Program-made: the position numbers and the translations under genes | In this document: piece by piece, positions 1-64,000 of the stretch | Numbering within the stretch: position 1 is the first letter of the stretch | Layout of the letters: each line of letters opens with the position of its first letter | Notes under the pieces: model-generated | Database searches by the model: none | The model's input: the letters and a program-made list of their open reading frames with translations, nothing else | Told to the model about the DNA's origin: nothing | Origin: an uncultured virus (IMG/VR IMGVR_UViG_2061766007_000545) | Lineage: Duplodnaviria; Heunggongvirae; Uroviricota; Caudoviricetes | IMG/VR virus record: IMGVR_UViG_2061766007_000545 | DNA length: 64,000 nt | Direction: 5' to 3' (one strand)

Positions 1-493
1 GCAAGTTCCGTCTATCAGATACTCTTGTGCATAAAATTGGAGAAGAAGTTTATCCAAACGCAGGATATCGAATTTGTAAATGTGTAAGATGTGGTAAAAA
101 GGAGATTGAGTGGGTTCGTATGTTGAATGCGCGCCTTCCTATTGTAACGACAGAGGGTGAAGTTAAGTATGAAATGGATAAAAAAGGAAAAACTCAATAA
201 AAATATGACGGCGCGCTGTGTATGTAGAGATTGTAAGTATTGGATGGGTAGTGAATTCAGTAAAGATGGAGTATGTGTTCATTTGCCCGCTTTTGGGAGA
301 ACTATTGCCGAAGGATTTTGTTATTGGGCAGAAAAACGAAAAGGAGAATAAGTATGGATTTATTTGATATGTTTTTATTTGATGATGGTATTATTGATAG
401 ATTTACTGATGAAGATTATGAGGACATGGATCCACATATGCCCATTCTTCCAGATAGATACTTTAGTTCAACAAGCAGACGGAATTACAGAAC
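1..493 (+). repeat. Allelic duplicate of ~1119-1611 (strain variant across an N-gap)
   Basis: Near-identical to 1119-1611 with scattered SNPs; ends at a 10-N gap. Confidence 0.85.
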
Positions 494-592
494 NNNNNNN
501 NNNCGTATCTGAGTTGCGTGCCCGCATTAAACAGCTTGATAATATAGTAAGGAAACAGTATAAAAAGATTCGAAGATTGGAGAAGAAAAAGA

Positions 593-784
593 ATGGATAA
601 AGTAACATTTAAATATGAAAGAAAAGGCGATAAAGAATTTTATAGAGATATCGAGTTTTCTTTTGATTATGATCCCGATGATGGAATTGAAAACCTTATT
701 GATGGTTTTAAAACTTTTCTTTATGGATTAAGCTATCACCCAAATACTATTGAGAAATCTCTTGGTGGCGATAGTGATGACTAG
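593..784 (+). CDS. hypothetical phage protein (63 aa)
   Basis: ORF in a tightly packed + strand run with overlapping start/stop. Confidence 0.65.
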   Translation: MDKVTFKYERKGDKEFYRDIEFSFDYDPDDGIENLIDGFKTFLYGLSYHPNTIEKSLGGDSDD

Positions 785-1061
785 AGAAATATTTTGTAAA
801 GATATGATGGGTAAATGCCCATATAACCTTGAGGGACGATGCACTAAAGAAGTGGTTAAATTACGCTTTGGAGTTTGTCTCTCAATTTATGATGTAAGCG
901 CGAATGGTCAGATGACACCGAAAACTCATTTAGATGACGGTGGCGCGCCTCGTATTAAAGAAGTAATTGAGGAAGGAGAATGGAGAAAATGGGAGCAATC
1001 AGAAGATTCGAATGTGTCGGAAGAGGAATCGCCCACTTCCTCCGAACAGGTCACTACTTAA
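777..1061 (+). CDS. hypothetical Cys-containing protein
   Basis: MTREIFC start overlaps the upstream stop. Confidence 0.55.
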   Translation: MTREIFCKDMMGKCPYNLEGRCTKEVVKLRFGVCLSIYDVSANGQMTPKTHLDDGGAPRIKEVIEEGEWRKWEQSEDSNVSEEESPTSSEQVTT

Positions 1062-1318
1062 CTCATCTCTTCAAAGATGAAAGTGATTTTCTTCCTTGTA
1101 TTATAATCACAGACGGAAACAAGTTCCGTCTATCAAATACTCTTGTGCATAAAATTGGAGAAGAGGTTTATCCAAATGCAGGGTATCGAATTTGTAAATG
1201 TGTAAGATGTGGTAAAAAGGAGATTGAGTGGGTTCGTATGTTGAATGCGCGCCTTCCTATTGTAACGACAGAAGGTGAGGTTAAATATGAAATGGATAAA
1301 AAAGGAAAAACCCAATAA
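980..1318 (+). CDS. hypothetical protein with CxCxxC motif
   Basis: RBS GGAGA before start; frame conserved in the duplicate allele at 1-200. Confidence 0.55.
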   Translation: MEKMGAIRRFECVGRGIAHFLRTGHYLTHLFKDESDFLPCIIITDGNKFRLSNTLVHKIGEEVYPNAGYRICKCVRCGKKEIEWVRMLNARLPIVTTEGEVKYEMDKKGKTQ

Positions 1319-1322
1319 AAAT

Positions 1323-1469
1323 ATGACGGCGCGCTGTGTATGTAGAGACTGTAAGTATTGGATGGGTAGTGAATTCAGTAAAGATGGAGTATGCGTTCAT
1401 TTGCCCGCTTTTGGTAGAACTATTGCTGAAGGATTTTGTTATTGGGCAGAAAAACGAAAAGGAGAATAA
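1323..1469 (+). CDS. small Cys-rich hypothetical protein
   Basis: MTARCVCRDCKYW; identical protein in both alleles despite SNPs. Confidence 0.6.
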   Translation: MTARCVCRDCKYWMGSEFSKDGVCVHLPAFGRTIAEGFCYWAEKRKGE

Positions 1470-1471
1470 GT

Positions 1472-1657
1472 ATGAATTTATTTGATATGTTTTTGCTTGA
1501 TGATGGTATTATTGATAGATTTACTGATGAAGATTATGAGGATATGGATCCACATATGCCTATTCTTCCAGATAGATACTTTAGTTCAACAAGCAGACGG
1601 AATTACAGAACAAAAACTAGGTCTAATTCAGATGCAGAAATTGAAGATTGGGAGTAA
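1472..1657 (+). CDS. small acidic hypothetical protein
   Basis: RBS AAGGAGA then ATG; conserved in allele from 353. Confidence 0.6.
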   Translation: MNLFDMFLLDDGIIDRFTDEDYEDMDPHMPILPDRYFSSTSRRNYRTKTRSNSDAEIEDWE

Positions 1658-1659
1658 AC

Positions 1660-1905
1660 ATGGATAAAAGATTAGTTGAGAGAGCACACGGATTACTGTT
1701 TAGGTACGGAGTTGCATTAGCTGCTTGGAGGGCAGATAAAAATGACGAGGATAAGTCTAAGGCTATGGAGAGTCTTCAGCAGGAAATTATTGAACGTCTT
1801 GTAAGAACATATGAAGCCGAAGAATCCTTACCACCCATTAAAGAAGCTAAAGTTACTTTTGACAGAGAAAAAAATCTCTATGTTGTGACTAAAGAAAATA
1901 ATTAA
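1660..1905 (+). CDS. hypothetical protein
   Basis: RBS GGGAG; divergent allele at 3559-3785 keeps the frame. Confidence 0.65.
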   Translation: MDKRLVERAHGLLFRYGVALAAWRADKNDEDKSKAMESLQQEIIERLVRTYEAEESLPPIKEAKVTFDREKNLYVVTKENN

Positions 1906-1923
1906 AAAGGAGAAAATAAATTT

Positions 1924-2868
1924 ATGATTCTATTTGTAGTCGGTATTGTTGTTGCGATTGCACTGTTCCTAGGGTGGATGGTTTATGATGAAGAGGCAAA
2001 TATTTTTGCTGCTCTTTTTGCTTCACTCTTAATTGTTGCCATATTTACGGTTCTCGGATGTATTCGATCAGTGCCAACAGGTAATACAGGTGTTGTAGTT
2101 ACTTTTGGACGAGTTGAAGATTATACTCTTGATTCGGGTATTCACTTTGTAGCACCTTGGAGATCAGTAAAGAAGATGGATAACAAGACACAGATTTATA
2201 ATATTGACCTTTCTTGTTTTTCTTCTGATATTCAGGAAGTAACTATTAAGTACGCCGTAAACTATAGCATTGATAAAGAGCACGCGCAGGTAATTTATAA
2301 GACCATTGGTATGGATTATGTTACCACTGTAATGGAACCTAAAGTTCAAGAAGCAGTAAAAGGTATTGTTGCTAAATATACCGCAGAACAGTTGATTGGA
2401 CAGCGAGGTAACCTGTCCGCGCAGGTAGAGGAAGTTCTTACCGCATCTCTTGCCGCATATCATATTAATGTAGTATCTACATCTTTGAGTGATATCGACT
2501 TTACTGATGCATTCACTAATGCAGTAGAGGCAAAGCAGGTAGCGGAGCAGAATAAGTTGCGCGCGAAAACCGAACAGGAGCAGGCAATTATTGAGGCTAA
2601 TGCTGCGGCAGAAAAGCAGGTCATCAAAGCAAAAGCAGATGCAGATTCTGCAATTCTTGCGGCTGAGGCAGATAAGAAAGTTCAGCAGATTAATGCAGAT
2701 GCTGCTGAGTATGCTGGTCAGAAAGAGGCAGCAATTCTATCTAATATTGGCGAGAAAATTACTCAGTATCCCGGTTTAATTCAGTATTATTACTATCAGA
2801 AGTGGGATGGAACTCTTCCGCGCACTATGTTTGGTGAGGATAATGGGGTAATTCTAAACCTAGAGTAA
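1924..2868 (+). CDS. SPFH/band 7/prohibitin family membrane protein
   Basis: Two N-terminal TM segments, VPTGNTGVVVTFG and LDSGIHFVAPW motifs, AVEAKQVAEQ coiled coil; partial second allele at 3804-4423. Confidence 0.9.
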   Translation: MILFVVGIVVAIALFLGWMVYDEEANIFAALFASLLIVAIFTVLGCIRSVPTGNTGVVVTFGRVEDYTLDSGIHFVAPWRSVKKMDNKTQIYNIDLSCFSSDIQEVTIKYAVNYSIDKEHAQVIYKTIGMDYVTTVMEPKVQEAVKGIVAKYTAEQLIGQRGNLSAQVEEVLTASLAAYHINVVSTSLSDIDFTDAFTNAVEAKQVAEQNKLRAKTEQEQAIIEANAAAEKQVIKAKADADSAILAAEADKKVQQINADAAEYAGQKEAAILSNIGEKITQYPGLIQYYYYQKWDGTLPRTMFGEDNGVILNLE

Positions 2869-2887
2869 ATAGAAAATAAGGAGAAGA

Positions 2888-2922
2888 AGAGACTTCTATA
2901 ATGGAGTCTCTTTTTCTTTTTT
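2888..2922 (+). terminator. Rho-independent terminator
   Basis: GAGACTTC-tataat-GGAGTCTC hairpin followed by T tract. Confidence 0.7.
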
Positions 2923-2926
2923 AAAT

Positions 2927-2956
2927 TTGAAAAAAATAGAAAATTATGATATAATA
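2927..2956 (+). promoter_or_regulatory. sigmaA-type promoter (TTGAAA ... TGaTATAAT)
   Basis: -35 and extended -10 upstream of 2989. Confidence 0.7.
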
Positions 2957-2988
2957 TTTATAGAAAGATAAGAAAAGAGGAAAAAATA

Positions 2989-3548
2989 ATGTTTACGAAA
3001 GTCGCGCAGAATGGATACGATTGCGAGAATTTTGAAGCAAGAAAAGATTTGGCTTTTTCTTTCATTAAGGATTTGATTGAAAGAGAAGTTATTGTTCATT
3101 CTGAACTTGAACCAGAGTATATTCGAATTAAAGGTAATGTAAACTATGCTTGTGGTGCGGATAAATATGTTTTTTTTGACGTAGTACCGGGTTATGTTGT
3201 AAAGATTAATCGTAATGTTAGTGACTTTATAACTATTGTGCGCGAAGCTTATCTTTATAAGAAAACGATTGAAGAAAATATTAACGCTTATTTTGCGCGG
3301 ACTTATTTTGTTGGTATTATCGACAATATCTTTATTAGTATTCAGGAATATGTAAGTGTTGATGATGATTTTAATGAAGATGAAACTTGGACTCGTATTT
3401 CTGCTACTGTTGAAGAGGACGTAGTACGTGCTGAGTACGATAGTTATCGTAAAGAACGCGAGGAAAAAGGTTGGTGGTTTCAAGGCTATGAGTCTTACTT
3501 TAATGAATGGGTTTGTGGCTTGGAAGCTGAACAGGAAAATATTATCTA
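2989..3548 (+). CDS. protein kinase-like protein, N-terminal part (broken by gap)
   Basis: CGADKYV loop, VVKI Lys, REAYLY Glu; overlaps in sequence with allele 5179-5711. Confidence 0.65.
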
Positions 3549-5178
3549 NNNNNNNNNNAGGCACATGGATTACTGTTTAGATATGAAGTTGCGCTGAATG
3601 CTTGGAGAGCAGACACAAATAATGAGAAAAAGTCTAAGGCTTTGGAGTATATTCAACAGGAAATTGTTAAGTGTCTTGTAAAAGCGTTTGAAACTGAAGA
3701 TCCGTTGCCACCTATTAAAGAAGTTAAAATCACTCTTCTCGATAAAGAAAAAGGTATTTATGTTTTAGCTAAAGAAAATAATTAAAAAGGAGAAAATAAA
3801 TTTATGATTCTATTTGTANNNNNNNNNNNNNNNNNNNNNNNNNNNNNNNNNNNNNNNNNNNNNNNNNNNNNNNNNNNNNNNNNNNNNNNNNNNNNNNNNN
3901 NNNNNNNNNNNNNNNNNNNNNNNNNNNNNNNNNNNNNNNNNNNNNNNNNNNNNNNNNNNNNNNNNNNNNNNNNNNNNNNNNNNNNNNNNNNNNNNNNNNN
4001 NNNNNNNNNNNNNNNNNNNNNNNNNNNNNNNNNNNNNNNNNNGCCTAAGGTACAGGAAGCGGTAAAAGGTATTGTTGCAAAGTATACCGCAGAACAGTTG
4101 ATTGGACAGCGAGGTAACTTGTCCGCGCAGGTAGAGGAAGTTCTTACTGCATCTCTTGCCGCATATCATATTAATGTAGTATCTACGTCTTTGAGTGATA
4201 TTGACTTTACTGATGCATTCACTAATGCAGTAGAGGCAAAGCAGGTAGCAGAGCAGAATAAGTTGCGTGCAAAGACTGAGCAGGAGCAGGCAATTATTGA
4301 GGCTAATGCCGCGGCAGAAAAGCAGGTTATTAAAGCAAAGGCAGATGCAGATTCTGCAATTCTTGCGGCAGAAGCAGATAAGAAAGTTCAGCAGATTAAT
4401 GCAGATGCTGCTGAGTATGCTGGNNNNNNNNNNNNNNNNNNNNNNNNNNNNNNNNNNNNNNNNNNNNNNNNNNNNNNNNNNNNNNNNNNNNNNNNNNNNN
4501 NNNNNNNNNNNNNNNNNNNNNNNNNNNNNNNNNNNNNNNNNNNNNNNNNNNNNNNNNNNNNNNNNNNNNNNNNNNNNNNNNNNNNNNNNNNNNNNNNNNN
4601 NNNNNNNNNNNNNNNNNNNNNNNNNNNNNNNNNNNNNNNNNNNNNNNNNNNNNNNNNNNNNNNNNNNNNNNNNNNNNNNNNNNNNNNNNNNNNNNNNNNN
4701 NNNNNNNNNNNNNNNNNNNNNNNNNNNNNNNNNNNNNNNNNNNNNNNNNNNNNNNNNNNNNNNNNNNNNNNNNNNNNNNNNNNNNNNNNNNNNNNNNNNN
4801 NNNNNNNNNNNNNNNNNNNNNNNNNNNNNNNNNNNNNNNNNNNNNNNNNNNNNNNNNNNNNNNNNNNNNNNNNNNNNNNNNNNNNNNNNNNNNNNNNNNN
4901 NNNNNNNNNNNNNNNNNNNNNNNNNNNNNNNNNNNNNNNNNNNNNNNNNNNNNNNNNNNNNNNNNNNNNNNNNNNNNNNNNNNNNNNNNNNNNNNNNNNN
5001 NNNNNNNNNNNNNNNNNNNNNNNNNNNNNNNNNNNNNNNNNNNNNNNNNNNNNNNNNNNNNNNNNNNNNNNNNNNNNNNNNNNNNNNNNNNNNNNNNNNN
5101 NNNNNNNNNNNNNNNNNNNNNNNNNNNNNNNNNNNNNNNNNNNNNNNNNNNNNNNNNNNNNNNNNNNNNNNNNNNNNG

Positions 5179-5711
5179 TTGAAGAAAATATTAACACTTA
5201 TTTTGCGCGGACTTATTTTGTTGGTATTATCGACGATATCTTTATTACTATTCAGGAATATGTAAGTGTTGATGATGATTTTAATGAAGATGAAACTTGG
5301 ACTCGTATTTCTGCTACTGTTGAAGAGGACGTAGTATGTGCTGAGTACGATAGTTATCGTAAAGAACGCGAGAAAAAAGGTTGGTGGTTTCAAGGCTATG
5401 AATCTTATTTTAATGAATGGGTTTGTGGCTTGGAAGCTGAACAGGAAAATATTATCTATGCTTTTATAGAAGATGGTGAGAAAGCCGAAAAGGTTATTGA
5501 TTTTATGAATGAGTATTGTATTAATGACCTTCATACCAATAACTTTGGCTTTAAGAATCCTAATGAGATGGAGACTTTTGTTATGACCGATTTTTCCGGT
5601 CATCACGGTTTCTTTCAAGATTGGATAAATTATATTGAAGATTTTGTATCTGAAGAATATTATAACGATATTATAGAACTTTTTGACTATTTAGAGGAAA
5701 AGGAGAATTAA
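5179..5711 (+). CDS. protein kinase-like protein, C-terminal part (second allele)
   Basis: NDLHTNNFG catalytic-loop-like and TDFSG DFG-like motifs. Confidence 0.65.
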
Positions 5712-5712
5712 A

Positions 5713-5874
5713 ATGAGATTTTGGGTATCGGGTTTGATTCCGTTTGGTGAAGAGATTGAAGCAGTAGATGAAGAGGAAGCAGAAGAAATCTTTCGACAGG
5801 ATATTCTGATGAATCAGGAAGTTGGCGATGATGTTTTTGAAGTTTGTGTAGAGATTTTGGAGGAAGATGAATGA
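5713..5874 (+). CDS. small acidic hypothetical protein (53 aa)
   Basis: RBS AAGGAGA; MRFWVSGLIPFGEEIEA; below ORF-track cutoff. Confidence 0.6.
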   Translation: MRFWVSGLIPFGEEIEAVDEEEAEEIFRQDILMNQEVGDDVFEVCVEILEEDE

Positions 5875-6158
5875 TTAGTGCAAAAGAAGCTAAAGAAAAA
5901 ACAGATATTAAAAGAGAAGAACTTGATCAAGATACTCTTAATTCTATGTTAGCAGAAGTTGAGCGGAGAATTTTGACCGCCATCGAAATAGGCGCATATA
6001 GTTTGTCATTTTATTTTATTACCGAAAAAGATTTAAATTGTTCTATTAGACTTATTAATGCGCTTATGAATCTTGGATATAAGGTTGAAGATTATAGATT
6101 TGCTGATGATGGGGATTATAGTGAGGACCCATGTATTTATATTAATTGGCGTGGATAA
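5871..6158 (+). CDS. hypothetical protein
   Basis: RBS GGAGG, ATGA overlap. Confidence 0.7.
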   Translation: MISAKEAKEKTDIKREELDQDTLNSMLAEVERRILTAIEIGAYSLSFYFITEKDLNCSIRLINALMNLGYKVEDYRFADDGDYSEDPCIYINWRG

Positions 6159-6217
6159 TTGCGGACCCTATCAGTTTATGGCGGCGCGCAGAGTAAGTAC
6201 AAAAGGAGAATAAGAAA

Positions 6218-6394
6218 ATGATGCAAGTCGTATTAGAAAATAAAGAAGTCCTAAATGTTGAAACTTATGAAGATAGAGAAGATTTGTACGAAGCAATCGA
6301 GCAAAGAAAAGATTGGATTTTTCTCTATGATTTAGGAGTCTATATCAATATGCACAAGATACTATATATTAAGAATAAAATCGAGGAAAAGTAA
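6218..6394 (+). CDS. hypothetical protein (58 aa)
   Basis: RBS AAGGAGA; abuts next gene. Confidence 0.55.
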   Translation: MMQVVLENKEVLNVETYEDREDLYEAIEQRKDWIFLYDLGVYINMHKILYIKNKIEEK

Positions 6395-6625
6395 ATGGGT
6401 AAAGAAAGTTCAAGTAATAGTGGTATTGGATTCGTTGGTTTACTACAGATATTATTTATCGCTTTAAAGCTATGTGGAGTTATTGACTGGTCTTGGTGGT
6501 GGGTTTTAAGTCCAATTTGGTTTGAGATTTTTCTAGTTATTTTAGTCACTTTAATTTATGTAATTGGAATAATTATTAAAGTTAAAGCAGATGAAAGAAA
6601 AAGAAAGAAGTTGAGGGAAAACTAA
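6395..6625 (+). CDS. small membrane protein
   Basis: GIGFVGLLQILFIALKLCGVIDWSWWWVLSPIW; two hydrophobic helices. Confidence 0.75.
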   Translation: MGKESSSNSGIGFVGLLQILFIALKLCGVIDWSWWWVLSPIWFEIFLVILVTLIYVIGIIIKVKADERKRKKLREN

Positions 6626-7068
6626 TGGAAGTTTTTGTAGTAACAGCAGGTGAGTATTCGGATTATCGTATCGATGCAGTCTTTCTTAATTTACGCGAAG
6701 CAGAGAAATACTGCGCTTTCACAAATAAAGGAAATCCTGATTTGTATTTACAAATTGAAACTTATGAAACCGAAGATGGCGCTGAATGGTATTCGCAAGA
6801 TACTCCGGTTTATTATTGTTATCACTTTAGTACAACTAAAAGAGACGGTGATTTTGCGCGTACTCTAATACCCTATGCGTACGTTTCTGAGAAACAGAAG
6901 GATTCTATTACTTATAAAAAACGAGGGGATATAGTATACACTACTTTTACAATCTATCTCGATAAACCAAGCAGAGAAGAAGCAATTAGAGTCGCAAAAG
7001 AACTTATGCGGGATAACCCTTACTCAGAAGAAAACACAGAAGAAGCTTCGTATCCATATCCATTTTAA
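6625..7068 (+). CDS. hypothetical protein
   Basis: TAATG coupling; VFVVTAGEYSDYRIDAVF N-terminus. Confidence 0.7.
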   Translation: MEVFVVTAGEYSDYRIDAVFLNLREAEKYCAFTNKGNPDLYLQIETYETEDGAEWYSQDTPVYYCYHFSTTKRDGDFARTLIPYAYVSEKQKDSITYKKRGDIVYTTFTIYLDKPSREEAIRVAKELMRDNPYSEENTEEASYPYPF

Positions 7069-7079
7069 TCGCTAACCCA

Positions 7080-8340
7080 CAAATTTACGGACGCGCGCAG
7101 TCAACGTAAAACCTCTGCGTTTTCTCGAAAAATTTTTCAGAAAAAACCTCGACGAAATTTCGAGGACGGAAAAAAATCGAGTTTCCTCTCGTTTTCTCCT
7201 CTTCTATATAGAAAGAAAAAAACAGAAAATATATACGTACTACTTCTACGTACTACTTATACATACTACTCCTACATATATTATATACGTAGGAGTATAC
7301 GTATTTAAAGGAGAGAAAAACCGAGGAAGCAGAACCAAGCGCCGAAGGCGCGCCGGTTCCGAAGGGTGAATCTGGAGCGAGCCGAAGGCGAGCGACAGAG
7401 AGGGGAGTCTCCCCTTTTTCTACATAAATAAGTACGTATATAACTACGTATAAAAGAGCGGAACCCACTCGAAAAACGGTCGCGCGCCTTAAACGTATAA
7501 AAGGGGCGAGCCGCCATTCTACGTAGATAAGTACGTAGATAAGTAGGGAGATAAGTACGTTAGGGGAGAAAGAAAAGAGGGGGGGCGAAAGAGGGGCGAG
7601 AGAAAACGAAAGGGGCGAGGGAACCTCGAGGAGAAAGAGGAGAGAGGGGAGTGAGGAGTCGTACGTACAATAATACGTATTATAGAGGCGGAAAACGCCG
7701 AAAATTCGACGTAGAGTAAATGGACGTAGAATAAATGGACNNNNNNNNNNGTATATAAATACGTATATAACTACGTATAAAAAAGCGGAACCCACTCAAA
7801 AAACGGTCGCGCGCCTTAAACGTATAAAAGGGGCGAGCCGCCATTCTACGTAGATAAGTACGTAGATAAGTAGGGAGATAAGCACGTTAGGGGAGAAAGA
7901 AAAGAGGGGGCGAAAGAGGGGCGAGAGAAAACGAAAGGGGCGAGGGAACCTCGAGAAGAGAGAGGGGAGCGAGGAGTCGTACGTATAATAATACGTATTA
8001 TAGAGGCGAAAACGCCGAAAATTCGACGTAGAGTAAATGGACGTAGAATAAATGGACGTAGAAATTGTGACGCCAAAAAGTCCGATGTGCCATCGCGAAT
8101 GCGGAGGCTTTCTTTTTTGTGTTTTTGCTATCGAAGGGAAATCGGCTTAAGTGGTGAAGGGTAGAGGAAAGTGGTGAAGGGTACTGAAAATGCGGGGCGC
8201 AATTTCCGGCTGATTTCAAATTTTCTTTTTCTCTAAATTTTCTCCATTTCAAAATTAGAAAAATTTCAAAAAATATTATATAATATATATAGAAAAAGAG
8301 AAAAGAAGAAGAAAAAATTCCGAAAAAATTCGAAAAAAAA
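7080..8340. other. Non-coding TACGTA-rich, purine-skewed block (candidate origin or terminus region); partly duplicated as alleles across the gap at 7741
   Basis: No credible ORF; about 10 TACGTA in 7234-7680; tandem TACGTAGATAAG and ACGTAGAnTAAATGG repeats; polypurine tract 7560-7655. Confidence 0.55.
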
Positions 8341-8453
8341 TTTTGGGAGAAAGGTAGGAAAAATTTATGTCTAGTTACTTTTATTTCGAAGCAAANNNNN
8401 NNNNNTCGAAAAAATTTCGAGAAAAAATTTTAGGAGAAAGGTAGGAAAAATTT

Positions 8454-9104
8454 ATGTCTAGTTACTTTTGTTTCGAAGCAAAAAATTCTACGGGCGCAAG
8501 GTTTACTGTTGCTTCGTACTCTCGCTCCAATATGATGTACCGAGTTTGGGAGGAAGTAGGTGTACCGTCTTACGCAGAGGCTCGTGTTATTACTCCCGAA
8601 GTAATTAACGAGGCGATTAACGAGGCGCGCGTAATGAAGCAGGCAAGAGAGGAGAATATCGCGCACGTTAATGATTCGATTAACGATATTAAGGATATCG
8701 CGCGCGGTGCAAGACCCGATGCGATTGAGGATTTGTGGGGTCGGATCTTGGACTATAAGGACGAGATTAAGGAAGCTGAGGGAGAAGTCCACCAGATCGA
8801 TGGGATTATCTACGAGTTGTATACGTGGAGAGATATGGTGGAGTANNNNNNNNNNATTAATGATTCGATTAGCGATATTAAGGATATTGCGCGCGGTGCA
8901 AGACCCGATGCGATTGAGGACTTGTGGGGTCGGATCTTGGATTATAAGGACGAGATTAAGGAAGCTGAGGGAGAAGTCCACCAAATCGATGGGATTATCT
9001 ACGAGTTGTATACGTGGAGAGATATGGTGGAGTACGAGAACGAGGGTTGGACCTTTTACGGACATATTGAGGGTTGGTTGCCCGGTGAGAAACCCGAAGA
9101 TTAA
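8454..9104 (+). CDS. hypothetical coiled-coil protein (internal duplication is an allele artefact)
   Basis: RBS GAAAGGTAGG; the repeated segment flanks the N-gap. Confidence 0.7.
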   Translation: MSSYFCFEAKNSTGARFTVASYSRSNMMYRVWEEVGVPSYAEARVITPEVINEAINEARVMKQAREENIAHVNDSINDIKDIARGARPDAIEDLWGRILDYKDEIKEAEGEVHQIDGIIYELYTWRDMVEXXXXINDSISDIKDIARGARPDAIEDLWGRILDYKDEIKEAEGEVHQIDGIIYELYTWRDMVEYENEGWTFYGHIEGWLPGEKPED

Positions 9105-9146
9105 CGCTGTCAAATTTTACTTTCGAAAAAAGTAAAGAAAGAAAAT

Positions 9147-9175
9147 TTGAAAAATAACTGAAAATCAGTTATAAT
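9147..9175 (+). promoter_or_regulatory. sigmaA-type promoter
   Basis: TTGAAA-17 bp-TATAAT. Confidence 0.7.
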
Positions 9176-9337
9176 ATATATAGAAAGATAAGAGAAGAGA
9201 AAATAAAAAGTCTGCTTCCTCTTTCGGAGATAGAAAAGAGACAGAACCCCGCACCGGCTAATCCGTTCTGCTTCTCTTACCTTTCAAAAAAAACTAAAAA
9301 AATTTGGCGCCACTGCCTAGTGTGAGAAGGAATTAAT

Positions 9338-9697
9338 ATGGATAAGAATGAGATGACTAAGAGAGATTTCTACACTGCAATTGTAGAGGGTAACGTAACT
9401 GATGAGGTTAAGGAGTTTGCTAAGGCTGCTATCGCAAAGCTTGATGCGGTAAATGAGAAGAGACGCAACACTCCGACTAAGGCGCAGAAGGAGAACGCAG
9501 AGCTTGTGGATAAGCTTGTGAATGAGATCCTTGGCGACGTTGCGAAGACTGCGGTTGACATCGCTGCTGAGTTTGGTACTATGACTCACCAGAAGGCTAC
9601 CGCTATCGCTAAGGCTGCCGTTAACGCTGGACTTGCGAAGGTTGAGGACGTTAAGGTTGCGGGCAAGGGTACTATGAAGGGTTATGTACTTGCATAG
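9338..9697 (+). CDS. putative winged-helix DNA-binding protein (paralog of 15508-15888)
   Basis: C-terminal helix-turn-helix-wing pattern DIAAEFGTMTHQKATAIAKAAVNAGLAKVEDVKVAGKG. Confidence 0.6.
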   Translation: MDKNEMTKRDFYTAIVEGNVTDEVKEFAKAAIAKLDAVNEKRRNTPTKAQKENAELVDKLVNEILGDVAKTAVDIAAEFGTMTHQKATAIAKAAVNAGLAKVEDVKVAGKGTMKGYVLA

Positions 9698-9711
9698 TAC
9701 GTAGAAGTAGA

Positions 9712-9743
9712 AGGACCACGCGTAATGCGTGGTCTTTTTTTTT
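9712..9743 (+). terminator. Rho-independent terminator
   Basis: GGACCACGC-gtaat-GCGTGGTCT + T run. Confidence 0.8.
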
Positions 9744-10110
9744 AAGGAGATTTCTAAGGAGATTTAACGTAGAAGCCTGCGCGCGGTCGTAGCTGTACGG
9801 ACATTAACAGCCTTGGNNNNNNNNNNATTTCTAAGGAGATTTGACGTAGAAGCCTGCGCGCGGTCGTAGCTGTACGGACATTAACAGCCTTGGGCGCAGT
9901 GTGCGTAGCTCCTGTCAAAATTTGACAGCCGTCAAAAACGTACTCCAGGTCGTAGCTGCGCAGCTTGCAGCTCCTCAAAATTTGACAGGGCGTATATTTG
10001 GATGGTATATGGTTTACTGTGTGGAATACGCACACGACCGAAAATTTGACAAAAGTGGAAATTAGACCTTAAAGGTCTAATAAAAAAAGAACCGCATTTG
10101 CGGTTCAAAT

Positions 10111-10290
10111 TTATCCAAGATAAATTATTCTTTCTTCATCATCAATTCCAATATTGTCCCAAATTAAGTTATGCACTACTCCTTCTTCTTCAGTAAACAC
10201 ACAGTAATTAGAAGGAAGTTCTGACAAAATTGAAATTAAATCTTTTACTGTAAGGATATCTAACCATTTTTTATTCTTTGGCGGCTTCAT
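10111..10290 (-). CDS. hypothetical protein (59 aa)
   Basis: MKPPKNKKWLDILTVKDLISILSELP; followed by terminator hairpin at ~10082-10106. Confidence 0.55.
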   Translation of the reverse strand: MKPPKNKKWLDILTVKDLISILSELPSNYCVFTEEEGVVHNLIWDNIGIDDEERIIYLG

Positions 10291-10477
10291 TTTCTTTTTC
10301 CTCTCTTTCCAAAAACTTTAGTACTTTTGGTACATCCTCTTGCGCGACATCATAAGTGCCATAAAGAATGCCTCGATAGTCATTAAAGTGAACACAAGTT
10401 CCATCAAGGTCGATTGCGTCAACTTTATTCAAGTTTACATAATAGCCATCAATTAGTTTTACAAAATTTCTATTCAT
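10271..10477 (-). CDS. hypothetical protein
   Basis: ORF in 4-gene cassette. Confidence 0.65.
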   Translation of the reverse strand: MNRNFVKLIDGYYVNLNKVDAIDLDGTCVHFNDYRGILYGTYDVAQEDVPKVLKFLEREEKENEAAKE

Positions 10478-10484
10478 TTTATTC

Positions 10485-10766
10485 TTACTCCATTTCTGCT
10501 ACTTCTTCACAAGAACAAAATTCACATACACTAAAACTTGTTCCACCACTTTCTCTATAAGATTCTTCAAGTTCTTCAAGCATAGATTCTCTCCGTTCAG
10601 CAGGGTCAAAATCTTCCTCGTCACAGTAGTCATAAAATTCACAAAAGTCATCGTCCTGAAGATTCATTATTTCTTCTTTAACAATCTCATAGGCTCTTTT
10701 TACGGATTTACATACATAATTTGTACCTTCAAAACCGCTATCATCATAATTAACTAATGCTAACAT
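10485..10766 (-). CDS. small highly acidic protein
   Basis: RBS AAGGA; D/E-rich. Confidence 0.7.
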   Translation of the reverse strand: MLALVNYDDSGFEGTNYVCKSVKRAYEIVKEEIMNLQDDDFCEFYDYCDEEDFDPAERRESMLEELEESYRESGGTSFSVCEFCSCEEVAEME

Positions 10767-11091
10767 TTTTTATTTCCTTTCCTTCGGCTAAATCTTTCAT
10801 TTTTTTATAGCGTGTAATAATATCTCTTATATCTTTATCAACATAAGCCTGAAGTTCTGATAAAAATGTTTCTTTACTACAAGGATAATATTCTGCTCGG
10901 TTTGACCACCAAGCTTCTTGTCTTTTGAAAAATTGAATAGAATCATCTAATTTAATATGATTATAAGTTCCGCTTGCATACATAACACAATAAATAGGCT
11001 TGTTATCATTATCGTAGACTATGTTATTTTTTTCATCTAAAAATTCTTCTGCCCCTTTAATAATTACAAAATCTCCATAACGTATTTTCAT
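10750..11091 (-). CDS. hypothetical protein
   Basis: RBS AAAGGAG directly after promoter. Confidence 0.75.
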   Translation of the reverse strand: MKIRYGDFVIIKGAEEFLDEKNNIVYDNDNKPIYCVMYASGTYNHIKLDDSIQFFKRQEAWWSNRAEYYPCSKETFLSELQAYVDKDIRDIITRYKKMKDLAEGKEIKNVSIS

Positions 11092-11217
11092 ATTATTTCT
11101 TGCTCCTTTCCTTTTCTTTATCTATATTATATCATACTTTTAGGAAAAGTCAACACTTAGTTCTAGACCTTTAAGGTCTAGTTTTATTTTAGAGAAAATT
11201 CGATTCTCCCCTTGGGG

Positions 11218-11670
11218 TTACTCTGTTTTGAGTAACCCCTTCAATACCTCAATAATCTCTTTTTCGGTCTTTGCTTCCGAACCACTCAGCGCCCAACCCT
11301 TGCGCACCTCTGCATTGTCATCAAAGAGAAAACCCTTGCGACCTTCGTGCTTTGGCGTGCCGTAGCGCACAACTTCAATCGAGTTAAACTTCACACTCTT
11401 GAGGTGAGTGGCGAGCCACTTCTTCTTCGTGCGCTCCACCTCTCTATCAAATTCAGGAGTAGCGGTAGCGGAACTCCAAGAGATAATCCCAATAAAATAT
11501 CCCTCATTCTGAAGCCGATTTAAGAGCCGAGCCAAAAGGCTCATATTCAACAGGGGCGCGCAGATTGCGTAAGGGCGAGGATTAAATTCCTTTAAATCAT
11601 CAATCCAAGTCGACACTCCGTAGAAGTCCGCAATCGTTCCGTCCATATCAAACCAAATTTCCTTAACCAT
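11218..11670 (-). CDS. HAD-superfamily phosphatase, 5'-nucleotidase-like
   Basis: IWFDMDGTIAD motif I, IISWS motif II, LFDD motif IV. Confidence 0.8.
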   Translation of the reverse strand: MVKEIWFDMDGTIADFYGVSTWIDDLKEFNPRPYAICAPLLNMSLLARLLNRLQNEGYFIGIISWSSATATPEFDREVERTKKKWLATHLKSVKFNSIEVVRYGTPKHEGRKGFLFDDNAEVRKGWALSGSEAKTEKEIIEVLKGLLKTE

Positions 11671-11832
11671 TTTTTTATTTCCTTTCTTTTTCTTTACACC
11701 CTTATTATACACCCATCAAACTAAAAAGTCAATCTCTTTTTAGGAAACAAATTAGACCTTTAAGGTCTAACTCTGCGGAAGAACGAAAGCGGAATTTCTT
11801 CCGCTTTCGCCCAAAGAAAAGAAAGGTTAAGA

Positions 11833-12582
11833 CTATTTAAGTCGAACTGTCGCTTTCGTTTTCTCGTACCGAATAGAGTTACAAGTAGTTTCATAAACCA
11901 CTTCATTATCTTTAATTACTCTAAACGGCTTTTCTACCTTGCGCTCGATACTACGAGGACAATCATAATCTTTCGTAAGGTCAGCGCCCATATCTAAACA
12001 ATAAAGGAGGATTTCGGTTTCAATTCTGCTATCACTCAATGCGGTGTGGTCTTCGATAAAAAGTACATTCTGCGTAAGGTAGCGATAGACAACCTCTGCG
12101 GTAGTGCTGTAGTTTCCGCTTTCGGTAAAGTAGTTATTTTCGGTACAAAAGTTTTTGTAGTCATCATCTACAATAAACTCGATTGCGTAGCCCCTAATGT
12201 CGTGAATCGGCATCTCATCAAATGGATTAAGGTTTTTATACCAATCACAGTTGAAGTCAAAGACTCTTTCATCAAAAGAACTATTAAAGGCGTAGGAGTG
12301 TTTTACTTCATACTCTCGGAAGTCCTTTCGCATCTGCCTACAAATGTAGCCGAATTTGTCCATTACTGTTTTGCGCTGACGCATAGCCGCCACATAAATT
12401 TCACGCTTGTCAGCATAGTAAGCGGAGCTAAACAAGGGCAAATTGTGCCATACCTGTTCTACTACAAAATCTCTCTCGACAAGGGTTTTGCGGGTTTCAG
12501 TGTTTACAATCACATATCCCACATTGTAACAGAACGGCTTGTCGAGAGAAGTCGTTTCCGTATCAAAAACACAAATATTCAT
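11833..12582 (-). CDS. DEDDh 3'-5' exonuclease (DnaQ-like)
   Basis: VFDTETT (ExoI), AFNSSFD (ExoII), HTALSD (ExoIII). Confidence 0.85.
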   Translation of the reverse strand: MNICVFDTETTSLDKPFCYNVGYVIVNTETRKTLVERDFVVEQVWHNLPLFSSAYYADKREIYVAAMRQRKTVMDKFGYICRQMRKDFREYEVKHSYAFNSSFDERVFDFNCDWYKNLNPFDEMPIHDIRGYAIEFIVDDDYKNFCTENNYFTESGNYSTTAEVVYRYLTQNVLFIEDHTALSDSRIETEILLYCLDMGADLTKDYDCPRSIERKVEKPFRVIKDNEVVYETTCNSIRYEKTKATVRLK

Positions 12583-12726
12583 TTCTTTTTGTTTCCTTTC
12601 TTTATCTTATGGCTTTATTATACACCTAAAGAAAACAAAAGTCAATACTTTTTTAAGGAATTTTCGGTTTTCTTTCGAAGATTTTCTAGACCTTTAAGGT
12701 CTAATTCAGATTGAAGAAAAAGCGGA

Positions 12727-13068
12727 TTACTCCGCCTTTTCTTCTTTTGCCTTGCGCTTTTCTGCGTCCTTCGCCATTTTTTTAGCTTTCTTCTTTTCGG
12801 CTTCCTCGGCTTTAATCCGTTTCTGCTCGACCTCAAAAGCATAATTGGAGGATTCAGCGTAGCCGTCATAGTCCTCTCCGCCACGAGTACCTGTAGGGAT
12901 AGAGAACACAGCCTTTACCCAGCCTTCTTCCATATCTTCGCCCACTACTTCGAGGGCAAGACCATTCGAGGCGACAACGAGGACAGTGTACCCCTCGGAT
13001 TCGAGATAAGTACGAACTTTGTCCATAATTTCGTTACGGCAAGGATTTAACTTTTTAGTATTTACCAT
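12727..13068 (-). CDS. hypothetical protein with Lys/Ala/Glu-rich tail
   Basis: Own promoter and RBS AAAGGAG. Confidence 0.75.
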   Translation of the reverse strand: MVNTKKLNPCRNEIMDKVRTYLESEGYTVLVVASNGLALEVVGEDMEEGWVKAVFSIPTGTRGGEDYDGYAESSNYAFEVEQKRIKAEEAEKKKAKKMAKDAEKRKAKEEKAE

Positions 13069-13199
13069 TGGCTTTTTGCTCCTTTCTGTTTCTTACACCC
13101 TTATTATACTACTATAAAAAGAAAATGTCAACAGTTTTTTTATAAGAAATTTTAGGGGAATTAGACCTCTAAGGTCTAACTACGTAGAAGGCGCGCCTT

Positions 13200-13433
13200 C
13201 TACTTCGCAACATATAATGCTAAAGAAAGAACGAAGATTGTAATTATATGAGTTACTACGAAAAAGAAAGTAGATTTTATTTCACAAAAGCAATCACAAA
13301 AATTTTCCCAAAAAGTGAATTTTTCTTGATAAAAATCTTCAAGTGCTTCTTTATTTTCTTTTAATTCTTTTATCGTCGCTTTAATCCATAAGATTTCGCC
13401 AATTATTAGCATCACAATCCAAATATATTTCAT
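13200..13433 (-). CDS. small two-TM membrane protein
   Basis: Hydrophobic termini; RBS AAAGGAG. Confidence 0.65.
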   Translation of the reverse strand: MKYIWIVMLIIGEILWIKATIKELKENKEALEDFYQEKFTFWENFCDCFCEIKSTFFFVVTHIITIFVLSLALYVAK

Positions 13434-13434
13434 T

Positions 13435-13695
13435 TTATACTCCTTTATAAAACATAATCAAAAAGAATACATTAAGTACAACACCGCTTAGGTGCATAAC
13501 CAAGCCGTTAATATGACGGTCGCTTGTCAGGTCTTTTACGATACCAACGAGCGCAATGAACAAGCCAAACCACGCAATACTTAATCCGAAAATCATAATC
13601 AAAATTACATTAAATACAGTTGCAAGGCATCTTAAATCGTTCCATTCAAATTCATAATCCTTTTCAATTTTAAAAAACTGTTTTACTTTTTCCAT
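13435..13695 (-). CDS. membrane protein
   Basis: Multiple hydrophobic segments; RBS AAAGGAGA before MEKVKQ. Confidence 0.7.
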   Translation of the reverse strand: MEKVKQFFKIEKDYEFEWNDLRCLATVFNVILIMIFGLSIAWFGLFIALVGIVKDLTSDRHINGLVMHLSGVVLNVFFLIMFYKGV

Positions 13696-13802
13696 CGGTC
13701 TATCTCCTTTCTTATGAATTAAGTATACCATAAGAAAAAGAAAAAGTCAATGATTTCTTTTTTAGGAAGTTAGACCTTTAAGGTCTAACAAGATTGTTGT
13801 GG

Positions 13803-14048
13803 TTAATTTTCCACAACAATATCATCAGAAATAAGAAAGTCAAGGAACTTTATTGTCGATTCAAAGTCGTCATCGTCATAGACTTTGTCATCGTCATCTT
13901 CAACGGACATGGCCCAAGTGTATCCTCCCATCACATCTGCGAATTGTCTGCGCAATTTTACTAGTTTATTAACCATTGAAATAATTTCATTTCTTTCATC
14001 GTCTGTAAGATATAAAAAAGCTCTATTATCTCTACGCAATTCTGCCAT
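13803..14048 (-). CDS. acidic hypothetical protein
   Basis: RBS GGGAGG. Confidence 0.7.
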   Translation of the reverse strand: MAELRRDNRAFLYLTDDERNEIISMVNKLVKLRRQFADVMGGYTWAMSVEDDDDKVYDDDDFESTIKFLDFLISDDIVVEN

Positions 14049-14051
14049 TTT

Positions 14052-14306
14052 TTATTCCTCCCATTTTTCATAAATTTCTGCTTCAAGTACTTCATAATTA
14101 TCAGACAAATCCGCATATTCCCACTCTTGTTTTGCTTTTGTTATAGCTTCCTCGTCATTAGAAGCGCTTACTGTAACAATAGCAGGGATTTTTACATATA
14201 CTCCTACTGTATACTCTTTAGTGGGACAATGTTCTTTCTCCCAATTTTGTGCTTGCCACAGTGTATCAAAAATTTTTCCATCATTAGTTTTATAAACTGT
14301 TTGCAT
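14052..14306 (-). CDS. hypothetical protein
   Basis: First gene after promoter; YKTNDGKIFDT N-terminus. Confidence 0.75.
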   Translation of the reverse strand: MQTVYKTNDGKIFDTLWQAQNWEKEHCPTKEYTVGVYVKIPAIVTVSASNDEEAITKAKQEWEYADLSDNYEVLEAEIYEKWEE

Positions 14307-14449
14307 TTTAGTATTTCCTTTCTTCTTTCTATGGTTTTATTATATCACACTAAAGTGAAAAGTGCAAGTCTTTTTTAGAAAAGGAATTAGACCTCTAAGG
14401 TCTAGTTCTACGTAGAAAGCGCGCCACCATTATCGGTGGCGGTGCGCCT

Positions 14450-14917
14450 TCACTTAAGGAGGTAATCTACTATATGACAAAGGAAGAAATGTCGTTTAAT
14501 AAAATCGATTGCCCAATCGGTTGCGTCCCATTCGCTTTTCATTTCAAAGTGGAGTACGGCAGCCGAGTTCCATTCTTTCTCGTTATCAGCAATCGAGCAA
14601 AGTAATTTTACAAGTGCGTCTTTCTCTTGCTCTGCTATTGCATCTTCTTCGGTATCAGCTTTTATATGTCCGATTTCGTGGAGTATAGTCCAAAGAAATG
14701 GAGAATAGTTTCGAGCGTTCTTGAATTTGTGGCGCTTTTCAATATGACTTATGAATAGGTCATCTGCGTCCGTATGGTTAAGATTTAAAATTATATAAGG
14801 AGGCTCATCAAAGACGCACTGATTTTCGGAAGTACGAGAGATAAAAACCTTACCTTCTTTTTTCAAAATAGATTTTGCAAAAATATTTGTGATAATTTCT
14901 TTTGCTTTCAGATTCAT
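14450..14917 (-). CDS. HExxH-motif protein (possible Zn metallopeptidase)
   Basis: WTILHEIGH and downstream EWDATDWA; RBS GAGGT before MNLKAKE. Confidence 0.6.
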   Translation of the reverse strand: MNLKAKEIITNIFAKSILKKEGKVFISRTSENQCVFDEPPYIILNLNHTDADDLFISHIEKRHKFKNARNYSPFLWTILHEIGHIKADTEEDAIAEQEKDALVKLLCSIADNEKEWNSAAVLHFEMKSEWDATDWAIDFIKRHFFLCHIVDYLLK

Positions 14918-15045
14918 CTGCCGTACCTCTCTTTCACTTTCTAAAACAAGTATAACATAAGAGAAAAGAAAAGTCAATCACTTTCTTTAAGGTAGATTAG
15001 ACCTTTAAGGTCTAGATAGATAAGAGGATTTAGTCCTCTTTTGTT

Positions 15046-15342
15046 TTAAATTTCTTCTGCGTCTTCTATTCCATTAAAATAGTTATTAATATCCTCTTCG
15101 GTTGCTTCCTGTACTTCATAGTAGCAACCATCCTGATACCACTCTATTGCATTTTCATACTCTTCTTCATTATCAAAATTGTCTGGTTCTCCTACGAGAT
15201 ACTCATAAAGAGAAGAGTAGTCATATAATCCTTCTTCCATCCAATCTTCTACTTCGCGCGGACTTTCTGCTAAAAAAAGATGGTATTCTTCAGTGCCACA
15301 GTATGGAGTAGAGTACTTTCCAATATAATATTTCTTTGCCAT
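15046..15342 (-). CDS. small highly acidic, Tyr-rich protein
   Basis: Own promoter, RBS, terminator. Confidence 0.75.
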   Translation of the reverse strand: MAKKYYIGKYSTPYCGTEEYHLFLAESPREVEDWMEEGLYDYSSLYEYLVGEPDNFDNEEEYENAIEWYQDGCYYEVQEATEEDINNYFNGIEDAEEI

Positions 15343-15507
15343 TTTATTTCTCCTTTCTTTTGTAATTTTATTATACTCCTTTTAAATAAAAAAGTCAATA
15401 ACTTTTTTAATTTTTCTAGACCTTTAAGGTCTAACTTCTCTTTGAAAAGTGGGGCGGAGTTCCACCGCCCCGATGTCCTAAAATTTGCGCTTGGGGAGGG
15501 AAGCCGA

Positions 15508-15888
15508 CTACTCGGCTTCTACCTCATCGGCATCGGCTACCTTGTAGGCAACCTGCTCGCCCTTACCCTTGACCTTAACCTTCTCGGTCACAAGTGCGCC
15601 CTCGTTCACAAGCAAACGAGCAACTCCCGTAACCTTCTGCGTGGTCAGACCAAGAGCCTTAGCGATTTCCGTACCAAGAACAGCGCCCTTGTCCTCAAGG
15701 AAAGCGAGAATCTCTGCCTTGACAGGCTCGTTCTCCTTCTGCTTCTTGTTAGGGGTGTTCTTGCGCTTCTCGTTCTTTGCATCAAGCCCCTTAATCAGAG
15801 CTACACGCTTTGCTTCGTCATCTCCCTGAAGATTGTACTTTGCAAGTCCTTCAAGGAATGCTCTCGTTGTCATAATCTCTACTGCCAT
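15508..15888 (-). CDS. putative winged-helix DNA-binding protein (paralog of 9338-9697)
   Basis: EILAFLEDKGAVLGTEIAKALGLTTQKVTGVARLLVNEGALV; shares LDAxNEKRxNTPxKxQKEN with 9338; two tandem promoters (~15943-15972, ~16045-16074). Confidence 0.65.
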   Translation of the reverse strand: MAVEIMTTRAFLEGLAKYNLQGDDEAKRVALIKGLDAKNEKRKNTPNKKQKENEPVKAEILAFLEDKGAVLGTEIAKALGLTTQKVTGVARLLVNEGALVTEKVKVKGKGEQVAYKVADADEVEAE

Positions 15889-16270
15889 AATGTTTTTCCT
15901 TTCTTGCGGTTTGGTCGCAACCCTTTCTCTTTTTTACACTTTTATTATATCACAAGATTTTCGGTTTGTCAAGAGTTTTTTTAATTTTTTTTGAATTTTT
16001 TTTTGAAGTGCTTTGCGCTCTTGCCTTTCCTTATCTTGTAACCTTATTATACTACCGAAAAGAGAAAAAGTCAATCCCTTTTGAAAAGATTTTTCGGAAT
16101 AAATTAGACCTCTAAGGTCTAATTAAATACCACCATGAATAGGATCCCGAAGGTTTTTTAACCTATTCTCTCTGTGCTTATTGGTGGTGATAAGCCCCTC
16201 ACTTACGCAGCAGGCGCGCTTTGGTAAGATAGGAAACTCGTCCTTGCGCATTATTCTTACTCAAAGTTGA

Positions 16271-16343
16271 TGATGCTCTGATGGGACTCGAACCCATACC
16301 CCCAGCCAATAAGGCTGATATTCTGCCAATTAAACTAAGAGCA
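16271..16343 (-). tRNA. atypical tRNA-like gene, anticodon UAU (Ile-like), possibly degenerate
   Basis: TGCTCT-TAGTTTAATTGGCAGAATA-TCAGC-CTTATTG-GCTGG-GGGT-ATGGG-TTCGAGT-CCCAT-CAGAGCA-TCA; canonical D and T loops, imperfect acceptor stem. Confidence 0.6.
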
Positions 16344-16601
16344 TTTTAGGTAGACCGTTTCTCGTATGGTTCGAAAACTAAAAAGATGGTCAGTCTTTTT
16401 AAAAAATAACCCTCACTTTATCGGCGAGACCGCCACAGTTCCGTATGTGGGACTTACGAGAAGAGGTATCCGAAGTTTTATCTCGATTTATTATCTCCGT
16501 TCCTTACCTTCTGAAGTAATTATATCATAGAAGAATTAAAAAGTCAATACCTTTTTAGGAGAGTTATCTAGACCTTTAAGGTCTAAGTGTAATCCGTATT
16601 T

Positions 16602-17002
16602 CTACGGATTCTGTAAAAGCATATTGATACTATCGGCAAAATCTTCTTCTTCCTCTTCTTCATCAGGAAACATTTTCTTACTACACTCCTCGCACATACC
16701 GAGAATCATTTCTCTTTCTCCTGCGGTAAGATAAGGGAATGCTTTCTGAACAAGTTCGCCTTCTTCAAACTCCCAAAAGTCATCTTCGTTTACCCAAATA
16801 GAAGCACATTTTCTGCACCATCTACAAGAGCAAAGCATCTCGACTTCTTTATGATTCTCTTTCTTTTCATGCAGACGCTCGTGCGCATTGTCCACCGCAT
16901 CTCTTAATTCTTTCTTTGTTGCAATGTCATCTTCGTAAGCAGTAATCATATTTGCAAGATACTCGATAAAATCTTCCNNNNNNNNNNAATAAAATCTTCC
17001 AT
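16602..17002 (-). CDS. hypothetical protein with Cys clusters (gap near start)
   Basis: MEDFIEYLAN...CSCRWCRKC...CEEC. Confidence 0.65.
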
Positions 17003-17119
17003 TAGTTTTTCCTCTCTTTCTTTTTTGTAACTCTACTATAGCATAGAAAGCGCGCAATGTCAATAGAAAGAGTTAGACCTTTAAGGTCTAATTAGTTCCA
17101 CGGATTTCCGTGGATTAAA

Positions 17120-17488
17120 TTAGTACCATCGAGTAAAAATATGATACTGAAGTTTTGCTTTTGAAAAAATTTCTTGGTTTCTCATAAAAAATTCTTTTGC
17201 TTTATCGAGAAAATTACTGAATTCCTCTATATCTTCTATAGGAAATACTTCATTTACAAGTTCTTCTAAAGAAGAGAAATGAATATCTCTATCCTTTATT
17301 GGGCGCCAATATCCAATAAAAACATCATCTGCGGTATACGCATCTCTAATTAAGACCAAATCATTATCAACAATATAGTCGTGAAGTTCTCCTCCGCCTA
17401 TTTCTGCAATAGAGTCAAGTGCATTTTCAAAATCATTTTCACGAATCATAATCCCATATCCTATTACAACTTCGCATTCTACTGACAT
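17120..17488 (-). CDS. hypothetical protein; cargo of the cassette missing in the alternate haplotype
   Basis: Own promoter and RBS AAAGGAGA. Confidence 0.75.
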   Translation of the reverse strand: MSVECEVVIGYGIMIRENDFENALDSIAEIGGGELHDYIVDNDLVLIRDAYTADDVFIGYWRPIKDRDIHFSSLEELVNEVFPIEDIEEFSNFLDKAKEFFMRNQEIFSKAKLQYHIFTRWY

Positions 17489-17806
17489 TTTCTTTCTCCT
17501 TTCTTTTTATAATTTAAGTATACTATAAACCATTAACTTTGTCAATCATATTTCAGGAAGTTTATTAGACCTTTAAGGTCTAATACTACGTGGAAAAGAA
17601 AAGGGAATAAATCCCTTTTCTTTCCTATGAAGAATATGTGTATCATTATAAGCGCTATCTAATGCGCTCATATANNNNNNNNNNACATAGAAAGCGCGCA
17701 ATGTCAATAGAAAGAGTTAGACCTTTAAGGTCTAGTTCTGCGTGGAAAAGAAAAGGGAATAAATCCCTTTTCTTTTCTATGAAGAATATGTGTATCATTA
17801 TAAGCG

Positions 17807-18335
17807 CTATCTAATGCGCTCATATACAACACGATAGGAGTAGGCTTCGGTTTTGCCACTATGACCATATCCTTTATAAACTGTAGTATCTTTTACCTTA
17901 CTCCGAACCTTAACAAGTTTAAGGTANNNNNNNNNNAGCTTCAGTTCTGCCACTATGACCATATCCTTTGTAAACTGTAGTATCTTTTACCTTACTCCGA
18001 ACCTTAACAAGTTTAAGGTAACCCTCGTTTACTAAATCGTAAAAAGCGCAAACTGTAGAGCGAGAGGCTCCCCACTTACTACCGGGCGTAATCAAATCAC
18101 CAATCTTCGTGTCGTTGAGAATCTCTTTCTTTCGTCTGTCGATACGAACATTATTCGATCTGCGCTCGCTTTCATTGATAATAGTCCGAATAGCGTCATA
18201 ATAAGCAAAATCAGCTATTGAATCTTCAGAGGGACTAAGCACAATTTCAATAGCCTTACTTACGTCCTTTTCACCGTGCAGATAATACTTCTGACTTACT
18301 TCCATTTTTTCAAATCTGTCGTTTAACTTTACCAT
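17807..18335 (-). CDS. hypothetical protein (3' end duplicated across gap)
   Basis: MVKLNDRFEK...GYGHSG(K/R)TEAYSYRVVYERIR. Confidence 0.65.
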
Positions 18336-18482
18336 TTCTTTTTTTCTTCCTTTTCTTTTTTTATTTTAGAAGTATCTCTCTTCTATGATTAAAGTATACC
18401 ATAAGAGAAAAGAAATTGCAAGTCTTTTTTAAGAGATAAGTTAGACCTTTAAGGTCTAGTTTTGGTTGAAGAAAGAGAGGGA

Positions 18483-18782
18483 CTATGCCCTCTTCTTTAA
18501 CTTTTCAACTTCGCGCTTGTATGCATTGGCATACTGCAGGGGATTGTCATACGGAATGACTTTCTTTTCCTTAAGAGCCTTGCGGTACTTAGTGGCTCGT
18601 ACTTCGTCAGCGCGCGACCTTGCATCGCGTTCATCATCAGTTAACCCATCCCATCCGATAAGAGTAGCCTTGAGGTCTGCGCCCTCTACTTCGCGCGATG
18701 CCTGTGCGTCTGCAAGTGTGCTTACAACCATTCCATCAATTTCGCCTTTTTTATTAAGTTCTGCATATACAAGTTTGTTCAT
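18483..18782 (-). CDS. hypothetical protein
   Basis: Own promoter, RBS GAGGT, terminator overlapping stop. Confidence 0.75.
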   Translation of the reverse strand: MNKLVYAELNKKGEIDGMVVSTLADAQASREVEGADLKATLIGWDGLTDDERDARSRADEVRATKYRKALKEKKVIPYDNPLQYANAYKREVEKLKKRA

Positions 18783-19324
18783 ATTAGGATTACCTCTCTC
18801 TTTCTTTATTTTGTAACTTTATTATATCATTTTTTAGAAAAAAGTCAATAGTATGAATTAGACCTTTAAGGTCTAACTCTGCAGACGGCGCATTATAATG
18901 CGTCGTCGCCTTTGAAATTCTTAAACTTATCCCAAAGCACAATCGTTACGGAAGTAATGCAACCTGCAATAAATCCAAATAATGCGCCAAATACAAATCC
19001 AATTACTGCTCCCATTTTTCTACCTCGGCTCTAATATTATATGGAGATATAGTTTTATCTTCTTCGCAACAATATGCGTTAAAGGGGCACTCTCTACACT
19101 CTCCCATATCTTCACAAGCATCTACGATACCTTTCATCGCCTCAATCATTTTTGCTTGCGCGTCATTAAGTTCTATTTTCTTTTCTGGNNNNNNNNNNTT
19201 ACGCAGACGGCGCATTATGATGCGTCGTCGCCTTTGAAATTCTTAAACTTATCCCAAAGTACAATCGTTACGGAAGTAATGCAACCTGCAACAAATCCGA
19301 ATAATGCACCAAATACAAATCCAA

Positions 19325-19775
19325 TTACTGCTCCCATTTTTCTACCTCGGTTCTAATATTATATGGAGATATAGTTTTATCTTCTTCGCAACAATATGCG
19401 TTAAAAGGGCATTCTCTACACTCTCCCATATCTTCACAAGCATCTATGATACCTTTCATTGCCTCAATCATTTTTGCTTGCGCGTCATTAAGTTCTATTT
19501 TCTTTTCTGGAGAAGGCATTATCTCTTCTTCAAAAGTTTTCTTCAAATATTCCTCAAAACTTTCAAGAAAAGCGTTCTCTTCCCAANNNNNNNNNNTTTT
19601 TCTTCAAATATTCCTCAAAACTTTCAAGAAAAGCGTCCTCTTCCCAATAAAAAATATCGCCAACATTATCCGCAAAGTTACTCATTAACTGACCGAATCT
19701 CCAATCGGGGCAATACTTCTTATGAAGTTCCTTAATCTTCTCGTAAAATTCATCAAGTCTATTTGCATCTCTCAT
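19325..19775 (-). CDS. hypothetical protein with CxxCPF Cys cluster (split by gap; allele at 19003-19188)
   Basis: MRDANRLDEFYEKIKELHKKYCPDWRFGQL joins EEYLKKTFEEE...CRECPFNAYC. Confidence 0.6.
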
Positions 19776-19792
19776 TTTACTTTTCTCCTCTC

Positions 19793-19957
19793 TTAATAAT
19801 CCCAACCGAACATCTCACGCCATTCATCATCTTCTTCATCAGCGAAACAGCCGATAAAAACAAAAGCCTCTTCTTCTTCATAGGGAGTATCATCTCTGTA
19901 ATACTCTTCGGGAGTTACGAAAGCATCAACTCTTTCATCATAAATAAATCTTGCCAT
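19793..19957 (-). CDS. small acidic protein
   Basis: RBS GAGGT before MARFIYDE. Confidence 0.65.
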   Translation of the reverse strand: MARFIYDERVDAFVTPEEYYRDDTPYEEEEAFVFIGCFADEEDDEWREMFGWDY

Positions 19958-20089
19958 TTTAATTACCTCTCTTTCTTTGGCTTGCGCCTTTTCTTTTTTA
20001 CAAGTAAAGTATATCATAGAAAAGAAAGAATGTCAACCGTTTTCTAAAAATTTTCTTAGACCTTTAAGGTCTAACTATGGAATGGGATT

Positions 20090-20419
20090 TTATTCCCATT
20101 CCTTGAACCATCTATCCATTTCTCTAATAAGGTCGAACCAATATCTATCGAGGAATTCTTCGATTTCTTCAGACCAATCAAGGTCAAAATCATCTTCTAT
20201 CCAACTAAAGCAACCCTCAAATTCACTTTCAATCCAAAAGCGAACTTCATTCTTGAGTCTTTCGGTAATATTTTCTCCATAACGATAAATTGTATCAAGG
20301 TCTTTATAAATTTCTCCAATATAGTCATAATCACTATTATAAAGAGATTTGGTCATATTGTCATAAAGTTTTGAATAAAACTCATCTTCGCTTCTTCGAG
20401 ATTTGAATTTAAGTTTCAT
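20090..20419 (-). CDS. acidic, Trp-rich hypothetical protein
   Basis: Own promoter and RBS. Confidence 0.75.
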   Translation of the reverse strand: MKLKFKSRRSEDEFYSKLYDNMTKSLYNSDYDYIGEIYKDLDTIYRYGENITERLKNEVRFWIESEFEGCFSWIEDDFDLDWSEEIEEFLDRYWFDLIREMDRWFKEWE

Positions 20420-20543
20420 AAGTAGTTACCTCTCTTTCTTTACTGTGATTAAAGTATATCATATACCTTAATTTTTGTCAATCCTTTTTAAAAAAGAAAA
20501 TCGGAATAAATTAGACCTTTAAGGTCTAACTTGGTTTGGCGCA

Positions 20544-20759
20544 TTACCATGCGCCTTCACGACACGATTTTAATTCTTCCAACCACTGAATCATTTGGTA
20601 GTTCCATTCTTTCTGATGGGCAACCCATTTTAATTCATCTTGATATTCTCGGATAACGCTTTCTGCGTCTTCCTCACAATAGATTTTTTGTTCTCTTTCT
20701 TCTGCTTCTTGGTATTTCATTCTATAATAGAGAATTGCGCTATTTAGTTCAAATTTCAT
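20544..20759 (-). CDS. hypothetical protein
   Basis: Overlaps upstream gene end; RBS AAAGGA. Confidence 0.65.
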   Translation of the reverse strand: MKFELNSAILYYRMKYQEAEEREQKIYCEEDAESVIREYQDELKWVAHQKEWNYQMIQWLEELKSCREGAW

Positions 20760-21090
20760 TTTTGGTTCCTTTCATAATTGCTTTACAGTTAGGGCAGAAG
20801 TTATAACTACATTTATTATAATCATTTTTTACTACTTCTCCACATTCGCTACACTTGTAATAGTATCCATAAGTTTCGCCCATTCCGCAACCTTCGCTCC
20901 AATAACTACCTCTTATCCACATTCCGACTTTATGTTCTTCGTAAGATTCTTCTTCATCATCTGCTTTGATGGTCGGAGCAAGATGTATATAATTCCAAAA
21001 GGCGCAATCCTCTTCGCAACCCGGCATTTTACGGCACATTTCTGTACACCACTTTTCTTGCAAAGCATCAGCATCAATCAATCTTCCCAT
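20749..21090 (-). CDS. zinc-ribbon protein
   Basis: MGRLIDADAL start; CSECG...FCPNC. Confidence 0.75.
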   Translation of the reverse strand: MGRLIDADALQEKWCTEMCRKMPGCEEDCAFWNYIHLAPTIKADDEEESYEEHKVGMWIRGSYWSEGCGMGETYGYYYKCSECGEVVKNDYNKCSYNFCPNCKAIMKGTKNEI

Positions 21091-21248
21091 TTTCTTTTTG
21101 CTCCTTTTTATGAAAGTTTCTCTTTCTTTATCTTTCTAAAAAAATTATATCATATTTTTGGAAAAATTTCAAGTTTTAATTTTCTTTTCTTGTTAGACCT
21201 CTAAGGTCTAATTACCCCTTCTGCAGAAGGGGCGGTATTGCATCTATA

Positions 21249-21563
21249 TTATAGAGGATAAGTATCCTCTAATAACATTCCAACAACTATTTCGATTACA
21301 TCGTTAGCCGTAAGCCAACCACGAACAGTATCTCCGCATTCGTCCTCGTCTACGATACAGCCCATAATCTCGAGCAATCCATCTTCGTGACCATAGCTTC
21401 CGCTATGGCATACGGCATCCCAGGCACGGCTATTATCTTTTGAATAAACAACAATCTGCGCACCATCAAAGAAGGTCTTAAAGGTAAAACGAAAATTATT
21501 CGTCGCCAACCAACAACAAAGTTTTCCGAGTTCCGTAAGGTTAATTGCTTCTTTTTCTTTCAT
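21249..21563 (-). CDS. hypothetical protein
   Basis: WDAVCHSGSYGHEDGLLEIMG; own promoter and RBS. Confidence 0.75.
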   Translation of the reverse strand: MKEKEAINLTELGKLCCWLATNNFRFTFKTFFDGAQIVVYSKDNSRAWDAVCHSGSYGHEDGLLEIMGCIVDEDECGDTVRGWLTANDVIEIVVGMLLEDTYPL

Positions 21564-21733
21564 ACTGCTTAACTCCTTTCTTTTACTATACTTATTATAA
21601 TATATAAAAAACAAAAAGTCAACACCTTTTTAAAACTTAATTAGACCTTTAAGGTCTAACAAATCAATTGCTACACCGGGGCGCGCCAACAACGCACGTC
21701 CCGGCGGGTTCTGACACCTGTTTTCCTTCAGGC

Positions 21734-21907
21734 TTAGTACACATCGTAGGGATACCACTCAGACTCTTCTTCGGTCATTACCGTAACAAGCTTAGGACTT
21801 TCAAAAAGTCTTTCAGCAAAGAGAATAGCCTGTAGTTTATCATTTGCGTTTACGAAGAAATCTTCGCCCGTTTCTTCATCATTAAATAAGTAGTACATTT
21901 CTTTCAT
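21734..21907 (-). CDS. small acidic protein (57 aa)
   Basis: MKEMYYLFNDEETGEDFFV; RBS GAGGT; own promoter. Confidence 0.7.
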   Translation of the reverse strand: MKEMYYLFNDEETGEDFFVNANDKLQAILFAERLFESPKLVTVMTEEESEWYPYDVY

Positions 21908-22032
21908 ATCTGTTTACCTCTCTTTCTTTTGTAACTAAAGTATATCATAAGTAAGAAAGAATGTCAAGTACTTTGGAAGAGATTTGTTAGACCTATAAGG
22001 TCTAATTACCTCCCTTTCGGGAGGCGGAGGTT

Positions 22033-22341
22033 TCAACAGTATATTAAGGAATAGTTAGCCCACTTAAATATTGAAATTTGGTTACACTCACGTCCGAGCG
22101 CCAGCGCTTTTTTCTTCGTGCTGATGCGCTTCGACTTATCAATATACCAAATTCCATTTTCAAGCCACAAACCACAATTTCCGTTGTAGCGCTTCATTAT
22201 CGAGCGCACTTTTGTGATGTCGGTTGTGGTTTCGCCTTCTGTAGCTACTTGATAGCCACTTTTATAATTTATAATTTTACCATCTTTAAGAGTAAGACCG
22301 CCATTATTTTCGATTTTGCGAAGTGTTCTGATGTTTATCAT
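22033..22341 (-). CDS. basic hypothetical protein
   Basis: Own promoter; RBS GGGAGG. Confidence 0.75.
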   Translation of the reverse strand: MINIRTLRKIENNGGLTLKDGKIINYKSGYQVATEGETTTDITKVRSIMKRYNGNCGLWLENGIWYIDKSKRISTKKKALALGRECNQISIFKWANYSLIYC

Positions 22342-22859
22342 TTTTTGTTCCTCCCTTTTCTTACTATAGTCATTATATCATATTCAATTTAATTTGTCAA
22401 TCATTTATAAAGAGATGAATTAGACCTTTAAGGTCTAATTCAGATAAGGAAAAAAGAGAGTTCGCGACCTCTCTTTTTTCCCCAAGTTCTCGAGTTACTT
22501 GTCTTTTTTCATTCTTTGCTTTGCGGATAAAGATAAACCCTTCTGCAGAGAGTTTCCTCGGTTTTCTTGTATGCTTTGCGATGGAAAACCGCCCACTCTC
22601 AAGTCTAAAAGAAACCGTACCCCATAAGGAAAGTAACTACACACAACCCAACCTCTTGAGTCGATTGCCCTCACCACTCCTCAGTATCACCTCGTTGCTT
22701 ATCTCTTATGTTGGTTTTAGTATACCATAGAAAAAGAAAAAAGTCAATACTTTTTTAGAAATAAATTCAGATAAATTAGACCTTTAAGGTCTAGATTCAA
22801 TGCACGAAGCGCACTTTGGTCGCTTCATGCACAAGATAATTTGACGCTAAAAGATTTAC

Positions 22860-22958
22860 TTATCTCAAATAGTTATTTGCGATAAAAATAATAATGTCAA
22901 TAAAACCCGAAATTGCAATAAGAATTTTCGCTACCACTTTAAGAATCATATTTTTCAT
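22860..22958 (-). CDS. 32-aa hydrophobic peptide
   Basis: MKNMILKVVAKILIAISGFIDIIIFIANNYLR; RBS AAAGGAGA; sole cargo of its cassette. Confidence 0.6.
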   Translation of the reverse strand: MKNMILKVVAKILIAISGFIDIIIFIANNYLR

Positions 22959-23083
22959 TTTTGTTATCTCCTTTCTTTTTGTAATTAAAGTATAACATAG
23001 ACTTTATTTTTTGTCAATACTTTTCTGAAATAAAAACTAAATAAAATTAGACCTTTAAGGTCTAATAATAAAAGAAGAGGACA

Positions 23084-23293
23084 TTAGTCCTCTTTAATCC
23101 CTAAGATTTTAAAGTAGTCATCGAGTTCTGCCAGCGCCACTTTAGGGTCTCCCTCTTGGAGAGCTTCGCCTAAAGCAAGGAGAGAATACCGAGCCGCGCT
23201 AATCGCGAGACTCTGATTAGTATTTAATTCATGAAATGCTCTTGCATCTTCGAGTTTGTCTAACATTTTATTAATAAGTTCAAAGTGTGTCAT
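23084..23293 (-). CDS. hypothetical protein
   Basis: Own promoter, RBS, terminator. Confidence 0.75.
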   Translation of the reverse strand: MTHFELINKMLDKLEDARAFHELNTNQSLAISAARYSLLALGEALQEGDPKVALAELDDYFKILGIKED

Positions 23294-23407
23294 AGTGTTT
23301 ACCTCTCTTTCTTTTGTAACTTAAGTATAACATAGAAAAGTTAAAATGTCAACCACTTTTTGGAAGTTAAATTAGACCTTTAAGGTCTAACTTTATTTGG
23401 AAGAGAT

Positions 23408-23683
23408 TTACTCTTCCATTTTCGCACCACACCACGGACAGTATGGAGTAAGTAACTCTTCCGTGCATACTTGCCAACCACATTCGGAACATTCAAAAGT
23501 ATCGACAAGAAAAGGATTTACTTTTATCCATATTCCTTTCCGTTCCTCGTAAGGTTTTAGAGGACAGTTATCGTCTCTCTTATTGTTCAACCAACCGTTT
23601 GCCAATCCGTACTCGCATCGAGTTTTTAATTGGCACTCGGAACAACTGTTCGGCATATTCATATTTGTTAAAATTACGCTCAT
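23408..23683 (-). CDS. zinc-ribbon protein
   Basis: MPNSCSEC and CSECG...YCPWCGAKM. Confidence 0.75.
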   Translation of the reverse strand: MSVILTNMNMPNSCSECQLKTRCEYGLANGWLNNKRDDNCPLKPYEERKGIWIKVNPFLVDTFECSECGWQVCTEELLTPYCPWCGAKMEE

Positions 23684-23874
23684 TTTTGTTTACCTCCCTT
23701 TTTGTAATTAAAGTATATCATACACTTTTAATTTTGTCAATCACTTTTAGAAAAACTTTTCAGATTAAATTAGACCTTTTAGGTCTAACTCATAAAATAC
23801 CGCGAGAGCGCGCCTAGTCTCCCAGCAGCGCGCCCTCGGGCATAAGGAGGTGTGCTATGATTTTTGATAACGAG

Positions 23875-23966
23875 AGGGATAGGTGGGAGTCGAACCCACG
23901 AGCCTACAGAGCTTGTAAGTCTTAAGCCTTACAAGGGCACAGACAATCCGGTCTGCTAACTATCCC
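23875..23966 (-). tRNA. non-canonical tRNA-like RNA with CUUAAGA (Leu UAA-like) loop
   Basis: 7-bp acceptor GGGATAG/CTATCCC, T arm GTGGG-TTCGACT-CCCAC, 6-bp D-like stem, 8-bp anticodon-like stem; no encoded CCA. Confidence 0.6.
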
Positions 23967-24231
23967 ATATTTACCGCGAGGGAAGGAAAAGCGGAGGAAT
24001 TTTTTGAGGAATTTCTTTTTCCTTCCCTCATCTTCTGACGTAAGTATACCAAAATTTTTGAGAAAAGTCAATACTTCGAATTAGACCTTTAAGGTCTAAC
24101 TCTACGAAAAAAAAAGAGAAGTCTTTCGACTTCTCTACGGGATTACTCCGATTAAACTTTTCAAACCCATCCTACGGGCGTTACCGCGTAGGCTTAGCTA
24201 CTGAGTGTCTTTCTTTCCCGATTTATAAAAG

Positions 24232-24402
24232 TTAGTTCCTTACTCTATAATAAATAAGGAAGTACTTTTTGATACAACTGAACCGCTCACCATCGAGCGT
24301 CCAAAACTCATCATAGCTACCGCGACGTCCTTCGCGCGCGAGTGCGTCCAAGATAAGGTCTTTTTTTCTTTTTGAATTTACTTTTACAATCTGAATTGTC
24401 AT
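24232..24402 (-). CDS. hypothetical protein (56 aa)
   Basis: MTIQIVKVNS...GRRGSYDEFWTLDG; RBS AAGGAGG; own promoter. Confidence 0.7.
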   Translation of the reverse strand: MTIQIVKVNSKRKKDLILDALAREGRRGSYDEFWTLDGERFSCIKKYFLIYYRVRN

Positions 24403-24609
24403 TGTAGCATTCCTCCTTTTCTTTTATACACTGATTATACTACAAAAAACCGATTCTGTCAAGTGATGCGCGCTCGATAAAACTAGACCTTTGAGGTCTA
24501 ACTTTATTTCGGGAATAGTTATGCGATCGTTCTGAATATTTATTCATGAATATTTATTCAGTAAAAAGTGTATAAAAAAAAGAGCGGGATTTCTCCCGCT
24601 CTTTTCGGT

Positions 24610-25171
24610 TTAGATTTCGTCATCGAAGAGACCGAGGTCATCTTCCCAATCTCCCCAATCTTCAATATAATCTTCGTCAAGACCGAAGTCATCGAGAAGA
24701 GACTTGAAGTAGGTATCCCAATCAGGTTTCGGAATCGGGGCGGGAATTCCATCTTCCGCCCATTCCTTGAGGAGCGTCCAATCCCAATCGCCCCATTCCT
24801 CTTCGTCATCATCAACCTTCCAAAGAAGTCCGCCATACATATTGCCATCGGCATAGGCNNNNNNNNNNGGGTTTCGGAATCGGGGCGGAAATTCCATTTT
24901 CCGCCCACTCTTCGAGGAGCGTCCAATCCCAATCGCCCCACTCCTCTTCTTCGTCATCAACCTTCCAAAGAAGTCCGCCATACATATTGCCATCGGCATA
25001 GGCAAGACAAGCGCCCTCTTCGTCAAGCAATTCCAATTCAAACTTTTCGAAGTAGACCGTTGACAGCACAGTCAGTCTATCGTTAAAGAGAGTGCTTGCA
25101 ACATCAAGGTCAAAGTAGTGGTTTTCGATAATCTCAAGGGTCTCAAGGTTAGTTAATCTTAAAGTATACAT
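24610..25171 (-). CDS. very acidic Trp/Asp/Glu-rich protein (internal allele duplication at gap)
   Basis: MYTLRLTNLE...DDEEEEWGDWDW...DWGDWEDDLGLFDDEI; terminator ~24575-24606. Confidence 0.7.
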
Positions 25172-25208
25172 AGGTTTCTCCCTTTCGTAGTGGGGAGTAG
25201 GCTTGCGC

Positions 25209-25400
25209 CTACTCCATATAGTCATCATATACAATGATGGTGCGCTCTTCATCTTCCGTCTCATAGGGCTGTCGTGCTCTGATGATGATGTTATGACCGT
25301 ACTTCTTCGTAAGCTCAAACAAGTCCTCAAGAGTGCTAATCTGAATGTACTCCTCAAAGCTCCAATCACTTGCTTTCTCTACTCTAACTGTCGTTGCCAT
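25209..25400 (-). CDS. hypothetical protein
   Basis: RBS AAAGGAG. Confidence 0.7.
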   Translation of the reverse strand: MATTVRVEKASDWSFEEYIQISTLEDLFELTKKYGHNIIIRARQPYETEDEERTIIVYDDYME

Positions 25401-25447
25401 AACTAACTCCTTTCGTCTATGTGGGCGGACTTGCGTCCGCCCTTTGT

Positions 25448-25606
25448 CTACTTGTTTCGAGCAAGGCGGATGCGCTTGCCGTTTGCGTCATATTCCGCCG
25501 TTGCGATAACCTTGCCACTCTTCAAGAAAGTCTTGAAGTAGCCGTTTCCGAAAGTCTTTTTTTGAGTCCATACGGAAAACATTCCGTAATTGATTGTCGT
25601 TGCCAT
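25448..25606 (-). CDS. small basic protein (52 aa)
   Basis: MATTINYGMFSVWTQKKTFGNGYFK; RBS AAAGGAGA. Confidence 0.65.
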   Translation of the reverse strand: MATTINYGMFSVWTQKKTFGNGYFKTFLKSGKVIATAEYDANGKRIRLARNK

Positions 25607-25710
25607 AGATTTCTCCTTTCCGTCCTTGCGGGCGGGCGGACTTGCGTCCGCCCTTTTGTTTCTACTCTTCGTAGAAGTCCGCCAAAATCGGCTGATTGTT
25701 NNNNNNNNNN

Positions 25711-25995
25711 GCTGGAGTACCTAGAGAGACTTTATAATGGACTACTTGCTACTCAGAACGTAAATGGCACGCTTCAAGAAGACCAGGCTTTTAAGATTTG
25801 TAAGATTTCGTATGAGATTGATAGTAGAATTCGTGCGGGCACGGATTTTGATAAACTATTAAGTTCATATGATAAGCTTTTGAAAGAAGCCGATTTTACT
25901 CCGAAGAATGTTAAGAATATAAATGATTTTGATTCTTTTGGAGAGGTTGCGCGTTGGCTTGAGAAGAATGGATGGAAAAATAGGTATTATGATGA
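25711..25995 (+). other. Misplaced fragment that probably fills the gap in the 28734-29696 gene
   Basis: Bounded by N-gaps; LEYLERLY...KNRYYD reads plausibly between ...NYDDE(A) and VTRDVVDETI. Confidence 0.75.
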
Positions 25996-26042
25996 NNNNN
26001 NNNNNCCCTTGCGGGCGGGAGGCTTGCGCCTCCCTTTTGTTT

Positions 26043-26564
26043 CTACTCTTCGTAGAAGTCCGCCAAAATCGGCTGATTGTTGCAACATTCCCAAATGTAA
26101 TTTGCGATTGCCTTGCTTGCCTTAGGGCGCTTGCTATCGCTTACATAAAAGGACTGAATGTGCATTCCGTCGGACGCCTTGCGGATAAACTGTCCTCTTC
26201 CGTCATATCCCTCAAGGAAGTCAATCCATTCTTCCTTGCTGAATACATAAGCCTGAAATTCAGGCTCGATGTTCAAGTCAACATCGGGACAGTAGATAAT
26301 CCACTTTACAGACTTTGCAAGGCTGTCGTCTAACCGTCCGCAAGCGGACTTAATTTCGACCGTTTCGGACTTTCCGCCAAAAACCTTTGAACGAATGTCC
26401 GCCTTGCCCTGACTCTTTACCTTATAATCCTTGCGTCCGCTCATATAGTAGCGAATTGCTACCTCGAAAGCCTTACCAACAAGCCCGTCATCAATGATAG
26501 CGGTCTCGGCATTTGCAAGCCTTTTTCCGATATAGGAATTCATAAAGTCAATAGTATTGAACAT
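26043..26564 (-). CDS. putative PD-(D/E)XK (restriction endonuclease-like) nuclease
   Basis: GKAFE helix, KADI, VEIKS in the expected order; RBS GAGGT before MFNTIDF. Confidence 0.55.
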   Translation of the reverse strand: MFNTIDFMNSYIGKRLANAETAIIDDGLVGKAFEVAIRYYMSGRKDYKVKSQGKADIRSKVFGGKSETVEIKSACGRLDDSLAKSVKWIIYCPDVDLNIEPEFQAYVFSKEEWIDFLEGYDGRGQFIRKASDGMHIQSFYVSDSKRPKASKAIANYIWECCNNQPILADFYEE

Positions 26565-26634
26565 AGTCAAAACCTCTCTTTTTTGCGTATTTTTGTGCGG
26601 ACAAGTCAACACACCTTGTTCTACCATAACCGAA

Positions 26635-26648
26635 CGAACAAGTGTTCG
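26635..26648. promoter_or_regulatory. LexA/DinR-type SOS box (CGAACAAGTGTTCG)
   Basis: Perfect match to the Bacillota consensus CGAACRNRYGTTCG; intergenic. Confidence 0.6.
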
Positions 26649-26946
26649 GATTACTGTTTTACCGAAAGTAATTATCGTGAAATTAGATTGTCAATGTGCT
26701 TTGCTTGACTATAGAATATCACACTGTTAGACCATAGTCAAGCACTATTTTAAAAAATTTTTTAGGCGGGGTATATTTTAGGATTTCACCGAAATCGATT
26801 GCCGCGCCCGAAGGGCCCTGGAACATTTTCCCCACGAAGTAAAAAATTCATTTCTCCTTACATCATTGACCTACGAAGTAAAAATTTCATCCCTCCTCGC
26901 ACCATTAATCTATTTTCTCCCCTCTAATTTTCTCCTCCCGAAATTT

Positions 26947-26975
26947 TGACTTTTTCCCCAATTTTTAGTATACTT
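26947..26975 (+). promoter_or_regulatory. sigmaA-type promoter for the 27049 unit
   Basis: TTGACT-17 bp-TATACT. Confidence 0.7.
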
Positions 26976-27048
26976 ATATTAGATAGAAAGAAAAAATCGG
27001 ACCTACTGTCCGCCCAATATAAAAAATTAGGAGTAAACTAAACGAAAA

Positions 27049-28422
27049 ATGAAGAATAGACTAGACCTAAACTTCGACCTACTCTACCAAGACGAGCGCG
27101 CTAAGTACGTAAACGAATACGTCTCCCGCCCAGAGTTTATCGAAGCTCCCTTAACCTCAGCCGAACTCGAAACAATCTCCACCTATATCCTTTATGGAGT
27201 AGACCGCGAGTCCGGACTCTCTGAATCCAAAAAGAAAAACATTCTACTTTCTACGAAAAACTCTGTATGGAGTAAGAAAGAAAACGAAGAATCACTTGAA
27301 GAGCTTCGTGAATCCCCTAACTTTAATGAGGGGAAATTACGTCCAATTACTGCGCCACCCCTTCGAATTCAGACAGAAGAGAAACGCTTTTCCCGCGAAA
27401 AAGCTCTCCAGTCAGCTCCCTCTTACCTTCGTGGAGCTTTTGAGGATTTGTTCCGTAGAATCGACCACGTAGATCTCCTTGTAGGTTTTTATGAGCAGAT
27501 TCATGGAAGAAAAGGAAAAGAAGTTAAACCACCTCGCGAGGAGCTTTTGCGACGCTTTACGGACGAAGAAATCGAAGAAATTTCTCTCGCAGCACGCGAT
27601 CTTAGTCCTCATACGTACCTAAAGAAGAAAAGAGAACTCGTTACATTACGTACGGAACAGTATACCCTAAAGGATTCGTATGCGCCCTTACTGCTTACGA
27701 GTCCGCTCGTACATTTAACGAATTTTGATACAACAAATTCTTTTGAGGCGGGGATCGAGGTTTTGCCTTTGGGACTTTCAGATCATACGTCGATTGCGCG
27801 CCTCCTATACCGTCCGGACACCGGTGTCAATATGCGCCCGCGCGATTACTCCACTTCCGACCTCGAAGCCATCTCAAAGTTTTATTGGAAGAAGCAAAAT
27901 TTCGATAAAAAGTCTCATAAATTTTACTTTGATTTTAGGAATCAAGAACACGTCTACTTACTTTTAAATCTTTATACGGATTTGGAAGGAGATTTGGACA
28001 GAGAAAACCTCGATTCGACTTTACCGAGCTTTCTTAAGACTTTAAGGTTTTATATTAAGGAAGCGCAACTAACAGACGCACAGAGAGAAATCCTTCGTTT
28101 AAAGATTCTTAAAAAGTCAAATCAAGATATATCGAAGATTATTGGAGAGAAATTTGGAAAGACTTACGCACCCAATTATATTTCGACTATTTTTACTCGA
28201 AAGATTGTGCAGAAAATTTGTGAAGCCGCGCAGTATCATGAGACAGTAGTTTCGCAGATTTTCTTTGAAGAGGAATTTAAAGAGTGTACATGTTGTGGTC
28301 GAACTTTACTGCGCGACACCGTAAATTTTATGCGTAAAGGTCGTTCTGCGGATGGACTTATGGCACGTTGTAAAGCTTGCGAGAAGAAAATTAGAGGAGA
28401 AAAAGCAAACGCAAATGAGTGA
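27049..28422 (+). CDS. HTH (sigma region 4-like) plus C-terminal Zn-finger protein
   Basis: LTDAQREILRLKILKKSNQDISKIIG; CTCCG...CKAC. Confidence 0.6.
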   Translation: MKNRLDLNFDLLYQDERAKYVNEYVSRPEFIEAPLTSAELETISTYILYGVDRESGLSESKKKNILLSTKNSVWSKKENEESLEELRESPNFNEGKLRPITAPPLRIQTEEKRFSREKALQSAPSYLRGAFEDLFRRIDHVDLLVGFYEQIHGRKGKEVKPPREELLRRFTDEEIEEISLAARDLSPHTYLKKKRELVTLRTEQYTLKDSYAPLLLTSPLVHLTNFDTTNSFEAGIEVLPLGLSDHTSIARLLYRPDTGVNMRPRDYSTSDLEAISKFYWKKQNFDKKSHKFYFDFRNQEHVYLLLNLYTDLEGDLDRENLDSTLPSFLKTLRFYIKEAQLTDAQREILRLKILKKSNQDISKIIGEKFGKTYAPNYISTIFTRKIVQKICEAAQYHETVVSQIFFEEEFKECTCCGRTLLRDTVNFMRKGRSADGLMARCKACEKKIRGEKANANE

Positions 28423-28756
28423 ACAGAAATTATCTAAACAATCGGAAGAACTTATGCTGATTTTTCAAAAGCTATCCCCGGAGGAGTTAATAGGATTAGC
28501 GAAATTCCTTAATGTTAATATAGGTAGGTTAGATTGTACCGACCAAGAGGGAAATCCCGTAGAACTCGAAGAGGCAATGAAAAGTCCAAAAGATTATAAG
28601 TTCGATCCTAAGTATAAAGAGTTATATGAGCTTTTGACTGATATAACAGTCGCTTTTGAGATGAAGGCGCGCGGTGAACGTAGAGCATTACTTCGAACCC
28701 TTCGTAAACTCCAAAAGCGAAAGGAGGACATTGATGGGACTCAAACCGAAGATTAA
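28415..28756 (+). CDS. hypothetical protein
   Basis: RBS AGGAGA; overlaps neighbours. Confidence 0.65.
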   Translation: MSEQKLSKQSEELMLIFQKLSPEELIGLAKFLNVNIGRLDCTDQEGNPVELEEAMKSPKDYKFDPKYKELYELLTDITVAFEMKARGERRALLRTLRKLQKRKEDIDGTQTED

Positions 28757-29696
28757 AAAGGCTTTTACTCTAAAGGATTGCGCCTATTGCGGTGGTACGT
28801 TTGGACCGGATTACTTTCTTCCGGTTCAATCAATTTTCTATCCTGATGGATACGCACCTATTTGCTTTGACTGCGCCGACCGCTATATCGCGGAGGGAGG
28901 CCCTGAGAAAGAATGGGACAATGTTGATAAGCTTTGTCAAATGCTTGATATTCCTTTTATTCCTGCGAGATGGATTGAGATTAGGGATATGAATAGCAAT
29001 GGTGCTTTTGGACGATATGCGGCTATATTTAAGGAAGAGAAGTATACCGGGATTGGCTGGGGTGAGTATTACAAGCATTTTAAAGAGTTAAGAGAAAGTA
29101 GTAGATTAGAGGAAGAATTACCTGGACTAAAGGAAGAAAAGCGCAGAAAACTTGTTGAGCGCTGGGGCGGGAATTATGATGATGAGGCNNNNNNNNNNNN
29201 NNNNNNNNNNNNNNNNNNNNNNNNNNNNNNNNNNNNNNNNNNNNNNNNNNNNNNNNNNNNNNNNNNNNNNNNNNNNNNNNNNNNNNNNNNNNNNNNNNNN
29301 NNNNNNNNNNNNNNNNNNNNNNNNNNNNNNNNNNNNNNNNNNNNNNNNNNNNNNNNNNNNNNNNNNNNNNNNNNNNNNNNNNNNNNNNNNNNNNNNNNNN
29401 NNNNNNNNNNNNNNNNNNNNNNNNNTGTGACTAGAGATGTCGTTGATGAAACGATTAAGAATATGCAGTCATTTAATCAGAGACTTTATATTAATGAGAA
29501 TGGAATTGGAGAATCTATTACTGATCGTATTGAGAAACTTAAGTACGCAGAACAAGCAGCAGATAGTTCTCTTCATTTCTTAGATAATGAATATGATATT
29601 TCGACCTATGATACTGCGGGGTATAATGAATTAATTAAAGAGGACTTTGTGGCTGACGTAGACAGCGCGCCCTCGTTGGATGATAGTGATGGCTAA
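28734..29696 (+). CDS. putative terminase small subunit with N-terminal Zn finger (gapped)
   Basis: CAYCG/CFDC motifs; directly upstream of TerL. Confidence 0.55.
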   Translation: MGLKPKIKKAFTLKDCAYCGGTFGPDYFLPVQSIFYPDGYAPICFDCADRYIAEGGPEKEWDNVDKLCQMLDIPFIPARWIEIRDMNSNGAFGRYAAIFKEEKYTGIGWGEYYKHFKELRESSRLEEELPGLKEEKRRKLVERWGGNYDDEXXXXXXXXXXXXXXXXXXXXXXXXXXXXXXXXXXXXXXXXXXXXXXXXXXXXXXXXXXXXXXXXXXXXXXXXXXXXXXXXVTRDVVDETIKNMQSFNQRLYINENGIGESITDRIEKLKYAEQAADSSLHFLDNEYDISTYDTAGYNELIKEDFVADVDSAPSLDDSDG

Positions 29697-31485
29697 TACA
29701 TTACCCGATATTAATACCTCTTATTTAAAGAGTAGAGTTGAAAGTACTATACGCGGTTCACGCGATGGCGTTGAAATTGAGAAAGGAGTTATAGTTAATG
29801 AAGATTGGATGAAAGGAAATTTCGATAAGGTTGGAGATTTATTCTCTTTCTTTACCGCTTATCCCGATTTATTTCTTGATCTTATTACTCCCTCTGATAG
29901 TGGAATACATTTATTCTTCTATCAGAGAATTTTCTTGCGCGCCGCCATGCGATTTCAGAAAGTTTATATTACTGCGTGTCGTGCGTACTCTAAGTCTTTC
30001 TTAACAATTCTTGCTTTGATACTCCAATGTATTTTTATTCCTGGTCGAAAGGTTTTCATTTGTGCGCCTAATAAATCTCAGGGTGCGCAAATTGCTCGTG
30101 AAAAAATTTATGAGATTTATCGTATGTGGCCCCTACTTCGAAAAGAAGTCGTGGGTTGTGAATTATCGGATACGCCCGGTAATTTTGGTAAAGACTATGT
30201 TACTTTAGTATTTAAGAATGGAAGTCAATTTGATGTAGTAGGTGCTTTGAATAGTACACTTGGTGGACGTAGACATGGTGGTCTTCTTGATGAGATTAAG
30301 CTTCATGATGAAGAAGAAATTAACACAATTGTATTACCTCTTCTAAACGTTTCTCGTCGTCAGCCGGATGGTACTGTTAATGAGCGTGAGCCGAACCAAC
30401 AGGTAATATGCGCGACATCAGCATGGCTTAAGACATCGTTTGCTTATGCGAAACTTATTGACTTTTTCCAACTTTCAATTATCTTTCCAAAACAAGCATT
30501 TGTATTTGGATGTGATTATAGAGTACCTCTACTCCATGGACTTATCTCTCGTTCTTATATTAATGAGCTAAAGACTTCTCCTTCTTTTAATGAGATTTCT
30601 TTTGCAACAGAGTATCTAAGTCTTTGGCAGGGCGCATCTGCAGATTCTTGGTTTAATTACGAACGTCTTGCGCGCTATCGTAAAATTAAAAATCCTGATA
30701 CGCACGCAAAATTTAAAGGGAATCCTAATTTATTTTACTTATTATCAGCGGATATTGGACGTATTCATGACCAAACCGTTGTTACAGTCTTTAGAGTAAA
30801 TGTTGATTCTAGTGGAATCTATCATTCTACTGTGGTAAATATCATAGTACTTGGACGCACGGCAGAAACGCGTACTTTCTTCCGTCAAGCGATTGACTTA
30901 AAGAAATTAATACGTGATTTTGAGCCTCGTGAGGTCGTAATTGATACAAATGGTCTTGGTGTAGGTTTTGGTGAAGAAATGACAAAATCTCAAAAAGATC
31001 CTTTTACCGGCGAGGTATTTCCTGCGTATGGTTTTAAGAATGATGAAGATTTTAAAAAGACTCAACCGAAAGATGCTATTCAGATTCTTTATGGAATTAA
31101 AGCAAATAGTACTCTAAAACCTAAAATTCAAAGTAATTCTTACACTCAGATAAATAGTGGAAAGGTTAATTTCCTTATTTCCGAACAAGAAGCTAAGAGT
31201 GCCTTACTTGCAACGAAACAAGGAAATCAAATGAGTGTTGAGAAAAGAATTCAGCGATTAATGCCTCATGAAATGACTTCTCGTCTTTTTGATGAAATGC
31301 TCAATCTGCGTTTAAAGAAAATCGGTGTAGGAACTGATATTGCACTTGAACCTATTAATACGCGGTATCCAGATGATAAGTATTATTCTTTTGCATATGG
31401 GTTATGGCGCATCAAAGAGCTTGAAGATGAGCAAAGTTCGCGCATGAAGAAAAAAGTAAAACGCACTCTTATCTTTTATAATTAA
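29689..31485 (+). CDS. terL: terminase large subunit
   Basis: Walker A-like ACRAYSKS, Walker B GLLDE, motif III ATSA, nuclease ADIGR and DDKYY. Confidence 0.9.
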   Translation: MANTLPDINTSYLKSRVESTIRGSRDGVEIEKGVIVNEDWMKGNFDKVGDLFSFFTAYPDLFLDLITPSDSGIHLFFYQRIFLRAAMRFQKVYITACRAYSKSFLTILALILQCIFIPGRKVFICAPNKSQGAQIAREKIYEIYRMWPLLRKEVVGCELSDTPGNFGKDYVTLVFKNGSQFDVVGALNSTLGGRRHGGLLDEIKLHDEEEINTIVLPLLNVSRRQPDGTVNEREPNQQVICATSAWLKTSFAYAKLIDFFQLSIIFPKQAFVFGCDYRVPLLHGLISRSYINELKTSPSFNEISFATEYLSLWQGASADSWFNYERLARYRKIKNPDTHAKFKGNPNLFYLLSADIGRIHDQTVVTVFRVNVDSSGIYHSTVVNIIVLGRTAETRTFFRQAIDLKKLIRDFEPREVVIDTNGLGVGFGEEMTKSQKDPFTGEVFPAYGFKNDEDFKKTQPKDAIQILYGIKANSTLKPKIQSNSYTQINSGKVNFLISEQEAKSALLATKQGNQMSVEKRIQRLMPHEMTSRLFDEMLNLRLKKIGVGTDIALEPINTRYPDDKYYSFAYGLWRIKELEDEQSSRMKKKVKRTLIFYN

Positions 31486-31499
31486 GGAGGAATTGAATC

Positions 31500-33035
31500 G
31501 TGGAAGAAAAAACTCAAGAGGTTACAACTCAAGAGACTTCGAGAAATTTTGATCTCACCTCCTTTACACGAGCTAAGGAAAAGATGGTGTCCACAAACCA
31601 AACTTCTGATTCTGTCAGTACTTTGGGTGGACGCTATTCTTGGTCCGTTAGGTATAGAAAAACCTATACACCGGAAGAGATTCGTGACATAGTTGAAGAA
31701 GGTTCTATTCAAGCAAAACGCTTATTATCTAATTACTTTTTTGAAACTAATGGCTATTATCGTCAAATCATTCTTTCTTACGTCAATCTTTTGAAGTATT
31801 CAGGTATCCTGATACCCAATCCAACAAATGGTAAGAAACTCTCCAATTCTAGCATTTCCAAAAGATACTATGGCGCAATTAATTATGAAGAGATGATGAA
31901 GCTGCCATCTTTTTATGCTAATTGCATAAAGAATATACTTGTTAATGGAGTATATTATGGTTTAATAATTAGTAAAGATAAATCTAGTTTTGTTTGTGTA
32001 GATTTACCTTATGAGTATTGTCGTACTCGCTATCAAGATCCTTTTGGTAATGACTTAGTTGAGTTTAATGTACAGTACTTTGATACGATTATGTGTCCTG
32101 AAGATAGAGAATTAACCTTAAAACTCTATCCGAAAGTAGTTGTAAAAGCTTATAGGGATAAGAAGAGAGTAAACCCTTGGGTTGTATTACCAATGGGAGT
32201 AGGAGTTTGTTTCTTACTCTTTGATGGAACCCCTATATTCCTTCCAATGCTTCTCGATATTTTAGACTACGAGGATGCAATGGATGACCAAAAAGCGAGA
32301 GATAAAGAAGAAATTAGTAAAATTATCGTTCAAAAAGTACCTCATCTTACGGACGGTCAATTCCTTTTGGAACCGGACGAAGTTGCTGAGTTACACGCTG
32401 GTGCTGTTGGAATGCTGAAAGGTAATCCGCACCTTAGTGTACTTAGTACCTATGCGGATGTTGATGCGATTGTCTCTAAGACAACCAACGACAATAAAGC
32501 CGCAATATTAGAGAGATATGAAAAGAATATCTACGTACAAGGCGCCGTAAGTCCTCAACTCTTTGCTTCAACTAGTAGTTCTACTCTTGATGCTTCTCAA
32601 AGAGTTATGCTTGGCTTTATGATGTTAATTGCGCGCAAGATTGATAATTTTATTTCCTACTTTATTGATAACTTTTTTGGAAATGGAAACGTAACGTTCA
32701 AGTATGAAACATTACCGGTGGCTTATTTTAATGAAGATAAGTTTATCACTAACTCTTATAAACTTGCCAGTTCTGGTTATAGTTTTCTTTTACCGGCTCT
32801 TGCTATGGGTATCAGTCAAAGAGACCTTTCTAGTATTAAGGACCTTGAGAATAATATATTGCAATTAAGCGATATAATGATACCTCTGCAAAGTTCTTAT
32901 GTTCAAGGAAATGGTAGTTCTAATTCATCTGAAAAAGGTGAAGTAGGGCGCCCAGCACTTGAAGAAGAAGAAAAATCTGAAAAGACTATTGCAAACGAAG
33001 AGTCTATTGATAACCAAGCGGGAGGAAATCAATAA
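31500..33035 (+). CDS. portal protein
   Basis: Position after TerL, 511 aa, C-terminal GRP acidic tail. Confidence 0.75.
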   Translation: MEEKTQEVTTQETSRNFDLTSFTRAKEKMVSTNQTSDSVSTLGGRYSWSVRYRKTYTPEEIRDIVEEGSIQAKRLLSNYFFETNGYYRQIILSYVNLLKYSGILIPNPTNGKKLSNSSISKRYYGAINYEEMMKLPSFYANCIKNILVNGVYYGLIISKDKSSFVCVDLPYEYCRTRYQDPFGNDLVEFNVQYFDTIMCPEDRELTLKLYPKVVVKAYRDKKRVNPWVVLPMGVGVCFLLFDGTPIFLPMLLDILDYEDAMDDQKARDKEEISKIIVQKVPHLTDGQFLLEPDEVAELHAGAVGMLKGNPHLSVLSTYADVDAIVSKTTNDNKAAILERYEKNIYVQGAVSPQLFASTSSSTLDASQRVMLGFMMLIARKIDNFISYFIDNFFGNGNVTFKYETLPVAYFNEDKFITNSYKLASSGYSFLLPALAMGISQRDLSSIKDLENNILQLSDIMIPLQSSYVQGNGSSNSSEKGEVGRPALEEEEKSEKTIANEESIDNQAGGNQ

Positions 33036-34295
33036 ATGGAAAAACAAGCTATTACTCAATTTTCCGTCACTCCTTATGGTGAACCTACGAAGTTTGATGA
33101 TACTAAATCACTCGGTAGATGCCGTATCTTCTATAGAGGTAAGAATAGAAACTTCTCATATATTTCTGATGAATTTGCTGAGAAGTTAATTAGTACTTTG
33201 CCTTACACACCTGTTAAGGGGATTTACAATGAAGAAGACAAAGATTTTGCTGCTCATTCTATTCCTAGTGAAGGTCGTATTTATGGTGTCGTACCTGAGA
33301 AGAACAACTTCCGTTGGGAAAAACATCTTGACGATGATGGAATTGAGAGAGAATATGCCTGCGTAGATGTTATCTACTATACTGGTATTTATGAAGAAGC
33401 AAGCGAAATTAATACTAAAGCACAGTCCATGGAACTTTACCGCCCTTCTATTCAGGGTTCTTGGAAAGTTATTGACGGAGAGGAATATTTCGTCTTCGAA
33501 GATGCAAGTTTCTTAGGACTCCAGGTTTTAGGTGAAAAGGTTGAGCCTTGCTTTGAAGGAGCTTCTTTCTTCGCTCTTTATGAAGATTTAATTAAGAAGA
33601 TTGAAGAGAAAGAAAAAGAAGTAGAGCAATACACAGAAGCTTCAACAGAGGAAACTCCTACTGAAGAGACAGAAAAAGTAGAAGAAGAGAATAAGGGAGA
33701 GGTTGAGGAAGAAGTTACGGAAGCACCTGAGGCTGACGCTGAAGTTGCGCCCGAAGCCTCTGAAGAGACCGAACCTGAAACTCCTGTAGAAGACGTAACA
33801 GAAGACGCGCCTTCTGCGTCTGAAGAAAAAGTAGAAGAAGTAGAAGAAACTTCTGATGGAAATGTCGCAGAAGCAGAAAGTGGTGAAAATTTTAGCACAA
33901 AAATTTCTGAGTTGGAAACAACTATTTCTACTTTAACTATGGAAAGAGATAATGCGTTCTCTAAAATCACAGAACTTGAGGGTAAGATTCAAGAGCTTAC
34001 TGGTTTATGCGAAACATTATCTACTTACAAGAAAAATATTGAGGATACAAAGAAATTAGCTATCATTAATGAGTACGCAGACAAATTATCGGAGGAGGTT
34101 CTTGAAAGGTATCGTAGTAATCTCGATGCTTATTCAGAAAATGACCTCGATATGCATCTGTTTTACGAGATGAAGAAAGCTACTCCCAATATCTTTTCTG
34201 CAAACGATTCGACTATTTCTCTTATTCCAAAGTCGAATCAAAGCTCTGAAAAAAGTTCTATTGAACGTATCTTAGACAGATACGAGAAACATTAA
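33036..34295 (+). CDS. prohead protease/scaffold protein
   Basis: GKNRNFSYI, QSMEL, LGEKVEPCFEGA N-domain; acidic coiled-coil C-half. Confidence 0.75.
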   Translation: MEKQAITQFSVTPYGEPTKFDDTKSLGRCRIFYRGKNRNFSYISDEFAEKLISTLPYTPVKGIYNEEDKDFAAHSIPSEGRIYGVVPEKNNFRWEKHLDDDGIEREYACVDVIYYTGIYEEASEINTKAQSMELYRPSIQGSWKVIDGEEYFVFEDASFLGLQVLGEKVEPCFEGASFFALYEDLIKKIEEKEKEVEQYTEASTEETPTEETEKVEEENKGEVEEEVTEAPEADAEVAPEASEETEPETPVEDVTEDAPSASEEKVEEVEETSDGNVAEAESGENFSTKISELETTISTLTMERDNAFSKITELEGKIQELTGLCETLSTYKKNIEDTKKLAIINEYADKLSEEVLERYRSNLDAYSENDLDMHLFYEMKKATPNIFSANDSTISLIPKSNQSSEKSSIERILDRYEKH

Positions 34296-34310
34296 TTGGA
34301 GGATATTGAT

Positions 34311-34862
34311 ATGGCTCTTACAAGACTTACGATTGACGGCTATGGTCAGATCGAACTGAACCAGGTCGCTTTCCGTCGTGACGGTCGTATTGAGGCTCAG
34401 TGCAAGATTAATTCTACAATTACTTCTTCACCGGGGTATGTAGAAAATGGTATGCTTCTTGCAGTTGATAAGGCAAACGGAACTGTTGGTTATCCTGCTT
34501 CCAATGCTGGTCTTATTGGTCTGAACTATACGACTGAGCATATGTATGATGAAAGAGATGTCTTTGCGTTGAAGAAGTTTAAGCTTGATGCTGGTACTTT
34601 CTTCCCTCGTATTGGATATCTTGCTACAGGTGATCGTTTCACCACTAACTGTATCGCTTATGATACTACTGCTTACGCTACTGAAGCTGCTCTGAAGACT
34701 GCTCTTGCTGGTGCTGCCACTACTGCTGTATATGGTCAGCCTTGCGCGAATGGTGCTATTCAGATTGTTGCTTCAAAGCCTACTGGCGCAGTTGTACTTC
34801 AGGTTGTTAAGGCTACTACAATGCCTGATGGTCAGTACGCTGTTAAGTTCGTTGTACTATAA
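34311..34862 (+). CDS. putative head decoration/minor capsid protein
   Basis: Between scaffold and capsid gene; VENGMLLAVD; codon bias typical of high expression. Confidence 0.6.
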   Translation: MALTRLTIDGYGQIELNQVAFRRDGRIEAQCKINSTITSSPGYVENGMLLAVDKANGTVGYPASNAGLIGLNYTTEHMYDERDVFALKKFKLDAGTFFPRIGYLATGDRFTTNCIAYDTTAYATEAALKTALAGAATTAVYGQPCANGAIQIVASKPTGAVVLQVVKATTMPDGQYAVKFVVL

Positions 34863-34882
34863 TTTAAGGGGAGGAAAAAGCA

Positions 34883-35962
34883 ATGACAAAAGATGAACTT
34901 AGAGTACTTGTAAGTCATGCTCTTAAAAAGACCGCTCCTGAGAATTATTCTGTAACGAGCGTTAATGCGGCTGTTGCCGATGCTATTTCAAGCATGACAA
35001 AGAATTATAATGATTTTCAGAAGAATAAGTACGATATCTTCCAGATCATTATGGAAAATGCCGAAGAAATCATTCCTGCAAAGGTTATGGATGCTTTCGG
35101 TGCATTTGCAGAAGTTTTAAATGTTGCAAATGGTGTTAAGCCTATGTTCAAGAAAGGTCGTCTTGGTCGCCAGCGCGCTAAGAAGTTCTTGACTCAGGTT
35201 GGTCTTACTGGTGTTTATGAGTCCTTCCGTCTTGATAGTGAGACATTCACTATTGGTATGAAGGCAATTGGTGGCGCCGTTTCGATCGATTTCGATCGTA
35301 TGAGAGATGGTGCTGAATCTATCGCTGAGTTCCTTGATGTTCTTGTTGAGGCTCAGATTGATGCAATTTATAGCGAAGTTCAGGCTGCTCTTATGGCTGC
35401 TGTTTCTAACGCTAATATGCCTGCTCGTAATAAGGTTTCCGGTTCTTATAGCGCTACTGCTCTTCAGAACATGGTTAATACCGTAAAGGCTTATGGCAAT
35501 GGAGATGCTGTTATCTTCGCTTCTCCGGAATTCGTAGATGCTATGGGTCCGGACGCTATTGTTCCTGCTATTGCTAGCGCTGCTCAGGCTGTTTACCCTC
35601 AGGACGATATTAATTCTATCCATACTACTGGATACATTAAGCTCTTCCGTGGTACGCCGGTTATCACTTTCCGTCAGTCTTTCCTTGACGAGAAGAATGA
35701 GCAGAAGCTTATCAATCCTCAGTACGCTTACGTTCTTCCTTCCGGTAGTGAGAAGGTTGTAAAGATTGTAAGAGAGGGTGGTACAGATATTTGGGATTAC
35801 ACAAATCCTGATCGTTCTGTTGAGATCAATACCCAGACTAAGATTGGTGTAGCAATTCTTGCTTACAATAACTGGGGCGTATATCAGAATACTGGTATCA
35901 CAATTCCTGGTACTAATGATATCAACGCTTGGTACGATGGAGCTATGGGACTTGGTATTTAA
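34883..35962 (+). CDS. major capsid protein
   Basis: 359 aa, position, strong codon bias, followed by a hairpin at ~35977-36008. Confidence 0.8.
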   Translation: MTKDELRVLVSHALKKTAPENYSVTSVNAAVADAISSMTKNYNDFQKNKYDIFQIIMENAEEIIPAKVMDAFGAFAEVLNVANGVKPMFKKGRLGRQRAKKFLTQVGLTGVYESFRLDSETFTIGMKAIGGAVSIDFDRMRDGAESIAEFLDVLVEAQIDAIYSEVQAALMAAVSNANMPARNKVSGSYSATALQNMVNTVKAYGNGDAVIFASPEFVDAMGPDAIVPAIASAAQAVYPQDDINSIHTTGYIKLFRGTPVITFRQSFLDEKNEQKLINPQYAYVLPSGSEKVVKIVREGGTDIWDYTNPDRSVEINTQTKIGVAILAYNNWGVYQNTGITIPGTNDINAWYDGAMGLGI

Positions 35963-36053
35963 TTACTAGTTACCTTTGAGGGAGAGGGGATTATCCCTCT
36001 CCCTCTTAATATTTTAAAAAATGCCCAAAGGGTGAGTAAAAGGAGAATAAATC

Positions 36054-36527
36054 ATGAAAGAAGGTATGATTACCGTTGAGAGCTGCACCGATCGCACGCT
36101 CGTTATTTACAATCAGTATGTTAATAAGACTTGGATGGGTAAAGGTCAGAAGTTCTATGTTGATAGAGACAATCTAGAACAGGCTTATTACGATCCGGCA
36201 GTAGAGTATCTGTTTAAACAGGGATTCCTTACTACAGATGATAAGACATTTATGGAAGATGTTGGACTTATTCAGCCTGGAAAGACTGAGTCGATAGTAG
36301 TAAAGCTTGATAATAATTATCTTAATAGACTTATTAAACTTATGCCGTTAAATGAGTTTAAGGAAGAGATTAAGAAACTTACTAAAGCGCAGATGGAAGA
36401 CCTTGCTGATTATGCTATTGAACATTATACCGACCTTAAGAATGATAGAATTGATATTCTTTCTAAGGCTGCGGGTAGAGATATATTAAAGGCTATTTCG
36501 AACTATAAGGATTCGAAGGAGGGCTAA
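36054..36527 (+). CDS. virion-module hypothetical protein
   Basis: RBS AAGGAGA; gene order. Confidence 0.65.
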   Translation: MKEGMITVESCTDRTLVIYNQYVNKTWMGKGQKFYVDRDNLEQAYYDPAVEYLFKQGFLTTDDKTFMEDVGLIQPGKTESIVVKLDNNYLNRLIKLMPLNEFKEEIKKLTKAQMEDLADYAIEHYTDLKNDRIDILSKAAGRDILKAISNYKDSKEG

Positions 36528-36528
36528 T

Positions 36529-36969
36529 ATGACTCCTTATTCTAAAATATACGAGGCTTTTCTTTCAAAAATCCTCGAAGATGAATGGGGTAATTGGACA
36601 CAAGCTGAAATGGAAGCAGACCTTTATCAGATTATGTGCGCCGCACTCCCATATTTTAAATTTCCTCGTGTATCTTTAGAAGATCGAGACGAGGTGGAAT
36701 GTTGTTTCAATGACGACCTCAGTAATGAAGAAATACAAATTATTGCCAATTATATGAAGTGTGAGTGGCTTAATAGAAGTATTATGACATGGGAGAACAT
36801 TCGTCCTATGTATGCAGAAAAAGACTTCTCTCCTGCGAACTTATTGGATAAGTTAAAACAGTCTCTAGAGTATGAGCGTAAGAACGCCCTTAAAGTAGAA
36901 AGTTATTATTATCGTTCTATTAAAGGAAAGCCTTACGACTATACAAAGTTTGGTACTCGCGTTGAATAA
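36529..36969 (+). CDS. putative head-tail adaptor
   Basis: Gene order and size. Confidence 0.55.
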   Translation: MTPYSKIYEAFLSKILEDEWGNWTQAEMEADLYQIMCAALPYFKFPRVSLEDRDEVECCFNDDLSNEEIQIIANYMKCEWLNRSIMTWENIRPMYAEKDFSPANLLDKLKQSLEYERKNALKVESYYYRSIKGKPYDYTKFGTRVE

Positions 36970-37225
36970 AGAAGTTCGTGAGGCTTATTACAATAAGTTT
37001 AAGAATAAACTCTTTGGAGTTTTATGCGAAAGAGAAAATAATGGTGAGTGGATTAAATTTCTTGATAGTATCCTTATTGAATTAATGGGATACCCTGAGG
37101 AATATCGTTCTATTAATTACTATATTTTGTTTTCAAAATTGTCTTCTCTAAAATACTTAAGTTATGAGTATTTTAGAAAGACAATCTTTGATTGTATGAA
37201 TTTGGTAGGTAAGGAGTATGAGTGA
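36950..37225 (+). CDS. hypothetical protein (start uncertain)
   Basis: Fills gap in operon. Confidence 0.55.
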   Translation: MVLALNKEVREAYYNKFKNKLFGVLCERENNGEWIKFLDSILIELMGYPEEYRSINYYILFSKLSSLKYLSYEYFRKTIFDCMNLVGKEYE

Positions 37226-37961
37226 TTATAATACTTATTTCCAACGATTGAATCGTAATGGATACGATTATCAGACAAGAATTCAATCCAATCGTGAAAA
37301 ACACTTCGATTTGTATTTATTGCGTTCAGTTTACCGAGTGGATTTTATGTATAATGGTAATTTGATACCCGGTAGCCTTGAGCGTAATACTGAGGATGAA
37401 ACACAAACAACAGCCTATCTTTTGCTTCGTACCAAGGATGTAATTCCGCCAGGAATCATACTTGAGATACCAGACTTTACAAAGAATGAAAATGTTCATT
37501 GGATGGTTTGGACAATGCTTGAACGCCAAGCAAAAGGTTATAATAAATATAAAGTTCTAAAAATGAATTATGAACTTACATGGCGCGCCCTCGACGGAAC
37601 GATGCATACGCAGTGGGTTCATTTTAGAGGACTTAATACAGAGCCAATTCGGGATAAGGTTAAATCTGCTACGGCTACAACCGGTCATACTATTTATCTC
37701 GAAAGTATGAATCTTCATATGTTTATTACTCAGTTTAATCCAAAAATTGAGAGAGATTGTTATTTTGAAATTAAAAAGGATACAGTAACTCTTGCTTATT
37801 GGATTACTGAGATAGATATTGTATCTACCGAAGGTGTGTGCTATGCTTCTGTAGATCAAAGACATAAGATTGATTTTAGTGAGCCGCCTACCCAAACTAA
37901 CCAAGATAATCCTGATGATTATTTTTGGCTTAATGGAGGTGTAGACAATGGCAGTACGTAA
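37218..37961 (+). CDS. putative head closure protein
   Basis: Gene order; beta-rich. Confidence 0.5.
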   Translation: MSDYNTYFQRLNRNGYDYQTRIQSNREKHFDLYLLRSVYRVDFMYNGNLIPGSLERNTEDETQTTAYLLLRTKDVIPPGIILEIPDFTKNENVHWMVWTMLERQAKGYNKYKVLKMNYELTWRALDGTMHTQWVHFRGLNTEPIRDKVKSATATTGHTIYLESMNLHMFITQFNPKIERDCYFEIKKDTVTLAYWITEIDIVSTEGVCYASVDQRHKIDFSEPPTQTNQDNPDDYFWLNGGVDNGST

Positions 37962-38439
37962 TTGTAAAGAAATAGGAGAAAATCTTCAGAAAATTGTAAT
38001 GAGATTAATGGCGAATGATCGTTTAATTAATCTCCTTTACTATACTGATAAAGATCCTCTTTCAAAACCTCATTTATCCGATGAAGAAAAAAGAACAGAA
38101 ATTTATGATAAACTCATAAAGATTATTCCACGCGTTGGAGCTGATGAGACGGCGCGTTCAATAATTGCAATTCGTGCGATGGATGGTATACGACTTGAAG
38201 ATAATGGTGAGTTTAAAATTGTTAATATTTCCGTTGAAGTTTTTTGTCCTTTAAGTCAGTGGGTTATAAAGGATACAAATCTTAGACCTTTTTTAATTCT
38301 TGGAGAAATTCAAGAATCTCTTGAAGATAAGAAAGTTAATGGTTTGGGTAAGATTCAAGGTGGCGATTTTACTCTTAGCTTTTTAACCGAAGAGATTTCT
38401 TGTTATGAGATGACATTCCAAATCATTTCCTATGATTAA
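37948..38439 (+). CDS. putative tail terminator/completion protein
   Basis: Gene order and size. Confidence 0.5.
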   Translation: MAVRNCKEIGENLQKIVMRLMANDRLINLLYYTDKDPLSKPHLSDEEKRTEIYDKLIKIIPRVGADETARSIIAIRAMDGIRLEDNGEFKIVNISVEVFCPLSQWVIKDTNLRPFLILGEIQESLEDKKVNGLGKIQGGDFTLSFLTEEISCYEMTFQIISYD

Positions 38440-39360
38440 TGCATCTGCTTTTATTTGTGAGCCACTATTATATAAAAAGGATTGTTACATCTATCCACCT
38501 ACTGTGAAAGAAGTAACAAAAGATCCATTTTTTACACAATATCTCAAAATACTCACAATAACTCAAGAAGACCTAAATGATTTATTTGAGGATAAAGCGG
38601 TGGAAGGTCAGAAAGTACCTACTCCTTTTGCTTTCATGTTCGGAAATTATTTAGTAAACGAGCAAGTGCGTGCGATTACAGAAAAGGCTTTTGAGTTCTT
38701 TTTACATCAAAAAGTAACCTTTATTGTAAAAGCGGAAGTTGTGATTATTGGANNNNNNNNNNAATGGAAGGTCAGAAAATACCTACTCCTTTTGCTTTTA
38801 TGTTCGGAAATTATTTAGTAAACGAGCAAGTGCGCGCGATTACAGAAAAGGCTTTTGAGTTCTTTCTACATCAAAAAGTAACCTTTATTGTAAAAGCGGA
38901 AGTTGTGATTATTGGAGATATAAATGAAGTAGCGAATAAGATTGAAACCATAGATGATTTAGTTTATCTAAATAATGAAAATTTCTTTGAGTTTCAAAAT
39001 CTTATTCGATTAAGTATAGGCGAAGATAAAGTGGAACCCTACGTCGAAAAAATCGACGAGGATCCACGGGTTCGCGCATTAAAAGCAAAATTCCGAAAGA
39101 ATCGGAAGATAGTTGCCCAAGTAAAAGCCAAAACAGGTCAAAGTTTATCTTTTGAATCTAGTTTGGTAGCAATTTGTTGTATGGGAATTGGTTTAAATCC
39201 ACTTAATATTGGAGAGATAAGCTATGCGTCTCTAGGTCCACTTATTCAAATGTATCAGCGTAAAGAAAAATACGATATTGATATACGAAGTATCTTAGCG
39301 GGCGCAGATGCTAAAAAGATTAAACCAGAGTATTGGATTGGAAACTTAAACAAAAATTAA
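38432..39360 (+). CDS. virion-module protein (allele duplication at gap 38753)
   Basis: Two ORF pieces overlap in sequence. Confidence 0.6.
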
Positions 39361-39383
39361 CTTTTTAGGGAGGTCGCTTTAAT

Positions 39384-40241
39384 ATGAGCATTCTCGACAG
39401 ATATGGTATTAAAGAAGTCGCAGACGTAACATTTTACGATCTTGACTCTATTGGACGTCCTACCAACCCTGTTCTTTATCTGGATACTTTGAAGGTATCT
39501 ACTATTGAGCAGAGCGCAGAGAATACTTCTGCTCGTGGTGGTAAGGGTAATCCCGAAATTATCATGTGGGACTATGGTAAAGAGATTACCGTAACTCTTG
39601 AAGATGCACTCTTCTCACCTAAGTCTCTTGCTATCATGTTTGGTAATGGTACTGTTACCAAGTATGAGACTGATGCAAATACTACTGCTTTCTTGATGAA
39701 GACAGAGAGATTCGTAGCAACTGCTGCTGCTTCTGTTGCAAGTGCAACGAGCGCAGGTTGGGTTTCTAAGTATGTTGGACCTAATGGTTCTACTTATACG
39801 AAGTATGACGCCAAGTTCTACGATGAAAATGGTTCTTCTGTAACGAGCTTCACAAGTGGTCAGACTTACTTCTGTACTTTTGACCTTAAGGTTACTGGTT
39901 CTGTTATTGAGGTTAGTGGTAACACATTCCCTGGTACTTACTATGTAACTGGTGATACTTATGCTCGTTCCGAGGCTTCCGGTAATGATGACTTCTTCCA
40001 GTTCATTATTCCGAAGGCTAAGATTGAAGCTAGTAACACAATTACGCTTCAGGCTGATGGTGATCCGTCTGTATTCTCGATGAACCTTCGTGTTCTTCGT
40101 CCTGCTGATGGTATCATGATGAAGCTTGTACAGTACAATATTGATAATCCTGGCGCTGGAGATGCTGCTGCATTCAACTTGTATCATAACCATACCTTAG
40201 TTGGTACTGGTATTGATCCGGTTTATCCGACTGCTGGCTAA
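39384..40241 (+). CDS. major tail (tube) protein
   Basis: Strong codon bias; SARGGKGNPEIIMWDYGKE; terminator 40261-40288. Confidence 0.7.
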   Translation: MSILDRYGIKEVADVTFYDLDSIGRPTNPVLYLDTLKVSTIEQSAENTSARGGKGNPEIIMWDYGKEITVTLEDALFSPKSLAIMFGNGTVTKYETDANTTAFLMKTERFVATAAASVASATSAGWVSKYVGPNGSTYTKYDAKFYDENGSSVTSFTSGQTYFCTFDLKVTGSVIEVSGNTFPGTYYVTGDTYARSEASGNDDFFQFIIPKAKIEASNTITLQADGDPSVFSMNLRVLRPADGIMMKLVQYNIDNPGAGDAAAFNLYHNHTLVGTGIDPVYPTAG

Positions 40242-40302
40242 TATTGGAGTACTTAAGAGGGTGGGCGGTGCAAATCGCCCACTTTTTTATTAGGAGGTTA
40301 AG

Positions 40303-41280
40303 ATGGATTACGAGTTTGGATTAAAGGAATTGTATTTCGTGACAATAAAATCTACTTATCCTATGAGGATAGGAGATAAAGATATACAAGCTGGCGAAGT
40401 AATAGCGGCTTTTGATAAGATTTTAATTAGCGTGTTTGACGAAGATAAGAAATTTGTGAGCGCGCACGGTGGTTTTGAAGATAAGGATAGAGTCTGGTGG
40501 GAAACAACTAAAGATATACGAGTAAGTTTTACTCAAGGTATCTTTTCAAAAGCACAGTTTTCTTTAATGAATAATACGAAGTTGTTTAATCACGTAGATG
40601 AAGATCCAATTTATATACCGAGAAGGGAAATTATTGAATCAGATGAAAATGGGATAATTACTCTTTCTTCTGAGCCTTATAAACCATTTTTTGTTTATGA
40701 TTTAAGCACAGGAGAAAAGTTACAATATATAAAAACCGGAGATAAGAGTTTTAATATTAATTATTCCTTTACAGAGGTAGTTGCTGATTATTATGAGATA
40801 TATAATAATGGCGCGCAACTATTTAAGATAGGGAATACTTTGAGCGATGGGTTTTTCCTTTTAGAAGGAAGAACGAGNNNNNNNNNNGAATGGGATAATT
40901 ACTCTTTCTTCTGAGCCTTATAAGCCATTTTTTGTTTATGATTTAAGCACAGGAGAAAAGTTACAATATACAAAAACTGGAGATAAGAGTTTTAATATTA
41001 ATTATTCCTTTACAGAGGTGGTTGCTGATTATTATGAGATATATAATAATGGCGCGCAACTATTTAAAATAGGGAATACTTTGAGCGATGGGTTTTTCCT
41101 TTTAGAAGGAAGAACGAGAGTAAAGGATGATGTGACAGGACAAACAAAAACTGGAATTATTACAATTCCAAAATTAAAGCTAGTGTCTGATTTGTCTATG
41201 CGTTTGGGAAGAGAGGCGTCGCCAGTAGTGACACAATTAAATGGTATCGCGTGTCCTACAGACAGTAAAGGAATAAAGAC
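40303..41280 (+). CDS. tail-tube paralog (fragmented; C-terminus probably at 41722-41770)
   Basis: Aligns by eye to 39384 protein; terminator 41771-41804 after displaced end. Confidence 0.6.
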
Positions 41281-41290
41281 NNNNNNNNNN

Positions 41291-44200
41291 TGGCAAATGA
41301 AAAGCTTACGATGACCGTCGACATACGTGCGCAAATTGATAAGTTTAATAAGTCGATGTCTGAAATAAAGAATAATCTTGTTCAGGCTTTTAGTGGTAAG
41401 GGTGTTAAGAATTACACTGAAGAACTGAATAAGATTACTCGTTTAATGGATAAAATTAATCTTGATGCATCTAAACCTCTGTCTACTAAAACAGAGTTTA
41501 ATCAGATGCAAAAAGATATCACTAATGTTAATACTAGAATTCAAAGACTAATTGAGAACCTTCAGGGATTAAACAATTTAAGTTTTAACGAAAGATTAAG
41601 TTATTTGCCCGAGGTGCTTCAGAACAATTATAAAAAGGCTACAGATGCAGTTAAAGATTATATTAAAGCCTTAAATTCTTTAAAAACCGAAGAAGGTAAA
41701 ATAGATAGTAANNNNNNNNNNGGTTATGGACATTCTTCTCTTGGAAGACGATATAGATAGTGATATGTAAAAAATCAGCATTAGCAATAATGCTGATTTT
41801 TTTTATTAGGAGGCACTACCAANNNNNNNNNNAGGTGTTAAGAACTACACTGAAGAGCTAAACAAGATTACTCGTTTAATGGATAAAATTAACCTTGATG
41901 CATCTAAACCTCTGTCTACCAAAACAGAGTTTAATCAAATGCAAAAGGATATCACCAACGTTAATACTAGAATTCAAAGATTAATTGAAAATCTTCAGGG
42001 ATTAAACAATTTAAGTTTTAATGAAAGATTAAGTTATTTGCCTGAGGTGCTTCAGAACAATTATAAAAAGGCTACGGATGCAGTTAAAGATTACATTAAA
42101 GCCTTAAATTCTTTAAAAACCGAAGAAGGTAAAATAGATAGTAATAAGCAATTAGATGATGTAAATAAAGAAATTAAAGCATACGAAAAAAGACAAAAAA
42201 TGGTAGAGGATTTTGAAAAGAAGGTTGCTAGTGCAGGAAGTGCAAAAGATAAATCCGAAGCCGCAAGAGAAGAAGCCGATAGACTTCAAAGAATTGTAGA
42301 TTTTCGTAAAGCAACTGAAGAAGCTACGGCTGCACAAGAAAAATTAAAAGAAGTTTTAAAAGAAGGACGTAATGGAAATTACGGTAAAATAAAAAGATCA
42401 GACCTTGAAGAAATGGCTAACCTGCAGATGCAGGGTAAGTCAATTAAAGAAGCTTCTTTTTTCAGTCCGGCTGTAGAAGAGGCAGCTAAGCAACAAAGAG
42501 CATCTCGAAAAACTGAGGTGGCTCCTGCTCAAAAAGCAAGAGCTGAACAAGAAGCTAGACATATAGAAAAATTAAAGAAGGAAACTGAGGAAGAAGCTGC
42601 TTCTAATAAAAAAGTTGAAGAAAGTGTTAAAAAATTAAGTAAAGCAAATAGCGTTGCCGAAGANNNNNNNNNNTGAAGCTAGCGCAGAACGTATTAATGA
42701 CGTATATTCGAAACTTGCCGCTATTACAGCTTCTAACGTAGATGAAATTTCAACCGCCATGACAAAGACTGCGTCTATCGCGCATTCTGCAGGCATGGAA
42801 TTTGAAACTACTGCGGCTTTCCTTTCTCAGATTATTGAGACAACTCGTGAATCCGCAGAGACTGCTGGTACTGCGCTTAAGACAGTTATTGCGCGTTTCC
42901 AGGAATTAAAGAAGGCACCGAGCGAAATCGGAGAAATTGAAGGCGAAGTTGTNNNNNNNNNNAGTGCCTGCTGCACAAGAGGCAAAAGCAAAAGCATTAG
43001 CTAAACATGAGGGGAAATTAAAAAAGGAAGCCGAAGAAGAGGCTGCTTCTAATAAACAGGTTGAAGAAAGTGTTAAAAAATTAAGTAAAGCAAATAGCGT
43101 TGCCGAAGAAAAAATTAAGGCAATGGTTAATGCTACTGCTCAACAAATTGAAGCTAATAAGAAATTAGAAGAATTTAAGGGGCAGAACTACGAAGAAATT
43201 GAAGAGTCTACTGAAGAATTAACTGAAAAAATTAAATTCCTTAGAGATGCTCAGGAAGCTTATAACGATTCTAATAAAGAAGAAACTGATAGTATTAATA
43301 AAAAAATTAATAGATATGAGCAATGGAAGAAAGAATTAGAAGAAAATGCAGAAGCTTATGAGCAAAATAAACAAAAAAGAGAAGAATTAATAGCTACTTT
43401 AAAAGATGACATAGAGCAAAAGAAAATTCTTCAAAATAAAAAACTTATACAAAGCCTTGAAGAAGTTGGTATTAGTGAAGAGAAACTCGGTGATATTTCT
43501 CAAATGGATACCAACCAATTAAAGCAATTAATACAACAGTTATATGAACAAGAAATAGTTACCCCTCAGGTTGCTGAGGCTACTAACGAATTTAATCAAA
43601 AATTAGAGACTACAAATATTGATGCAAGAAATGTTGCTAAATCTGTTAATGAAAGTGCCGAAAGTTTTGAACATTTAACAGAGCGTGCACAGAACATTGA
43701 TCAGATTACTTCTCGTATTAAGTATTTCGTAGGTTTCGCCGGAGTAATTAATGTTGCTCGTAAATCTCTCCGTAGCGCCGTATCAACAATTAAAGAACTT
43801 GATAAGGCTATGACGCAGATGGCAGTAGTTACTAAATCAACAATTAGTGATTACTGGGAGCAACTTCCTAAATATACAGAACGTGCCAATAAACTTGGTG
43901 CGACTATCCGCGATATGTATGAAGCGGATACTTTGTATTATCAACAGGGTTTAAAAACTAACCAAGTAATGCAAGTAGCCAACGAAACAATGAAGATGGC
44001 TCGTATTGCTGGGTTAGGTGCTGCTGAAGCTACTGACCGTATGACCAACGCTCTTCGTGGTTTCAATATNNNNNNNNNNGGAACGTGCCAATAAGCTTGG
44101 TGCGACTATCCGCGATATGTATGAAGCGGATACCTTGTATTATCAGCAAGGTTTAAAAACTAATCAAGTAATGCAAGTAGCCAATGAGACAATGAAGATG

Positions 44201-47200
44201 GCTCGTATTGCTGGATTAGGCGCTGCTGAAGCTACTGACCGTATGACCAACGCTCTTCGTGGTTTCAATATGGAAATTAACGAAGCTAGCGCAGAACGTA
44301 TTAATGATGTATATTCGAAACTTGCTGCTATTACAGCTTCTAACGTAGATGAAATTTCAACCGCCATGACGAAGACTGCGTCTATCGCGCATTCCGCAGG
44401 TATGGAATTTGAAACCACTGCGGCTTTCCTTTCTCAGATTATTGAGACAACTCGTGAATCTGCAGAGACTGCTGGTACTGCGCTTAAGACAGTTATTGCG
44501 CGTTTCCAAGAATTAAAGAAGGCACCGAGCGAAATCGGAGAAATTGAAGGCGAAGTTGTTGATGCCAATAAAATTGAAGGCGCGCTACGTACAGTAGGAG
44601 TTGCATTAAGAGATAGCGAAGGACAATTTAGAAAGCTTGATGATGTATTTATAGAGCTAGCTGGTAAATGGGGTTCTTTGGATAAGAATACTCAAAGATA
44701 TATTGCAACTATCGCGGCTGGTTCTCGTCAGCAGTCTCGTTTTATTGCATTAATGCAGGATTATAGTCATACTGTTGAATTAGTTGACGCGGCTTACAAT
44801 AGTGCGGGCGTTAGCCAAGAGCAATATGAAAAGACTTTGGATTCTTTGCAGACGAAAATAAATGCTTTAACTAATGCTTGGGATACTTTTACAATGAGTC
44901 TTTTTGATTCAAGAATTGTAAAAACCGCTATTGATACAGGTAAGAATATAATTAATGTAATTAATACAGTTCTTGATAAGTTAGATTTTTTACATACTGG
45001 TATTTTAAAAATCGTTCTTGTTGCTACTAGTGTTAATAAATTAGGTTCTGCTTTTAAGATATTTACTCATCAATTAAGTCAAGATGGTGGAACAATAGCT
45101 AATTCTTTCGGAGCGATTGGTAAGGCTATAAAGAATTCTCTTACTCCTAAATATATTAGTAATATCGCTGGGGTACAAAAAGCTCTTGAGGCTTTTAAAG
45201 TTGCCGGTGCAGATGTAGGAGAAGAAATTGAAAATATAGCTAATATGACTAATTTAGATGCCGATTCTAAAGAGAGACTGCGCGGTCTTCTGTGGTCGGT
45301 AAATAAAGAGGAACTTACACAAGAACAACTTACTAGATTATGTGCTATAGCGACCGAAGAAAATACTGAAGCTACCGCCAAAGAAATAATTACTGAAGAA
45401 GGTTTGGTAGTAGCAGATAATACAGTAACTAAAGCGAAGACTAAAGTTATTTTAGCAAGTAAGTTACAAGCACTTGCTCAAAGTAAGCTGTTTAAGATTT
45501 TAACTTTAGGTATTGGACCTACTTTAGCTAATAGTGCCGCCACCGCTGTTTTGGCGGGCAACTATGCAAAAGCAGCCTTATGTGTAGCCGGAGTAACTGC
45601 TGCTTTCGCCGCATTTGTTGCTATTGTTTATGTTGTTTATAAGGCAATTCAGGCTCTAATTAAAACACGACTAGATAATAGATTAAAGGACGCTCAACAA
45701 AGAGTAGAAGAATTTACAAACTCTATTAAAGATTGTAAGGATGCTTTAAGTGATCTTGAAGATGCTCAAGAAAAGTATAATTCTATACATGATGAACTTA
45801 AACAAAACATTCAAGGAACAGAAGAATGGAAAAAGAAATTAATTGAAGCTAATGAACAAGTATATGAGTTAATTCAAAAATATCCTATACTTAATAGTTA
45901 TATTGAGCGTTTACCTTCTGGTGAATTAACTATTACTGAAGCAGGTTGGAATGCAGTAACCACTCAACAAAATCAAAATTTGGAAGTAAATAGAGTTGCG
46001 CAATTCAATGCTCAACAAGACAGTTATAGAATACAGCAAGAGAAAGAAGGAAAGGCATTAGCAAATAGTGTTAAAGATGGTTTTAATGATGTTATTCAAA
46101 GTTTAGCAACTAATCCTGATAATGTTTCTTCAATTTTAAACTTAAAAAATCTATCTTCAGTAATAGAGGAAACAATGCTTTCAGGTGAAAGCATAGCAAA
46201 ATATAGAAATCAAATTGATGAAATAGGTTTATCTAGTGAGGCTTTAGAAGCCTTTAACCAATACCAAGAGTCAGTTGATAAAAATACTTTAGCTTTAGAT
46301 TTATTAAGAGAGCAAATGGCTCAAGGTGAAACCCAAGATGAAAAAGATGCTTGGATGGTTCTTAATAAGGCTTTTGATAATTATGAGTTAAACGATACTT
46401 ATATAAAAAAGCAAGTTAAAGCTTTCCGTGATACATCAGATTATCAAGATGATGAATATGTACAAAAAATAGCTAAGTATATTGCTGATAAAAATGGTGT
46501 TACAGTAAGCAGCATTTTAAGTGGTAACGATAGAAAGACTTTAACCAATATGTATACCGGTATGTTTAATATTACCGATGAAAATCAAATTAATAATATA
46601 AGTAAAAAGGCTAGATATTGGTTTGGTAATGAAAGAGATACTTTAATTAAAGAAATAGTTGAAGCTTATGAAAGGGCAATACTACAAGACAGTACTGGAG
46701 CTAAATTAGATAGTTATTCTTCTGACGAAGTTAGCGCGCTTGCTCATTCTAAGAACCTTTCTAGTTTAACTAAAGATGAAGCCTTTCTTTTAGATAAAAT
46801 TAATAGCAAAGGAACTGAGGAAGCGGTTAGCAAGGCTCTTGAAGAACAATTAAATGCTTCTGGCGTAGGTACTTTCTTTGATCTTTATTGGAGTAATCTT
46901 GAAAAAATATCAAAAGAAAGTGCAGCAAATATTAAAGATTTACTTGAGATGGGCGATGTTCTTAGCCTTGATCAGTTAGATGATTATGCTCGCTTAGTTA
47001 GTAGAGAAAATTCTATGGGACTTGGTTCTGTTGATTTTAGTTCTCTTCCTAAGGAACTTTTGAGTGAGTTATTTAGTTTTGATACTTCTTCTATCGAAGA
47101 CCTTGAATTAGCGCGTAAGGCACTAACCGACAAATGGCCACTTTTGACTGATAGAATTAATAAAACAATTGATGATATTATTAGACTTGGTGGCGCAATT

Positions 47201-50200
47201 AGTAAAGTTGACTTAGAAACTTTAATTGATAGAGTCGGCACATTGTCTGGTGAACTTGCTAAACTTAATGAATATCAACAAGGAAATGTTTTTTCAGAAG
47301 AACAGAAAAATAAATACCTTAATAGCGGTGTTGCTACAGAAGAAGATTTTCTGTCAACAGTAGATGGCAATTATGTTTATCTGAAGCCATTAGAAGAATT
47401 AAGAAATTCTATTGTTAAAAATACAGAGGCACTTCAAGATAGAACAAAAGAATTAGATAATCAGTATGAACTAGCACAAAAATATCGTATGGCAACTCCG
47501 GAATTTGGAGTTAATCCTTATGAGAATATAAACACTTTTATTAGAGATAACCTTAGTTTAATTGCTTCGACAGGTTTAATTTCGGGAATAAGTGAAAATA
47601 CAAAATTTGAAAATTTAAGTGCTTCAATGATAGAGCAAATTACCCAAGAATTAGAAAGACTTCGTACCGAAATGAAAACTAGTGATTATCAAGAAGGGCG
47701 TAAAAAGCTTACAGATACGCTGGCAGAAGGATATTCTTCTTATGGTACCTCTGCTACAAATCTTTCTGAATATTTTGCAAGTGATTCCGGTTATACTAAA
47801 GAAGGACTTGAAAAAGCCGGTATTCTTAATTTATTAGAAGGTCAAGAGGGTTACGATTCACTTATTGAAAAATTAAATAAATTAGGTAAAATCTCTAAAG
47901 AAGATACTAGTGAATATTCTGATTTATTAAAGACTCTAAGCAATAAAAAAGATATTTTAACCGCACAAGATGGAATGAAAAAGATGGTTAATTCCGCTAA
48001 GACTTTTGGAGAAGAATATAGCAAACTTGGTGATAATATTGAGTTAAAGATGGCTTATGTTCTTGACCAAGCTAAAAATCTTGGACTTGAAGGAATTAAT
48101 TTAACTAGAGATAATTACGATATGTATGCTCAGTTGTTTACACAATTTGGTGAAGGCAATATGGAAGCATACAAAGCTATTGCTACTTTAATGCTCCAGC
48201 AGCAAGGTTTGACATCAACTCAGATAGAAGCTTTTTGGGCAGGTACCCTTGAAATTACTAGTGATTCTCTTAAAGCTATTGCCACAATGGCGCAAAGCTT
48301 TGGTTTTGGTTTTACTGAAGTTGATTCTAGTGGTAAAGCATTCTTAAAAGCTTTCAATGATATGGGTGGTTTTGTTTCTACCTCTAGCGGTGGAGGAGCT
48401 GACAAGTGGGAAGATCCATATAATTGGTTATGGAATATTAATAAGCGCATCAATAAAGAAATTTTTGAGCGCGAGCGCCTTGAACGTAAATATCAAAAAG
48501 CCGTAGAAGACGCTACAAAATCTGAAAAAGATTTATACGAAGTTTCGAAGAAAGAACTTCAAAACCTTGAGCGTCAGGCTCAACTTGAACGTGATAAAGG
48601 AACTAAGGCAATGCAAGAGGCACAAATGATGATGAATCAGCGTCCTGACTTTGCTAATTATGTGTCTTGGGATACTGTAACCGGTCAAATCCAAGTAGAT
48701 TATAGTTCTATTGATAAACTTGGATGGGGTTCTGACCGAGGAAGCGCTTTTGAAGATTTTGTTGGACGTTTAGAGGAGTTAATCGATGAAGTCCAGGATT
48801 CTCAGACTACTCTTGAGGAAATTGAAGACCTAACTGAAGATATTAAGAATCGTGGACGTGAACAGTATCTTGAACTTCAAGATCGTATCAAAAACGCTTT
48901 GGTTGAAATTAATCAAAGACAAATTGATACTGCTGAAAAGATTAATGAGTCTATTAAGAGCGCGCAAGACGAACTTCTGAATAAGATTCAAGAAGAAATT
49001 TCTGAAACGCGTCAGATTCGTTCTAATCAAGAAAAGGAACAAGAACTTGAAGATAAGCGTCAGCGACTTAATTATTTACGTCGTGATACAACTGGCGCAA
49101 ATGCTACACAAATTAAGCAACTTGAAAAAGAACTTAGTACTGGTGAGCAACAATATACCGATTCTTTAACTGACCAAACTCTTTCAAATATTCAGAAAGC
49201 CAATCAAAAAGCTGAAGAACAACGTCAGGAACAGATTGAGATTATGAATAATCAGTTAACTAGATGGCAAGAGACAGGCGCTATTTGGGAGACGGTTAAT
49301 GCCTCAATCCAAGAAGGCTTTGATAATCCTGATAATTTCCTTAACTCACAGGTTGGTGGACTTCTTGCTACTGCAGAGAATAAGCGTGCGCTTTCTGAGT
49401 TACAGCAAGCGGATTGGGAGAAAGACTTAGAGAATCAAGCTAAACTTGCAGAGTTATTCAATAATGGAGAGCTTTATCAGCAAGGTGAGCAGACATTAAC
49501 TCAAGTTCAAAGATGTGCAGATGAATTACAAACGGCTCAAGAAAGTATTAGACAAATTGGTAATCTTAATCAAGGTTTGGAGCAGTTACTTGAAGTATAT
49601 CCAAAATCTTATGCAGATAAAGTTAGTAATGGTGTAAGTGGAATTAGTACTGATGTATCTAAAATGCTTAAGTATTTTGAAGAATTACTTAATAAAAACG
49701 AAAGTAAATATTCAGGTGGAAGTGTTGGAGATACTGGCGGAGTAGGAAGATATTCTACTTATAACAAACCTTTTCTTGTTAGATATGCAACCGGTGGTCT
49801 TAATACTAATNNNNNNNNNNAAAATTGGTAATCTTAATCAGGGTTTGGAGCAATTACTTGAGGTATATCCAAAATCTTATGCAGATAAAGTTAGTAATGG
49901 TGTAAGTGGAATTAGTGCTGATACCTCTAAGATGCTTAAGTATTTTGAAGAATTACTTAATAAAAACGAGAATAAATATTCCGGTGGAAGTGTTGGAGAT
50001 ACTGGCGGAGTAGGAAATTCTACTCATAACAAACCTTTTCTTGTTAGATATGCAACCGGTGGTCTTAATACTAATCCTGGTCTTGCTCAGCTTGATGGAA
50101 CACTTACAGAGCCAGAGTACATATTAAATTCTGACCAAACAAAAGCTTTCTTTAATCTTGTTAATACTTTAACTTCTAACGAAGGTAAAAGTGGAGTAAG

Positions 50201-50345
50201 CGGTGATAATTACTTCGATATTGATATTAATGTAGATGAACTTTCTAATGATTATGATGTCGAGAATATTGCCGATAAGATTAAGCAAATGATTTGGGAA
50301 GATAGTCAGTATAGAAATGTAAACTTAGTAAGTCTACTCAGATAA
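41291..50345 (+). CDS. tail tape measure protein (fragmented, overlapping alleles)
   Basis: Over 2500 codons of helical sequence; TP901-type TMP core ATDRMTNALRGFN...TRESAETAGTALKTVIARF; C-terminal YATGG...LDGT..PE. Confidence 0.88.
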
Positions 50346-50438
50346 ATTGACTAACTTAATAAAAAATCTACTTAATTTTGAGAAAGGATTGACCGCTACG
50401 AAAGTAGCGGTCTTTCTTAAATTAAAAGGAGGGAAGCT

Positions 50439-51521
50439 ATGGTTAGAAACGATGACTTTACTGGTTTTAGTTTTAATGGCATTCATTCTTCAACCCTTGG
50501 TATTGTACGCGTGACTAATGGAAGCAGACACGAAGTAAACATTCTTCCCTCTGTTAAGGATATTACGACTGATGTTCCGGGTGGCGATGGAGTTTACTTT
50601 TATCGCGCGAACTATCAAAAGTATGAGATGACTTTTAATATTGCTTTTGAGGACATGGATGAAAATCAGATTAGATTTCTTTGTAATTTTTATAAATCTA
50701 AAGGACTTTTTAAATTAATTTTAGATGAAAATCCATATAAGATTTATAAAGCGAAAGGCAAGGGTATTAATAATATAAAATATGTGCCTTTTGGAGCGAG
50801 CAATAACCGACGTTATGCTGGAGAGGGAACCCTCTCCTTTGAAATATTTGAAGGTACTGCGAAGAGTAGATTTAAATTTCAAGAAGATTATACGAGCGCA
50901 AATATTATGGAATGGAATGATATAGTTGGGGATTATACAGTGCGCCAAGTAGACTTCCAAGAAGAAGATCCTACTAATAATGGCTTACTTATATATACAG
51001 ATGATCCCGAAGTAAATAGTGAAATTATAAAAGAGGAAAAGTTTTTTAATTTTGAGAATATGGATGAATGGTGTGAAGCAAGTGGTATTGAAGAACAGGG
51101 TAATTACGATTTGTTCTACGTAGAAAGCGCGCGAGGGTGTTTCGATTTATTCAACCCAGGAGATACCGAAGCCCCATATAGATTACGCCTTTATTTCTTA
51201 CCAAATGGAACCATACCAAGTGGGACACTTTCTATTATACAAAATAATGAAGTGGTTTCTACTTTGACTTGGGAATCCTTTGAACAGGCATCACGTGATT
51301 CGCGCACTAATATTGCGGTAGACACCTTTATTGAAGTATGTTCAAGAGATAGAGTTGTGAAAGGGTTTGATAGGAATTACAATAGAACTGGGCGCTATTA
51401 CATCGATCACTTTCAAGGAGATTTTAATCCTATTCCTTTAGGAGAAAGTAAAATGGTTATTGAAGTGGAAAATGTGGAGCAATTAAAGCCTTATATAATG
51501 TATGACTATCTTTATTATTGA
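50439..51521 (+). CDS. distal tail protein (Dit)-like
   Basis: FSFNGIHSSTLGI...DVPGGDG directly after TMP. Confidence 0.7.
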   Translation: MVRNDDFTGFSFNGIHSSTLGIVRVTNGSRHEVNILPSVKDITTDVPGGDGVYFYRANYQKYEMTFNIAFEDMDENQIRFLCNFYKSKGLFKLILDENPYKIYKAKGKGINNIKYVPFGASNNRRYAGEGTLSFEIFEGTAKSRFKFQEDYTSANIMEWNDIVGDYTVRQVDFQEEDPTNNGLLIYTDDPEVNSEIIKEEKFFNFENMDEWCEASGIEEQGNYDLFYVESARGCFDLFNPGDTEAPYRLRLYFLPNGTIPSGTLSIIQNNEVVSTLTWESFEQASRDSRTNIAVDTFIEVCSRDRVVKGFDRNYNRTGRYYIDHFQGDFNPIPLGESKMVIEVENVEQLKPYIMYDYLYY

Positions 51522-51538
51522 GTTAAAGGAGGCATTCA

Positions 51539-54500
51539 ATGAGTGATGTGAGAAATGTCCCATATGAGCTTTCTATATGGGATGATGTAGTGGAAAGCGG
51601 CAATACTTATTACTCTGAAAAGAAAATTGCAGTAATTGGCGCAGACAATATGGATAGTGCCATTCGTGCTACCAATCTTAAACTTGTTAGTAATGTTAAT
51701 GGCTCTAATACTCTTACATTCAATATGTGTTATAAGTTTTTGAATGAGGAGAATAAATTAGAAGATAATCCATTTATTCCTTATATGGTTAATGAGCGTA
51801 AACTTAAGTTAAAGTATAAGAATAAATGGTATGATTTAAAGATTAAGAATATTGTGGAAGAAAGTAGCAAATATATTTTCTCTTATACTGCAACTGATTC
51901 TTATATTAACGAGCTTTCAAAAAACGGATTTAATTTAGAGTTCGCGCAGGACTTAAACAATAATCAAGGTACTGCGTGTGAGTTAGGTCAAAAGGTTCTT
52001 GAAGGTACGGATTGGCAGTTAGTTGACAATAATATGCTTGTTGATGGTACGCATTATGCGCGCCAGGCACCGGGTGTGCCGTTAGTAAATGATGCGGGTG
52101 AAGCAATCATTTCTGATTGTATTGTTCAAGAAACTATTGAATCACTTGTACCAATGTATCCAGTTGGCGGAAGTNNNNNNNNNNTGCGCCAGGCACCGGG
52201 TGTGCCGTTAGTAAATGATACGGGTGAAGCAATCATTTCTGATTGTATTATTCAAGAAACTATTGAATCACTTGTACCAATGTATCCAGTTGGCGGAAGT
52301 GCTACTTTTTATGCAAAGAAAATTCTTATTAATGATACACAGGGAGTAACTTATGCCACAGAAGAAGAAGTAATTATCCCTTCTTCTTTAAATCAAATTT
52401 TTGTATATGTTCCTTATACTCATGCTACAGAAAGAACAGATAAAGTTCAATTTATCTATAACGGCGCTCAAGGGGTCTATGAAGTAGATAACGAGAGAGT
52501 TATACTTAATGCACAGAACTACTTTATTATGGAACCTACGTATATAGCATACGGTAACGGGTTTGACATTACATTTACAGACTCACACGGCACGACCGTT
52601 ACGTTGCGCCCGGCCGTATATGGCGGGACATCAATTAAGGTGTCTGATGAGTATAGGGGTAAGCGCTTTGTAATTCCTCCTAAAACAAAATTCGATCCCC
52701 TTACAAAGAAATATGTAAGTATATATCGTAAAGAAATTGAAGGGGTTTTAAATAATAAAGATACTTATGTTTATGAAGATACTGAGTATATAGTACCAAA
52801 TATTCTTCAGAATTATGTAAGTAATCATGAGAAGTTTAAGAGTACTGCAGGTTGGCGTACCGTAAAGACAATAGAAGGCGCTTCGAACATGGGATTGGTT
52901 GAGAATGTAAGCGATCCAGATTTATTTGCTTTCTTCTCTAATAGTACTAGTCAAGCAACCCCAGACCTTGCTTCTCTTTTGAGAATTAAGTTTGATGGAA
53001 CGGGTACTTGTTTAGTTAATAGCGGTCCTTATGATACAAGAGCGAGCATTAAGTCTTATACAAAGGGTGAAAAGTATGTTCTTTATATAGACAGCTCTAA
53101 TTTACTTAACTCACCTTATGATTATTCAACTTATGGCGCGAAGTACGTAAATGGTAATCCTTTTGCTTCTTTAACAACTGAATTAGCGGTTTACTCTATT
53201 CGTTCCGATGGAAGTATTAATATTACTGATGTACTCGCGCGCTTTGAGACTTTTGTAGTGAATGGAACTTACTTATATAGTGTGGGTACTATATTAAATG
53301 ATTATAGCGAAGCTTCGACAAAATCTTTACGAGTAGGTCTTTTCTTTGCTATTAACACAAGTAGTACAAAATATTGGTATATTAAAGATGCTCAACTCTT
53401 TAAATATTATGACTATAATGGACGCCCTCTTCTTCCTAGTGATGAAGACGCAGATTTTGATACGAAGATTGTTACGAAGTATTACGGCTATACACCTGAA
53501 GATAATACTACAGCAATCGAAGAGCAAGATACTGAAAAGATTATTTTTGATTTTGCAGATGTTGATACAATTCCTTCTGATTATGCTCTCCAAGAAATTT
53601 CCAATGGAGAAAAAATTACTGAAATTACGGCTAAAGAGTCTAACTTCTTTAATATAATTCAGAATATCTGTGAAAGATTTGAATGTTGGGCGCGTTTTGA
53701 TATTCTTCATGATGCAGATGGAAAGGTACAGACCGAAGTTTGGGAAGGTCATGTACGTCAGAAGAAATATGTAACTTTCCATAAATATATAGGACAAGAT
53801 AATTACGCAGGATTCCGTTATGGAGTAAACCTTAACTCTATCCAGCGCACGCTTGATTCTAAGTCTATTGTATCAAAGTTAATTGTTAAGAATAATAACA
53901 ATAAATATGCTACAAATGGATTTTGTACAATTCAGCGCGCAGCATCTAATCCTACTAAACAGAATTCAATTTATAACTTCGATAATTATATTAACCAAGG
54001 TTTGCTTAGTGCAGAACAAGTAGAACGTGATTTTTGGTATCCAAGCGCAACAACTCTTGGCTATCTTTCTATCGTAAGTACTGCAGCAAAGCAATATGAT
54101 GAATTAGCGGATAAGATTGAAAATATTAATGAAGTTCTTTATCCACTTGAGTCTAATTATGAAGTNNNNNNNNNNTTCTATTCAGCGCACACTTGATTCC
54201 AAGTCTATTGTATCAAAGCTAATTGTTAAGAATAATAACAATAAATATGCTACAAATGGATTCTGTACAATTCAGCGCGCAGCATCTAATCCTACTAAAC
54301 AGAATTCAATTTANNNNNNNNNNGGCTAAGAATGGTGTGGATAGTGGTGGAGAAAAGATTCAAGAATTAAATGAAAGAATCTTTAATGAGTTCCAATGCC
54401 ATTATGAAGACTTTACCAAAGGTATGGGAGCTAGTTTAGCTTCAATGCAGACAAACAATGANNNNNNNNNNAGCAAAGAATGGTGTGGATAGTGGCGGAG

Positions 54501-57409
54501 AAAAGATTCAAGAGTTAAACGAAAGAATCTTTAATGAGTTCCAATGTCATTATGAAGATTTTACCAAAGGTATGGGAGCTAGTTTAGCTTCAATGCAGAC
54601 AAACAATGACTATGGTTACTGTATTGCATGGGCGCTTTATAATGATACTCCTATTAATCATGTATCTTTTGGTACTATTAATTCTGCNNNNNNNNNNTAA
54701 GATTGAGGAGTATAAAGCTACTCAAGAAGTTTTAGTAGAAACTATTAGAAATGCAGATAAGGCATTTTATCAGAAATATAACGCATATATTCAAGAAGGT
54801 ACTTGGATTGATGAGAAATATTTAGATGATGAAAAATATTATCTTGATGCTGTTTCGACCCTATATAATTCTTGCTTCCCGAAAGTAAGTTATAATATAA
54901 GCGTTGTAGATGTTTCTCCTTTTGAAGGCGGTGAAGGTTACTTCGNNNNNNNNNNTGGCACTCTTTATTCGAAGAATTTACGTGGTGCACTAGCAGAAAT
55001 GAATGAGTTAAAAACTCAATATAATAAAGCACTTACGGATAAAACTTCTCTTGAAACTCAGATTTCTAATTATAAAGANNNNNNNNNNCGGTACTCTTTA
55101 TTCGAAGAATTTACGTGGCGCGCTAGCAGAAATGAATGAGTTAAAGACTCAATATAATAAGGCACTTACGGATAAAACTTCTCTTGAAACTCAGATTTCT
55201 AATTATAAAGANNNNNNNNNNCGATGCTGTTTCGACCTTATATAATTCTTGCTTCCCGAAAGTAAGTTATAGTATAAGCGTTGTAGATGTTTCTCCTTTT
55301 GAAGGCGGTGAAGGTTACTTCGNNNNNNNNNNCGAAAGTAGGAATACCATTAAAGTTCAAAATTATAAGAATCAATTCCAAGATTTATTCCATAGATTAA
55401 CTGCTACTGTTCAATCAGTTAACTACTCTTCTGGCGCTTATCAGCGCGCAGCAGAAGCAATTAAAGCAGATCAAACNNNNNNNNNNCCCTACTTCGGTTG
55501 ATGATATTATTGGTTCAACAGGAGTTAAGTTTGCCCTTACTTGGAAAGGCTTCTCGTTTAAACACGGAGATGGTACTAGTTCTATTGTTCTTGGACAATA
55601 CGATAAGTTAGTAAGCGGTTCTACCGTAACNNNNNNNNNNCGCGATTGGGTGATAAGACTTATATCGAAGATGTAGAATATTTTGGATATGAGTTAAAGA
55701 ATGGTATTAAAACACCTTATAAGGAAGATATTGTAATTACAGAAATTACTTATATTTTAGATAATGAAAGTAGGAATACCATTAAAGTTCAAAATTATAA
55801 GAATCAATTTCAAGATTTATTCCATAGATTAACTGCTACTGTTCAATCAGTTAACTATTCTTCTGGCGCTTATCAGCGCGCAGCAGAAGCAATTAAAGCA
55901 GATCAAACCATTGATACTGCTTATCTCCAAGATAGTTTTAATCAGAATGCTATTGCGATTAGAAATGCAAAGAACCAAACAATTACTATTGATGAATTAG
56001 GTATTACAGCTACAAGCGCAGATACGCCGAATTATGTATTGCGCATTATCAATGGCGGATTATTTGTAAGTAAAAATGGTGGAGAGACTTGGGAAACTGG
56101 TGTAAGTGGTGAGGGTATTAACGCCAATATGCTTACCGCTGGTCAAATTAATACCTCGATAATCCAAGTAATGGATGGTGATTGCCCCGCTTTCCGTTGG
56201 GATTCAAGGGGTATTAATGCTTATGACTATGATTTAATAAATGATCATGCAACTAACTTTAATTACACAAAAGGCGTTAGATATGATAGATTTGGTATTT
56301 ACGGTTTTGATGGATTGGTAATTAGTGGACCGAATGCCTTTAATCCTACTTCGGTTGATGATATTATTGGTTCAACAGGAGTTAAATTTGCACTTACTTG
56401 GAAAGGCTTTTCATTTAAACACGGAGATGGTACTAGCTCTATTGTTCTTGGACAATACGATAAGTTAGTAAGCGGTTCTACCGTAACGACCTATGGTTTG
56501 AAGATTACTAGTAATGGAACTGATACTGTTGAGATTAATGAAAGAGGAGATGCTTCATTTAGTGGTAGTGTTACTGCGCTAAGCGGTAATATTGCTGGGT
56601 GGGTAATTGGAACTGATTCCTTATCAAAGATATATAATATTGATGGACATATTTATTCTAATAGTCTTAATACCAATTCTTCTAACAATGCTATTAATAT
56701 TGCAACAGATGGAACTGTTACCTTTGCAGTTAACTATGCAGGTGAGATGACTGCTACTGCCGGTACTATTGGCGGTTGGACGATTAGCGCGAGTGGACTT
56801 GACCACACGGGAGTAGGTATGTCTCCTACTGGTACAAACGCCTTCTATGCGGGAAGTAAATTTGCTGTTGCGCAAGATGGTACTTTAACCGCAACCGGTG
56901 CCACTATTGCAGGCGCGCTTACAGCATCGAGTGGTCAGATTGGTAACTGGTTAATTAGTGACGGCGGATTAAAGAGCGCGAATGATGAAATTCAATTTCT
57001 TCCGGTTACGAGTGGAGCCGCAATTAAGGTTGGAAATAAATTTACAGTTAATGCAGATGGTACGCTGAGTGCTACCGGAGCTAGTTTTTCAGGTTCTATT
57101 AGTGGTTCTACTATTACTGGTGGTTCTATTAATATTAATAATAAATTTAAAGTTTCTAATGGTGGAGCGATAAATGCTGTTGCTGGTAGTATTGGTGGAT
57201 GGAATATTTCTGTAACTGGATTAAGTGCTGGTAGTCTTAGTCTAGTTGGTGGTCTTGCCCCTAAAATAAAGGCTGTAGGTCTGACAGGATCTATAATTGT
57301 TTTACAAGGATTTTCTGGAAGAGTAGAAATTGGAGGAGATGGTTTAACAGTAACGAATGCTTTTGGACATGGTTATAGATATACAGCAGATGGACCTATA
57401 CAGATTTAA
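51539..57409 (+). CDS. large baseplate hub/tail spike (Tal-like) protein, fragmented by gaps
   Basis: NVNGSNTLTF N-terminus, YGVNLNSIQRTLDSKSIVSKL, coiled coil, C-terminal GxI(G/A)xW repeats. Confidence 0.7.
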
Positions 57410-57473
57410 AATTTGATTTTCTTCTAAATTTATGATATAATTATAATATAAAAATAAGAAGGAGGTTTCTTAA

Positions 57474-57845
57474 ATGAAACTACTAGACCTACTTAACTTT
57501 ACTTCATTCTATGATGAAGTGCGTGATCAGAAATTGCCGCTTAAAGTATCTTTTAAGCTGACAAAAATTGCAAAGCTTATCTCTGAGAACGGAGACTTTT
57601 ATAGAGAAAAGATGGAAGAACTCATAAAAGAATATGGCAGAACAGATGAGAATGGCGAGCAAGTAAAAGATGAGGGCGGAAATGTCCTTATTGTTGAAGG
57701 GAAAGAGCAGGAATGCCACGAGAAGATTCGTGAACTTCAGGAGTTTGATATTCCGGTAGACTACAAGTTTTCTCTTGATGATTTTGATGGAATTGAACTT
57801 ACACTTTCTGCAACAAATCTTCTTCTTCCTTTTATTGAAGAGTAA
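57474..57845 (+). CDS. hypothetical protein
   Basis: Own promoter (TTGATT...TGaTATAAT ~57412-57441), RBS AAGGAGG. Confidence 0.75.
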   Translation: MKLLDLLNFTSFYDEVRDQKLPLKVSFKLTKIAKLISENGDFYREKMEELIKEYGRTDENGEQVKDEGGNVLIVEGKEQECHEKIRELQEFDIPVDYKFSLDDFDGIELTLSATNLLLPFIEE

Positions 57846-57883
57846 AAAGAAAACGCTTAGGAGTTAATCCTAAGCGTTTTTTT
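57846..57883. terminator. bidirectional terminator
   Basis: AAAACGCTTAGGA-gttaa-TCCTAAGCGTTTT between convergent genes. Confidence 0.85.
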
Positions 57884-58616
57884 ATTCCCAATCCTCAACT
57901 TTAATTTCTTTAAACATTTCTTTTGAAGCATAGTAGCCAATTCCTACTGCATCTGCTTCATCTTCTGTTAAGGATACATCGTGCCATTCTTTTGCTAAGA
58001 GCTGCATTGAGCGTTTCTTATCCGTTCTCGCGCGTCCCTTAACTCCACATCCTTTGCGCCATGTATTAGTTGGGTAAACCTCGTACTTAATACCCTGTTC
58101 ATAACAAGCCTCCATTAAGATACCCTGAAGGCGTGCTAATGTTTCAAAAGTTGTAACTCCAATACTATATCCACCTAAGTTATCTTGAAATTGGATTCCT
58201 TCAATAGCAATACCATCTGGTTGCCAGCATTGTATCATTGAGAGAAGCCAGTTTTTTGTTGCATTATCACGCGCAATTTCATTACTTAAAGTAGTTTCAA
58301 AAGTTCCATACTTTATAAGTTCTGCACCATCATAAATCGCATACCCCGTAACTTTTGTTGCTTGATCAAGAGCGATAATTCGTTTCTTATCTTTCTTCTT
58401 TGCGACTATCTTATCACTTGGTGCATATAAGGAATTTTGTTTGCAAACAGGACACTCGCGCTTTGTACGTATTTTCTTATACGGTGCAAAAACGCGGTGT
58501 CCCTCATTACATTCAAATTCCATCTGCGTATCAAGATTTTGGTATGTATCAGAGATAACTTTCCATCCATCTTTTTCAAGTTCGTCTTGAATTTCTTTTA
58601 GGCTTAACTTTGACAT
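57882..58616 (-). CDS. RuvC-like Holliday junction resolvase with N-terminal Zn-binding domain
   Basis: IIALDQATKVTGYAI, IAIE, DEADAVGIG; CNEGH...CPVC. Confidence 0.8.
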   Translation of the reverse strand: MSKLSLKEIQDELEKDGWKVISDTYQNLDTQMEFECNEGHRVFAPYKKIRTKRECPVCKQNSLYAPSDKIVAKKKDKKRIIALDQATKVTGYAIYDGAELIKYGTFETTLSNEIARDNATKNWLLSMIQCWQPDGIAIEGIQFQDNLGGYSIGVTTFETLARLQGILMEACYEQGIKYEVYPTNTWRKGCGVKGRARTDKKRSMQLLAKEWHDVSLTEDEADAVGIGYYASKEMFKEIKVEDWE

Positions 58617-59569
58617 TACTTAAGTCCCGAACTTCCGAAACCGCCATTTCGTCCGTCATTCTCTATTTTTGCTACATCATCTACTTCCATAAATGACGCG
58701 CGCTGTACTTGCGCAAGTACGAGTTGCGCGAATTTTTCACCTTTACCAATCGTAAAGTCATTACCGTGAAGGATTGATTTAATAATAATATTTCCATTAT
58801 CATCAAATTCATATTCAATATCCTTAATAGCCGGTTCAATATTCTCAATAATGACACAAACTTCGTCACGATAACCACTATCAATGGTGCCAGGCGTGTT
58901 TGCTACGCGAAGTTTAGTCTTGAGTGCGCGCCCACTCTTTGGACGAATTTGAAACTCATATCCGATTGGAATTGCTACTTTAATACCAAGAGGTACAAGT
59001 ACTGTCTGACCAGGTTTAATTGTGATATCATCAAACGCGAACACGTCCATACCAGCATCAGTCATATGTGCATAGGCGGGCATTTTTGCATTTTCATTAC
59101 AGTAACTAATTGGAATAAGGATTGTTTTATTTGCAGTTCCCTCTGCCTCTACATAAGCATTAGCGGTAATTTCAAGTAACTGCTTAATAAAACTAATTTT
59201 TTGAGCAGAAATTGTTGCATTTGAGTTATCATAAATATCTTCAATTTCTTTAGCCGTATTAATAAAGCTTTCCATTATTTGAGAAGCTGTTTGTCCTGAA
59301 GTATTAAGAGCCTGAAGTATAAGACGCTGTGTATTAGGATTATGAAGACTTTTTTCATATTCTCCTAAGTAAGCAGGAGCCAGTAACTTAAACTCTTCCT
59401 CGGGAAGTTCAAGCATTGAAGTAATAAATTCAAAGTCAGAATCTTCTGCTTTTAATTGTGAAGCAAGGTCAAGGATTTCTTTTATTTGGGATTCATTCTG
59501 TTCAAGCGACTTTTCAACCGCTTCTTGCGCTAAAATGCGAGCATCTTCTTCGCTTTTAACATTAATCAT
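58616..59569 (-). CDS. dut: trimeric dUTPase with long N-terminal extension
   Basis: AGMD, RPKSG, GTIDSGYRDE, FAQLV, RNGGFGSSG motifs. Confidence 0.9.
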   Translation of the reverse strand: MINVKSEEDARILAQEAVEKSLEQNESQIKEILDLASQLKAEDSDFEFITSMLELPEEEFKLLAPAYLGEYEKSLHNPNTQRLILQALNTSGQTASQIMESFINTAKEIEDIYDNSNATISAQKISFIKQLLEITANAYVEAEGTANKTILIPISYCNENAKMPAYAHMTDAGMDVFAFDDITIKPGQTVLVPLGIKVAIPIGYEFQIRPKSGRALKTKLRVANTPGTIDSGYRDEVCVIIENIEPAIKDIEYEFDDNGNIIIKSILHGNDFTIGKGEKFAQLVLAQVQRASFMEVDDVAKIENDGRNGGFGSSGLK

Positions 59570-59790
59570 TATTCGTCTTCCTCCCAGACATCGTTATAGA
59601 TTGCCACGCACTTTGTAATCCATGCTTCAGCAACCACCTCTCCCTTCTTCTTTTTTGACTTATAGGTATACCCTGCAGCACCTACTACATAGCCTTCTTC
59701 TTTTGCTCTTTCTTTAAATCTAAGGATTTCTTCCTTAGCTTCATCTTCTGAATAAGCTCTTTTCTCGGTAGTAACTTTAAGTGTTTTCAT
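59569..59790 (-). CDS. hypothetical protein
   Basis: TAATG coupling; RBS. Confidence 0.7.
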   Translation of the reverse strand: MKTLKVTTEKRAYSEDEAKEEILRFKERAKEEGYVVGAAGYTYKSKKKKGEVVAEAWITKCVAIYNDVWEEDE

Positions 59791-59805
59791 ATCCTTTTCT
59801 CTCCT

Positions 59806-60426
59806 TTATTTTAAGTCATCCTCTAAATTACAGGAATCACATTTTCTTTCTTTTGAATAATAAGCGTCTACCAATTCTTTAAAGTAAGGTAACTCTAGGA
59901 GCTGTTCGCAGAATGCGCGCCACTCTGGAAGTCTATGGTCATGACGCTGAATCCAAATATTCAATAGACAACGATAATTAGTAGTGAGGCGCGCTGTAAG
60001 TTCAAATCCTGACGGAATTGAATAGAGCAGACGTAGATAATCTTCCTTATCCTTTGTTTCAAGATAAACTTCTTGTAATTGCTCACATCGTGCAATAATA
60101 AAAGGATCAACATATTCATTACAACAGTTCTTTAACTCAAATTTTGAGATGCGATGCATTGTGCTTTGGCTTGAAACAAATTCCAAAAATCTATAGCGCT
60201 CCGCTTCAACCCACATTTTATTTGAACAGGTTAGGTCAAATGCCACTCGAACTCCTGTTAACCACTGTCCATGTGCGCCATTACCATTCGAGGCTTTTAC
60301 TAAATTCTTAATTCTTTTGATATCGCTATCTTCTACTTCTCGCATTTCTGCTTCAGTACGCATTGGATAACCCGAAGCAATAATTGATTCTTCTAAATCA
60401 TAAATCTTTAAGTTACTAATTTTCAT
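59806..60426 (-). CDS. ThyX-like (flavin-dependent thymidylate synthase-like) protein
   Basis: AERYRF...SQSTMH, TTNYRCLLN...RHDHRLPEW; in nucleotide metabolism cluster. Confidence 0.65.
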   Translation of the reverse strand: MKISNLKIYDLEESIIASGYPMRTEAEMREVEDSDIKRIKNLVKASNGNGAHGQWLTGVRVAFDLTCSNKMWVEAERYRFLEFVSSQSTMHRISKFELKNCCNEYVDPFIIARCEQLQEVYLETKDKEDYLRLLYSIPSGFELTARLTTNYRCLLNIWIQRHDHRLPEWRAFCEQLLELPYFKELVDAYYSKERKCDSCNLEDDLK

Positions 60427-60913
60427 AATTATACCTCTTTGCATATTGATTTGAAGAAGCAAGCGTTACTCCCAATACTTCATCAAAGCGTGCAGTATCG
60501 TTCATTATATAACGCCCATATTTTACAACTATATTGCTGTATTGGAGTATTTGACTCATCTTTTTATCTGCGAGAATTTCTTCTTCAGTATATCCCGTAT
60601 ATATTACTATATCACTATTATCTCCATGCCCAAAACGAAAAGTTTCAATTAACTCAATTAAATCATCTATAGAATCAAGTGGCTCCAAACCACAACAAAC
60701 TATTGCTTTTGTAATGGGATTAGAAGCATACTGATTATAGAGAATTTCTGCATCCATCAAAATAAGATTTGGCTTCTGCGCCAAGTCTGAGTTTTGGCAT
60801 ACATGACAGCCGTTAAGCTTATCACATTTGAATGTACATGTAGGGAAGGAGACATACATAGAAGGGACACGATAGTTAATCAAATCTTCTACTAAAATAC
60901 CTTTAATAACCAT
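60416..60913 (-). CDS. nrdG: anaerobic RNR activating protein (radical SAM)
   Basis: CTFKC...CQN, GLEP, IYTGY, SSNQ; near nrdD. Confidence 0.85.
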   Translation of the reverse strand: MVIKGILVEDLINYRVPSMYVSFPTCTFKCDKLNGCHVCQNSDLAQKPNLILMDAEILYNQYASNPITKAIVCCGLEPLDSIDDLIELIETFRFGHGDNSDIVIYTGYTEEEILADKKMSQILQYSNIVVKYGRYIMNDTARFDEVLGVTLASSNQYAKRYNYEN

Positions 60914-61150
60914 TTAGAACTCCTTATTTCTTAATCCTTCTATAAATCCTTTTGTATATTGCCTATTTGCTTCTTCTTTTATATTGCTCAAAACCTCAGG
61001 AAAGAAACTTCCTACAAGATACTCAAAAGAGACAGGAATCCTCTTAATAGCTTCTTCGGAGTACCCTGCGTGGTCTGCACGCAGGGAAGCAATTGCTTTT
61101 TCAATAACTCCAAGAGGAACGCTTCCTAAGCTTTTATATTCTTCTTCCAT
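60914..61150 (-). CDS. hypothetical protein
   Basis: Translationally coupled between nrdD and nrdG. Confidence 0.65.
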   Translation of the reverse strand: MEEEYKSLGSVPLGVIEKAIASLRADHAGYSEEAIKRIPVSFEYLVGSFFPEVLSNIKEEANRQYTKGFIEGLRNKEF

Positions 61151-63075
61151 TAAGCATTCTCTCCTTTATCATTAACTGGCATCCATTCTCTCATATCAAA
61201 TTCTTCAAGACGAGGCGCCGACCAAGAATTGGTACAAGTATAGAAACCAACCGTTCTTGTGTATTCACGAGCTTTGCGCTCTCCACAAACCGGACAAACG
61301 TCACCATAAAAACTATGGAAGTTCTTGCACTGGCTTGTTACGCCATTAAATGCAAAGTAGGTAACACCTTGCTGCGCAACCCAGTTAAGCATATCCCATG
61401 CTTTTTCAGTAGAATCGAAAGGAGCGTCAATATTGATATGTTCGATAGAACCACCATTACAGAATCTATCAAATGTTGCACAGATTTTTGTACGCTCTGC
61501 AATAGAAGCTTTAATTCCAAGAGGAATCCACTGGTTGCCATAAAGTGGAAGATCTGTAACTACTTTATCAGGATAAAGAAGCTTATCCGCCTTCATCATC
61601 TTTGCGGCCGCTTGTTCAGCAGGAACTTGTTCTACATTACCGCGTTGTGTCTTATCAAGATAGAAGTCGTCCATAGTATTATGAATTACTTTAAAAATAC
61701 GTTCACCGAAACTATAGGCATCATCGGTGTAGATAGTATTTCCAAATTCGTCTACCTTTACATATCCAAATGTTTTCATTGCTTCGTAGATACCATTAAT
61801 TCCAGTAGTATCGTACATATGCTCGAAATCAATCAGCTTATAAGAGAAATTAGGTAAGAGTCCCTTTTCAACATTTCTCTTAATAATTCCTCTAACTACA
61901 TTCAAAACTTTTAGGTTATCTACTTCGAGGTCGCGCAACTTCACAAGAAAATCTTGTTCATTTTCAGAAATATAAGCAAGGCGCGCGAGATTCAACGTAC
62001 AAACCTTTACAGAACCAACACTAAGTGCAGTACCACCAATTGAATTAAAATAGAGGTCTTCAATAGAAGACTTGAGACGACAGCAATTAGATAGGCTATT
62101 TACAGAACTATCAGTAAAGAAGTTAAATAAATTCCATTTACGAGATGCCTCACATGCCCATTTCGCAAATTCTTCATCAACAAACTTTCCATCCACATAA
62201 AGCAGAGAGGCAGTCAAAACCGGAAAAGTAAATACATTTTCTTCTCTAACTTTATTTACAATATCAATAAATCTTTTTTGGAATTCAATAATTTCTTCTT
62301 CTTCATCAATCATAAAGGTCCCGTCAGGGAATACTGAACCACCAAAGATAGACTCAAAATATGGGTGGTCAAACACAGAAACATTTGTGAACGCGCATTG
62401 ATCAGTTCTAATCCAAGGCTGGTTTAGACGATAAATTAATGATTGAATCTGCTGATCACGATAGATTTCCGGAGACTCTGTATAGTAGTTCTCTGCTATA
62501 TCTTTCTTCCAATACCAATAAAGGTAAGGAATTAGATTTGGTAATCCCACAGCGCCCGACTGACGACGGCTAAGCCATGCGATTGCTTCCATTAGAATTT
62601 GAATAAAGGAATCTAAGTGGCGCGCAGGTTTTGCATTATAATTCTCAATAAAGAACAATCCTCTTTCTACAATATCTTTGATATCATAAGCATAACAATA
62701 AGGATAAAATGTTGCGGTATCAAAATCATGAAGATAAAGTGAATAAGACCATAAATCTTCGATAATCTTATTAGCATCTTTAAAACCATATTTCTTCTGT
62801 AGCTCATGGTAAATCTTATTATATGCAAGGAGCTTCCTATGCGGTTTGCTCATTTCACTCATTAGAGTTACAATATCTTTCTGTGAGATATTTGAATTTG
62901 CATCAATTGATGCATTAGCTACATTTTCTTTATCAATAAAATTATCAATGAAGTCAGTAAAACTGAGCTGTCCATCTGATAGTCCTTGAAGTTCTGCAAA
63001 CTCTTCGCCGTATTTCTCTTGGAGTTTATTCAGTTGGGTAGTGAAATTTTTACTAAGACGAACATTTATATTCAT
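61150..63075 (-). CDS. nrdD: class III anaerobic ribonucleoside-triphosphate reductase
   Basis: LYLHD, QSGAVG, SNCCRL, TLNLARLA, PAE, CPVCG, RTVGFY glycyl-radical motif. Confidence 0.93.
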   Translation of the reverse strand: MNINVRLSKNFTTQLNKLQEKYGEEFAELQGLSDGQLSFTDFIDNFIDKENVANASIDANSNISQKDIVTLMSEMSKPHRKLLAYNKIYHELQKKYGFKDANKIIEDLWSYSLYLHDFDTATFYPYCYAYDIKDIVERGLFFIENYNAKPARHLDSFIQILMEAIAWLSRRQSGAVGLPNLIPYLYWYWKKDIAENYYTESPEIYRDQQIQSLIYRLNQPWIRTDQCAFTNVSVFDHPYFESIFGGSVFPDGTFMIDEEEEIIEFQKRFIDIVNKVREENVFTFPVLTASLLYVDGKFVDEEFAKWACEASRKWNLFNFFTDSSVNSLSNCCRLKSSIEDLYFNSIGGTALSVGSVKVCTLNLARLAYISENEQDFLVKLRDLEVDNLKVLNVVRGIIKRNVEKGLLPNFSYKLIDFEHMYDTTGINGIYEAMKTFGYVKVDEFGNTIYTDDAYSFGERIFKVIHNTMDDFYLDKTQRGNVEQVPAEQAAAKMMKADKLLYPDKVVTDLPLYGNQWIPLGIKASIAERTKICATFDRFCNGGSIEHINIDAPFDSTEKAWDMLNWVAQQGVTYFAFNGVTSQCKNFHSFYGDVCPVCGERKAREYTRTVGFYTCTNSWSAPRLEEFDMREWMPVNDKGENA

Positions 63076-63305
63076 ACTTCATAAACCCCCTTCTTCTCTC
63101 GCTTTGGCTCGGCGTTTACCCAAGCTACTGCTTCATTAAACTGCATCGGAGGTAGTCCGTCTACTACTAAAATTGGTACAGTATGAAAACCCATTCTCTG
63201 CACAGCTTCAATATCATTAACTTCTTTGTACTTAATATTTTTCATATCCATTTTGCGCGCGATAACACAGCATTTGGGACACCCCGTTGAATATAAAGTA
63301 ATCAC
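63072..63305 (-). CDS. glutaredoxin/NrdH-like protein (allele copy at 63337-63441)
   Basis: YSTGCPKC, TVPILVVDG. Confidence 0.8.
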   Translation of the reverse strand: MITLYSTGCPKCCVIARKMDMKNIKYKEVNDIEAVQRMGFHTVPILVVDGLPPMQFNEAVAWVNAEPKREKKGVYEV

Positions 63306-63443
63306 TATTAGTTGCCTCCCTCACGCNNNNNNNNNNTACAGCTTCAATATCATTAACTTCTTTGTACTTAATATTTTTCATGTCCATTTTGCGCGCGATA
63401 ACACAACATTTAGGACACCCCGTTGAATATAAAGTAATCACTA

Positions 63444-63641
63444 TTAGTTGCCTCCCTCACGCTTAAGACAGTACTTACACTTACCATCAACAAATTCGTG
63501 GCTGCACTGTTTCTGATATTGACGAATTTCATCCTTTAATTTCATAACCTCTTTGTTTAATACGAAAATTTCAGGAGTAATTAGCTCTCTAATTTTATTC
63601 ATTCTCGCATCAACCTGTTGAAAAATTTCAAGATTTGTCAT
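63444..63641 (-). CDS. hypothetical protein
   Basis: RBS AGGAGG; CSHEFVDGKCKYC. Confidence 0.7.
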   Translation of the reverse strand: MTNLEIFQQVDARMNKIRELITPEIFVLNKEVMKLKDEIRQYQKQCSHEFVDGKCKYCLKREGGN

Positions 63642-63652
63642 ATTATTTCCTC

Positions 63653-64000
63653 CTATAATAATCCTAAACTTCGAGCATTACACTCATAAAAATCATTAAA
63701 TAAAGGATAGTTATTTTCTTTCACAAAAGCAAACACTTCTCTAATTTCATCTTTAGTCATACTTTGACCACCGTAGCGCTTATTTGGTTTTTCATCAGAA
63801 TGACGAGCAAAGTCATAAAGAGTATCATCATTGATTTTTGTTAAATAAGTTTGCGTTGCTACTGTTTGAAAGCTATTATGATAGAAATTAAAGAGTCGTA
63901 TAACTTGTTCCCACATAGGATCTTTAAAATATCCCTTATCATATATAAGTGAAAAATTAAGGTGACAACTTCGCGAAATTATAATCTGCCTATAAATTTT
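63653..64000 (-). CDS. partial hypothetical protein (probably begins beyond the window)
   Basis: ORF 63653-63916 whose frame appears to continue to the window edge. Confidence 0.5.
   Translation of the reverse strand, partial: KIYRQIIISRSCHLNFSLIYDKGYFKDPMWEQVIRLFNFYHNSFQTVATQTYLTKINDDTLYDFARHSDEKPNKRYGGQSMTKDEIREVFAFVKENNYPLFNDFYECNARSLGLL

Follow-up and report, generated by a model that had tools for sequence, protein, structure and literature searches.

The palindrome GCGCGC is strongly over-represented in the window, by which we mean the whole 64,000-nucleotide stretch of DNA analysed here, and this excess is confirmed as real: the word occurs 61 times, or about once per kb (roughly 850-980 per Mb), with an observed-to-expected ratio (O/E) of ~14 under a dinucleotide model. 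We read GCGCGC, with GCGC as its core, as a highly iterated palindrome that belongs to this phage lineage and may be held at ~1 per kb genome-wide by a selection-like force, a tentative reading to which we give somewhat less than an even chance. An earlier note on this DNA had estimated about 60 copies, ~35% GC and an expectation of about 2; exact counting bore this out, with all 11 of its example positions right, G+C at 36.0% of all letters (36.9% of called bases) and a zero-order expectation of 2.15. The sites, all of which fall among the window's 305 GCGC, span 129..63396, with first bases at 129, 211, 943, 1247, 1329, 2559, 6184, 7093, 7348, 7482, 7809, 8625, 8700, 8889, 9779, 9856, 11556, 13191, 14419, 16214, 17050, 17694, 18610, 21681, 23808, 23828, 24334, 24468, 27096, 27796, 28667, 29665, 29937, 30670, 32631, 35173, 37583, 38832, 40460, 40811, 41052, 44580, 46734, 48960, 51127, 52058, 53237, 53935, 54275, 55118, 55444, 55876, 56913, 58698, 58926, 59915, 59989, 61981, 62620, 63255 and 63391.

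By order-1 z-score, GCGCGC is the top hexamer in the window. Markov expectations for the 61 sites were 4.3 at order 1 (dinucleotide), 16.4 at order 2, 36.6 at order 3 and 56.0 at order 4; most of the excess disappears into the high-order models, since these already include the inflated counts of the sub-words GCGC, GCGCG and CGCGC. Parts of the window are present twice, as copies that are 94-98% identical and flank 10-N joins; these are uncollapsed strain duplicates. Second copies account for 12 of the 61 sites, where about 10 had been estimated by eye: 10 repeat a site and 2 are toggled ones. Masking the second copies reduced the called bases from 62,435 to 57,427 and left 49 sites, as compared to expectations of 3.6 (dinucleotide), 30.0 (order 3) and 44.8 (order 4), and 200 first-order Markov simulations with the same masking gave a mean of 3.8 (sd 2.1) and a maximum of 10.

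Enrichment is primarily of GCGC (305 vs 104 expected, ~3-fold), and beyond it the hexamer carries an excess of ~1.6-fold at order 3 (61 vs 36.6, or 49 vs 30.0 de-duplicated). Alternating G/C tracts of lengths 4, 5, 6, 7 and 8 number 171, 44, 47, 17 and 2 in the window; 42 of the 47 length-6 tracts start with G, no tract reaches 10, and GCGCGCGC is absent where 4.4 copies are expected (order 3). When six enriched genomes were pooled, GCGCG was extended by C in 354/682 cases (0.52) and GCGCGCG in only 25/103 (0.24; Fisher p 1e-7). Z-DNA-forming (GC)n tracts were considered and rejected, as tracts of at least 8 are depleted and neighbouring words that alternate are no more favoured than those that do not. 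The excess is graded across the related words GCG/CGC, GCGC, CGCG and GGCG, a gradation that would likewise come from a context-dependent mutational process.

Relatives were sought with the window's large terminase gene (29680..31485, + strand, containing the sites at 29937 and 30670) as the query. The carriers are a clade of uncultured siphophages of 110-145 kb found in the guts of animals and humans; the samples of seven genome-collection records with relatives are water-buffalo, goat and Hadza. In a quick terminase tree, 34 of 43 rows have the excess, on both main branches, and the neutral rows form one nested long-branch clade, the avoiding rows another. GCGC o/e is 2.6-3.5 in the window and five relatives (G001-G005), and GCGCGC O/E is 10-24 in relatives; the G006/G007 sub-clade avoids GCGC and CGCG (o/e 0.2 and 0.08), and the G008/G009 lineage is neutral for GCGC. 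Across the window and G001-G005, o/e ranges over 0.10-0.63 for GATC, 0.08-0.89 for GGCC and 0.00-0.71 for CTAG. Restriction-avoidance profiles therefore differ among relatives, which probably means that their hosts differ too. Restriction-site avoidance, a classic pattern in phages, is thus present in the same genomes, and G006/G007 purge GCGC and CGCG themselves, whereas for GCGC/GCGCGC its sign is reversed in those 34 rows. The excess is ancestral, clade-wide and constant over the differing restriction repertoires of the hosts.

Bacteria and phages do not in general share the GCGC excess. Forty sampled Bacillota genomes had a median GCGC o/e of 0.79 (maximum 1.37) and no hexamer excess, and five metagenome-assembled genome (MAG) bins containing relatives had values of 0.17-1.01, again with no excess. 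Among outgroup phages, T5 had 193 GCGC vs 212 expected and 9 GCGCGC vs 8.2, Enterococcus phage VRE9_2 had 85 GCGC vs 67, and a Staphylococcus SPbeta-like phage had 2 vs 53.5; phAss-1 (560 vs 407 expected) was counted as being without the clade's excess. A host factor common to many gut hosts is a conceivable alternative source of the excess.

Could the excess be a by-product of composition, codon usage and the avoidance of the palindromes GGCC, GATC, CATG and CTAG? The window does avoid these four (7 vs 83, 66 vs 225, 61 vs 148 and 72 vs 224, respectively; GTAC is 1.46-fold over a dinucleotide model and 0.87 over a trinucleotide model), the order-4 model absorbs most of the hexamer excess (56 vs 61), and bacteria too show a mild enrichment of GGCG, GCGG and GCCG. 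Against this, the excess stays under the codon-aware null that the earlier note had called for: 500 synonymous-codon shuffles within genes, on a crude ORF set of the window, gave 8.2 +/- 2.6 sites (maximum 16), and 500 codon-order shuffles of the same set gave 4.6 +/- 2.2, as compared to 40 observed, leaving a 5- to 9-fold excess. Moreover, the sites do lie in both genes and intergenic DNA, as had been noticed, with 17, 11 and 12 in the three codon registers and 21 outside ORF calls. Contexts in the window that permit the word realise it in 23-32% of cases across registers: 17/63 for Ala-Arg contexts (2.1 expected from codon usage), 11/48 for register 1 (1.2 expected) and 12/38 for register 2 (2.1 expected). 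Non-coding DNA is equally enriched, with 6 GCGCGC vs 0.3 expected in G003 and 4 vs 0.2 in G005, alongside 84 vs 6.8 and 38 vs 1.8, respectively, in coding DNA. Because all frames and non-coding DNA are affected and the codon-aware nulls are survived, the excess lies at the DNA level. Finally, GCGC o/e stays at ~3 both with GGCC avoidance (0.08) and without it (0.89), and bacteria and outgroup phages of similar G+C and avoidance are without the excess. The by-product reading is close to refuted, and we consider it barely credible.

Site placement in the window is Poisson-like, with a dispersion index of 1.09 per 5 kb, exponential spacing and no periodicity at the scales examined. A few intergenic sites centre a longer inverted repeat: the site at 13191 lies within a 20-bp perfect palindrome (13184..13203, GTAGAAG-GCGCGC-CTTCTAC) that is intergenic and adjoins a TTAGACC..GGTCTAA element, and the site at 14419 is similar. 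Three sites on the + strand differ between alleles, with sequences as the earlier note gave them and all three toggles synonymous in an open frame: firstly, 2559..2564 (TTG CGC GCG), in an SPFH/Band 7 gene, reads GCGTGC in the allele at 4265-4270, a CGC>CGT change; secondly, 38832..38837 reads GCGTGC in the allele at 38668-38673, across a 10-N join; thirdly, 55118..55123 (GGC GCG CTA, encoding G A L) reads GTGCAC in the allele at 54985-54990 (GGT GCA CTA), through two synonymous transitions at mirror positions.

Across the clade, density is kept and positions are not; sites turn over. When G003 was compared with four distant enriched relatives, conserved permissive contexts were realised in 15-52% of cases per genome, and GCGCGC was shared 23 times vs 16.9 expected if independent; the same contexts were realised in 0/43 cases in G008 and 0/35 in G007. 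In G001, up to half of the allowing codon contexts (28/54) hold the word. Between close relatives at 1-5% divergence, GCGC was conserved in 588/682 cases and other G/C tetramers in 3060/3606 (p 0.38), and 90/109 hexamers were conserved vs ~87 expected from per-site divergence; conservation is thus near the neutral expectation, and individual sites are therefore not strongly protected. At 12% divergence, GCGC was retained in 56/82 cases vs 144/312 for other G/C tetramers (p 5e-4), and at 20% in 50/95 vs 262/659 (p 0.02). The earlier note had also proposed polarising the changes with an outgroup. Across five triples, a small test with outgroups 8-25% diverged, this gave 14 gains and 23 losses of GCGC and 8 gains and 16 losses of CGCG, as compared to 119 gains and 68 losses of other G/C-only tetramers (Fisher p 2e-4); in the baseline, W>S changes (530) exceeded S>W changes (413), which may signal polarisation error. 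The earlier suggestion of selection finds partial support, in that the pattern resembles selection more than a bare mutational bias.

These turnover data bear on a second alternative, namely that the phage's own replication machinery mutates or repairs DNA with a neutral, context-dependent bias towards alternating G/C, long runs being removed by slippage. The phage polymerase is of Pol III alpha type, and no mismatch repair genes were seen. Such a bias would fit the graded excess, an extension probability that climbs with tract length, the near-neutral turnover at 1-5% divergence and the independence of positions between distant relatives, as well as a trait that follows phage phylogeny with no accessory gene correlating. 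It does not fit the polarised losses of GCGC and CGCG while other G/C tetramers were gained; polymerase errors would not easily produce a peak at precisely six bases, with the G-start phase preferred in the window (42 vs 5); and G008/G009 have the same polymerase family at ~61% identity yet flat extension probabilities. We regard a neutral bias as possible, though unlikely.

The earlier note had further suggested a methylation- or repair-driven bias, for which a host or unrecognised phage methyltransferase would mark GCGC or GCGCGC and a mismatch endonuclease would turn T:G into C:G. Very-short-patch repair shapes CCWGG/CTWGG abundance in E. coli and is likewise a mechanism able to raise the frequency of a methylated palindrome. 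Close-relative differences at GCGC are mostly transitions (71 at the inner CpG vs 40 at outer positions), all four changes in the window's three toggles are CpG transitions, and C5 methyltransferases, present in 4/5 MAG bins sampled, are common in these habitats. By contrast, the search for a C5-methyltransferase or Vsr gene was negative in relatives' records: PF00145 was found in 0/9, Vsr in 0/5, PF02086 in 0/5 and PF01555 in 1/5 (G005 only), and a Pfam scan of 82/104 G003 ORFs returned no methyltransferase. Nor were the expected precursors drained in the window, where GTGC stands at 115 vs 109.6 (o/e 1.05), GCAC at 94 vs 99.9 (0.94), and GTGCGC, GCGTGC, GCACGC and GCGCAC reach 1.7-3.3 times the dinucleotide expectation and 1.0-2.1 times that of order 3. 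Enrichment of the very-short-patch type, by a methyltransferase plus Vsr, finds no support in the phage records searched; in contrast to E. coli, neither Vsr nor a C5 methyltransferase was found in them, the T-precursors are undepleted and the effect is far larger. In addition, recent losses exceed gains, the opposite of a mutation-level process, and the excess is the same across phages whose avoidance profiles imply different hosts. An enzyme of the host may still be at work, whereas the phage's own enzymes are not supported as the source by the relatives' records searched. Biased repair seems to us improbable overall.

Another possibility is a Chi-like or anti-nuclease word, which would shield the linear genome of the phage against an AddAB/RecBCD-type enzyme in the host. 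The Chi sites known from Bacillota are short, GC-rich words, and GCGCGC is dispersed at high density. Chi, however, is oriented and read on one strand, whereas GCGCGC is palindromic and its enriched non-palindromic neighbours are without strand or positional asymmetry along genomes; the excess also holds steady among phages whose hosts probably differ. This makes a Chi-like role highly unlikely.

The closest known parallel lies in cyanobacteria. PMC4390886 and PMC5861425 describe highly iterated palindromes (HIPs) as short GC-rich palindromes at ~500-2500 per Mb with O/E of ~15 or more, present inside and outside coding sequence, accompanied by inflated counts of overlapping and one-off words, and lineage-wide with lineage-specific loss or replacement. 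HIP1 (GCGATCGC) and alternate HIPs such as GGCGCC of Calothrix PCC 7103 resemble GCGCGC in density, O/E and coding plus non-coding spread: GCGCGC is hyper-abundant (O/E 14; 10-24 in relatives) and occurs regardless of reading frame, and codon or amino-acid usage does not explain it. The HIP1 analogy drawn in the earlier note is thus apt, as the frequency and O/E of GCGCGC are within the alternate-HIP range given by Elhai (PMC4390886), where alternate HIPs each have a matching methyltransferase, a likeness that speaks for biased repair. There are also differences. HIP carriers are cyanobacterial cellular genomes and the GCGCGC carrier is a phage clade; the same-genome methyltransferase of HIPs (Elhai 2015) has no encoded cognate counterpart in the relatives' records examined; and HIP sites are, according to Xu et al. 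2018, conserved between genomes beyond neutral expectation, while in the clade GCGC has extra retention at 12% and 20% divergence but none at 1-5%, and GCGCGC positions are not conserved between distant members.

A phage precedent comes from T5, for which PMC3517423 cites site-specific nicks at the consensus R/GCGCRGG. This siphophage is large and terminally redundant, and an enzyme of its own acts at a word with GCGC at its core. As in T5, members of the clade have terminal repeats (IMG/VR classes for G002, G003, G005 and G007) and a T5-dmp-like deoxyribonucleotidase, the latter a nucleotidase that has been mentioned together with the self-marking idea. The T5 nick word, however, is asymmetric, on one strand and at few sites, T5 is without GCGC excess, and the clade was compared by sequence alone.

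Selection for a dispersed protein-binding or self-marking site, the other explanation offered in the earlier note, fits better than methylation by a phage enzyme, because the excess is constant across avoidance profiles and because losses exceed gains, unlike for other G/C tetramers; a protein that reads the word was not found. Selection of this kind would act on the number of sites rather than on particular sites, and appears intrinsic to the phage lineage, not to any one host. We infer that the word may be read by a two-fold symmetric protein of the phage replication, recombination or packaging apparatus, one for which, wherever it acts on an AT-rich genome, a site would have to lie close by; our best guess is that the sites would be cut or nicked when branches are resolved or DNA is processed. 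A RuvC-like resolvase, a gyrase, several HNH-like nucleases and a primase with DnaB-type helicase are encoded by every member, and no gene consistently tracks the trait in a gene-content contrast of five enriched and four non-enriched genomes. Core replication and recombination genes are common to G008/G009 and the enriched phages, at similar identity; since G008/G009 are nonetheless neutral, a reader in the core machinery would need changed specificity there.

It is conceivable, though on balance doubtful, that GCGCGC is the phages' own 'genome word', selected for density and read along the chromosome by phage machinery, serving as cut or nick sites or as a self-mark while host DNA is destroyed. 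If true, HIP1 of cyanobacteria would have its counterpart in a phage, whose genome is 30 times smaller and allows every gene to be tested.

We counted 61 copies of GCGCGC in the window against a zero-order expectation of 2.15, which bears out both the window-wide excess claimed in the earlier note and its estimate of about two expected sites. The expectation rises with the order of the Markov model, from 4.3 under dinucleotides to 16.4, 36.6 and 56.0 at orders 2, 3 and 4; higher-order models account for much of the excess because the sub-words of GCGCGC are themselves inflated. Under the dinucleotide model, which underlies the GCGC and GCGCGC expectations and observed/expected ratios (o/e) below unless another null is named, no hexamer in the window deviates more, and the signal beneath the excess is GCGC itself (305 observed, where dinucleotides predict 104 and trinucleotides 203); CGCG occurs 173 times versus 89 expected. 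The 64,000 bases include 1,565 N across 38 runs, mostly of 10 N each (runs and joins lie, for example, at 7741–7750, 8846–8855, 38753–38762 and 54166–55640), and reading frames are broken across the joins. Many 10-N joins are bordered by 94–98% identical duplicates of the same 50–490 bases, ~5 kb in total; our reading is that the metagenome scaffold retains strain variants that were left uncollapsed. With second copies masked, the remaining 57,427 bases hold 49 GCGCGC, as compared to 3.6 (dinucleotide), 30.0 (order 3) and 44.8 (order 4) expected and to a maximum of 10 in 200 first-order Markov simulations. Three duplicate pairs that had been said to carry GCGCGC in one copy and a changed word in the other (2559/4265, 38832/38668 and 55118/54985) were confirmed, and all three changes are synonymous.

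The excess acts at the level of DNA and does not derive from codon usage. Within a mechanical set of greedy longest ORFs of at least 50 aa, covering 82% of the window, GCGCGC falls 17, 11 and 12 times in the three codon registers, with 21 more sites outside ORFs. GCG makes up 19% of Ala codons and CGC 18% of Arg codons; thus, neither is preferred. The excess survives a codon-aware null, the check suggested at the outset: the 40 sites in ORFs compare with 8.2 ± 2.6 in 500 within-gene synonymous shuffles and with 4.6 ± 2.2 when codon order is shuffled, while GCGC stands at 242 versus 116 ± 8 in the synonymous shuffles. Seventeen of 63 Ala-Arg dipeptides are encoded as GCGCGC (2.1 expected from codon usage), and the word is realised in 11 of 48 register-1 and 12 of 38 register-2 peptide contexts. 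Nine whole or near-whole records of relatives were fetched (G001–G009); in two clean ones, enrichment extends to coding and non-coding DNA alike, with 84 vs 6.8 coding and 6 vs 0.3 non-coding sites in G003 and 38 vs 1.8 and 4 vs 0.2 in G005. Weighing the fit of the high-order models against these shuffles, we find it scarcely credible that the excess is a by-product of composition.

The length of alternating G/C tracts helps to define the favoured word. Tracts of 4, 5, 6, 7 and 8 bases number 171, 44, 47, 17 and 2 in the window, and the probability of extension climbs from 0.18 to 0.60 at the step from 5 to 6 bases before dropping to 0.29, 0.11 and 0; tracts of six start with G in 42 of 47 cases. 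When six enriched genomes were pooled, C followed GCGCG in 354 of 682 instances and GCGCGCG in 25 of 103, and no alternating tract of at least 10 bases was present; the two neutral relatives have a constant extension probability of ~0.2. This pattern indicates an enrichment of GCGC, a further enrichment of GCGCGC and a bias against longer alternation. The phase starting with CG is equally enriched in some relatives. Flanks of GCGCGC in the window hold little information, and there is no extended flank specificity, with GGCGCGCC seen 5 times versus ~5.9 under independent flanks. Since tracts beyond six bases and other purine-pyrimidine alternations are not favoured and the flanks are uninformative, a reading in terms of Z-DNA is disfavoured. 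The sites have no preferred spacing, their spacings fitting an exponential, and their numbers in 5-kb bins approach a Poisson distribution (dispersion index 1.0–1.5) with no clustering. No strand asymmetry was found for the enriched non-palindromic neighbour words; beside this result, we give very little weight to the proposal that GCGCGC plays a Chi-like role.

Neither megablast against phages nor single-protein portal and terminase searches of viral, metagenome and genome contigs returned close relatives of the window. Among 7,998 scored candidates, 2,307 were terminase homologues at E ≤ 1e-10, and an alignment of 21 terminase homologues used as query yielded 74 IMG/VR loci and 7 genome-collection loci. 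Of the 57 loci fetched with a length of 8 kb or more, most show GCGC at 1.5–4 times, and GCGCGC at several-fold to 30-fold, what dinucleotides predict. GCGCGC ranks as the top hexamer in G001–G005 (183 vs 12.6, 55 vs 2.3, 90 vs 7.1, 64 vs 6.7 and 42 vs 2.0, respectively); counts are 11 vs 3.9 in G008, 13 vs 3.6 in G009 and zero in G006 and G007. On a quick terminase tree, where rows with GCGC o/e of at least 1.8 were called enriched, 34 of 43 rows are enriched and represent both main branches; the seven neutral rows comprise four of the nested long-branch clade of G008 and G009 and three borderline ones (o/e 1.7–1.8), and the two avoiding rows form a single nested long-branch clade. In the avoiding G006 and G007, o/e is 0.2 for GCGC, 0.08 for CGCG, 0.13 for ACGT, 0.12–0.15 for CATG, 0.00 for GATC and 0.09–0.15 for GGCC. 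Reading through TAG lifts the ORF coverage of G001, G002 and G004 from 0.59–0.76 to 0.90–0.94; these three appear to be TAG-recoded (code 15-like), and the window, G003 and G005–G009 use the standard code, so that the GCGCGC trait spans a genetic-code divide. The enrichment is a real trait, old and bound to the lineage.

The gene set of the window is that of a large siphophage: it encodes a large terminase (29680–31485), a portal (31500–33035), a sigma-like protein (27049–28422), a tape-measure protein (44117–49810 plus adjoining pieces), virion proteins, Dit, tail proteins, NrdD/NrdG, a RuvC-like resolvase (57882–58616), a T5-dmp-like deoxyribonucleotidase and an SPFH protein. A 317-aa dUTPase-like protein (58616–59569, minus strand) has a long N-terminal extension; its dUTPase domain, with a weak dCTP-deaminase-like match, is confined to residues ~147–316, the N-terminal 145 residues received no assignment, and the protein is kept in all relatives. 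By portal, the closest cultured relatives are ~28% identical and comprise 140-kb Enterococcus phages, phAss-1 and SPbeta-like phages. As outgroups, Enterococcus phage VRE9_2 has no excess (GCGC 85 vs 67, GCGCGC 0 vs 1.2), phAss-1 was counted among those lacking it (560 vs 407 and 36 vs 21), and a Staphylococcus SPbeta-like phage avoids GCGC (2 vs 53.5).

Among small leftward genes at 13690–24520 (minus strand), the window repeats an intergenic cassette of ~90–105 bp, copies of which lie, for example, at 13721–13787, 14948–15014, 17012–17091, 18373–18458, 18796–18880, 19990–20076, 21560–21660, 21923–22008, 23300–23389 and 24055–24103, all on the minus strand. The cassette holds an invariant 19-bp palindrome, TTAGACCTTTAAGGTCTAA, followed on the minus strand by TTGACA, a spacer and TATGNTATACTT, and resembles a sigma-70-type early promoter that has an operator or hairpin upstream of it. 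It accounts for the k-mer excess of TAGACC, AAGGTC and AGACCT in the window; GCGCGC is not a fixed part of it. In relatives, another 8-mer palindrome, GCCCGGGC, which is absent from the window, lies between genes in 7–11 copies spaced 0.4–1.8 kb apart and confined to one 5–9 kb small-gene block (G003 45269–52082, locus L092; G001 94361–103453, L106–L107; G002 90754–95697, L087; G009 7052–13610, L133). G003 has 11 copies versus 0.19 expected. This palindrome probably plays the corresponding regulatory part in the early region of the relatives.

Other palindromes are strongly avoided in the window, including GGCC (7 vs 83), GATC (66 vs 225), CATG (61 vs 148) and CTAG (72 vs 224), and six palindromic hexamers (AGGCCT, CAGCTG, GAGCTC, GCATGC, CCCGGG and GCCGGC) have zero copies; this profile is classic restriction avoidance and varies between relatives. 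GCGC o/e is 2.6–3.5 in all enriched genomes despite values of 0.10–0.63 for GATC, 0.08–0.89 for GGCC and 0.00–0.71 for CTAG. In the genome collection, clade contigs L076–L082 belong to MAGs with the names Bacteroidales, Clostridium, Methanobrevibacter, Bacilli, Muribaculaceae and Lachnospiraceae; some, at 116–129 kb, are probably whole genomes, and their composition is unlike that of the other contigs of the bins. As the bins are named for unrelated phyla, we take these phage contigs to be mis-binned. Backbone contigs of five MAG bins holding relatives have GCGC o/e of 0.17–1.01. The best identity of the G003 permease searched in 401 Bacillota genomes was 41%, and 40 Bacillota genomes (20 kb each), a non-random convenience sample picked for a permease match and long contigs, gave a median GCGC o/e of 0.79, a maximum of 1.37 and no hexamer excess. 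With the excess lacking from the MAG backgrounds and from these 40 non-randomly chosen genomes, we rejected the idea of a host signature. That host methylation together with mismatch repair produces the excess we consider improbable.

In the relatives' records, the C5-methyltransferase or Vsr-type gene that the earlier note had proposed to look for did not turn up (PF00145 in 0 of 9, Vsr in 0 of 5); PF02086 was found in none of five and PF01555 in one of five (G005 only). A Pfam search of 82 of the 104 G003 ORFs of at least 95 aa detected no DNA methyltransferase among those scanned and revealed the following: firstly, replication and recombination proteins (gyrase, UvrD-like helicase, ligase, RNase H, Pol III alpha, a DnaB-like helicase with primase, RecJ-like and RuvC-like proteins); secondly, nucleotide metabolism (dCMP deaminase, nucleobase permease, nucleoside deoxyribosyltransferase); thirdly, a reverse transcriptase, a Mom-family protein and several GIY-YIG and HNH genes. 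The match to the Mom family (E 5e-40) is found in G003 alone. This genome further encodes a glycosyltransferase of family 2, a permease of xanthine/uracil type, a nucleoside 2-deoxyribosyltransferase and a dCMP deaminase, and the five genes (L090 4832–5980 and 12346–13347; L094 16369–17628, 17630–18142 and 15886–16365; all minus strand) jointly hint at non-canonical nucleotide metabolism or DNA modification. Four paralogous G003 proteins of 250–300 aa (L090 3962–4705 and 10043–10942; L091 7785–8564 and 9363–10118) match DNA-binding parts of HNH/homing-endonuclease PHROGs; three have no Pfam match, one matches DUF2726 only, and some are conserved clade-wide. Contrasting the gene content of five enriched with four non-enriched genomes gave no consistent gene: three patchy ORFs (an HNH gene, a 174-aa unknown and a tail protein) were set aside as correlates, none being in all enriched genomes.

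Comparisons between relatives bear on how the sites are kept. At 1–5% divergence (five pairs), GCGC is conserved in 588 of 682 cases and other G/C-only tetramers in 3060 of 3606 (p 0.38); the corresponding figures are 56 of 82 versus 144 of 312 at 12% and 50 of 95 versus 262 of 659 at 20%. The avoiding lineage loses GCGC fast (G006 vs G007, 4 of 16 conserved versus 976 of 1507). Changes at GCGC are mostly transitions, with the inner CpG affected 71 times and the outer positions 40 times. Among permissive peptide contexts that are conserved when G003 is compared with distant relatives, GCGCGC is realised in 8 of 55 in G005, 11 of 35 in G002, 16 of 46 in G004 and 28 of 54 in G001, and in 0 of 43 in G008 and 0 of 35 in G007. 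The same site is common to G003 and distant relatives 23 times versus 16.9, barely above independence; density is therefore maintained, and positions are not. Polarising changes in five triples with an outgroup gave 14 gains and 23 losses for GCGC and 8 and 16 for CGCG, as against 119 gains and 68 losses for the other fourteen G/C-only tetramers (Fisher p 2e-4), on small numbers with outgroups 8–25% diverged and an odd baseline (W>S 530, S>W 413) that may reflect polarisation error. Being three-fold over-abundant, lost at an ordinary rate and showing more young losses than gains, GCGC stands above its mutational equilibrium, the mark left by weak selection or by a conversion-like force acting after mutation. 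A mutation bias from the phage replication machinery seems to us rather unlikely.

The reading we tentatively prefer is that a phage-intrinsic protein recognises GCGCGC, with selection-like upkeep of the density of its sites. Its identity we can only infer: the two-fold symmetry of GCGCGC suggests that it would be a dimeric protein acting on duplex DNA, and, as sites would be needed at any point along an AT-rich chromosome, it may be a processing enzyme, such as the RuvC-like resolvase or a nickase. T5 nicks at a word with a GCGC core (PMC3517423); T5's own composition does not support the parallel, GCGC showing no excess there (193 vs 212), and T5 nicking is therefore an analogy and not evidence. 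The closest known phenomenon is the highly iterated palindrome (HIP) of cyanobacteria and its alternates, with which GCGCGC has in common frequency range, O/E, frame-independence and inflated overlapping words (PMC4390886). Unlike the cyanobacterial HIP, GCGCGC is carried by a phage, no cognate methyltransferase was found in the genome, and its positions are not conserved. The function of cyanobacterial HIPs is described as still open (PMC5861425).

Full-text literature searches found no prior report of phages in which GCGC or GCGCGC is over-represented, and nothing pertinent came from PMC5700931 or PMC3077040. Loss of short palindromes is the expectation for phages; here one is enriched against that norm, in genomes that themselves shed GGCC, GATC, CATG and CTAG. 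The excess is a strong compositional marker of the clade, absent from the MAG bins that received mis-sorted contigs, and it distorts k-mer-based host prediction. For the thirty-year-old question of HIP function, the clade provides a system that is both small and tractable. Extending across a deep, widespread clade of gut phages and reaching a quarter to a half of permissive codon contexts, the enrichment points towards a sequence-specific transaction on DNA that has yet to be described in phages.

Follow-up and report, generated by a model that had tools for sequence, protein, structure and literature searches.

The early regions of mycobacteriophage L5 and the Streptomyces phage phiC31 contain tens of copies of a short site read by a single regulator: the stoperators of L5, recognised by gp71, and the conserved 17-bp inverted repeats beside the early promoters of phiC31. 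In both cases the regulator is the immunity repressor of a temperate phage. Stoperators are asymmetric and orientation-dependent and lie within transcribed DNA, and we know of no phasing, nuclease-fold partner or cassette-boundary role for them or for the phiC31 repeats. Class I activator sites of the CAP type, and those of phi29 p4, act on the C-terminal domain of polymerase alpha. Integron arrays combine an integrase gene and an attI site with attC sites that are imperfect and vary.

The PeSL cassettes of the T4-type phages RB49 and phi1 (Arbiol et al. 2010, PMC2839356) resemble the locus reported here in that small early genes, most of them orphans, are numerous and each has its own strong host-type promoter, upstream AT-rich tract and stem-loop terminator, and in that repeated intergenic modules are crossover points for modular shuffling among related phages. 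They differ in that PeSL stem-loops vary in sequence and in their position in and around the promoter. Mini-circles of excised cassettes are a further PeSL feature. In the Bacillus phage SPbeta, a large siphophage with a Firmicutes host, the short SPBRE motif likewise recurs at the promoters of about ten early transcription units, and a single phage-encoded regulator whose fold is like that of an enzyme binds it (Kohm et al. 2023, PMC10516654). This regulator, the master repressor MrpR, maintains the lysogenic state and is folded like a tyrosine recombinase (PMC10516654). The homing endonuclease I-TevI is an autorepressor (Edgell et al. 2004, as related in PMC2988022), that is, a site-specific phage nuclease that binds a target-like operator overlapping its own promoter.

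An array of exact palindromes

The DNA analysed here is a 64-kb stretch (the window), and its source is an uncultured rumen phage. An exact-match search for TAGACCTNNNAGGTCTA found 28 copies of TAGACCT-N3-AGGTCTA between 10063 and 24500, where 0.00 are expected by chance (100 shuffles). Rescanning the 64 kb with up to two mismatches returned the same 28 palindromes and zero extra, so degenerate copies and copies outside the array are absent. The true conserved element is 19 bp, the 17-mer plus a preceding T and a trailing A; these flanks are present in 18/28 window copies, and among metagenome copies the T is found in 87/87 and the A in 85/87. In 30 loci of other contigs there were 87 exact palindromes versus 6 near-misses, and palindromes stay exact though the cargo proteins common to the window and other contigs are merely 27–42% identical.

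The window is a scaffold, with N10 joins bordered by 94–98% identical overlaps. One piece (17685..17926) is a 242-bp alternative haplotype that lacks cassette 16 together with one palindrome (492 bp), and copy 15 of the palindrome, at 17718, sits on it. Scaffolding has therefore created both a 135-bp 'unit' and the duplication of 40-aa ORFs in an 1181-bp unit. Per genome the count is 27 copies, or 26 if cassette 16 is missing. The first-pass annotation had described 28 copies with invariant 7-bp arms dividing the region into a series of units. The count for the window was confirmed, as was the invariance of the arms, with no one- or two-mismatch variant anywhere in the window.

On the − strand, a hairpin ends 0–10 nt upstream of the palindrome in 27/28 copies; at the head copy (24484) the head operon's terminator lies about 75 nt upstream instead. 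These hairpins are cassette-specific and separate from the palindrome. A TTGACA-17-TATAAT-type (sigmaA) promoter, scoring 10–13 of 13, follows 27/28 palindromes on the same strand, and AT-rich tracts accompany these promoters on inspection of the sequence. The promoter is followed by an RBS and then by small ORFs or a tRNA. Of 26 strong promoter-like sites on the − strand, 24 have a palindrome within 70 nt upstream. The unit plan proposed earlier (palindrome, AT-rich tract, sigmaA promoter, RBS, ORFs or RNA, terminator) describes nearly every unit, with promoter and hairpin each present at 27 of the 28 copies. Being placed after the terminator and before the promoter, the palindrome lies outside the predicted transcripts.

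Helical phasing and cassette joints

Distances from the palindrome centre to the −35 element (d) are quantised at 19/29/39/50 bp in the window. Numbering the copies from the array head, and giving them no strand, d is 19 bp at copies 2 (24082..24098), 13 (18859..18875), 17 (17074..17090) and 27 (11164..11180), and also at copy 15 (17718..17734), whose promoter is cut by an N run and whose value comes from identity with copy 17. Ten copies have a d of 29 bp: 4 (23373..23389), 7 (22421..22437), 8 (21988..22004), 12 (20057..20073), 14 (18442..18458), 16 (17566..17582), 21 (14998..15014), 22 (14388..14404), 23 (13771..13787) and 26 (11753..11769). Close to these are copy 20 (15417..15433) at 27 bp, copy 9 (21642..21658) at 28 bp, and copies 1 (24484..24500, the array head), 10 (21194..21210) and 18 (16569..16585) at 30 bp. 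The value is 39 bp at copies 3 (23771..23787), 5 (23048..23064), 11 (20512..20528), 19 (16105..16121) and 24 (13162..13178), 38 bp at copy 6 (22777..22793), and 50 bp at copy 25 (12687..12703). The tail copy, 28 (10063..10079), stands after the last terminator and has no promoter behind it.

The quantised spacing indicates helical phasing, with the sites on one DNA face. For the 27 window promoters the Rayleigh R is 0.93 at 10.1 bp, a value reached by 0/20000 random sets. Sites with the same motif on other contigs (n = 80) lie at 17–22 (39), 28–32 (23), 37–39 (8), 48–51 (7) and 65–70 bp (3), with zero at 23–27, 33–36 or 40–47 bp; their R is 0.79, again matched by 0/20000 random sets. Lineages with other arms are also phased (R = 0.87, 0.73 and 1.00) and additionally occupy 61/71 bp, in-between positions being avoided in this natural placement of sites. 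The register is kept to the −35 element, whereas the gap to the terminator is anything from 0 to 10 nt.

The same motif and layout were found in about 30 short metagenome or MAG contigs and in one 94-kb IMG/VR phage. In the latter, the identical palindrome lies 53–104 bp from −35 and is unphased, phasing is seen for another motif, and no palindrome accompanies half of the array promoters. The arms vary between lineages (TTAGACCT, TTAGATGT, TTAGACGT, TTAGACGA, TTAGACG and TGGGACGT) at constant geometry. Because the arms change in this way, and because five MAGs containing such contigs have zero further palindrome sites, the specificity of the palindrome is taken, on these sequence comparisons, to belong to the phage and not to the host.

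In contigs from other studies, whole cassettes are missing or rearranged, and the joints fall in palindromes or no more than about 20 nt from them. The joint 21201->21650, seen in two studies, falls inside copies 10 and 9, and the contigs concerned lack cassette 9 (21211..21641, − strand). Further palindrome-to-palindrome joints are 14989->15417, 23360->23768, 16558->17566, 20036->22774 and 16557->13758. Joints away from palindromes also occur (10767->11104, 23431->23541, 23865->23965 and 24115->24399), and the backward-running joints listed in this comparison of contigs have short sides (34) located in promoter look-alikes. The array has n+1 sites for n cassettes, counting the promoterless tail copy, and about 10% of palindrome sites on other contigs are likewise without a promoter.

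Since an identical sequence borders every cassette, the palindrome could serve as an exchange point, as the first-pass annotation had proposed; the palindrome joints in other contigs and the scaffold haplotype without cassette 16 support this. The pattern named there as contrary, with fixed cassette content and order and breakpoints unrelated to the palindrome, was not what the motif search in related contigs returned, because whole-cassette joints sit in or near palindromes. A PF00589 profile detected no tyrosine recombinase in the 94-kb relative (76% complete), and no integrase or resolvase was found in that relative or among the 81 Pfam-scanned ORFs of the window, which is part of a genome. 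The earlier statement that no recombinase is visible therefore stands for the integrase type, but it had overlooked a putative nuclease-fold gene at the array head.

A putative nuclease-fold gene at the array head

Gene 1 of the head operon (26043..26564, − strand) encodes a 173-aa protein with a predicted PD-(D/E)xK (PvuII/Bsp6I-like) nuclease fold, a candidate palindrome binder. A Pfam search with this protein gave no match and Foldseek by itself no significant fold match (best E 0.099). Its structure was predicted with a pLDDT of 90, and the VIA Z values of 6.7 (3ndh_B, rmsd 4.1, 130 aligned), 5.8 (NhoI) and 5.0 (NaeI) fall under the tool's caution line of 8. By VIA, the folds closest to it are those of type II restriction enzymes, junction resolvases and a homing endonuclease of the PD-(D/E)xK type, and its Atlas cluster is RE_Bsp6I (0.93, 173 shared features). 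Residues D25, D56, E70 and K72 are invariant in an alignment of 41 sequences, and all 6 palindrome groups retain the catalytic D...(E/D)xK motif. The invariant catalytic residues suggest a working nuclease and not a pure regulator. No methyltransferase or other protection was found among the 81 ORFs scanned with Pfam in the window, a partial genome.

All 22 IMG/VR loci with homologues of this protein (22/22) have an array of the same geometry starting 0.1–1.1 kb away, a co-occurrence that may only reflect shared descent of these phages. The homologue of lineage L258, 48–49% identical, accompanies a different palindrome. A HMMER search detected no homologue in the 94-kb relative; a distant one in its head operon is barely detectable (hhalign probability 19%; 23-sequence HMM E 6.7e-5), and in it QxK replaces ExK. 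Identical arms together with such different proteins fit poorly with the head-gene protein setting the specificity.

The head operon promoter (26713..26741, − strand) is without an upstream palindrome and carries a half-site, GGTCTAA (26727–26733), in its −35/−10 spacer. In the window, L259, L260, the L262 group and L278/9, the core promoter of the homologue itself contains a cognate half-site of 7–8 nt, so that 5/8 lineages have one, and tests with non-cognate half-sites were positive in 0/33. The half-site is absent from the GGGACG group and L261, and L258 is equivocal in this own-promoter check.

Proposed mechanism and alternatives

The motif had been described as unlike PeSL, SPBRE or stoperator sequences, which was borne out. 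Compared with PeSLs, the palindrome is exact, does not coincide with the terminator and keeps helical register with −35; each lineage has arms of its own, and a PD-(D/E)xK gene with a half-site in its own promoter accompanies the palindrome. It was rejected as a PeSL-type terminator stem-loop, as a separate cassette-specific hairpin precedes the exact, phased palindrome. This phage has a host of Firmicutes type and a tail with a long tape measure, so it is not a T4-type myovirus, and its terminase is distantly related to that of SPbeta (YonF-like hits). In contrast to SPBRE, each genome has about 27 sites, which are perfect palindromes and phased upstream of −35, and the candidate protein is predicted to be folded like a restriction enzyme, its catalytic residues being intact; the 94-kb relative yielded no gene of the integrase family. 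A perfect palindrome between terminator and promoter likewise led to rejection of a stoperator. An integron-like array was rejected too: scans found no integrase or resolvase, the sites are identical and not variable, and each cassette has its own promoter. Class I sites are similar in geometry only: they too are dimer sites that work from one face of the helix, upstream of −35 and in steps of one helical turn. The candidate here is an unrelated protein. I-TevI, a protein of GIY-YIG fold, has a single homing site, in contrast to a PD-(D/E)xK candidate with about 27 full sites in the phage's genome plus a half-site in its own promoter. A literature search found no paper describing such a phased-palindrome cassette array.

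On balance we lean, by no great measure, towards the palindrome being an operator for a dimeric phage protein, likeliest the head PD-(D/E)xK protein, and also a cassette exchange point. The 17-mer (19-mer with T and A) would be a DNA operator in the terminator–promoter gap, bound by a phage-made, sequence-specific dimer. On a fixed helix face, 1–4 turns upstream of −35 (about −54, −64, −74 and −85), the bound dimer would act on RNA polymerase, and all of the approximately 27 early sigmaA promoters would be controlled simultaneously. The most likely binder would be the 173-aa PvuII/Bsp6I-like product of gene 1 of the palindrome-less head operon, which probably represses its own promoter through the single half-site in the −35/−10 spacer, and related phages would gain, lose and reorder cassettes at the palindrome. 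Co-regulation of all units by one site, already put forward in the first-pass annotation, is supported by the phasing, by the position in the terminator–promoter gap and by the 24/26 strong promoters with a palindrome. Activation seems unnecessary because the array promoters are already near-consensus, and repression from −54 to −85 would require a special mechanism.

The palindrome might instead be mainly a cleavage or recombination site, which the head nuclease would cut or nick as homing or restriction enzymes do, after which repair would move cassettes within or between co-infecting phages, with any effect on transcription secondary. The D...(E/D)xK residues, which show little or no variation in any homologue group, agree with this, as do the restriction enzymes, homing endonuclease and junction resolvases among the nearest folds, the cassette-precise joints in palindromes, the scaffold haplotype, and the n+1 sites for n cassettes with a promoterless tail copy and about 10% promoterless sites elsewhere. 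We regard it as unlikely: recombination needs no 10-bp register to −35, yet this register is kept in all tested lineages except the 94-kb relative, and the phage would cut its own genome about 27 times, with no methyltransferase or protection among the ORFs scanned. Four joints, moreover, are not at palindromes, and exact 17-bp repeats suffice for ordinary phage recombination, as argued for PeSLs in PMC2839356. Equally unlikely is the corollary that the half-site in the nuclease's own promoter is only for autorepression, comparable to what PMC2988022 relates of I-TevI.

Rather unlikely, too, is a different binder (a member of the winged-helix family, a phage protein beyond the window or a host factor) that would have the nuclease-fold gene as a regulated target. 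Cassette 19 encodes a candidate, a winged-helix protein (15508..15888, − strand, with an extra palindrome-less promoter at 15944–15972) whose DNA-binding domain is ArsR/SmtB-, MarR- and PadR-like. It has a homologue in the 94-kb relative (33% identity), and 1–3 paralogues occur in 17/22 nuclease loci (39 ORF hits including the relative). With the genome at roughly 130 kb (longest matching contig 131,894), the window covers only about half of it, and a cognate half-site places the head promoter under the binder's control but does not make the binder the product of the head gene. Nevertheless, the winged-helix recognition helix is near-constant (S/T-x-Q-K-x-S/T-x-L-x-R) despite differing palindrome arms, and a paralogue (40% identity) just past the array tail (9338..9697, + strand) has an unrelated palindrome (9155–9171) in its own promoter (9147–9175). 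A host factor leaves unexplained both the lineage-specific arms changing along with the half-site and the absence of extra sites in the five MAGs. Very improbable is a role as structure, either as an RNA hairpin, used as a back-up terminator or for processing, or as a cassette-insulating DNA cruciform. The palindrome can form a 7–8-bp stem with a 1–3-nt loop, a terminator hairpin is always within about 15 nt of it, and several neighbouring terminators lack a clear T run. Yet a stem this short is unfavourable for cruciform extrusion, the palindrome, lying between terminator and promoter, is little transcribed, its arms are invariant within a genome, so that sequence rather than pairing is conserved, and its register is kept relative to −35 and not to the terminator.

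Most cargo proteins match neither Pfam nor PHROG. Cassette 18 carries a tRNA-Ile(TAT) (16272..16343, − strand) and cassette 2 a 93-nt tRNA-like RNA (23874..23966, − strand) called as Thr, anticodon TGT, by ARAGORN. A second palindrome, TGAATAAATATTCA, occurs twice in tandem (24533..24560, − strand) in the interval separating the terminator of the head operon from palindrome copy 1.

The palindrome array and its cassettes

The 28 copies of the palindrome (TAGACCT-N3-AGGTCTA) reported by the first-pass annotation are all present, within nt 10063–24500 (0.00 expected from shuffled sequences), and no decayed or outlying copy with up to two mismatches was found anywhere else in the 64 kb window. 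Copies are numbered from 1 (head, nt 24484) to 28 (tail, nt 10063), and cassettes by their leading copy. The array lies on the minus strand, adjoining and diverging from the structural genes of the plus strand, and genes for terminase (nt 29680–31485), portal, a 1924 aa tape measure, Dit, NrdD and dUTPase identify the window as phage DNA. A sigma-like protein of 457 aa is encoded at nt 27049–28422. The unit layout described previously also held: a hairpin is found 0–10 nt before each copy on the minus strand, except at the head copy, where the terminator is about 75 nt upstream, and the promoter, RBS and one to four small ORFs claimed for each unit were borne out, with a promoter of the type TTGACA-17-(TG)TATAAT behind 27 of the 28 copies. 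The window has 29 strong promoter-like sites, 26 of them on the minus strand, and 24 of these 26 have a palindrome no more than 70 nt upstream.

Most of the cargo proteins match no known family. Cassette 18 carries a tRNA-Ile(TAT) gene, and cassette 2 a 93 nt tRNA-like RNA with a long inserted arm (nt 23874–23966; Thr TGT by ARAGORN); an Rfam scan of nt 9000–27500 returned only tRNA and a weak, partial tmRNA-like match. Cassette 2 has a fold z-score of −3.6, and in one other strain different sequence stands in place of the RNA (joint 23865→23965).

The window is a scaffold, in which each N10 run has 94–98% identical overlaps on both sides. A 242 bp piece (nt 17685–17926) is an alternative haplotype that joins the cassette 17 promoter, one palindrome and the 3′ end of cassette 14, and so is without exactly cassette 16 and one palindrome (492 bp); the number of palindromes per genome is therefore 27, or 26. 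Another piece (nt 25711–25995), between two N10 runs, is on the opposite strand to its surroundings. Judged by colinearity with a related 94 kb contig (66–73% amino acid identity by tblastx), it looks like a scaffold misplacement and probably belongs in the 237 N gap (nt 29189–29425) inside the gene at nt 28674–29696.

Other repeats are found on both sides of the array. A second palindrome, TGAATAAATATTCA, occurs as two tandem copies (nt 24533–24560) just before copy 1. The stretch that separates the tail palindrome from the convergent plus-strand genes (nt 9900–10055) has three copies of a AAAATTTGACA-type motif, one of them within a 17 bp palindrome. The region nt 7230–8063 holds short tandem repeats with 12–15 nt units such as TACGTAGATAAG (2–3.4 copies each), together with seven TACGTA-N6-TACGTA palindromes, an iteron-like cluster that may be a replication origin.

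Helical phasing and occurrence in related phages

Measured from the centre of the palindrome, the −35 element has its first T at 19 bp (five copies), 27, 28, 29 (ten), 30 (three), 38, 39 (five) or 50 bp, with copy 17718 set to 19 as it is identical to copy 17074. These values are phased (Rayleigh R = 0.93 at 10.1 bp), a result matched by 0 of 20,000 random sets, while the gap of 0–10 nt from the preceding terminator to the palindrome has no comparable register. The position of the palindrome is thus set relative to the promoter, at about −54, −64, −74 and −85 and on a single helix face. The arms of the palindromes of this and related arrays (TAGACC, TAGACG, TAGATG, GGGACG) and the −35 hexamer TTGACA have a common GAC/GAT core.

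When metagenomes and genome collections were scanned for palindromes with a TTGAC 10–40 nt behind them, 112 stretches came from the former and 42 from the latter, these 42 being mostly single, unrelated matches; 38 loci had at least two copies. All 38, look-alikes included, contribute 110 sites outside the window, 80 of which have a good promoter, at distances of 17–22 (39 sites), 28–32 (23), 37–39 (8), 48–51 (7) and 65–70 bp (3). No distance falls between these classes and R is 0.79, equalled by 0 of 20,000 random sets; the scan demanded TTGAC at 10–40 nt for one site per locus and no particular register.

Look-alikes judged unrelated (L136/L220, L169/L240, L226, L242, L103 and L159) were removed from the following counts. 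The 30 loci kept (49 kb; GC 0.35–0.50) carry 87 distinct exact sites against six near-misses. The flanking bases of the exact sites are nearly constant (T in 87/87, A in 85/87), which makes the element a 19-mer whose 3 nt centre is free. Cargo proteins common to the window and the metagenome contigs are just 27–42% identical, and the palindrome is therefore far better conserved than the genes. We read it as an untranscribed, sequence-specific DNA site that is under strong selection and particular to each phage lineage.

The related 94 kb IMG/VR contig (L058–L060; L058 is IMGVR_UViG_3300031994_000047) has eight exact copies and one with a single mismatch, in an array that is syntenic with that of the window but inverted. 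Terminase segments are about 50% identical (tblastx), and only three or four cassettes are homologous, with their order kept. A motif related to the second palindrome, ATGAACAAATTGTAAAC, lies 14 or 22–24 nt before the −35 element of most palindrome-bearing promoters (L058 10030–14050) and is thus itself phased. Many cassettes of this relative end in a conserved hairpin, GTTAGT-N4-ACTAAC (10 copies; L058 5772–13955), and CCCGGG often adjoins its palindromes. TAG codons occur in frame in its late genes (L058 1–4400), with 11 in the terminase and two in the gene of the sigma-like protein; the early array of the relative reads normally, and the window is intact under table 11. Phage Phass-1, a named relative, is filed by NCBI under a 'code 15 clade'.

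The layout occurs widely in metagenomes from the rumen, the gut and digesters. The five named phages nearest by terminase (E3, VRE9_4, Phass-1, KKP_3916 and Sundance) have no palindrome at up to one mismatch, nor was any comparable repeated palindrome seen in Phass-1 (1–23.2 kb) or E3 (1–34 kb). Neither the array DNA nor the 457 aa sigma-like protein found a match among INPHARED phages, and a search of IMG/VR with this protein alone gave no related locus. The idea of a host regulon was rejected, as five MAGs containing array contigs have no other site.

The head gene and the candidate binders

The first gene of the palindrome-less operon at the head of the array (nt 26043–26564, minus strand) encodes a 173 aa protein with 83 uncharacterised homologues; D25, D56, E70 and K72 are invariant in the sequences aligned. 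Its structure was predicted confidently (pLDDT 90). Structural comparison placed it nearest to type II restriction enzymes (Z 6.7, 5.8 and 5.0), followed by the PD-(D/E)xK homing endonuclease I-Ssp6803I (Z 4.9) and Hjc (4.7), all middling scores under the comparison tool's own caution line. Foldseek alone gave no significant match to the model, and a PDB sequence search with the protein gave none; the Atlas lead was an RE_Bsp6I cluster.

A search of IMG/VR with the head-gene alignment recovered 22 loci on contigs of 13–145 kb, and in all 22 a palindrome array of the same geometry starts 0.1–1.1 kb from the gene (on the other side in L261). The arms are lineage-specific: TTAGATGT, TTAGACGT, TTAGACGA, TTAGACG or TGGGACGT. 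Arrays with other arms are phased as well (19, 29–30, 39–42, 50–52, 60–62 and 70–71 bp; R = 0.87, 0.73 and 1.00). A single cognate half-site of 7–8 nt is present in the head gene's own core promoter in the window (GGTCTAA, nt 26727–26733), L259, L260 (spotted by eye, in a promoter of equal score), the L262 group and L278/9; the chance of a given hexamer in a 17 bp spacer is about 0.6%. Non-cognate half-sites were found in 0 of 33 tests. The cognate half-site is absent from this promoter in the GGGACG group and L261, and L258 is unclear. In our reading, the palindrome is held on the side of some 27 early promoters that faces the polymerase, and it is also connected with the promoter of a gene for a restriction-enzyme-fold protein. 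On the head-gene protein tree the palindrome types require five changes, the minimum, which is weak evidence since relatives share palindrome labels.

The simplest account is that a phage-made dimer, most likely of the head-gene protein, governs both the early array as a whole and its own production. In a bolder and less probable version, the protein would be made first, from a promoter without a palindrome, which it would later shut via the half-site; its dimer would dock on about 27 identical palindromes, one helix face upstream of host-type promoters, and this face-aligned docking would switch all cassettes together. Arms and protein would change together, giving 'regulatory specificity groups' within a large clade of uncultured 100–145 kb gut and rumen phages. 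The sign of regulation reads both ways: a one-turn spacing series has the look of textbook class I activation, but the array promoters are already near-consensus, and a half-site within the promoter of the head gene implies that this promoter is repressed. For autorepression by a nuclease, I-TevI is a precedent (PMC2988022).

Several observations count against the head gene. The 94 kb relative has identical arms, yet protein and head-gene profile (A1) searches for a homologue gave no match, and the head-operon homologue, picked up only by a broader custom HMM and hhalign, is barely recognisable, with QxK replacing ExK. Its palindromes are unphased, 53–104 bp from the −35 element, with a second motif phased instead, and half of its array promoters have no palindrome. 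The L258 protein is 48–49% identical to that of the window, yet the arms differ. The binder might instead belong to a winged-helix family encoded in cassette 19 and at nt 9338–9697, which occurs in 17 of the 22 head-gene loci; its recognition helix, however, hardly changes between palindrome types, for which reason it was rejected as specificity determinant, and the promoter of the nt 9338 paralogue (nt 9147–9175) bears an unrelated palindrome. This is TAACTGAAAATCAGTTA, unique and exact, lying across the spacer and −10, and it looks like the paralogue's own autoregulatory operator. The second promoter of the cassette 19 winged-helix gene has no palindrome, and a stretch of roughly 60–80 nt around it (nt 15925–16007) is found in many unrelated contigs, at high depth in all four sequencing runs (up to 218× in X4).

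Should the restriction-enzyme-fold protein prove to be the binder, it would represent a novel type of phage master regulator, and could be an orthogonal, programmable promoter-control part for Firmicutes.

Cassette exchange and comparison with known systems

Several studies of gut metagenomes, bovine and other, have sequencing runs that contain parts of the array, and contigs of these runs were compared over nt 9900–24700. The suggestion that the palindrome is an exchange point agrees with the palindrome-to-palindrome joints among the matches listed. In runs X7 and X8, joint 21201→21650 lies inside two palindromes, with 10 letters fitting both sides, and cassette 9 is missing. Cassettes are missing or changed at 14989→15417 (cassette 20; X7), 23360→23768 (cassette 3; X7), 16558→17566 (cassettes 16–17; X8) and 20036→22774 (cassettes 6–11; a second X8 contig), and joint 16557→13758 (X7) is a reordering. 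Also among the matches listed are several cargo replacements that extend from a palindrome as far as that unit's promoter or RBS (18464→19987, 24115→24399), joints away from palindromes (10767→11104, 23431→23541, 23865→23965), and a single SNP within a palindrome, in the free centre (nt 11171).

Identical sites would serve as crossover points, either through ordinary recombination or aided by cleavage. Cassette-precise joints between strains of different studies make a trade in orphan early genes visible in natural populations, and suggest that the regulatory site itself is its currency. In the bolder reading, which we hold only tentatively and think rather improbable, the restriction-fold protein, its catalytic residues intact, would be the master regulator of the early programme, and its cutting or nicking of palindromes would make hot spots for cassette exchange between co-infecting relatives. 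If this reading is true, phage transcription factors would gain a new class, and gene regulation would be linked mechanistically to modular genome evolution.

PeSL cassettes (PMC2839356) are alike in modularity and shuffling, and the SPBRE/MrpR regulon (PMC10516654) in having a single operator for many early units; the array differs from both in its exact, phased, lineage-specific palindrome and nuclease-fold partner. Literature searches found no paper with the exact motif or on the layout of early-promoter palindromes with gene cassettes, and none relevant on phiC31 inverted repeats. In the genomes of large phages, no parts vary more or are understood less than the early 'host-takeover' regions. 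The array offers a clean and experimentally tractable way into one of them, with a single 19 bp site, one small protein as candidate, a strict rule of spacing, and specificity variants that occur naturally in at least six lineages.

The conserved cassettes of the tail encode a 5′-3′ deoxyribonucleotidase-like protein (nt 11218–11670) and a DnaQ-like exonuclease (nt 11833–12582), and a 317 aa dUTPase/dCTP-deaminase-like protein is encoded at nt 58616–59569. These genes hint that the phage may alter its nucleotide pool or the bases of its DNA, and such changes would be relevant to self-protection from a nuclease.

Follow-up and report, generated by a model that had tools for sequence, protein, structure and literature searches.

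Layout of the early array

The window, the whole 64,000-nt stretch of DNA analyzed here, comes from a large, uncultured phage with siphovirus-like tail genes that was found in cattle-gut metagenome runs. Between 11.1 and 24.5 kb on the minus strand lie 27 early units with one common layout, in the order hairpin, 19-bp palindrome, spacer, promoter (TTGACa-17-TGnTATAAT), ribosome-binding site (RBS), and gene. The cargo of each cassette is a small gene or a tRNA, and the hairpin at the cassette start closes the preceding unit. The promoters, of the host σA/σ70 type, are close to consensus and have an extended −10 as well as UP-like A/T tracts. The palindrome, TTAGACCTTAAAGGTCTAA, is a perfect 9+1+9 inverted repeat with an AT-rich center. 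At three or fewer mismatches the window contains 28 copies, against 0.03 expected from shuffles. All but one of these copies fall within 11163–24501, and all 27 of those are promoter-linked, one more than the approximately 26 promoters counted in a preliminary description of this DNA; the 28th, at 10062, is promoterless. Of 32 promoter-like sites listed across the window, 25 carry the palindrome, as do 25 of the 26 listed inside 11–24.6 kb. The copies are given below, the spacer (bp) being the distance between the palindrome and the upstream boundary of the best match to TTGACA-N16-18-TATAAT.

10062..10080 (no strand), palindrome copy 28, promoterless; convergent array end, central base of opposite polarity
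11163..11181 (−), palindrome, spacer 9; −35 TTGACT starts at 11153
11752..11770 (−), palindrome, spacer 19; −35 at 11732
12686..12704 (−), palindrome, spacer 40 with three phased A-tracts; −35 at 12645
13161..13179 (−), palindrome, spacer 29; −35 at 13131
13770..13788 (−), palindrome, spacer 19; −35 at 13750
14387..14405 (−), palindrome, spacer 19; −35 TTGCAC
14997..15015 (−), palindrome, spacer 19; −35 at 14977
15416..15434 (−), palindrome, spacer 17; −35 at 15398
16104..16122 (−), palindrome, spacer 29; −35 at 16074, first of a tandem promoter pair before a winged-helix gene
16568..16586 (−), palindrome, spacer 20; −35 at 16547, unit with tRNA-Ile(TAT) at 16272–16343
17073..17091 (−), palindrome, spacer 9; −35 at 17063
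17565..17583 (−), palindrome, spacer 19; −35 at 17545
17717..17735 (−), palindrome, spacer 9; −35 TTGACA, −10 under masked N at 17675–17684
18441..18459 (−), palindrome, spacer 19; −35 TTGCAA at 18421
18858..18876 (−), palindrome, spacer 9; −35 at 18848
20056..20074 (−), palindrome, spacer 19; −35 at 20036
20511..20529 (−), palindrome, spacer 29; −35 at 20481
21193..21211 (−), palindrome, spacer 20; −35 TTGAAA at 21172, one end of a 448-bp deletion joint
21641..21659 (−), palindrome, spacer 18; −35 at 21622, other end of the 21201→21650 joint
21987..22005 (−), palindrome, spacer 19; −35 at 21967
22420..22438 (−), palindrome, spacer 19; −35 at 22400
22776..22794 (−), palindrome, spacer 28; −35 at 22747
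23047..23065 (−), palindrome, spacer 29; −35 at 23017
23372..23390 (−), palindrome, spacer 19; −35 at 23352
23770..23788 (−), palindrome, spacer 29; −35 at 23740
24081..24099 (−), palindrome, spacer 9; −35 at 24071, unit with tRNA-like gene at 23874–23966
24483..24501 (−), palindrome with two mismatches, spacer 20; −35 at 24462, sole site without a clear upstream hairpin

The region of the 17717 site is a recent duplicate, 96–98% identical to the 17073/17565 region; its −10 is hidden by the masked run, so the script mis-scored this promoter, and the −35 at 9 bp is still readable. The array is flanked by a gene for a sigma-like protein (27448..28422, +; phrog_5767) with a region-4-like helix-turn-helix and a C-terminal Zn ribbon, by means of which related phage contigs were located.

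Palindrome and promoter are helically phased

Spacers in the window (n = 27) measured 9 (five sites), 17, 18, 19 (ten sites), 20 (three sites), 28, 29 (five sites), and 40 bp, reproducing the classes of 9, 17–20, 28–29, and 40 bp that the preliminary description had assigned to the same sites; no site fell at 10–16, 21–27, or 30–39 bp, the ranges it had found empty. Vector strength was 0.865 at a period of 10 and 0.877 at 10.5. The gap from hairpin to palindrome, taken as a control, is continuous between 0 and 15 nt, and the promoter side is fixed. Identity among spacers of equal length was 0.35–0.41 versus 0.28–0.32 expected from composition: spacer length is kept and spacer sequence is not, which is selection on length. 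The extra length of the 19-, 29-, and 40-bp classes is made up of A/T tracts that span roughly one turn; the 9-bp spacers in the window and in the related contig L324 are not A-rich, and their length is nevertheless exact.

The spacing histogram was recomputed in relatives, where it is likewise nonuniform. Pooled, de-duplicated spacings from the window and related phage contigs (n = 127) peak at 9–10, 19, 29, 40, 49–52, and ~60 bp, with the strongest periodicity at 10.2 bp (R = 0.796; 0 of 5,000 uniform nulls as strong), and 120 of the 127 lie in bands that cover 25 of 56 positions. With the window left out, R was 0.769 (n = 103). The 12 promoter pairs of L324 have spacings of 9 (six), 19 (five), and 20 bp (one), the eight of L340 have 8 (three) and 9 bp (five), and 67 pairs in other array contigs have 7–12, 18–21, 27–29, 39–41, and 49–54 bp, plus 60, 69, and 102 bp. 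The recurrence in independent relatives, together with the low identity of equal-length spacers, indicates that the phasing exceeds shared ancestry. As a control, two other linker motifs of the relatives, CCCGGG and GTTAGT-N4-ACTAAC, lie at continuous, unquantized distances from the −35 (17, 18, 21, 22, 22, 28, 30, 32, and 42 bp among them).

One relative, G001, is an exception: it keeps the palindrome at 43, 49, 51, 51, 57, 58, 59, and 94 bp, with four of eight spacings in the bands and thus partly in phase, and has a second conserved element between palindrome and promoter. A linker element of G001 other than the palindrome steps between 14 and 22–24 bp via an inserted A/T-tract unit, as judged by eye. 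The complete genome G002 matches L324 at 94% identity across 9.4 kb of late genes, but no palindrome was found in it and its linkers carry CCCGGGCG in that place; the palindrome is therefore dispensable or replaceable. In the complete genomes G003 and G005, which have terminal repeats, all 11–12 sites are confined to the final ~6 kb, and on the basis of this clustering the palindrome promoters are taken as an early class; the region was not found in any RNA run.

Palindrome anatomy and cassette exchange

The anatomy of the site, as read from sequence, is that expected of a dimer operator. The arms of 7–8 bp are conserved and variation is concentrated in the central 3–5 bp; in the G003 group the arms are 7 bp only and the center is five variable bases. 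Some relatives have the arm variant TTAGACG...CGTCTAA, in which C7→G is matched by a compensatory G13→C. Arms are identical across phages with proteins only 30–68% identical. At least eight palindromes in other contigs are flanked by outward promoters on both sides, with each distance in-band. The phasing fits a protein fixed on one helix face relative to RNA polymerase.

Cassettes come and go between contigs of related strains, and the junctions lie in or beside the palindrome linkers. The skip 21201→21650 removes 448 bp, with 10 shared letters, and was seen in three runs; others are 14989→15417, 16558→17566, 16112→16577, 20036→22774, 23360→23768, 22999→23770, and 18464→19987. Many junctions fall in the −10/RBS part of the linker, which fits plain homologous recombination between repeats. 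The preliminary description had set regulation against recombination, arguing that a pure recombination site would not need such phasing; this opposition does not hold, as the phased palindromes are also recombination linkers, and regulation and recombination would coexist.

Candidate binding proteins

Two genes near or within the array were considered as sources of the binder.

15508..15888 (−), winged-helix gene, MarR-like, below the Pfam cut-off; early gene
26043..26627 (−), restriction-endonuclease-fold protein, PD-(D/E)xK (predicted fold; D57, E71, K73)
26700..26750 (−), promoter of the nuclease-fold gene, TTGACT-17-TATTCT, with half-site GGTCTAA at 26727–26733 in the −35/−10 spacer

The winged-helix protein fits poorly as palindrome binder; the second promoter of its gene (~15972) is the only strong array promoter without a palindrome. 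The predicted nuclease-fold protein is the best current candidate. Its AlphaFold2 model, built with 38 homologs in which D57, E71, and K73 are invariant, has a pLDDT of 88, and PD-(D/E)xK nucleases make up nearly all of its top structural matches: restriction endonuclease 3ndh (Z = 6.8), NhoI (6.6), NaeI (5.4), I-Ssp6803I (5.3), and DpnI (5.0), followed by Hjc, MspI, HhaI, and PvuII. Foldseek returned no match for the model at E ≤ 0.001. The window, L324, L340, G003, and G005 all carry the gene, and G001 shows it weakly; it was not found in the complete, palindrome-less G002. A half-site of the matching arm type occurs in the gene's own promoter in four (window, L324, G003, and G005) of the five nuclease-fold genes with their own upstream region, the G001 gene lacking its own promoter; none was found in the L340 promoter. 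Only three stray half-sites occur in the 64-kb window.

A putative operator for the early class

We consider it somewhat probable that the palindrome is an operator at which a dimeric, sequence-specific protein, sitting on one face of the helix, acts on RNA polymerase bound at the promoter. The protein would be a homodimer, probably phage-encoded, with one subunit on each 7–8-bp arm (TTAGACC, or TTAGACG in some relatives) and the center not read. Operators 9, 19, 29, and 40 bp from the −35 would be centered near −54, −64, −74, and −85, and the spacings of 50 and 60 bp in relatives would continue the series. Polymerase at any of these promoters would meet the bound protein on one and the same side, and the protein would probably contact α C-terminal domains seated on the A/T tracts in between. 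One factor could then control the whole early class at once, and the repeated linkers would double as homologous recombination junctions at which cassettes are added, removed, and swapped between strains. The preliminary description had proposed a dimer acting on RNA polymerase in the manner of a CRP class I activator. Phasing, operator-like anatomy, and divergent promoters speak for the dimer, but a need for class I-style activation is not evident, given promoters that already approach consensus and have extended −10 elements and UP-like tracts. We infer from the strength of these promoters that coordinated shut-off or polymerase trapping is favored over activation. In phage phi29, repression of a strong promoter has been ascribed to protein p4 holding polymerase.

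It is possible, though unlikely, that the palindrome is mainly a target of the phage's own nuclease-fold homodimer (26043–26627), which would cut or nick linkers to start recombination, giving an integron-like shuffling of promoter-equipped early cassettes with a secondary effect on transcription. The modeled fold with its invariant residues, the co-occurrence of gene and palindrome, the half-sites in the gene's own promoter, and the cassette junctions that lie inside palindromes would all accord with this, but the tool's own note rates Z scores of 5–7 as middling and the co-occurrence spans few lineages, with the gene physically linked to the array. Self-cutting at 27 sites would need protection or control, of which none was found; a Pfam scan of the 103 window ORFs detected no methyltransferase. 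Phasing with the −35 is unnecessary for a cleavage site, and the many junctions in the −10/RBS part are as in plain homologous recombination.

Less probable still is a mere repeated linker that spreads with the cassettes and has no dedicated binder, the 10-bp steps being whole A/T-tract or UP subsite units needed in phase by polymerase. Such linkers have a precedent in the promoter-early stem-loop (PeSL) cassettes upstream of orphan genes in the T4-type phages RB49 and phi1, as described in the available text of PMC2839356. Both systems combine a repeated intergenic stem-loop, an AT-rich tract, a strong σ70-type early promoter, and a Shine–Dalgarno sequence, both are concentrated before small orphan genes in a plastic region, and in both, gains and losses of genes among close relatives are attributed to recombination between copies (PMC2839356). 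The PeSL stem-loop, often GGGG...CCCC, is found at any of five positions with respect to the promoter, and the available text reports no phasing of the two (PMC2839356). Here, in contrast, conservation lies not in the hairpins, which vary, but in a separate AT-rich 19-bp palindrome with fixed arms, phased to the −35; siphovirus-like tail genes and the cattle-gut habitat also differ from what that text describes. Natural cassette indels at linkers, the T-tract plus A-tract patterns of the 19/29/40 classes, the A/T-tract step in G001, and the survival of G002 without the palindrome suit a plain linker, and part of the stepping could stem from modular UP-like units rather than the operator. Such a linker does not account for spacers of exactly 9 bp that are dissimilar in sequence and free of A/T tracts (5 of 5 in the window, 6 of 6 in L324), for arms identical between such diverged phages and changed on both sides at once, for the unquantized CCCGGG and GTTAGT motifs, or for slack confined to the terminator side.

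Very improbable is a structural DNA element (negative supercoiling behind strong promoters would extrude it as a cruciform or hairpin) or host-factor site that tunes promoters or insulates neighboring units with no phage-specific binder: the perfect palindrome with its AT-rich center, its place directly between a hairpin and a very strong promoter, the preserved pairing, and the extruded hairpins used by phage N4 early promoters suggest it, but arm sequence is conserved beyond pairing across distant phages, the G003 group pairs over 7-bp arms only, a half-site within another promoter is not predicted, and Pfam and PHROG scans of the window detected no N4-like virion RNA polymerase.

Comparison with known regulatory sites

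The putative operator resembles class I activator sites, in which CRP is centered at −61.5, −72.5, −82.5, or −92.5, in being a symmetric dimer site at integral turns before the −35 with room for the α C-terminal domain. It differs in its centers, in near-consensus promoters with UP-like tracts that need no activator, and in being shared by ~27 promoters of one array. The small predicted PD-(D/E)xK protein with its invariant D...ExK (PvuII, NhoI, and ThaI-like folds) and the interrupted palindrome, here TTAGAC-N7-GTCTAA, are reminiscent of type IIP restriction endonucleases; AhdI, DrdI, and Tth111I recognize GAC-Nx-GTC type sites. In contrast to those systems, the window showed no methyltransferase partner, the sites lie in phase in the phage's own promoters, and cleavage is putative. 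The stoperators of the temperate mycobacteriophages L5 and Bxb1 are asymmetric 13-mers in one orientation within transcribed DNA that block elongation. There too, dozens of intergenic copies of one short site let one protein control many units, but the sites here are symmetric and upstream of promoters.

The early protein p4 of phi29 binds inverted repeats upstream of host-polymerase promoters, with A-tracts in the site region as here, and shuts down early transcription while turning on late transcription (PMC3100819); the wording "promoter clearance" is absent from the available text of that paper. According to the same text, its four sites, 5′-CTTTTT-15 bp-AAAATG-3′, act with p6, whereas the array described here has one compact palindrome at every early promoter (PMC3100819).

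Layout of the early array

The window, phage DNA, carries portal, virion, tape measure and Dit/Tal-type tail genes, together with genes for a RuvC-like resolvase, a dUTPase-like protein, and the anaerobic ribonucleotide reductase NrdD/NrdG. Pfam and PHROG scans left the majority of its ORFs without a family, and most ORFs of the early array match neither database. No near match to the array was detected by megablast among 50,697 phage records, and contigs of cattle-gut metagenome runs cover the window almost completely. No RNA run was listed as covering the region. The 19-mer palindrome TTAGACCTTTAAGGTCTAA (plus strand) occurs in 28 copies at three or fewer mismatches, against an expected 0.03. 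The array consists of small minus-strand transcription units between 11.1 and 24.5 kb, and 27 copies share one order along transcription: a hairpin, 0 to 15 nt, the palindrome, a spacer, a promoter, a strong ribosome binding site (RBS), and an ATG or tRNA. The stable hairpin that opens each layout closes the preceding unit and is present upstream of 26 of the 27 sites. Array promoters read TTGACa/t, 17 bp, and mostly TGnTATAAT or TATACT, and score 11 to 14 on the 14-point scale of the scan. Across the whole window 32 strong promoter-like sites were listed, 25 of them with a palindrome; the sole palindrome-less strong promoter within the array is the second, tandem promoter ahead of a winged-helix gene. 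A role for the palindrome as intrinsic terminator was rejected, a consistent T-run being absent after it. The two tRNA units and the remaining palindrome copy are as follows:

16272–16343, tRNA-Ile(TAT), starting an array unit in place of an ATG
23874–23966, tRNA-like gene, starting an array unit in place of an ATG
10062, 28th palindrome copy, promoterless, at the convergent array end

The two strong tandem promoters of the winged-helix gene lie about 100 nt apart (15890–16075, minus strand), and the one nearer the gene lacks a palindrome and comes after an extended A-rich tract; this tandem arrangement recurs at 123897–124100 in the related genome G002. Recent tandem duplications of 94 to 97% identity are found within the array (17565–17674 vs. 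17717–17826, 18881–19180 vs. 19203–19502, and 24725–24858 vs. 24870–25003), one of which takes in a palindrome and promoter.

Palindromes are held in helical register with the promoters

Recomputed distances from the palindrome to the upstream edge of the −35 element are 9 (five sites), 17, 18, 19 (ten), 20 (three), 28, 29 (five), and 40 bp, in agreement with the classes of 9, 17 to 20, 28 to 29, and 40 bp listed in the preliminary description; at site 17717 the −10 element is masked by N, and the −35 element at 9 bp is still readable. The vector strength of these spacings is 0.865 to 0.877 at periods of 10 to 10.5 bp. Given the 17-bp promoter spacer, palindrome centers are estimated to lie near −54, −64, −74, and −85. 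The gap between hairpin and palindrome is continuous (0, 1, 2, and so on to 9, then 14 and 15 nt), and the palindrome is therefore registered to the promoter and not to the terminator.

Five lines of evidence, the continuous hairpin gap among them, indicate that neither common descent nor modular A-tracts fully account for the phasing. Spacers of equal length share 0.35 to 0.41 identity, where composition predicts 0.28 to 0.32, and the 9-bp spacers are of exact length although they are not A-tracts. In the 19-, 29-, and 40-bp classes the extra length is a T-tract plus an A-tract, which resembles UP-element subsites, and such UP-like units may account for part of the stepping.

Phasing and palindrome variants in related phages

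A pattern scan identified G001, a 94-kb IMG/VR contig with nine palindrome copies, scans of genome and metagenome collections turned up many short array-bearing contigs, and a search with the sigma-like protein flanking the array gave 18 further loci from phages of roughly 100 to 130 kb. Many of the loci found through the sigma-like protein carry the arm variant TTAGACG(T)...(A)CGTCTAA, in which C7→G in one arm is compensated by G13→C in the other. Spacings at locus L324 are 9 (six), 19 (five), and 20 bp (one), those at locus L340 are 8 (three) and 9 bp (five), and 67 further pairs fall at 7 to 12, 18 to 21, 27 to 29, 39 to 41, and 49 to 54 bp, plus 60, 69, and 102 bp. The preliminary description had proposed recomputing the histogram in relatives, where a uniform distribution would speak against phasing. 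The de-duplicated pooled set (n = 127, limited to ≤65 bp) is peaked, at 9 to 10, 19, 29, 40, 49 to 52, and ~60 bp, with the best R of 0.796 at a period of 10.2 bp; bands spanning 25 of 56 positions hold 120 of the 127 spacings, and none of 5,000 uniform nulls was as strong. Removal of the window left n = 103 and R = 0.769. As internal controls, the CCCGGG(CG) and GTTAGT-N4-ACTAAC linker motifs of the relatives stand at continuous distances to the −35 element. In other contigs, eight or more palindromes are flanked on both sides by outward promoters, with every distance in-band. All sites in two complete relatives are found in the last ~6 kb, adjoining the terminal repeat, which fits an early, first-entering region.

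Three observations count against a simple picture: the UP-like tracts, the spacings in G001, and a relative without the palindrome. The G001 palindromes sit at 43, 49, 51, 51, 57, 58, 59, and 94 bp, and the promoter-proximal place is taken there by another conserved, TTATGAACAATTTGTAAAC-like element. The complete 127.6-kb genome G002, 94% identical to L324 across 9.4 kb of late genes, lacks the palindrome, and its linkers are of the CCCGGGCG type.

Other conserved motifs between terminator and promoter in relatives are GCCCGGGCG, the palindrome AGTTAGTCACAACTAACT, and TTATGAACAATTTGTAAAC, the last of these 14 or 22 to 24 bp from the −35 element by eye; loci with such alternative linkers are L095 (G001, 59.9–70.3 kb), L347 (G002, 118–127.5 kb), L339, and L325.

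A putative operator and its candidate reader

In its anatomy the palindrome most likely represents the operator of a sequence-specific homodimer, judging from arms conserved over 7 to 8 bp, an unread center of 3 to 5 bp that varies between phages and is fairly uniform inside one phage, the compensated arm change, and the promoters served on either side. The constant helical phase of the palindrome relative to the −35 element implies that a bound protein would act together with RNA polymerase at the promoter, from a single side of the helix. The putative homodimer would probably do so via alpha C-terminal domains placed on the A/T tracts in between. Given how close the promoters are to consensus, we infer that coordinated shut-off or polymerase trapping is favored over activation. 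Four proteins were considered as binders:

26043–26627 (−), putative nuclease-fold protein
15508–15888 (−), winged-helix protein
21249–21563, protein without named relatives
27448–28422 (+), sigma-like protein (phrog_5767)

The nuclease-fold protein is the better lead and is nominated as the candidate, from a family of 174 to 194 aa with 230 metagenomic homologs and no Pfam domain, in which D57, E71, and K73 are invariant across 38 sequences. With 4 sequences as input, an initial structure model was of low quality (pLDDT 57) and had no significant Foldseek matches; a second model has a confident fold (pLDDT 88), with which Foldseek gave no match at E ≤ 0.001. The best VIA-align rows for the protein are almost only PD-(D/E)xK restriction endonucleases, a homing endonuclease, and Holliday-junction resolvases, at middling Z scores of 4.5 to 6.8. 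The gene is found in the window, L324, L340, and the related phages G003 and G005, with a weak match in G001, and is absent from the complete, palindrome-less G002; this co-occurrence spans few lineages, and gene and array are physically linked. An IMG/VR search for further lineages returned only phages already in the relative set. The gene's own promoter has one half-site, matching in arm type, between its −35 and −10 elements in the window, L324, G003, and G005, and only three stray half-sites occur across the whole window. This half-site suggests possible autoregulation by the palindrome reader.

The winged-helix protein is conserved in relatives and was rejected as the likely binder because it is also present in G002 and its recognition helix does not track the arms: the copies of L324 (18 palindromes) and G002 are 61% identical with nearly identical recognition helices, and these helices vary widely among phages with identical palindrome arms. 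A single-protein search of IMG/VR with it found nothing. The protein at 21249–21563 has a fitting presence/absence profile but no DNA-binding features, and was set aside. G002 encodes the sigma-like protein as well, which is hence not specific.

Cassette exchange at the linkers

Contigs from four other runs were compared with window positions 10 to 25 kb. Related strains vary by whole cassettes, and junctions lie within or next to palindromes:

21201→21650, cassette junction, 448 bp skipped, 10 shared letters, three runs
14989→15417, cassette junction
16112→16577, cassette junction
16558→17566, cassette junction
20036→22774, cassette junction
23360→23768, cassette junction
22999→23770, cassette junction
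18464→19987, cassette junction

Other junctions fall in the −10/RBS part of the linker. The preliminary description had set regulation against recombination, on the grounds that a pure recombination site would not need phasing; that opposition fails, as cassette junctions occur at the phased palindromes and both apply.

It is conceivable, and in our judgment unlikely, that a nuclease-fold homodimer encoded next to the array reads the palindromes and has two jobs. It would dock on one helix face beside host RNA polymerase, controlling all early promoters together and its own through the half-site, and breaks or nicks at palindromes would drive the swap of promoter-equipped cassettes between coinfecting phages. 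Such an arrangement, if real, would amount to an integron-like shuffling system embedded in the phage early regulatory code.

Comparison with known systems

Among known systems, the array comes closest to the PeSL cassette in architecture, and to a class I activator site or phi29 p4 in geometry. PeSL cassettes of T4-type phages are described as behaving in the same recombination-driven way (PMC2839356). The array resembles these cassettes in its repeated stem-loop, AT-rich tract, sigma-70 early promoter, and Shine-Dalgarno sequence before small orphan genes, and in recombination between copies leading to cassette gain or loss among close relatives (e.g., 21201→21650). However, PeSL repeats a conserved G-run/C-run stem-loop variably placed in the promoter, whereas array hairpins vary from unit to unit and conservation lies in a separate palindrome placed at fixed, phased distances. 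The likeness to class I (CRP-like) sites lies in a dimer-type site at integral helical turns upstream of the −35 element, on one face; activator-dependent core promoters are weak, whereas those of the array are near-consensus. A type IIP restriction endonuclease site would be expected to come with a cognate methyltransferase or other self-protection, and no methyltransferase family was detected among the 103 ORFs scanned in the window, which is part of a genome. Mycobacteriophage stoperators are asymmetric, in one orientation, and inside transcription units, whereas the palindrome is symmetric, lies between hairpin and promoter, and serves divergent promoters in relatives.

The combination of a separate, sequence-conserved palindrome, helical register at every early promoter, and an uncultured phage family is distinct from known systems, and a possible nuclease-fold reader would set it further apart. 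Searches of open-access papers turned up no description of this arrangement, either for helical phasing at early promoters or for phage intergenic palindromic repeats, and the arm sequences gave only unrelated primer matches there.

Long arrays of orphan early genes are a feature of large uncultured phages from guts and digesters. A palindrome kept in helical register with each early promoter would be a simple regulatory code for such an array, common, with compensated variants, to a family of 95–130 kb phages and tied to sites of natural cassette exchange. Its natural spacing variants (9, 19, 29, 40, 50, and 60 bp) offer material for studying communication between upstream factors and RNA polymerase. 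If the nuclease-fold protein is the binder, transcription control would be linked to cassette mobility.

Additional features of the window and its relatives

The C-terminal half of the sigma-like protein resembles a sigma region-4 helix-turn-helix with a CxxC...CxxC zinc ribbon behind it, and the protein is conserved at 35 to 41% across 19 related loci. In several relatives the only stops within the reading frame of its gene are TAG codons (L324, 5; L338, 5; L339, 9; L340, 5; G001, 1); none is present in the window or the L327 group. The loci concerned are L324:10001–10921, L338:424–1341, L339:6728–7642, L340:10001–10906, and L322:9944–10840. Q often occupies the aligned positions, a pattern suggestive of TAG recoding in some members of the phage family. 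Flanking the sigma-like gene, ORFs 25421–26125 (+) and 28734–29696 (+) match different parts of phrog_3314 and are one gene in relatives; the latter is broken by a 237-N masked run.

A longer palindrome with identical arms (..TTAGACCTCCGAGGTCTAA..) and genome-specific flanks is scattered in many copies through several Patescibacteria MAGs, on contigs from Moranbacteria (L110, L126, L142, L164, L169, L173), Wildermuthbacteria (L120–L123, L133, L136, L152, L168), and others (L159, L160, L187; L162, L163). Several of these copies lie inside stop-free frames of 600 to 800 nt, like in-frame palindromic insertion elements. A Patescibacteria host, prompted by this related palindrome, was dropped as unsupported, the window-bearing runs being cattle-gut metagenomes.

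An early 5′-deoxyribonucleotidase-like gene (phrog_2643; 11218–11670, minus strand) and a dUTPase/dCTP-deaminase-like gene (58616–59569, minus strand) may reflect altered nucleotide pools and perhaps modified DNA. In a second promoter class, a fixed AAAAT immediately precedes TTGAAA-17-TGnTATAAT; this class is found at 2927 (+) and 9147 (+) in the window and many times across the non-early parts of G001 (L096–L099), and may represent middle promoters.

Follow-up and report, generated by a model that had tools for sequence, protein, structure and literature searches.

Two coexisting alleles of an uncultured tailed phage differ by one whole gene unit bounded by a promoter-phased palindrome

The closest described counterparts of the locus reported here are the PeSL repeats of T4-type phages. 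In the passages of two papers that deal with them, the stem-loops of these repeats are variable in sequence and position and serve as terminators (PMC2839356; PMC4122927), and neighbouring repeats are proposed to recombine with each other, so that a gene would be excised or inserted along with the promoter and terminator belonging to it (PMC2839356; PMC4122927). PeSL-bounded indels as well as mini-circles are described in the corresponding sections for the T4-type phages RB49 and phi1 (PMC2839356), and a paper on ORFan deletion in cyanophages, in the part concerned, raises PeSLs solely to set them aside (PMC4503421). Our literature search yielded no description of palindrome arrays with a specific sequence in phages of the rumen or gut. 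In integrons, the attC sites are imperfect palindromes of 57-141 bp with R''-L''/L'-R' boxes, and most cassettes are devoid of promoters. At CAP class I sites and at the p4 sites of phage phi29, an upstream regulator site is functional on one face of the helix only. The locus studied here is similar to PeSL regions in that it is a plastic, ORFan-rich early region with dense repeats in which a strong sigma-70-type promoter is combined with a stem-loop, and in that relatives differ by whole units bounded by repeats (here of 492, 617 and 464 bp).

The window, by which we mean the whole stretch of DNA that was analysed (64 kb; 36.9% G+C), is, judged by its predicted gene products, that of an uncultured siphovirus-like tailed phage. 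Its plus strand encodes a sigma-like protein, terminase, portal, a 1924-aa tape-measure protein and tail proteins between 27 and 57 kb, and its minus strand encodes a RuvC-like resolvase, a dUTPase and an anaerobic ribonucleotide reductase with its activase between 57 and 63 kb. Megablast of the late region against GenBank phages gave no match, and there is no close GenBank phage at the DNA level; the nearest cultured matches of the portal protein are at most 29% identical and belong to large phages of Enterococcus, Bacillus and Brevibacillus (Firmicutes). Public runs containing the DNA of the window are labelled bovine gut metagenome. Contigs of four such runs (X3, X4, X5 and X6), built separately at k=31, were compared with the window over positions 9827-24858. 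The sample behind run X3 is possibly the one from which the assembly was made, and in this case a different assembler was used on what are probably the same reads. Runs X5 and X6 belong to a study other than that of X3, and their strain is 3-6% divergent from the window. Joints in X3 and X4 whose shorter side had just 21-27 letters, 11691 to 15942 among them, were left out of the interpretation.

The window is a scaffold with 38 N runs, 35 of which are exactly 10 long. At 16 of the 38 N runs the next contig opens with a copy, 1-6% divergent, of the end of the preceding contig, and at 9 more it is the end of a contig further back in the scaffold that is copied after the gap. The scaffold therefore consists of co-existing strain variants strung in series, and ORFs that cross N gaps are broken on paper only. 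The duplication across the gap near 17675-17684 is not particular to that place, since 16 of the 38 N runs are alike in this respect. At least one small contig of the scaffold is apparently misplaced.

The early region of the phage is organized by a palindrome.

10062-24501, minus strand: 28 copies of the 19-bp palindrome YTAGACCTTTAAGGTCTAR in an array that delimits about 27 early-gene units, all of them on the minus strand

With up to three mismatches allowed, 28 palindrome sites were found, compared to 0.03 expected from shuffled sequences. The order of parts is the same in all units, namely the end of the prior gene, a hairpin followed by Ts, the palindrome, a spacer, the -35 and -10 elements, a ribosome-binding site and ATG. 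The hairpin, present before most palindromes, is variable, richer in G+C and followed by Ts, and is terminator-like by its sequence. The spacer between palindrome and promoter is T-rich first and A-rich afterwards. Unit promoters consist of TTGACA or TTGACT, 16-17 nt (17 nt in 24 of 27) and usually TGnTATAAT or TGnTATACT; 26 of the 27 units score at least 10 of the 12 positions of TTGACA-N16-18-TATAAT, mostly with the TG extension, and the weakest promoter, that of the unit at 10062, has 8 of 12 consensus positions. Each unit starts with a strong ribosome-binding site and ATG. In two units tRNA genes replace ORFs or lie beside them. The ORFs of the array are nearly all ORFans, most having neither a Pfam nor a PHROG match. 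As a single strand, the palindrome is predicted to fold into an 8-bp hairpin (-5.9 kcal/mol, z -3.7). A CRISPR array was ruled out, as the repeat has 19 bp (against 23-50) and the intervals between palindromes amount to 271-1198 bp and hold promoters, ORFs or tRNAs, where CRISPR spacers are short, non-coding and similar to each other in length. As read from these elements, the early region is a series of about 27 predicted self-contained expression units, each with promoter, ribosome-binding site, a small ORFan gene or tRNA, and a terminator.

One of these units is present in one contig of the scaffold and skipped in the next. The features of this locus are as follows.

16602-17002, minus strand: gene A, downstream neighbour of the cassette, matching PHROG 20898 (function unknown) and split by an N10 gap at 16978-16987
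17035-17063, minus strand: gene A promoter (TTGACA, 17 nt, TGcTATAGT), separated from the palindrome by 9 nt
17073-17091, no strand: palindrome copy bordering the variable unit on the left; its last base is where the alleles diverge
17092-17564, minus strand: cassette body with hairpin 17098-17113, ORF 17120-17488, ribosome-binding site, promoter 17517-17545 and a 19-nt spacer
17565-17583, no strand: palindrome at the right end of the variable unit
17592-17625, minus strand: terminator-like hairpin after gene C in the cassette-bearing allele; an 80-nt stretch folds with -19.2 kcal/mol (z -7.0)
17685-17926, no strand: contig Z, the minor allele, with the flank of the gene A promoter, one palindrome (17717-17735), and the terminator and 3' end of gene C
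17937-18335, minus strand: gene C, upstream neighbour, first 133 codons

Public contigs omit 23 positions at 16965, so the gap in gene A is an artefact of the scaffold. ORF 17120-17488 on the minus strand encodes an ORFan protein of 122 aa; it had no match in Pfam or PHROG, and its homologues form three clusters with 77-91% identity, none of which is named. Contig Z, 242 nt long, is enclosed by the N10 gaps 17675-17684 and 17927-17936. A first-pass annotation made from the letters of the window had proposed that the palindrome copy at 17717 carries the left flank of the copy at 17073 and, apart from a few SNPs, the right flank of the copy at 17565, so that this allele would lack exactly the 492-bp unit with ORF 17120-17488 and its promoter. 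All three statements were confirmed by alignment. On the left, Z 17686-17716 is identical to 17042-17072 in 31 of 31 bases, the first base of Z (17685) being different from 17041. The palindrome of Z (17717-17735) reads TTAGACCTTTAAGGTCTAG with a terminal G, where the copies at 17073 and 17565 have A. On the right, Z 17717-17826 differs from 17565-17674 at 4 of 110 positions (cassette-bearing allele/Z: 17583/17735, 17585/17737, 17588/17740 and 17624/17776). The last codons and the stop of gene C, at 17807-17843 in Z, correspond to 17655-17674 in the other allele, and Z 17844-17926 differs at 3 of 83 positions from 17938-18020, the start of the next contig. The cassette-less allele carries 7 private SNPs in 193 aligned bases. 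The stretch skipped in Z amounts to 492 bp, which is the distance from palindrome start to palindrome start (17565 minus 17073). The longest identical block common to the two ends of the unit has 20 nt, corresponding to the palindrome plus one base, and nothing else is shared between them.

Both alleles were recovered in the separate contigs of run X3. A flank contig of 8209 nt with a depth of 143.1 covers 9827-17090 and ends inside the palindrome. From there, a cassette-bearing path is represented by a contig of 558 nt (depth 108.3; 17061-17618) and a cassette-less path by a contig of 66 nt (depth 31.5; 17705-17770), both with zero differences to the window. The 66-nt contig contains 12 nt of the gene A flank, the palindrome and 35 nt of the gene C flank. 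Runs of 31-mers private to one allele of the window extend over 17061-17618 and 17705-17770 and coincide exactly with these two path contigs. In this plain deletion bubble the paths part at the final base of the palindrome, which is A in one and G in the other, and meet again past the last private SNP nearby. The leftmost 31-mer of the 66-nt contig comprises 12 bases of the gene A flank, the whole palindrome and the private G; as the shared repeat has just 20 nt, a false path is impossible at k=31. The first-pass annotation had regarded a 17685-17760 junction without read support as the sign of an assembly chimera; this junction is spanned by the X3 contig built at k=31 with a depth of 31.5, and the comparison of cassette coverage with that of the flanks, which it had also proposed, gave 108.3 against 143.1. 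The depths of the two branches add up to 139.8, in close agreement with the 143.1 of the flank, and from branch and flank depths the cassette-less allele is estimated to make up about 22% of the phage in that run, where depths are approximate per-contig means, the evidence is at the contig level, and X3 is the run from which allele depths were taken, coverage of the cassette in X4 being thin. These data show that two alleles coexist in the sampled population, a major one with the unit of ORF 17120-17488 and a minor one without it, joined inside the palindrome, and we are confident that the minor allele is real. Among the 15 joints listed of 25, none was a back-joint of the kind expected from a 492-bp circle or tandem copy.

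Events of the same kind were found at other copies of the palindrome in the phage of X5 and X6.

13770-14405, minus strand: unit absent in the X5/X6 phage; skip from 13778 to 14396, 617 bp
16104-16586, minus strand: unit with tRNA-Ile(tat) at 16272-16343, absent in the X5/X6 phage; skip from 16104 to 16569, 464 bp

Each of the two skipped stretches (13779-14395 and 16105-16568) equals one local palindrome-to-palindrome spacing, and their joints contain 7-9 ambiguous bases with 255 letters on the shorter side. The X5/X6 strain keeps the 492-bp cassette, since one contig of 6543 nt passes through 16569-17674. In these runs 17674 is joined to 17937 via 16 letters that are identical to Z 17827-17842, showing the continuation of the major allele. 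Clean presence or absence of one unit was therefore seen for 3 of about 27 units (492, 617 and 464 bp) in two studies. The first-pass annotation had proposed a gain or loss of cassettes at the palindrome, by either site-specific or short-homology recombination, and a look for similar events at other copies; the gain or loss at the palindrome is supported by the 617- and 464-bp skips. A backward joint (21952 to 20056) and pieces around 20098-21901 were also observed in X5 and X6.

In order to see how the palindrome relates to the promoters, the gap between the palindrome and the -35 element was determined for 27 promoters. This gap is 9 in five cases, 17-20 in fifteen (exactly 19 in ten of them), 28-29 in six and 40 in one. 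The distribution has a Rayleigh R of 0.93 at a period of 10 bp, with a nominal p of about 7e-11 if units are assumed to be independent. Spacers of equal length are 46-54% alike, compared to 30% for shuffled ones; being little alike at fixed lengths, the spacers appear to be kept in length and not in sequence. From these distances, the palindrome is predicted to lie always on the same face of the helix with respect to its promoter. Part of the quantisation of the gaps in the window could stem from a common ancestry of the promoter modules.

Four related phages (G001, L020, L021 and L022) have the same layout, with portal proteins 37-50% and terminases 51-63% identical to those of the window. 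G001 has the palindrome core of the window in 9 copies and an extra motif between palindrome and promoter; no clear period is visible in its gaps, which are 43-59 and 94, and phasing is thus not universal. In L020 the palindrome is TTAGATGTAYYACATCTAA (21 copies), with a gap of 8-10 in 16 of 21, and in L021 it is TTAGACGTAATACGTCTAA (22 copies), with a gap of 9-10 in 20 of 20 well-scoring promoters. In L022 it is TTAGACGATAGTCGTCTAA (25 copies), and gaps cluster at 20-23, 30-35 and 60-67. Across these palindromes the outer TTAGA...TCTAA is constant, and the inner triplet switches in all copies of a genome together, being CCT in the window and TGT, CGT and CGA in the three other arrays. The concerted change of the triplet, taken together with the phasing, argues for a phage-encoded DNA-binding protein with two-fold symmetry rather than for a mere hairpin, and the palindrome would be its putative docking site. 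As the promoters are already near consensus, repression or timing control by such a protein would be as likely as activation. Cassette ORFs common to the window and G001, L020 and L022 are few; they occur in the same relative order, and most units between them are not shared.

A winged-helix (MarR-like) protein encoded at 9338-9697 and at 15508-15888 was considered as a consistent partner of the arrays and rejected, as no homologue was present in 20 kb of L021 or L022; homologues occur in L020 and, directly before the first palindrome, in G001. Scanning for the exact palindrome gave 2 loci in viral contigs, one of which (L002) is an unrelated single match, and 12 distinct loci in metagenome contigs, one of which (L012) is the G001 record itself. 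Five of the metagenome loci are short contigs with arrays of 2-4 copies (L005, L006, L009, L013 and L014), another (L011) has two copies at a distance of 1.4 kb but no convincing promoters, and the remaining five are single matches. The 12 metagenome loci have no DNA in common with the window beyond repeat and promoter. Among 185,579 representative bacterial and archaeal genomes, 3 isolated single matches of the palindrome were detected, with no sign of prophage arrays.

The reading that we favour, at a probability of roughly 60%, is that of a regulatory palindrome which doubles as the crossover point for a homology-driven exchange of units, the two alleles included. The main job of the palindrome would be regulatory, as a dock for a two-fold symmetric protein that faces the promoter from one side of the helix. 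As the sole long exact repeat common to neighbouring units (20 nt at the 492-bp unit), it may also be where copies cross over, because it provides their longest shared identity. The copies would recombine by homology, using the recombination machinery of phage or host, and whole working units would be excised or inserted in this way, in line with what has been proposed for the PeSL cassettes of T4-type phages (PMC2839356). As the palindrome is the only shared block, events driven by homology, by cleavage or by slippage look alike in the tests applied here.

A cleavage-driven version would involve a gene at the head of the array.

26043-26564, minus strand: array-head gene for a 173-aa protein with a D..ExK motif and a predicted restriction-endonuclease-like fold; candidate binder of the palindrome

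In that case the protein would recognise the palindrome and nick or cut it, and repair by annealing or strand invasion would remove, insert or swap units. A perfect two-fold 19-mer is the site that would be expected for a homodimer. The protein has no match in Pfam or PHROG, no GenBank phage encodes it, and its 61 homologues are all unnamed; residues D56, E70 and K72 are invariant in 29 aligned sequences, i.e., the query and 28 of the 61 homologues. The structural model is confident (pLDDT 88.8), and the best 25 matches of a wide search with VIA-align are nearly all PD-(D/E)xK nucleases, mostly enzymes for palindromic or branched DNA. The best match is 3ndh, a restriction endonuclease with substrate DNA, with a Z of 6.9 and an rmsd of 4.1 over 130 residues, followed among others by NhoI (Z 6.4), the homing endonuclease I-Ssp6803I (Z 5.0) and Hjc resolvases (Z 4.3). 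However, these Z scores, that of 3ndh included, are below the safe level of the tool, and Foldseek of the model against the PDB gave no match at E <= 0.001. In viral contigs, 3 of 3 loci with a homologue of the array-head gene have a palindrome array adjoining it, each with its own inner triplet, and a partnership of the gene with palindrome arrays is likely from this conserved neighbourhood. G001, in contrast, shares the palindrome of the window, but no homologue was detected in its 94 kb (record 76% complete), also when tblastn was used. Furthermore, an enzyme able to cut its own genome at 28 sites would have to be kept in check, the phasing of palindromes with promoters along the helix speaks for a role in transcription and not in cutting, and the joints carry 7-20 ambiguous bases in which no signature of cleavage can be read. 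We therefore consider an enzyme-directed exchange unlikely. A further proposal, which we regard as speculative and decidedly doubtful, is that a clade of large rumen and gut phages has a system dedicated to cassette exchange, made up of the palindrome and the array-head nuclease-like protein. The protein would recognise the palindrome specific to its lineage and introduce controlled breaks or junctions at it, whereupon whole units of promoter, gene and terminator would be excised, captured and swapped between co-infecting phages. If true, this would be a counterpart of the integron based on a nuclease and homology, and the pair of protein and site would double as a timing switch of early promoters.

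Loss of units by replication slippage, in which the polymerase would jump between palindromes acting as 20-nt direct repeats that may also form hairpins and delete a unit without any recombinase, is in agreement with unit ends that share exactly 20 identical bases and nothing more, and with the 8-bp hairpin that the single-stranded palindrome is predicted to form. Precise deletion between short direct repeats flanking hairpin-forming DNA is known from transposon excision in Escherichia coli. However, slippage accounts for loss only and not for the lineage-specific units that lie between conserved ones in relatives, and 464-617 bp is a long distance for it, so that we judge it to be quite improbable.

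A misjoin of the assembly or a chimera of the library at the palindrome might be suspected from the poor scaffold, with its 38 N runs, its alleles in series and at least one small contig apparently misplaced, and palindromes can promote template switching in vitro. Yet the junction is present in a separate assembly at k=31 with a depth (31.5) far above noise, the branch depths sum to about that of the flank, and the joined allele has SNPs of its own on the right side, which a chimera of the major allele would not have. As two further one-unit deletions were seen in another study, an artefact is very improbable. Least credible of all is a recombination of the palindromes as attC-type sites by a tyrosine integrase, since the layout of single-gene cassettes bounded by palindromic sites, and the sequence GTTAGAC...GTCTAAC of some copies, which resembles integron core sites, are outweighed by the lack of any integrase or resolvase family match among the 57 window ORFs scanned, by a perfect palindrome of 19 bp as opposed to an imperfect attC of 57-141 bp, by the promoter that every cassette has of its own and by the flanking G that is missing from most palindrome copies.

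What is new is a contig-supported cassette-less allele within one population, the frequency of which could be estimated approximately, together with two events of this kind in a separate study. The turnover of accessory genes in phages, often genes for host takeover or against defence, has mostly been inferred from the comparison of isolates. Here it was caught within one natural population, in which a unit is present in about four-fifths of the genomes and precisely absent from the rest; in this phage, accessory genes thus come and go in steps of a single unit. What marks the seam is a palindrome of specific sequence, in phase with the helix, which differs between relatives in all copies together and is mostly accompanied by a nuclease-like gene. 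It thus becomes testable whether a regulatory repeat merely tolerates the turnover of accessory genes or actively drives it, and the arrays offer ready-made natural insertion points for the engineering of such phages.

Compared with known systems, the array is like an integron in that single-gene units bounded by palindromic sites are gained or lost as a whole, and unlike it in that an integrase was not found among the 57 window ORFs scanned, the site falls short of the length of attC and is a perfect palindrome, and the cassettes come with terminators as well as promoters. As at CAP class I sites and the p4 sites of phi29, a two-fold symmetric site lies upstream of the -35 element, its centres at about -54, -64, -74 and -85 being whole turns apart, whereas here one type of site serves about 27 near-consensus promoters and the regulator is putative. 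The array-head protein resembles small PD-(D/E)xK enzymes (type II restriction endonucleases, I-Ssp6803I and Hjc) in its D..ExK motif and its best fold matches; unlike them, it is without a sequence-family match, and its Z values are only 4-7. The differences from PeSLs are that the repeat is a nearly invariant, perfect 19-bp palindrome, separate from the variable terminator hairpin and helically spaced from the -35 element, that related phages switch the palindrome in all copies at once, and that the polymorphism occurs inside one natural population and not between two isolates. Also, unlike the hosts of PeSLs, the phage of the window is not T4-like, as its 1924-aa tape-measure protein belongs to a siphovirus-like late module. 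In summary, the array appears to work like the PeSLs and is not a strict member of that family.

The odd central base of the 19-bp palindrome gives each copy a direction, and 27 of the 28 copies in the array point the same way relative to the genes, the sole flipped copy being the last one (10062-10080). In several units of the window, many palindromes are directly preceded by a short motif, approximately CGYAGAR when read on the gene strand, of which the following sites are examples:

13180-13190, gene strand, CGYAGAR-like motif
14406-14416, gene strand, CGYAGAR-like motif
17584-17592, gene strand, CGYAGAR-like motif
17736-17744, gene strand, CGYAGAR-like motif

The minor allele, which lacks one 492-bp cassette, differs from the major allele (17565-17674) by four private SNPs, three of which fall within this motif.

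Two tRNA genes are housed in palindrome-bounded units in the same way as protein genes:

16272-16343, tRNA-Ile(tat), within unit 16104-16586
23874-23966, tRNA-Thr(tgt), within unit 23770-24099

When public contigs were compared with the window, the tRNA-Ile unit was among those absent from the divergent strain found in X5 and X6, two public runs of another study. Contigs of this strain also contain a joint that goes back from 21952 to 20056, with 33 other letters in between, as well as skips around 20098-21901 and 20763-21106. This joint and these skips, within the region 20056-23037, suggest that the strain carries either an additional unit or a rearranged one.

Upstream of the array-head gene, at 26690-26750, lies an inverted repeat of larger size (GCTTGACTAT...ATAGTCAAGC), which encloses one half-site only, TTAGACC. 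This repeat may represent a control region separating the early from the late block. The array is also adjoined by the following gene, which is kept in all five related phages:

27049-28422, sigma-like protein, PHROG 5767

The C-terminal tail of its product is cysteine-rich and zinc-ribbon-like, and it weakly matches the endonuclease VII and Lar-like families.

In four related phages with palindrome arrays (L020, L021, L022, and G001), the homologue of the 285-nt contig 25711-25995 sits inside the gene matching 28674-29696 of the window, at a place that corresponds exactly to the 237-N gap of the window (29189-29425). It seems that the scaffolder put this contig in the wrong place.

The portal gene of G001 (IMGVR_UViG_3300031994_000047; 52512-53957) contains four in-frame TAG codons, which suggests that TAG is decoded as an amino acid in this phage, whereas the late genes of the window are open under the standard code. 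A second repeated motif (approximately AAATTATGAACAAATTGTAAACA), often with a GTTAGTCACAACTAAC hairpin and a CCCGGGCG box ahead of it, lies between each G001 palindrome and its promoter (L003 9489-14335, equal to G001 65488-70334), and the palindrome-promoter module of G001 is more complex than that of the window.
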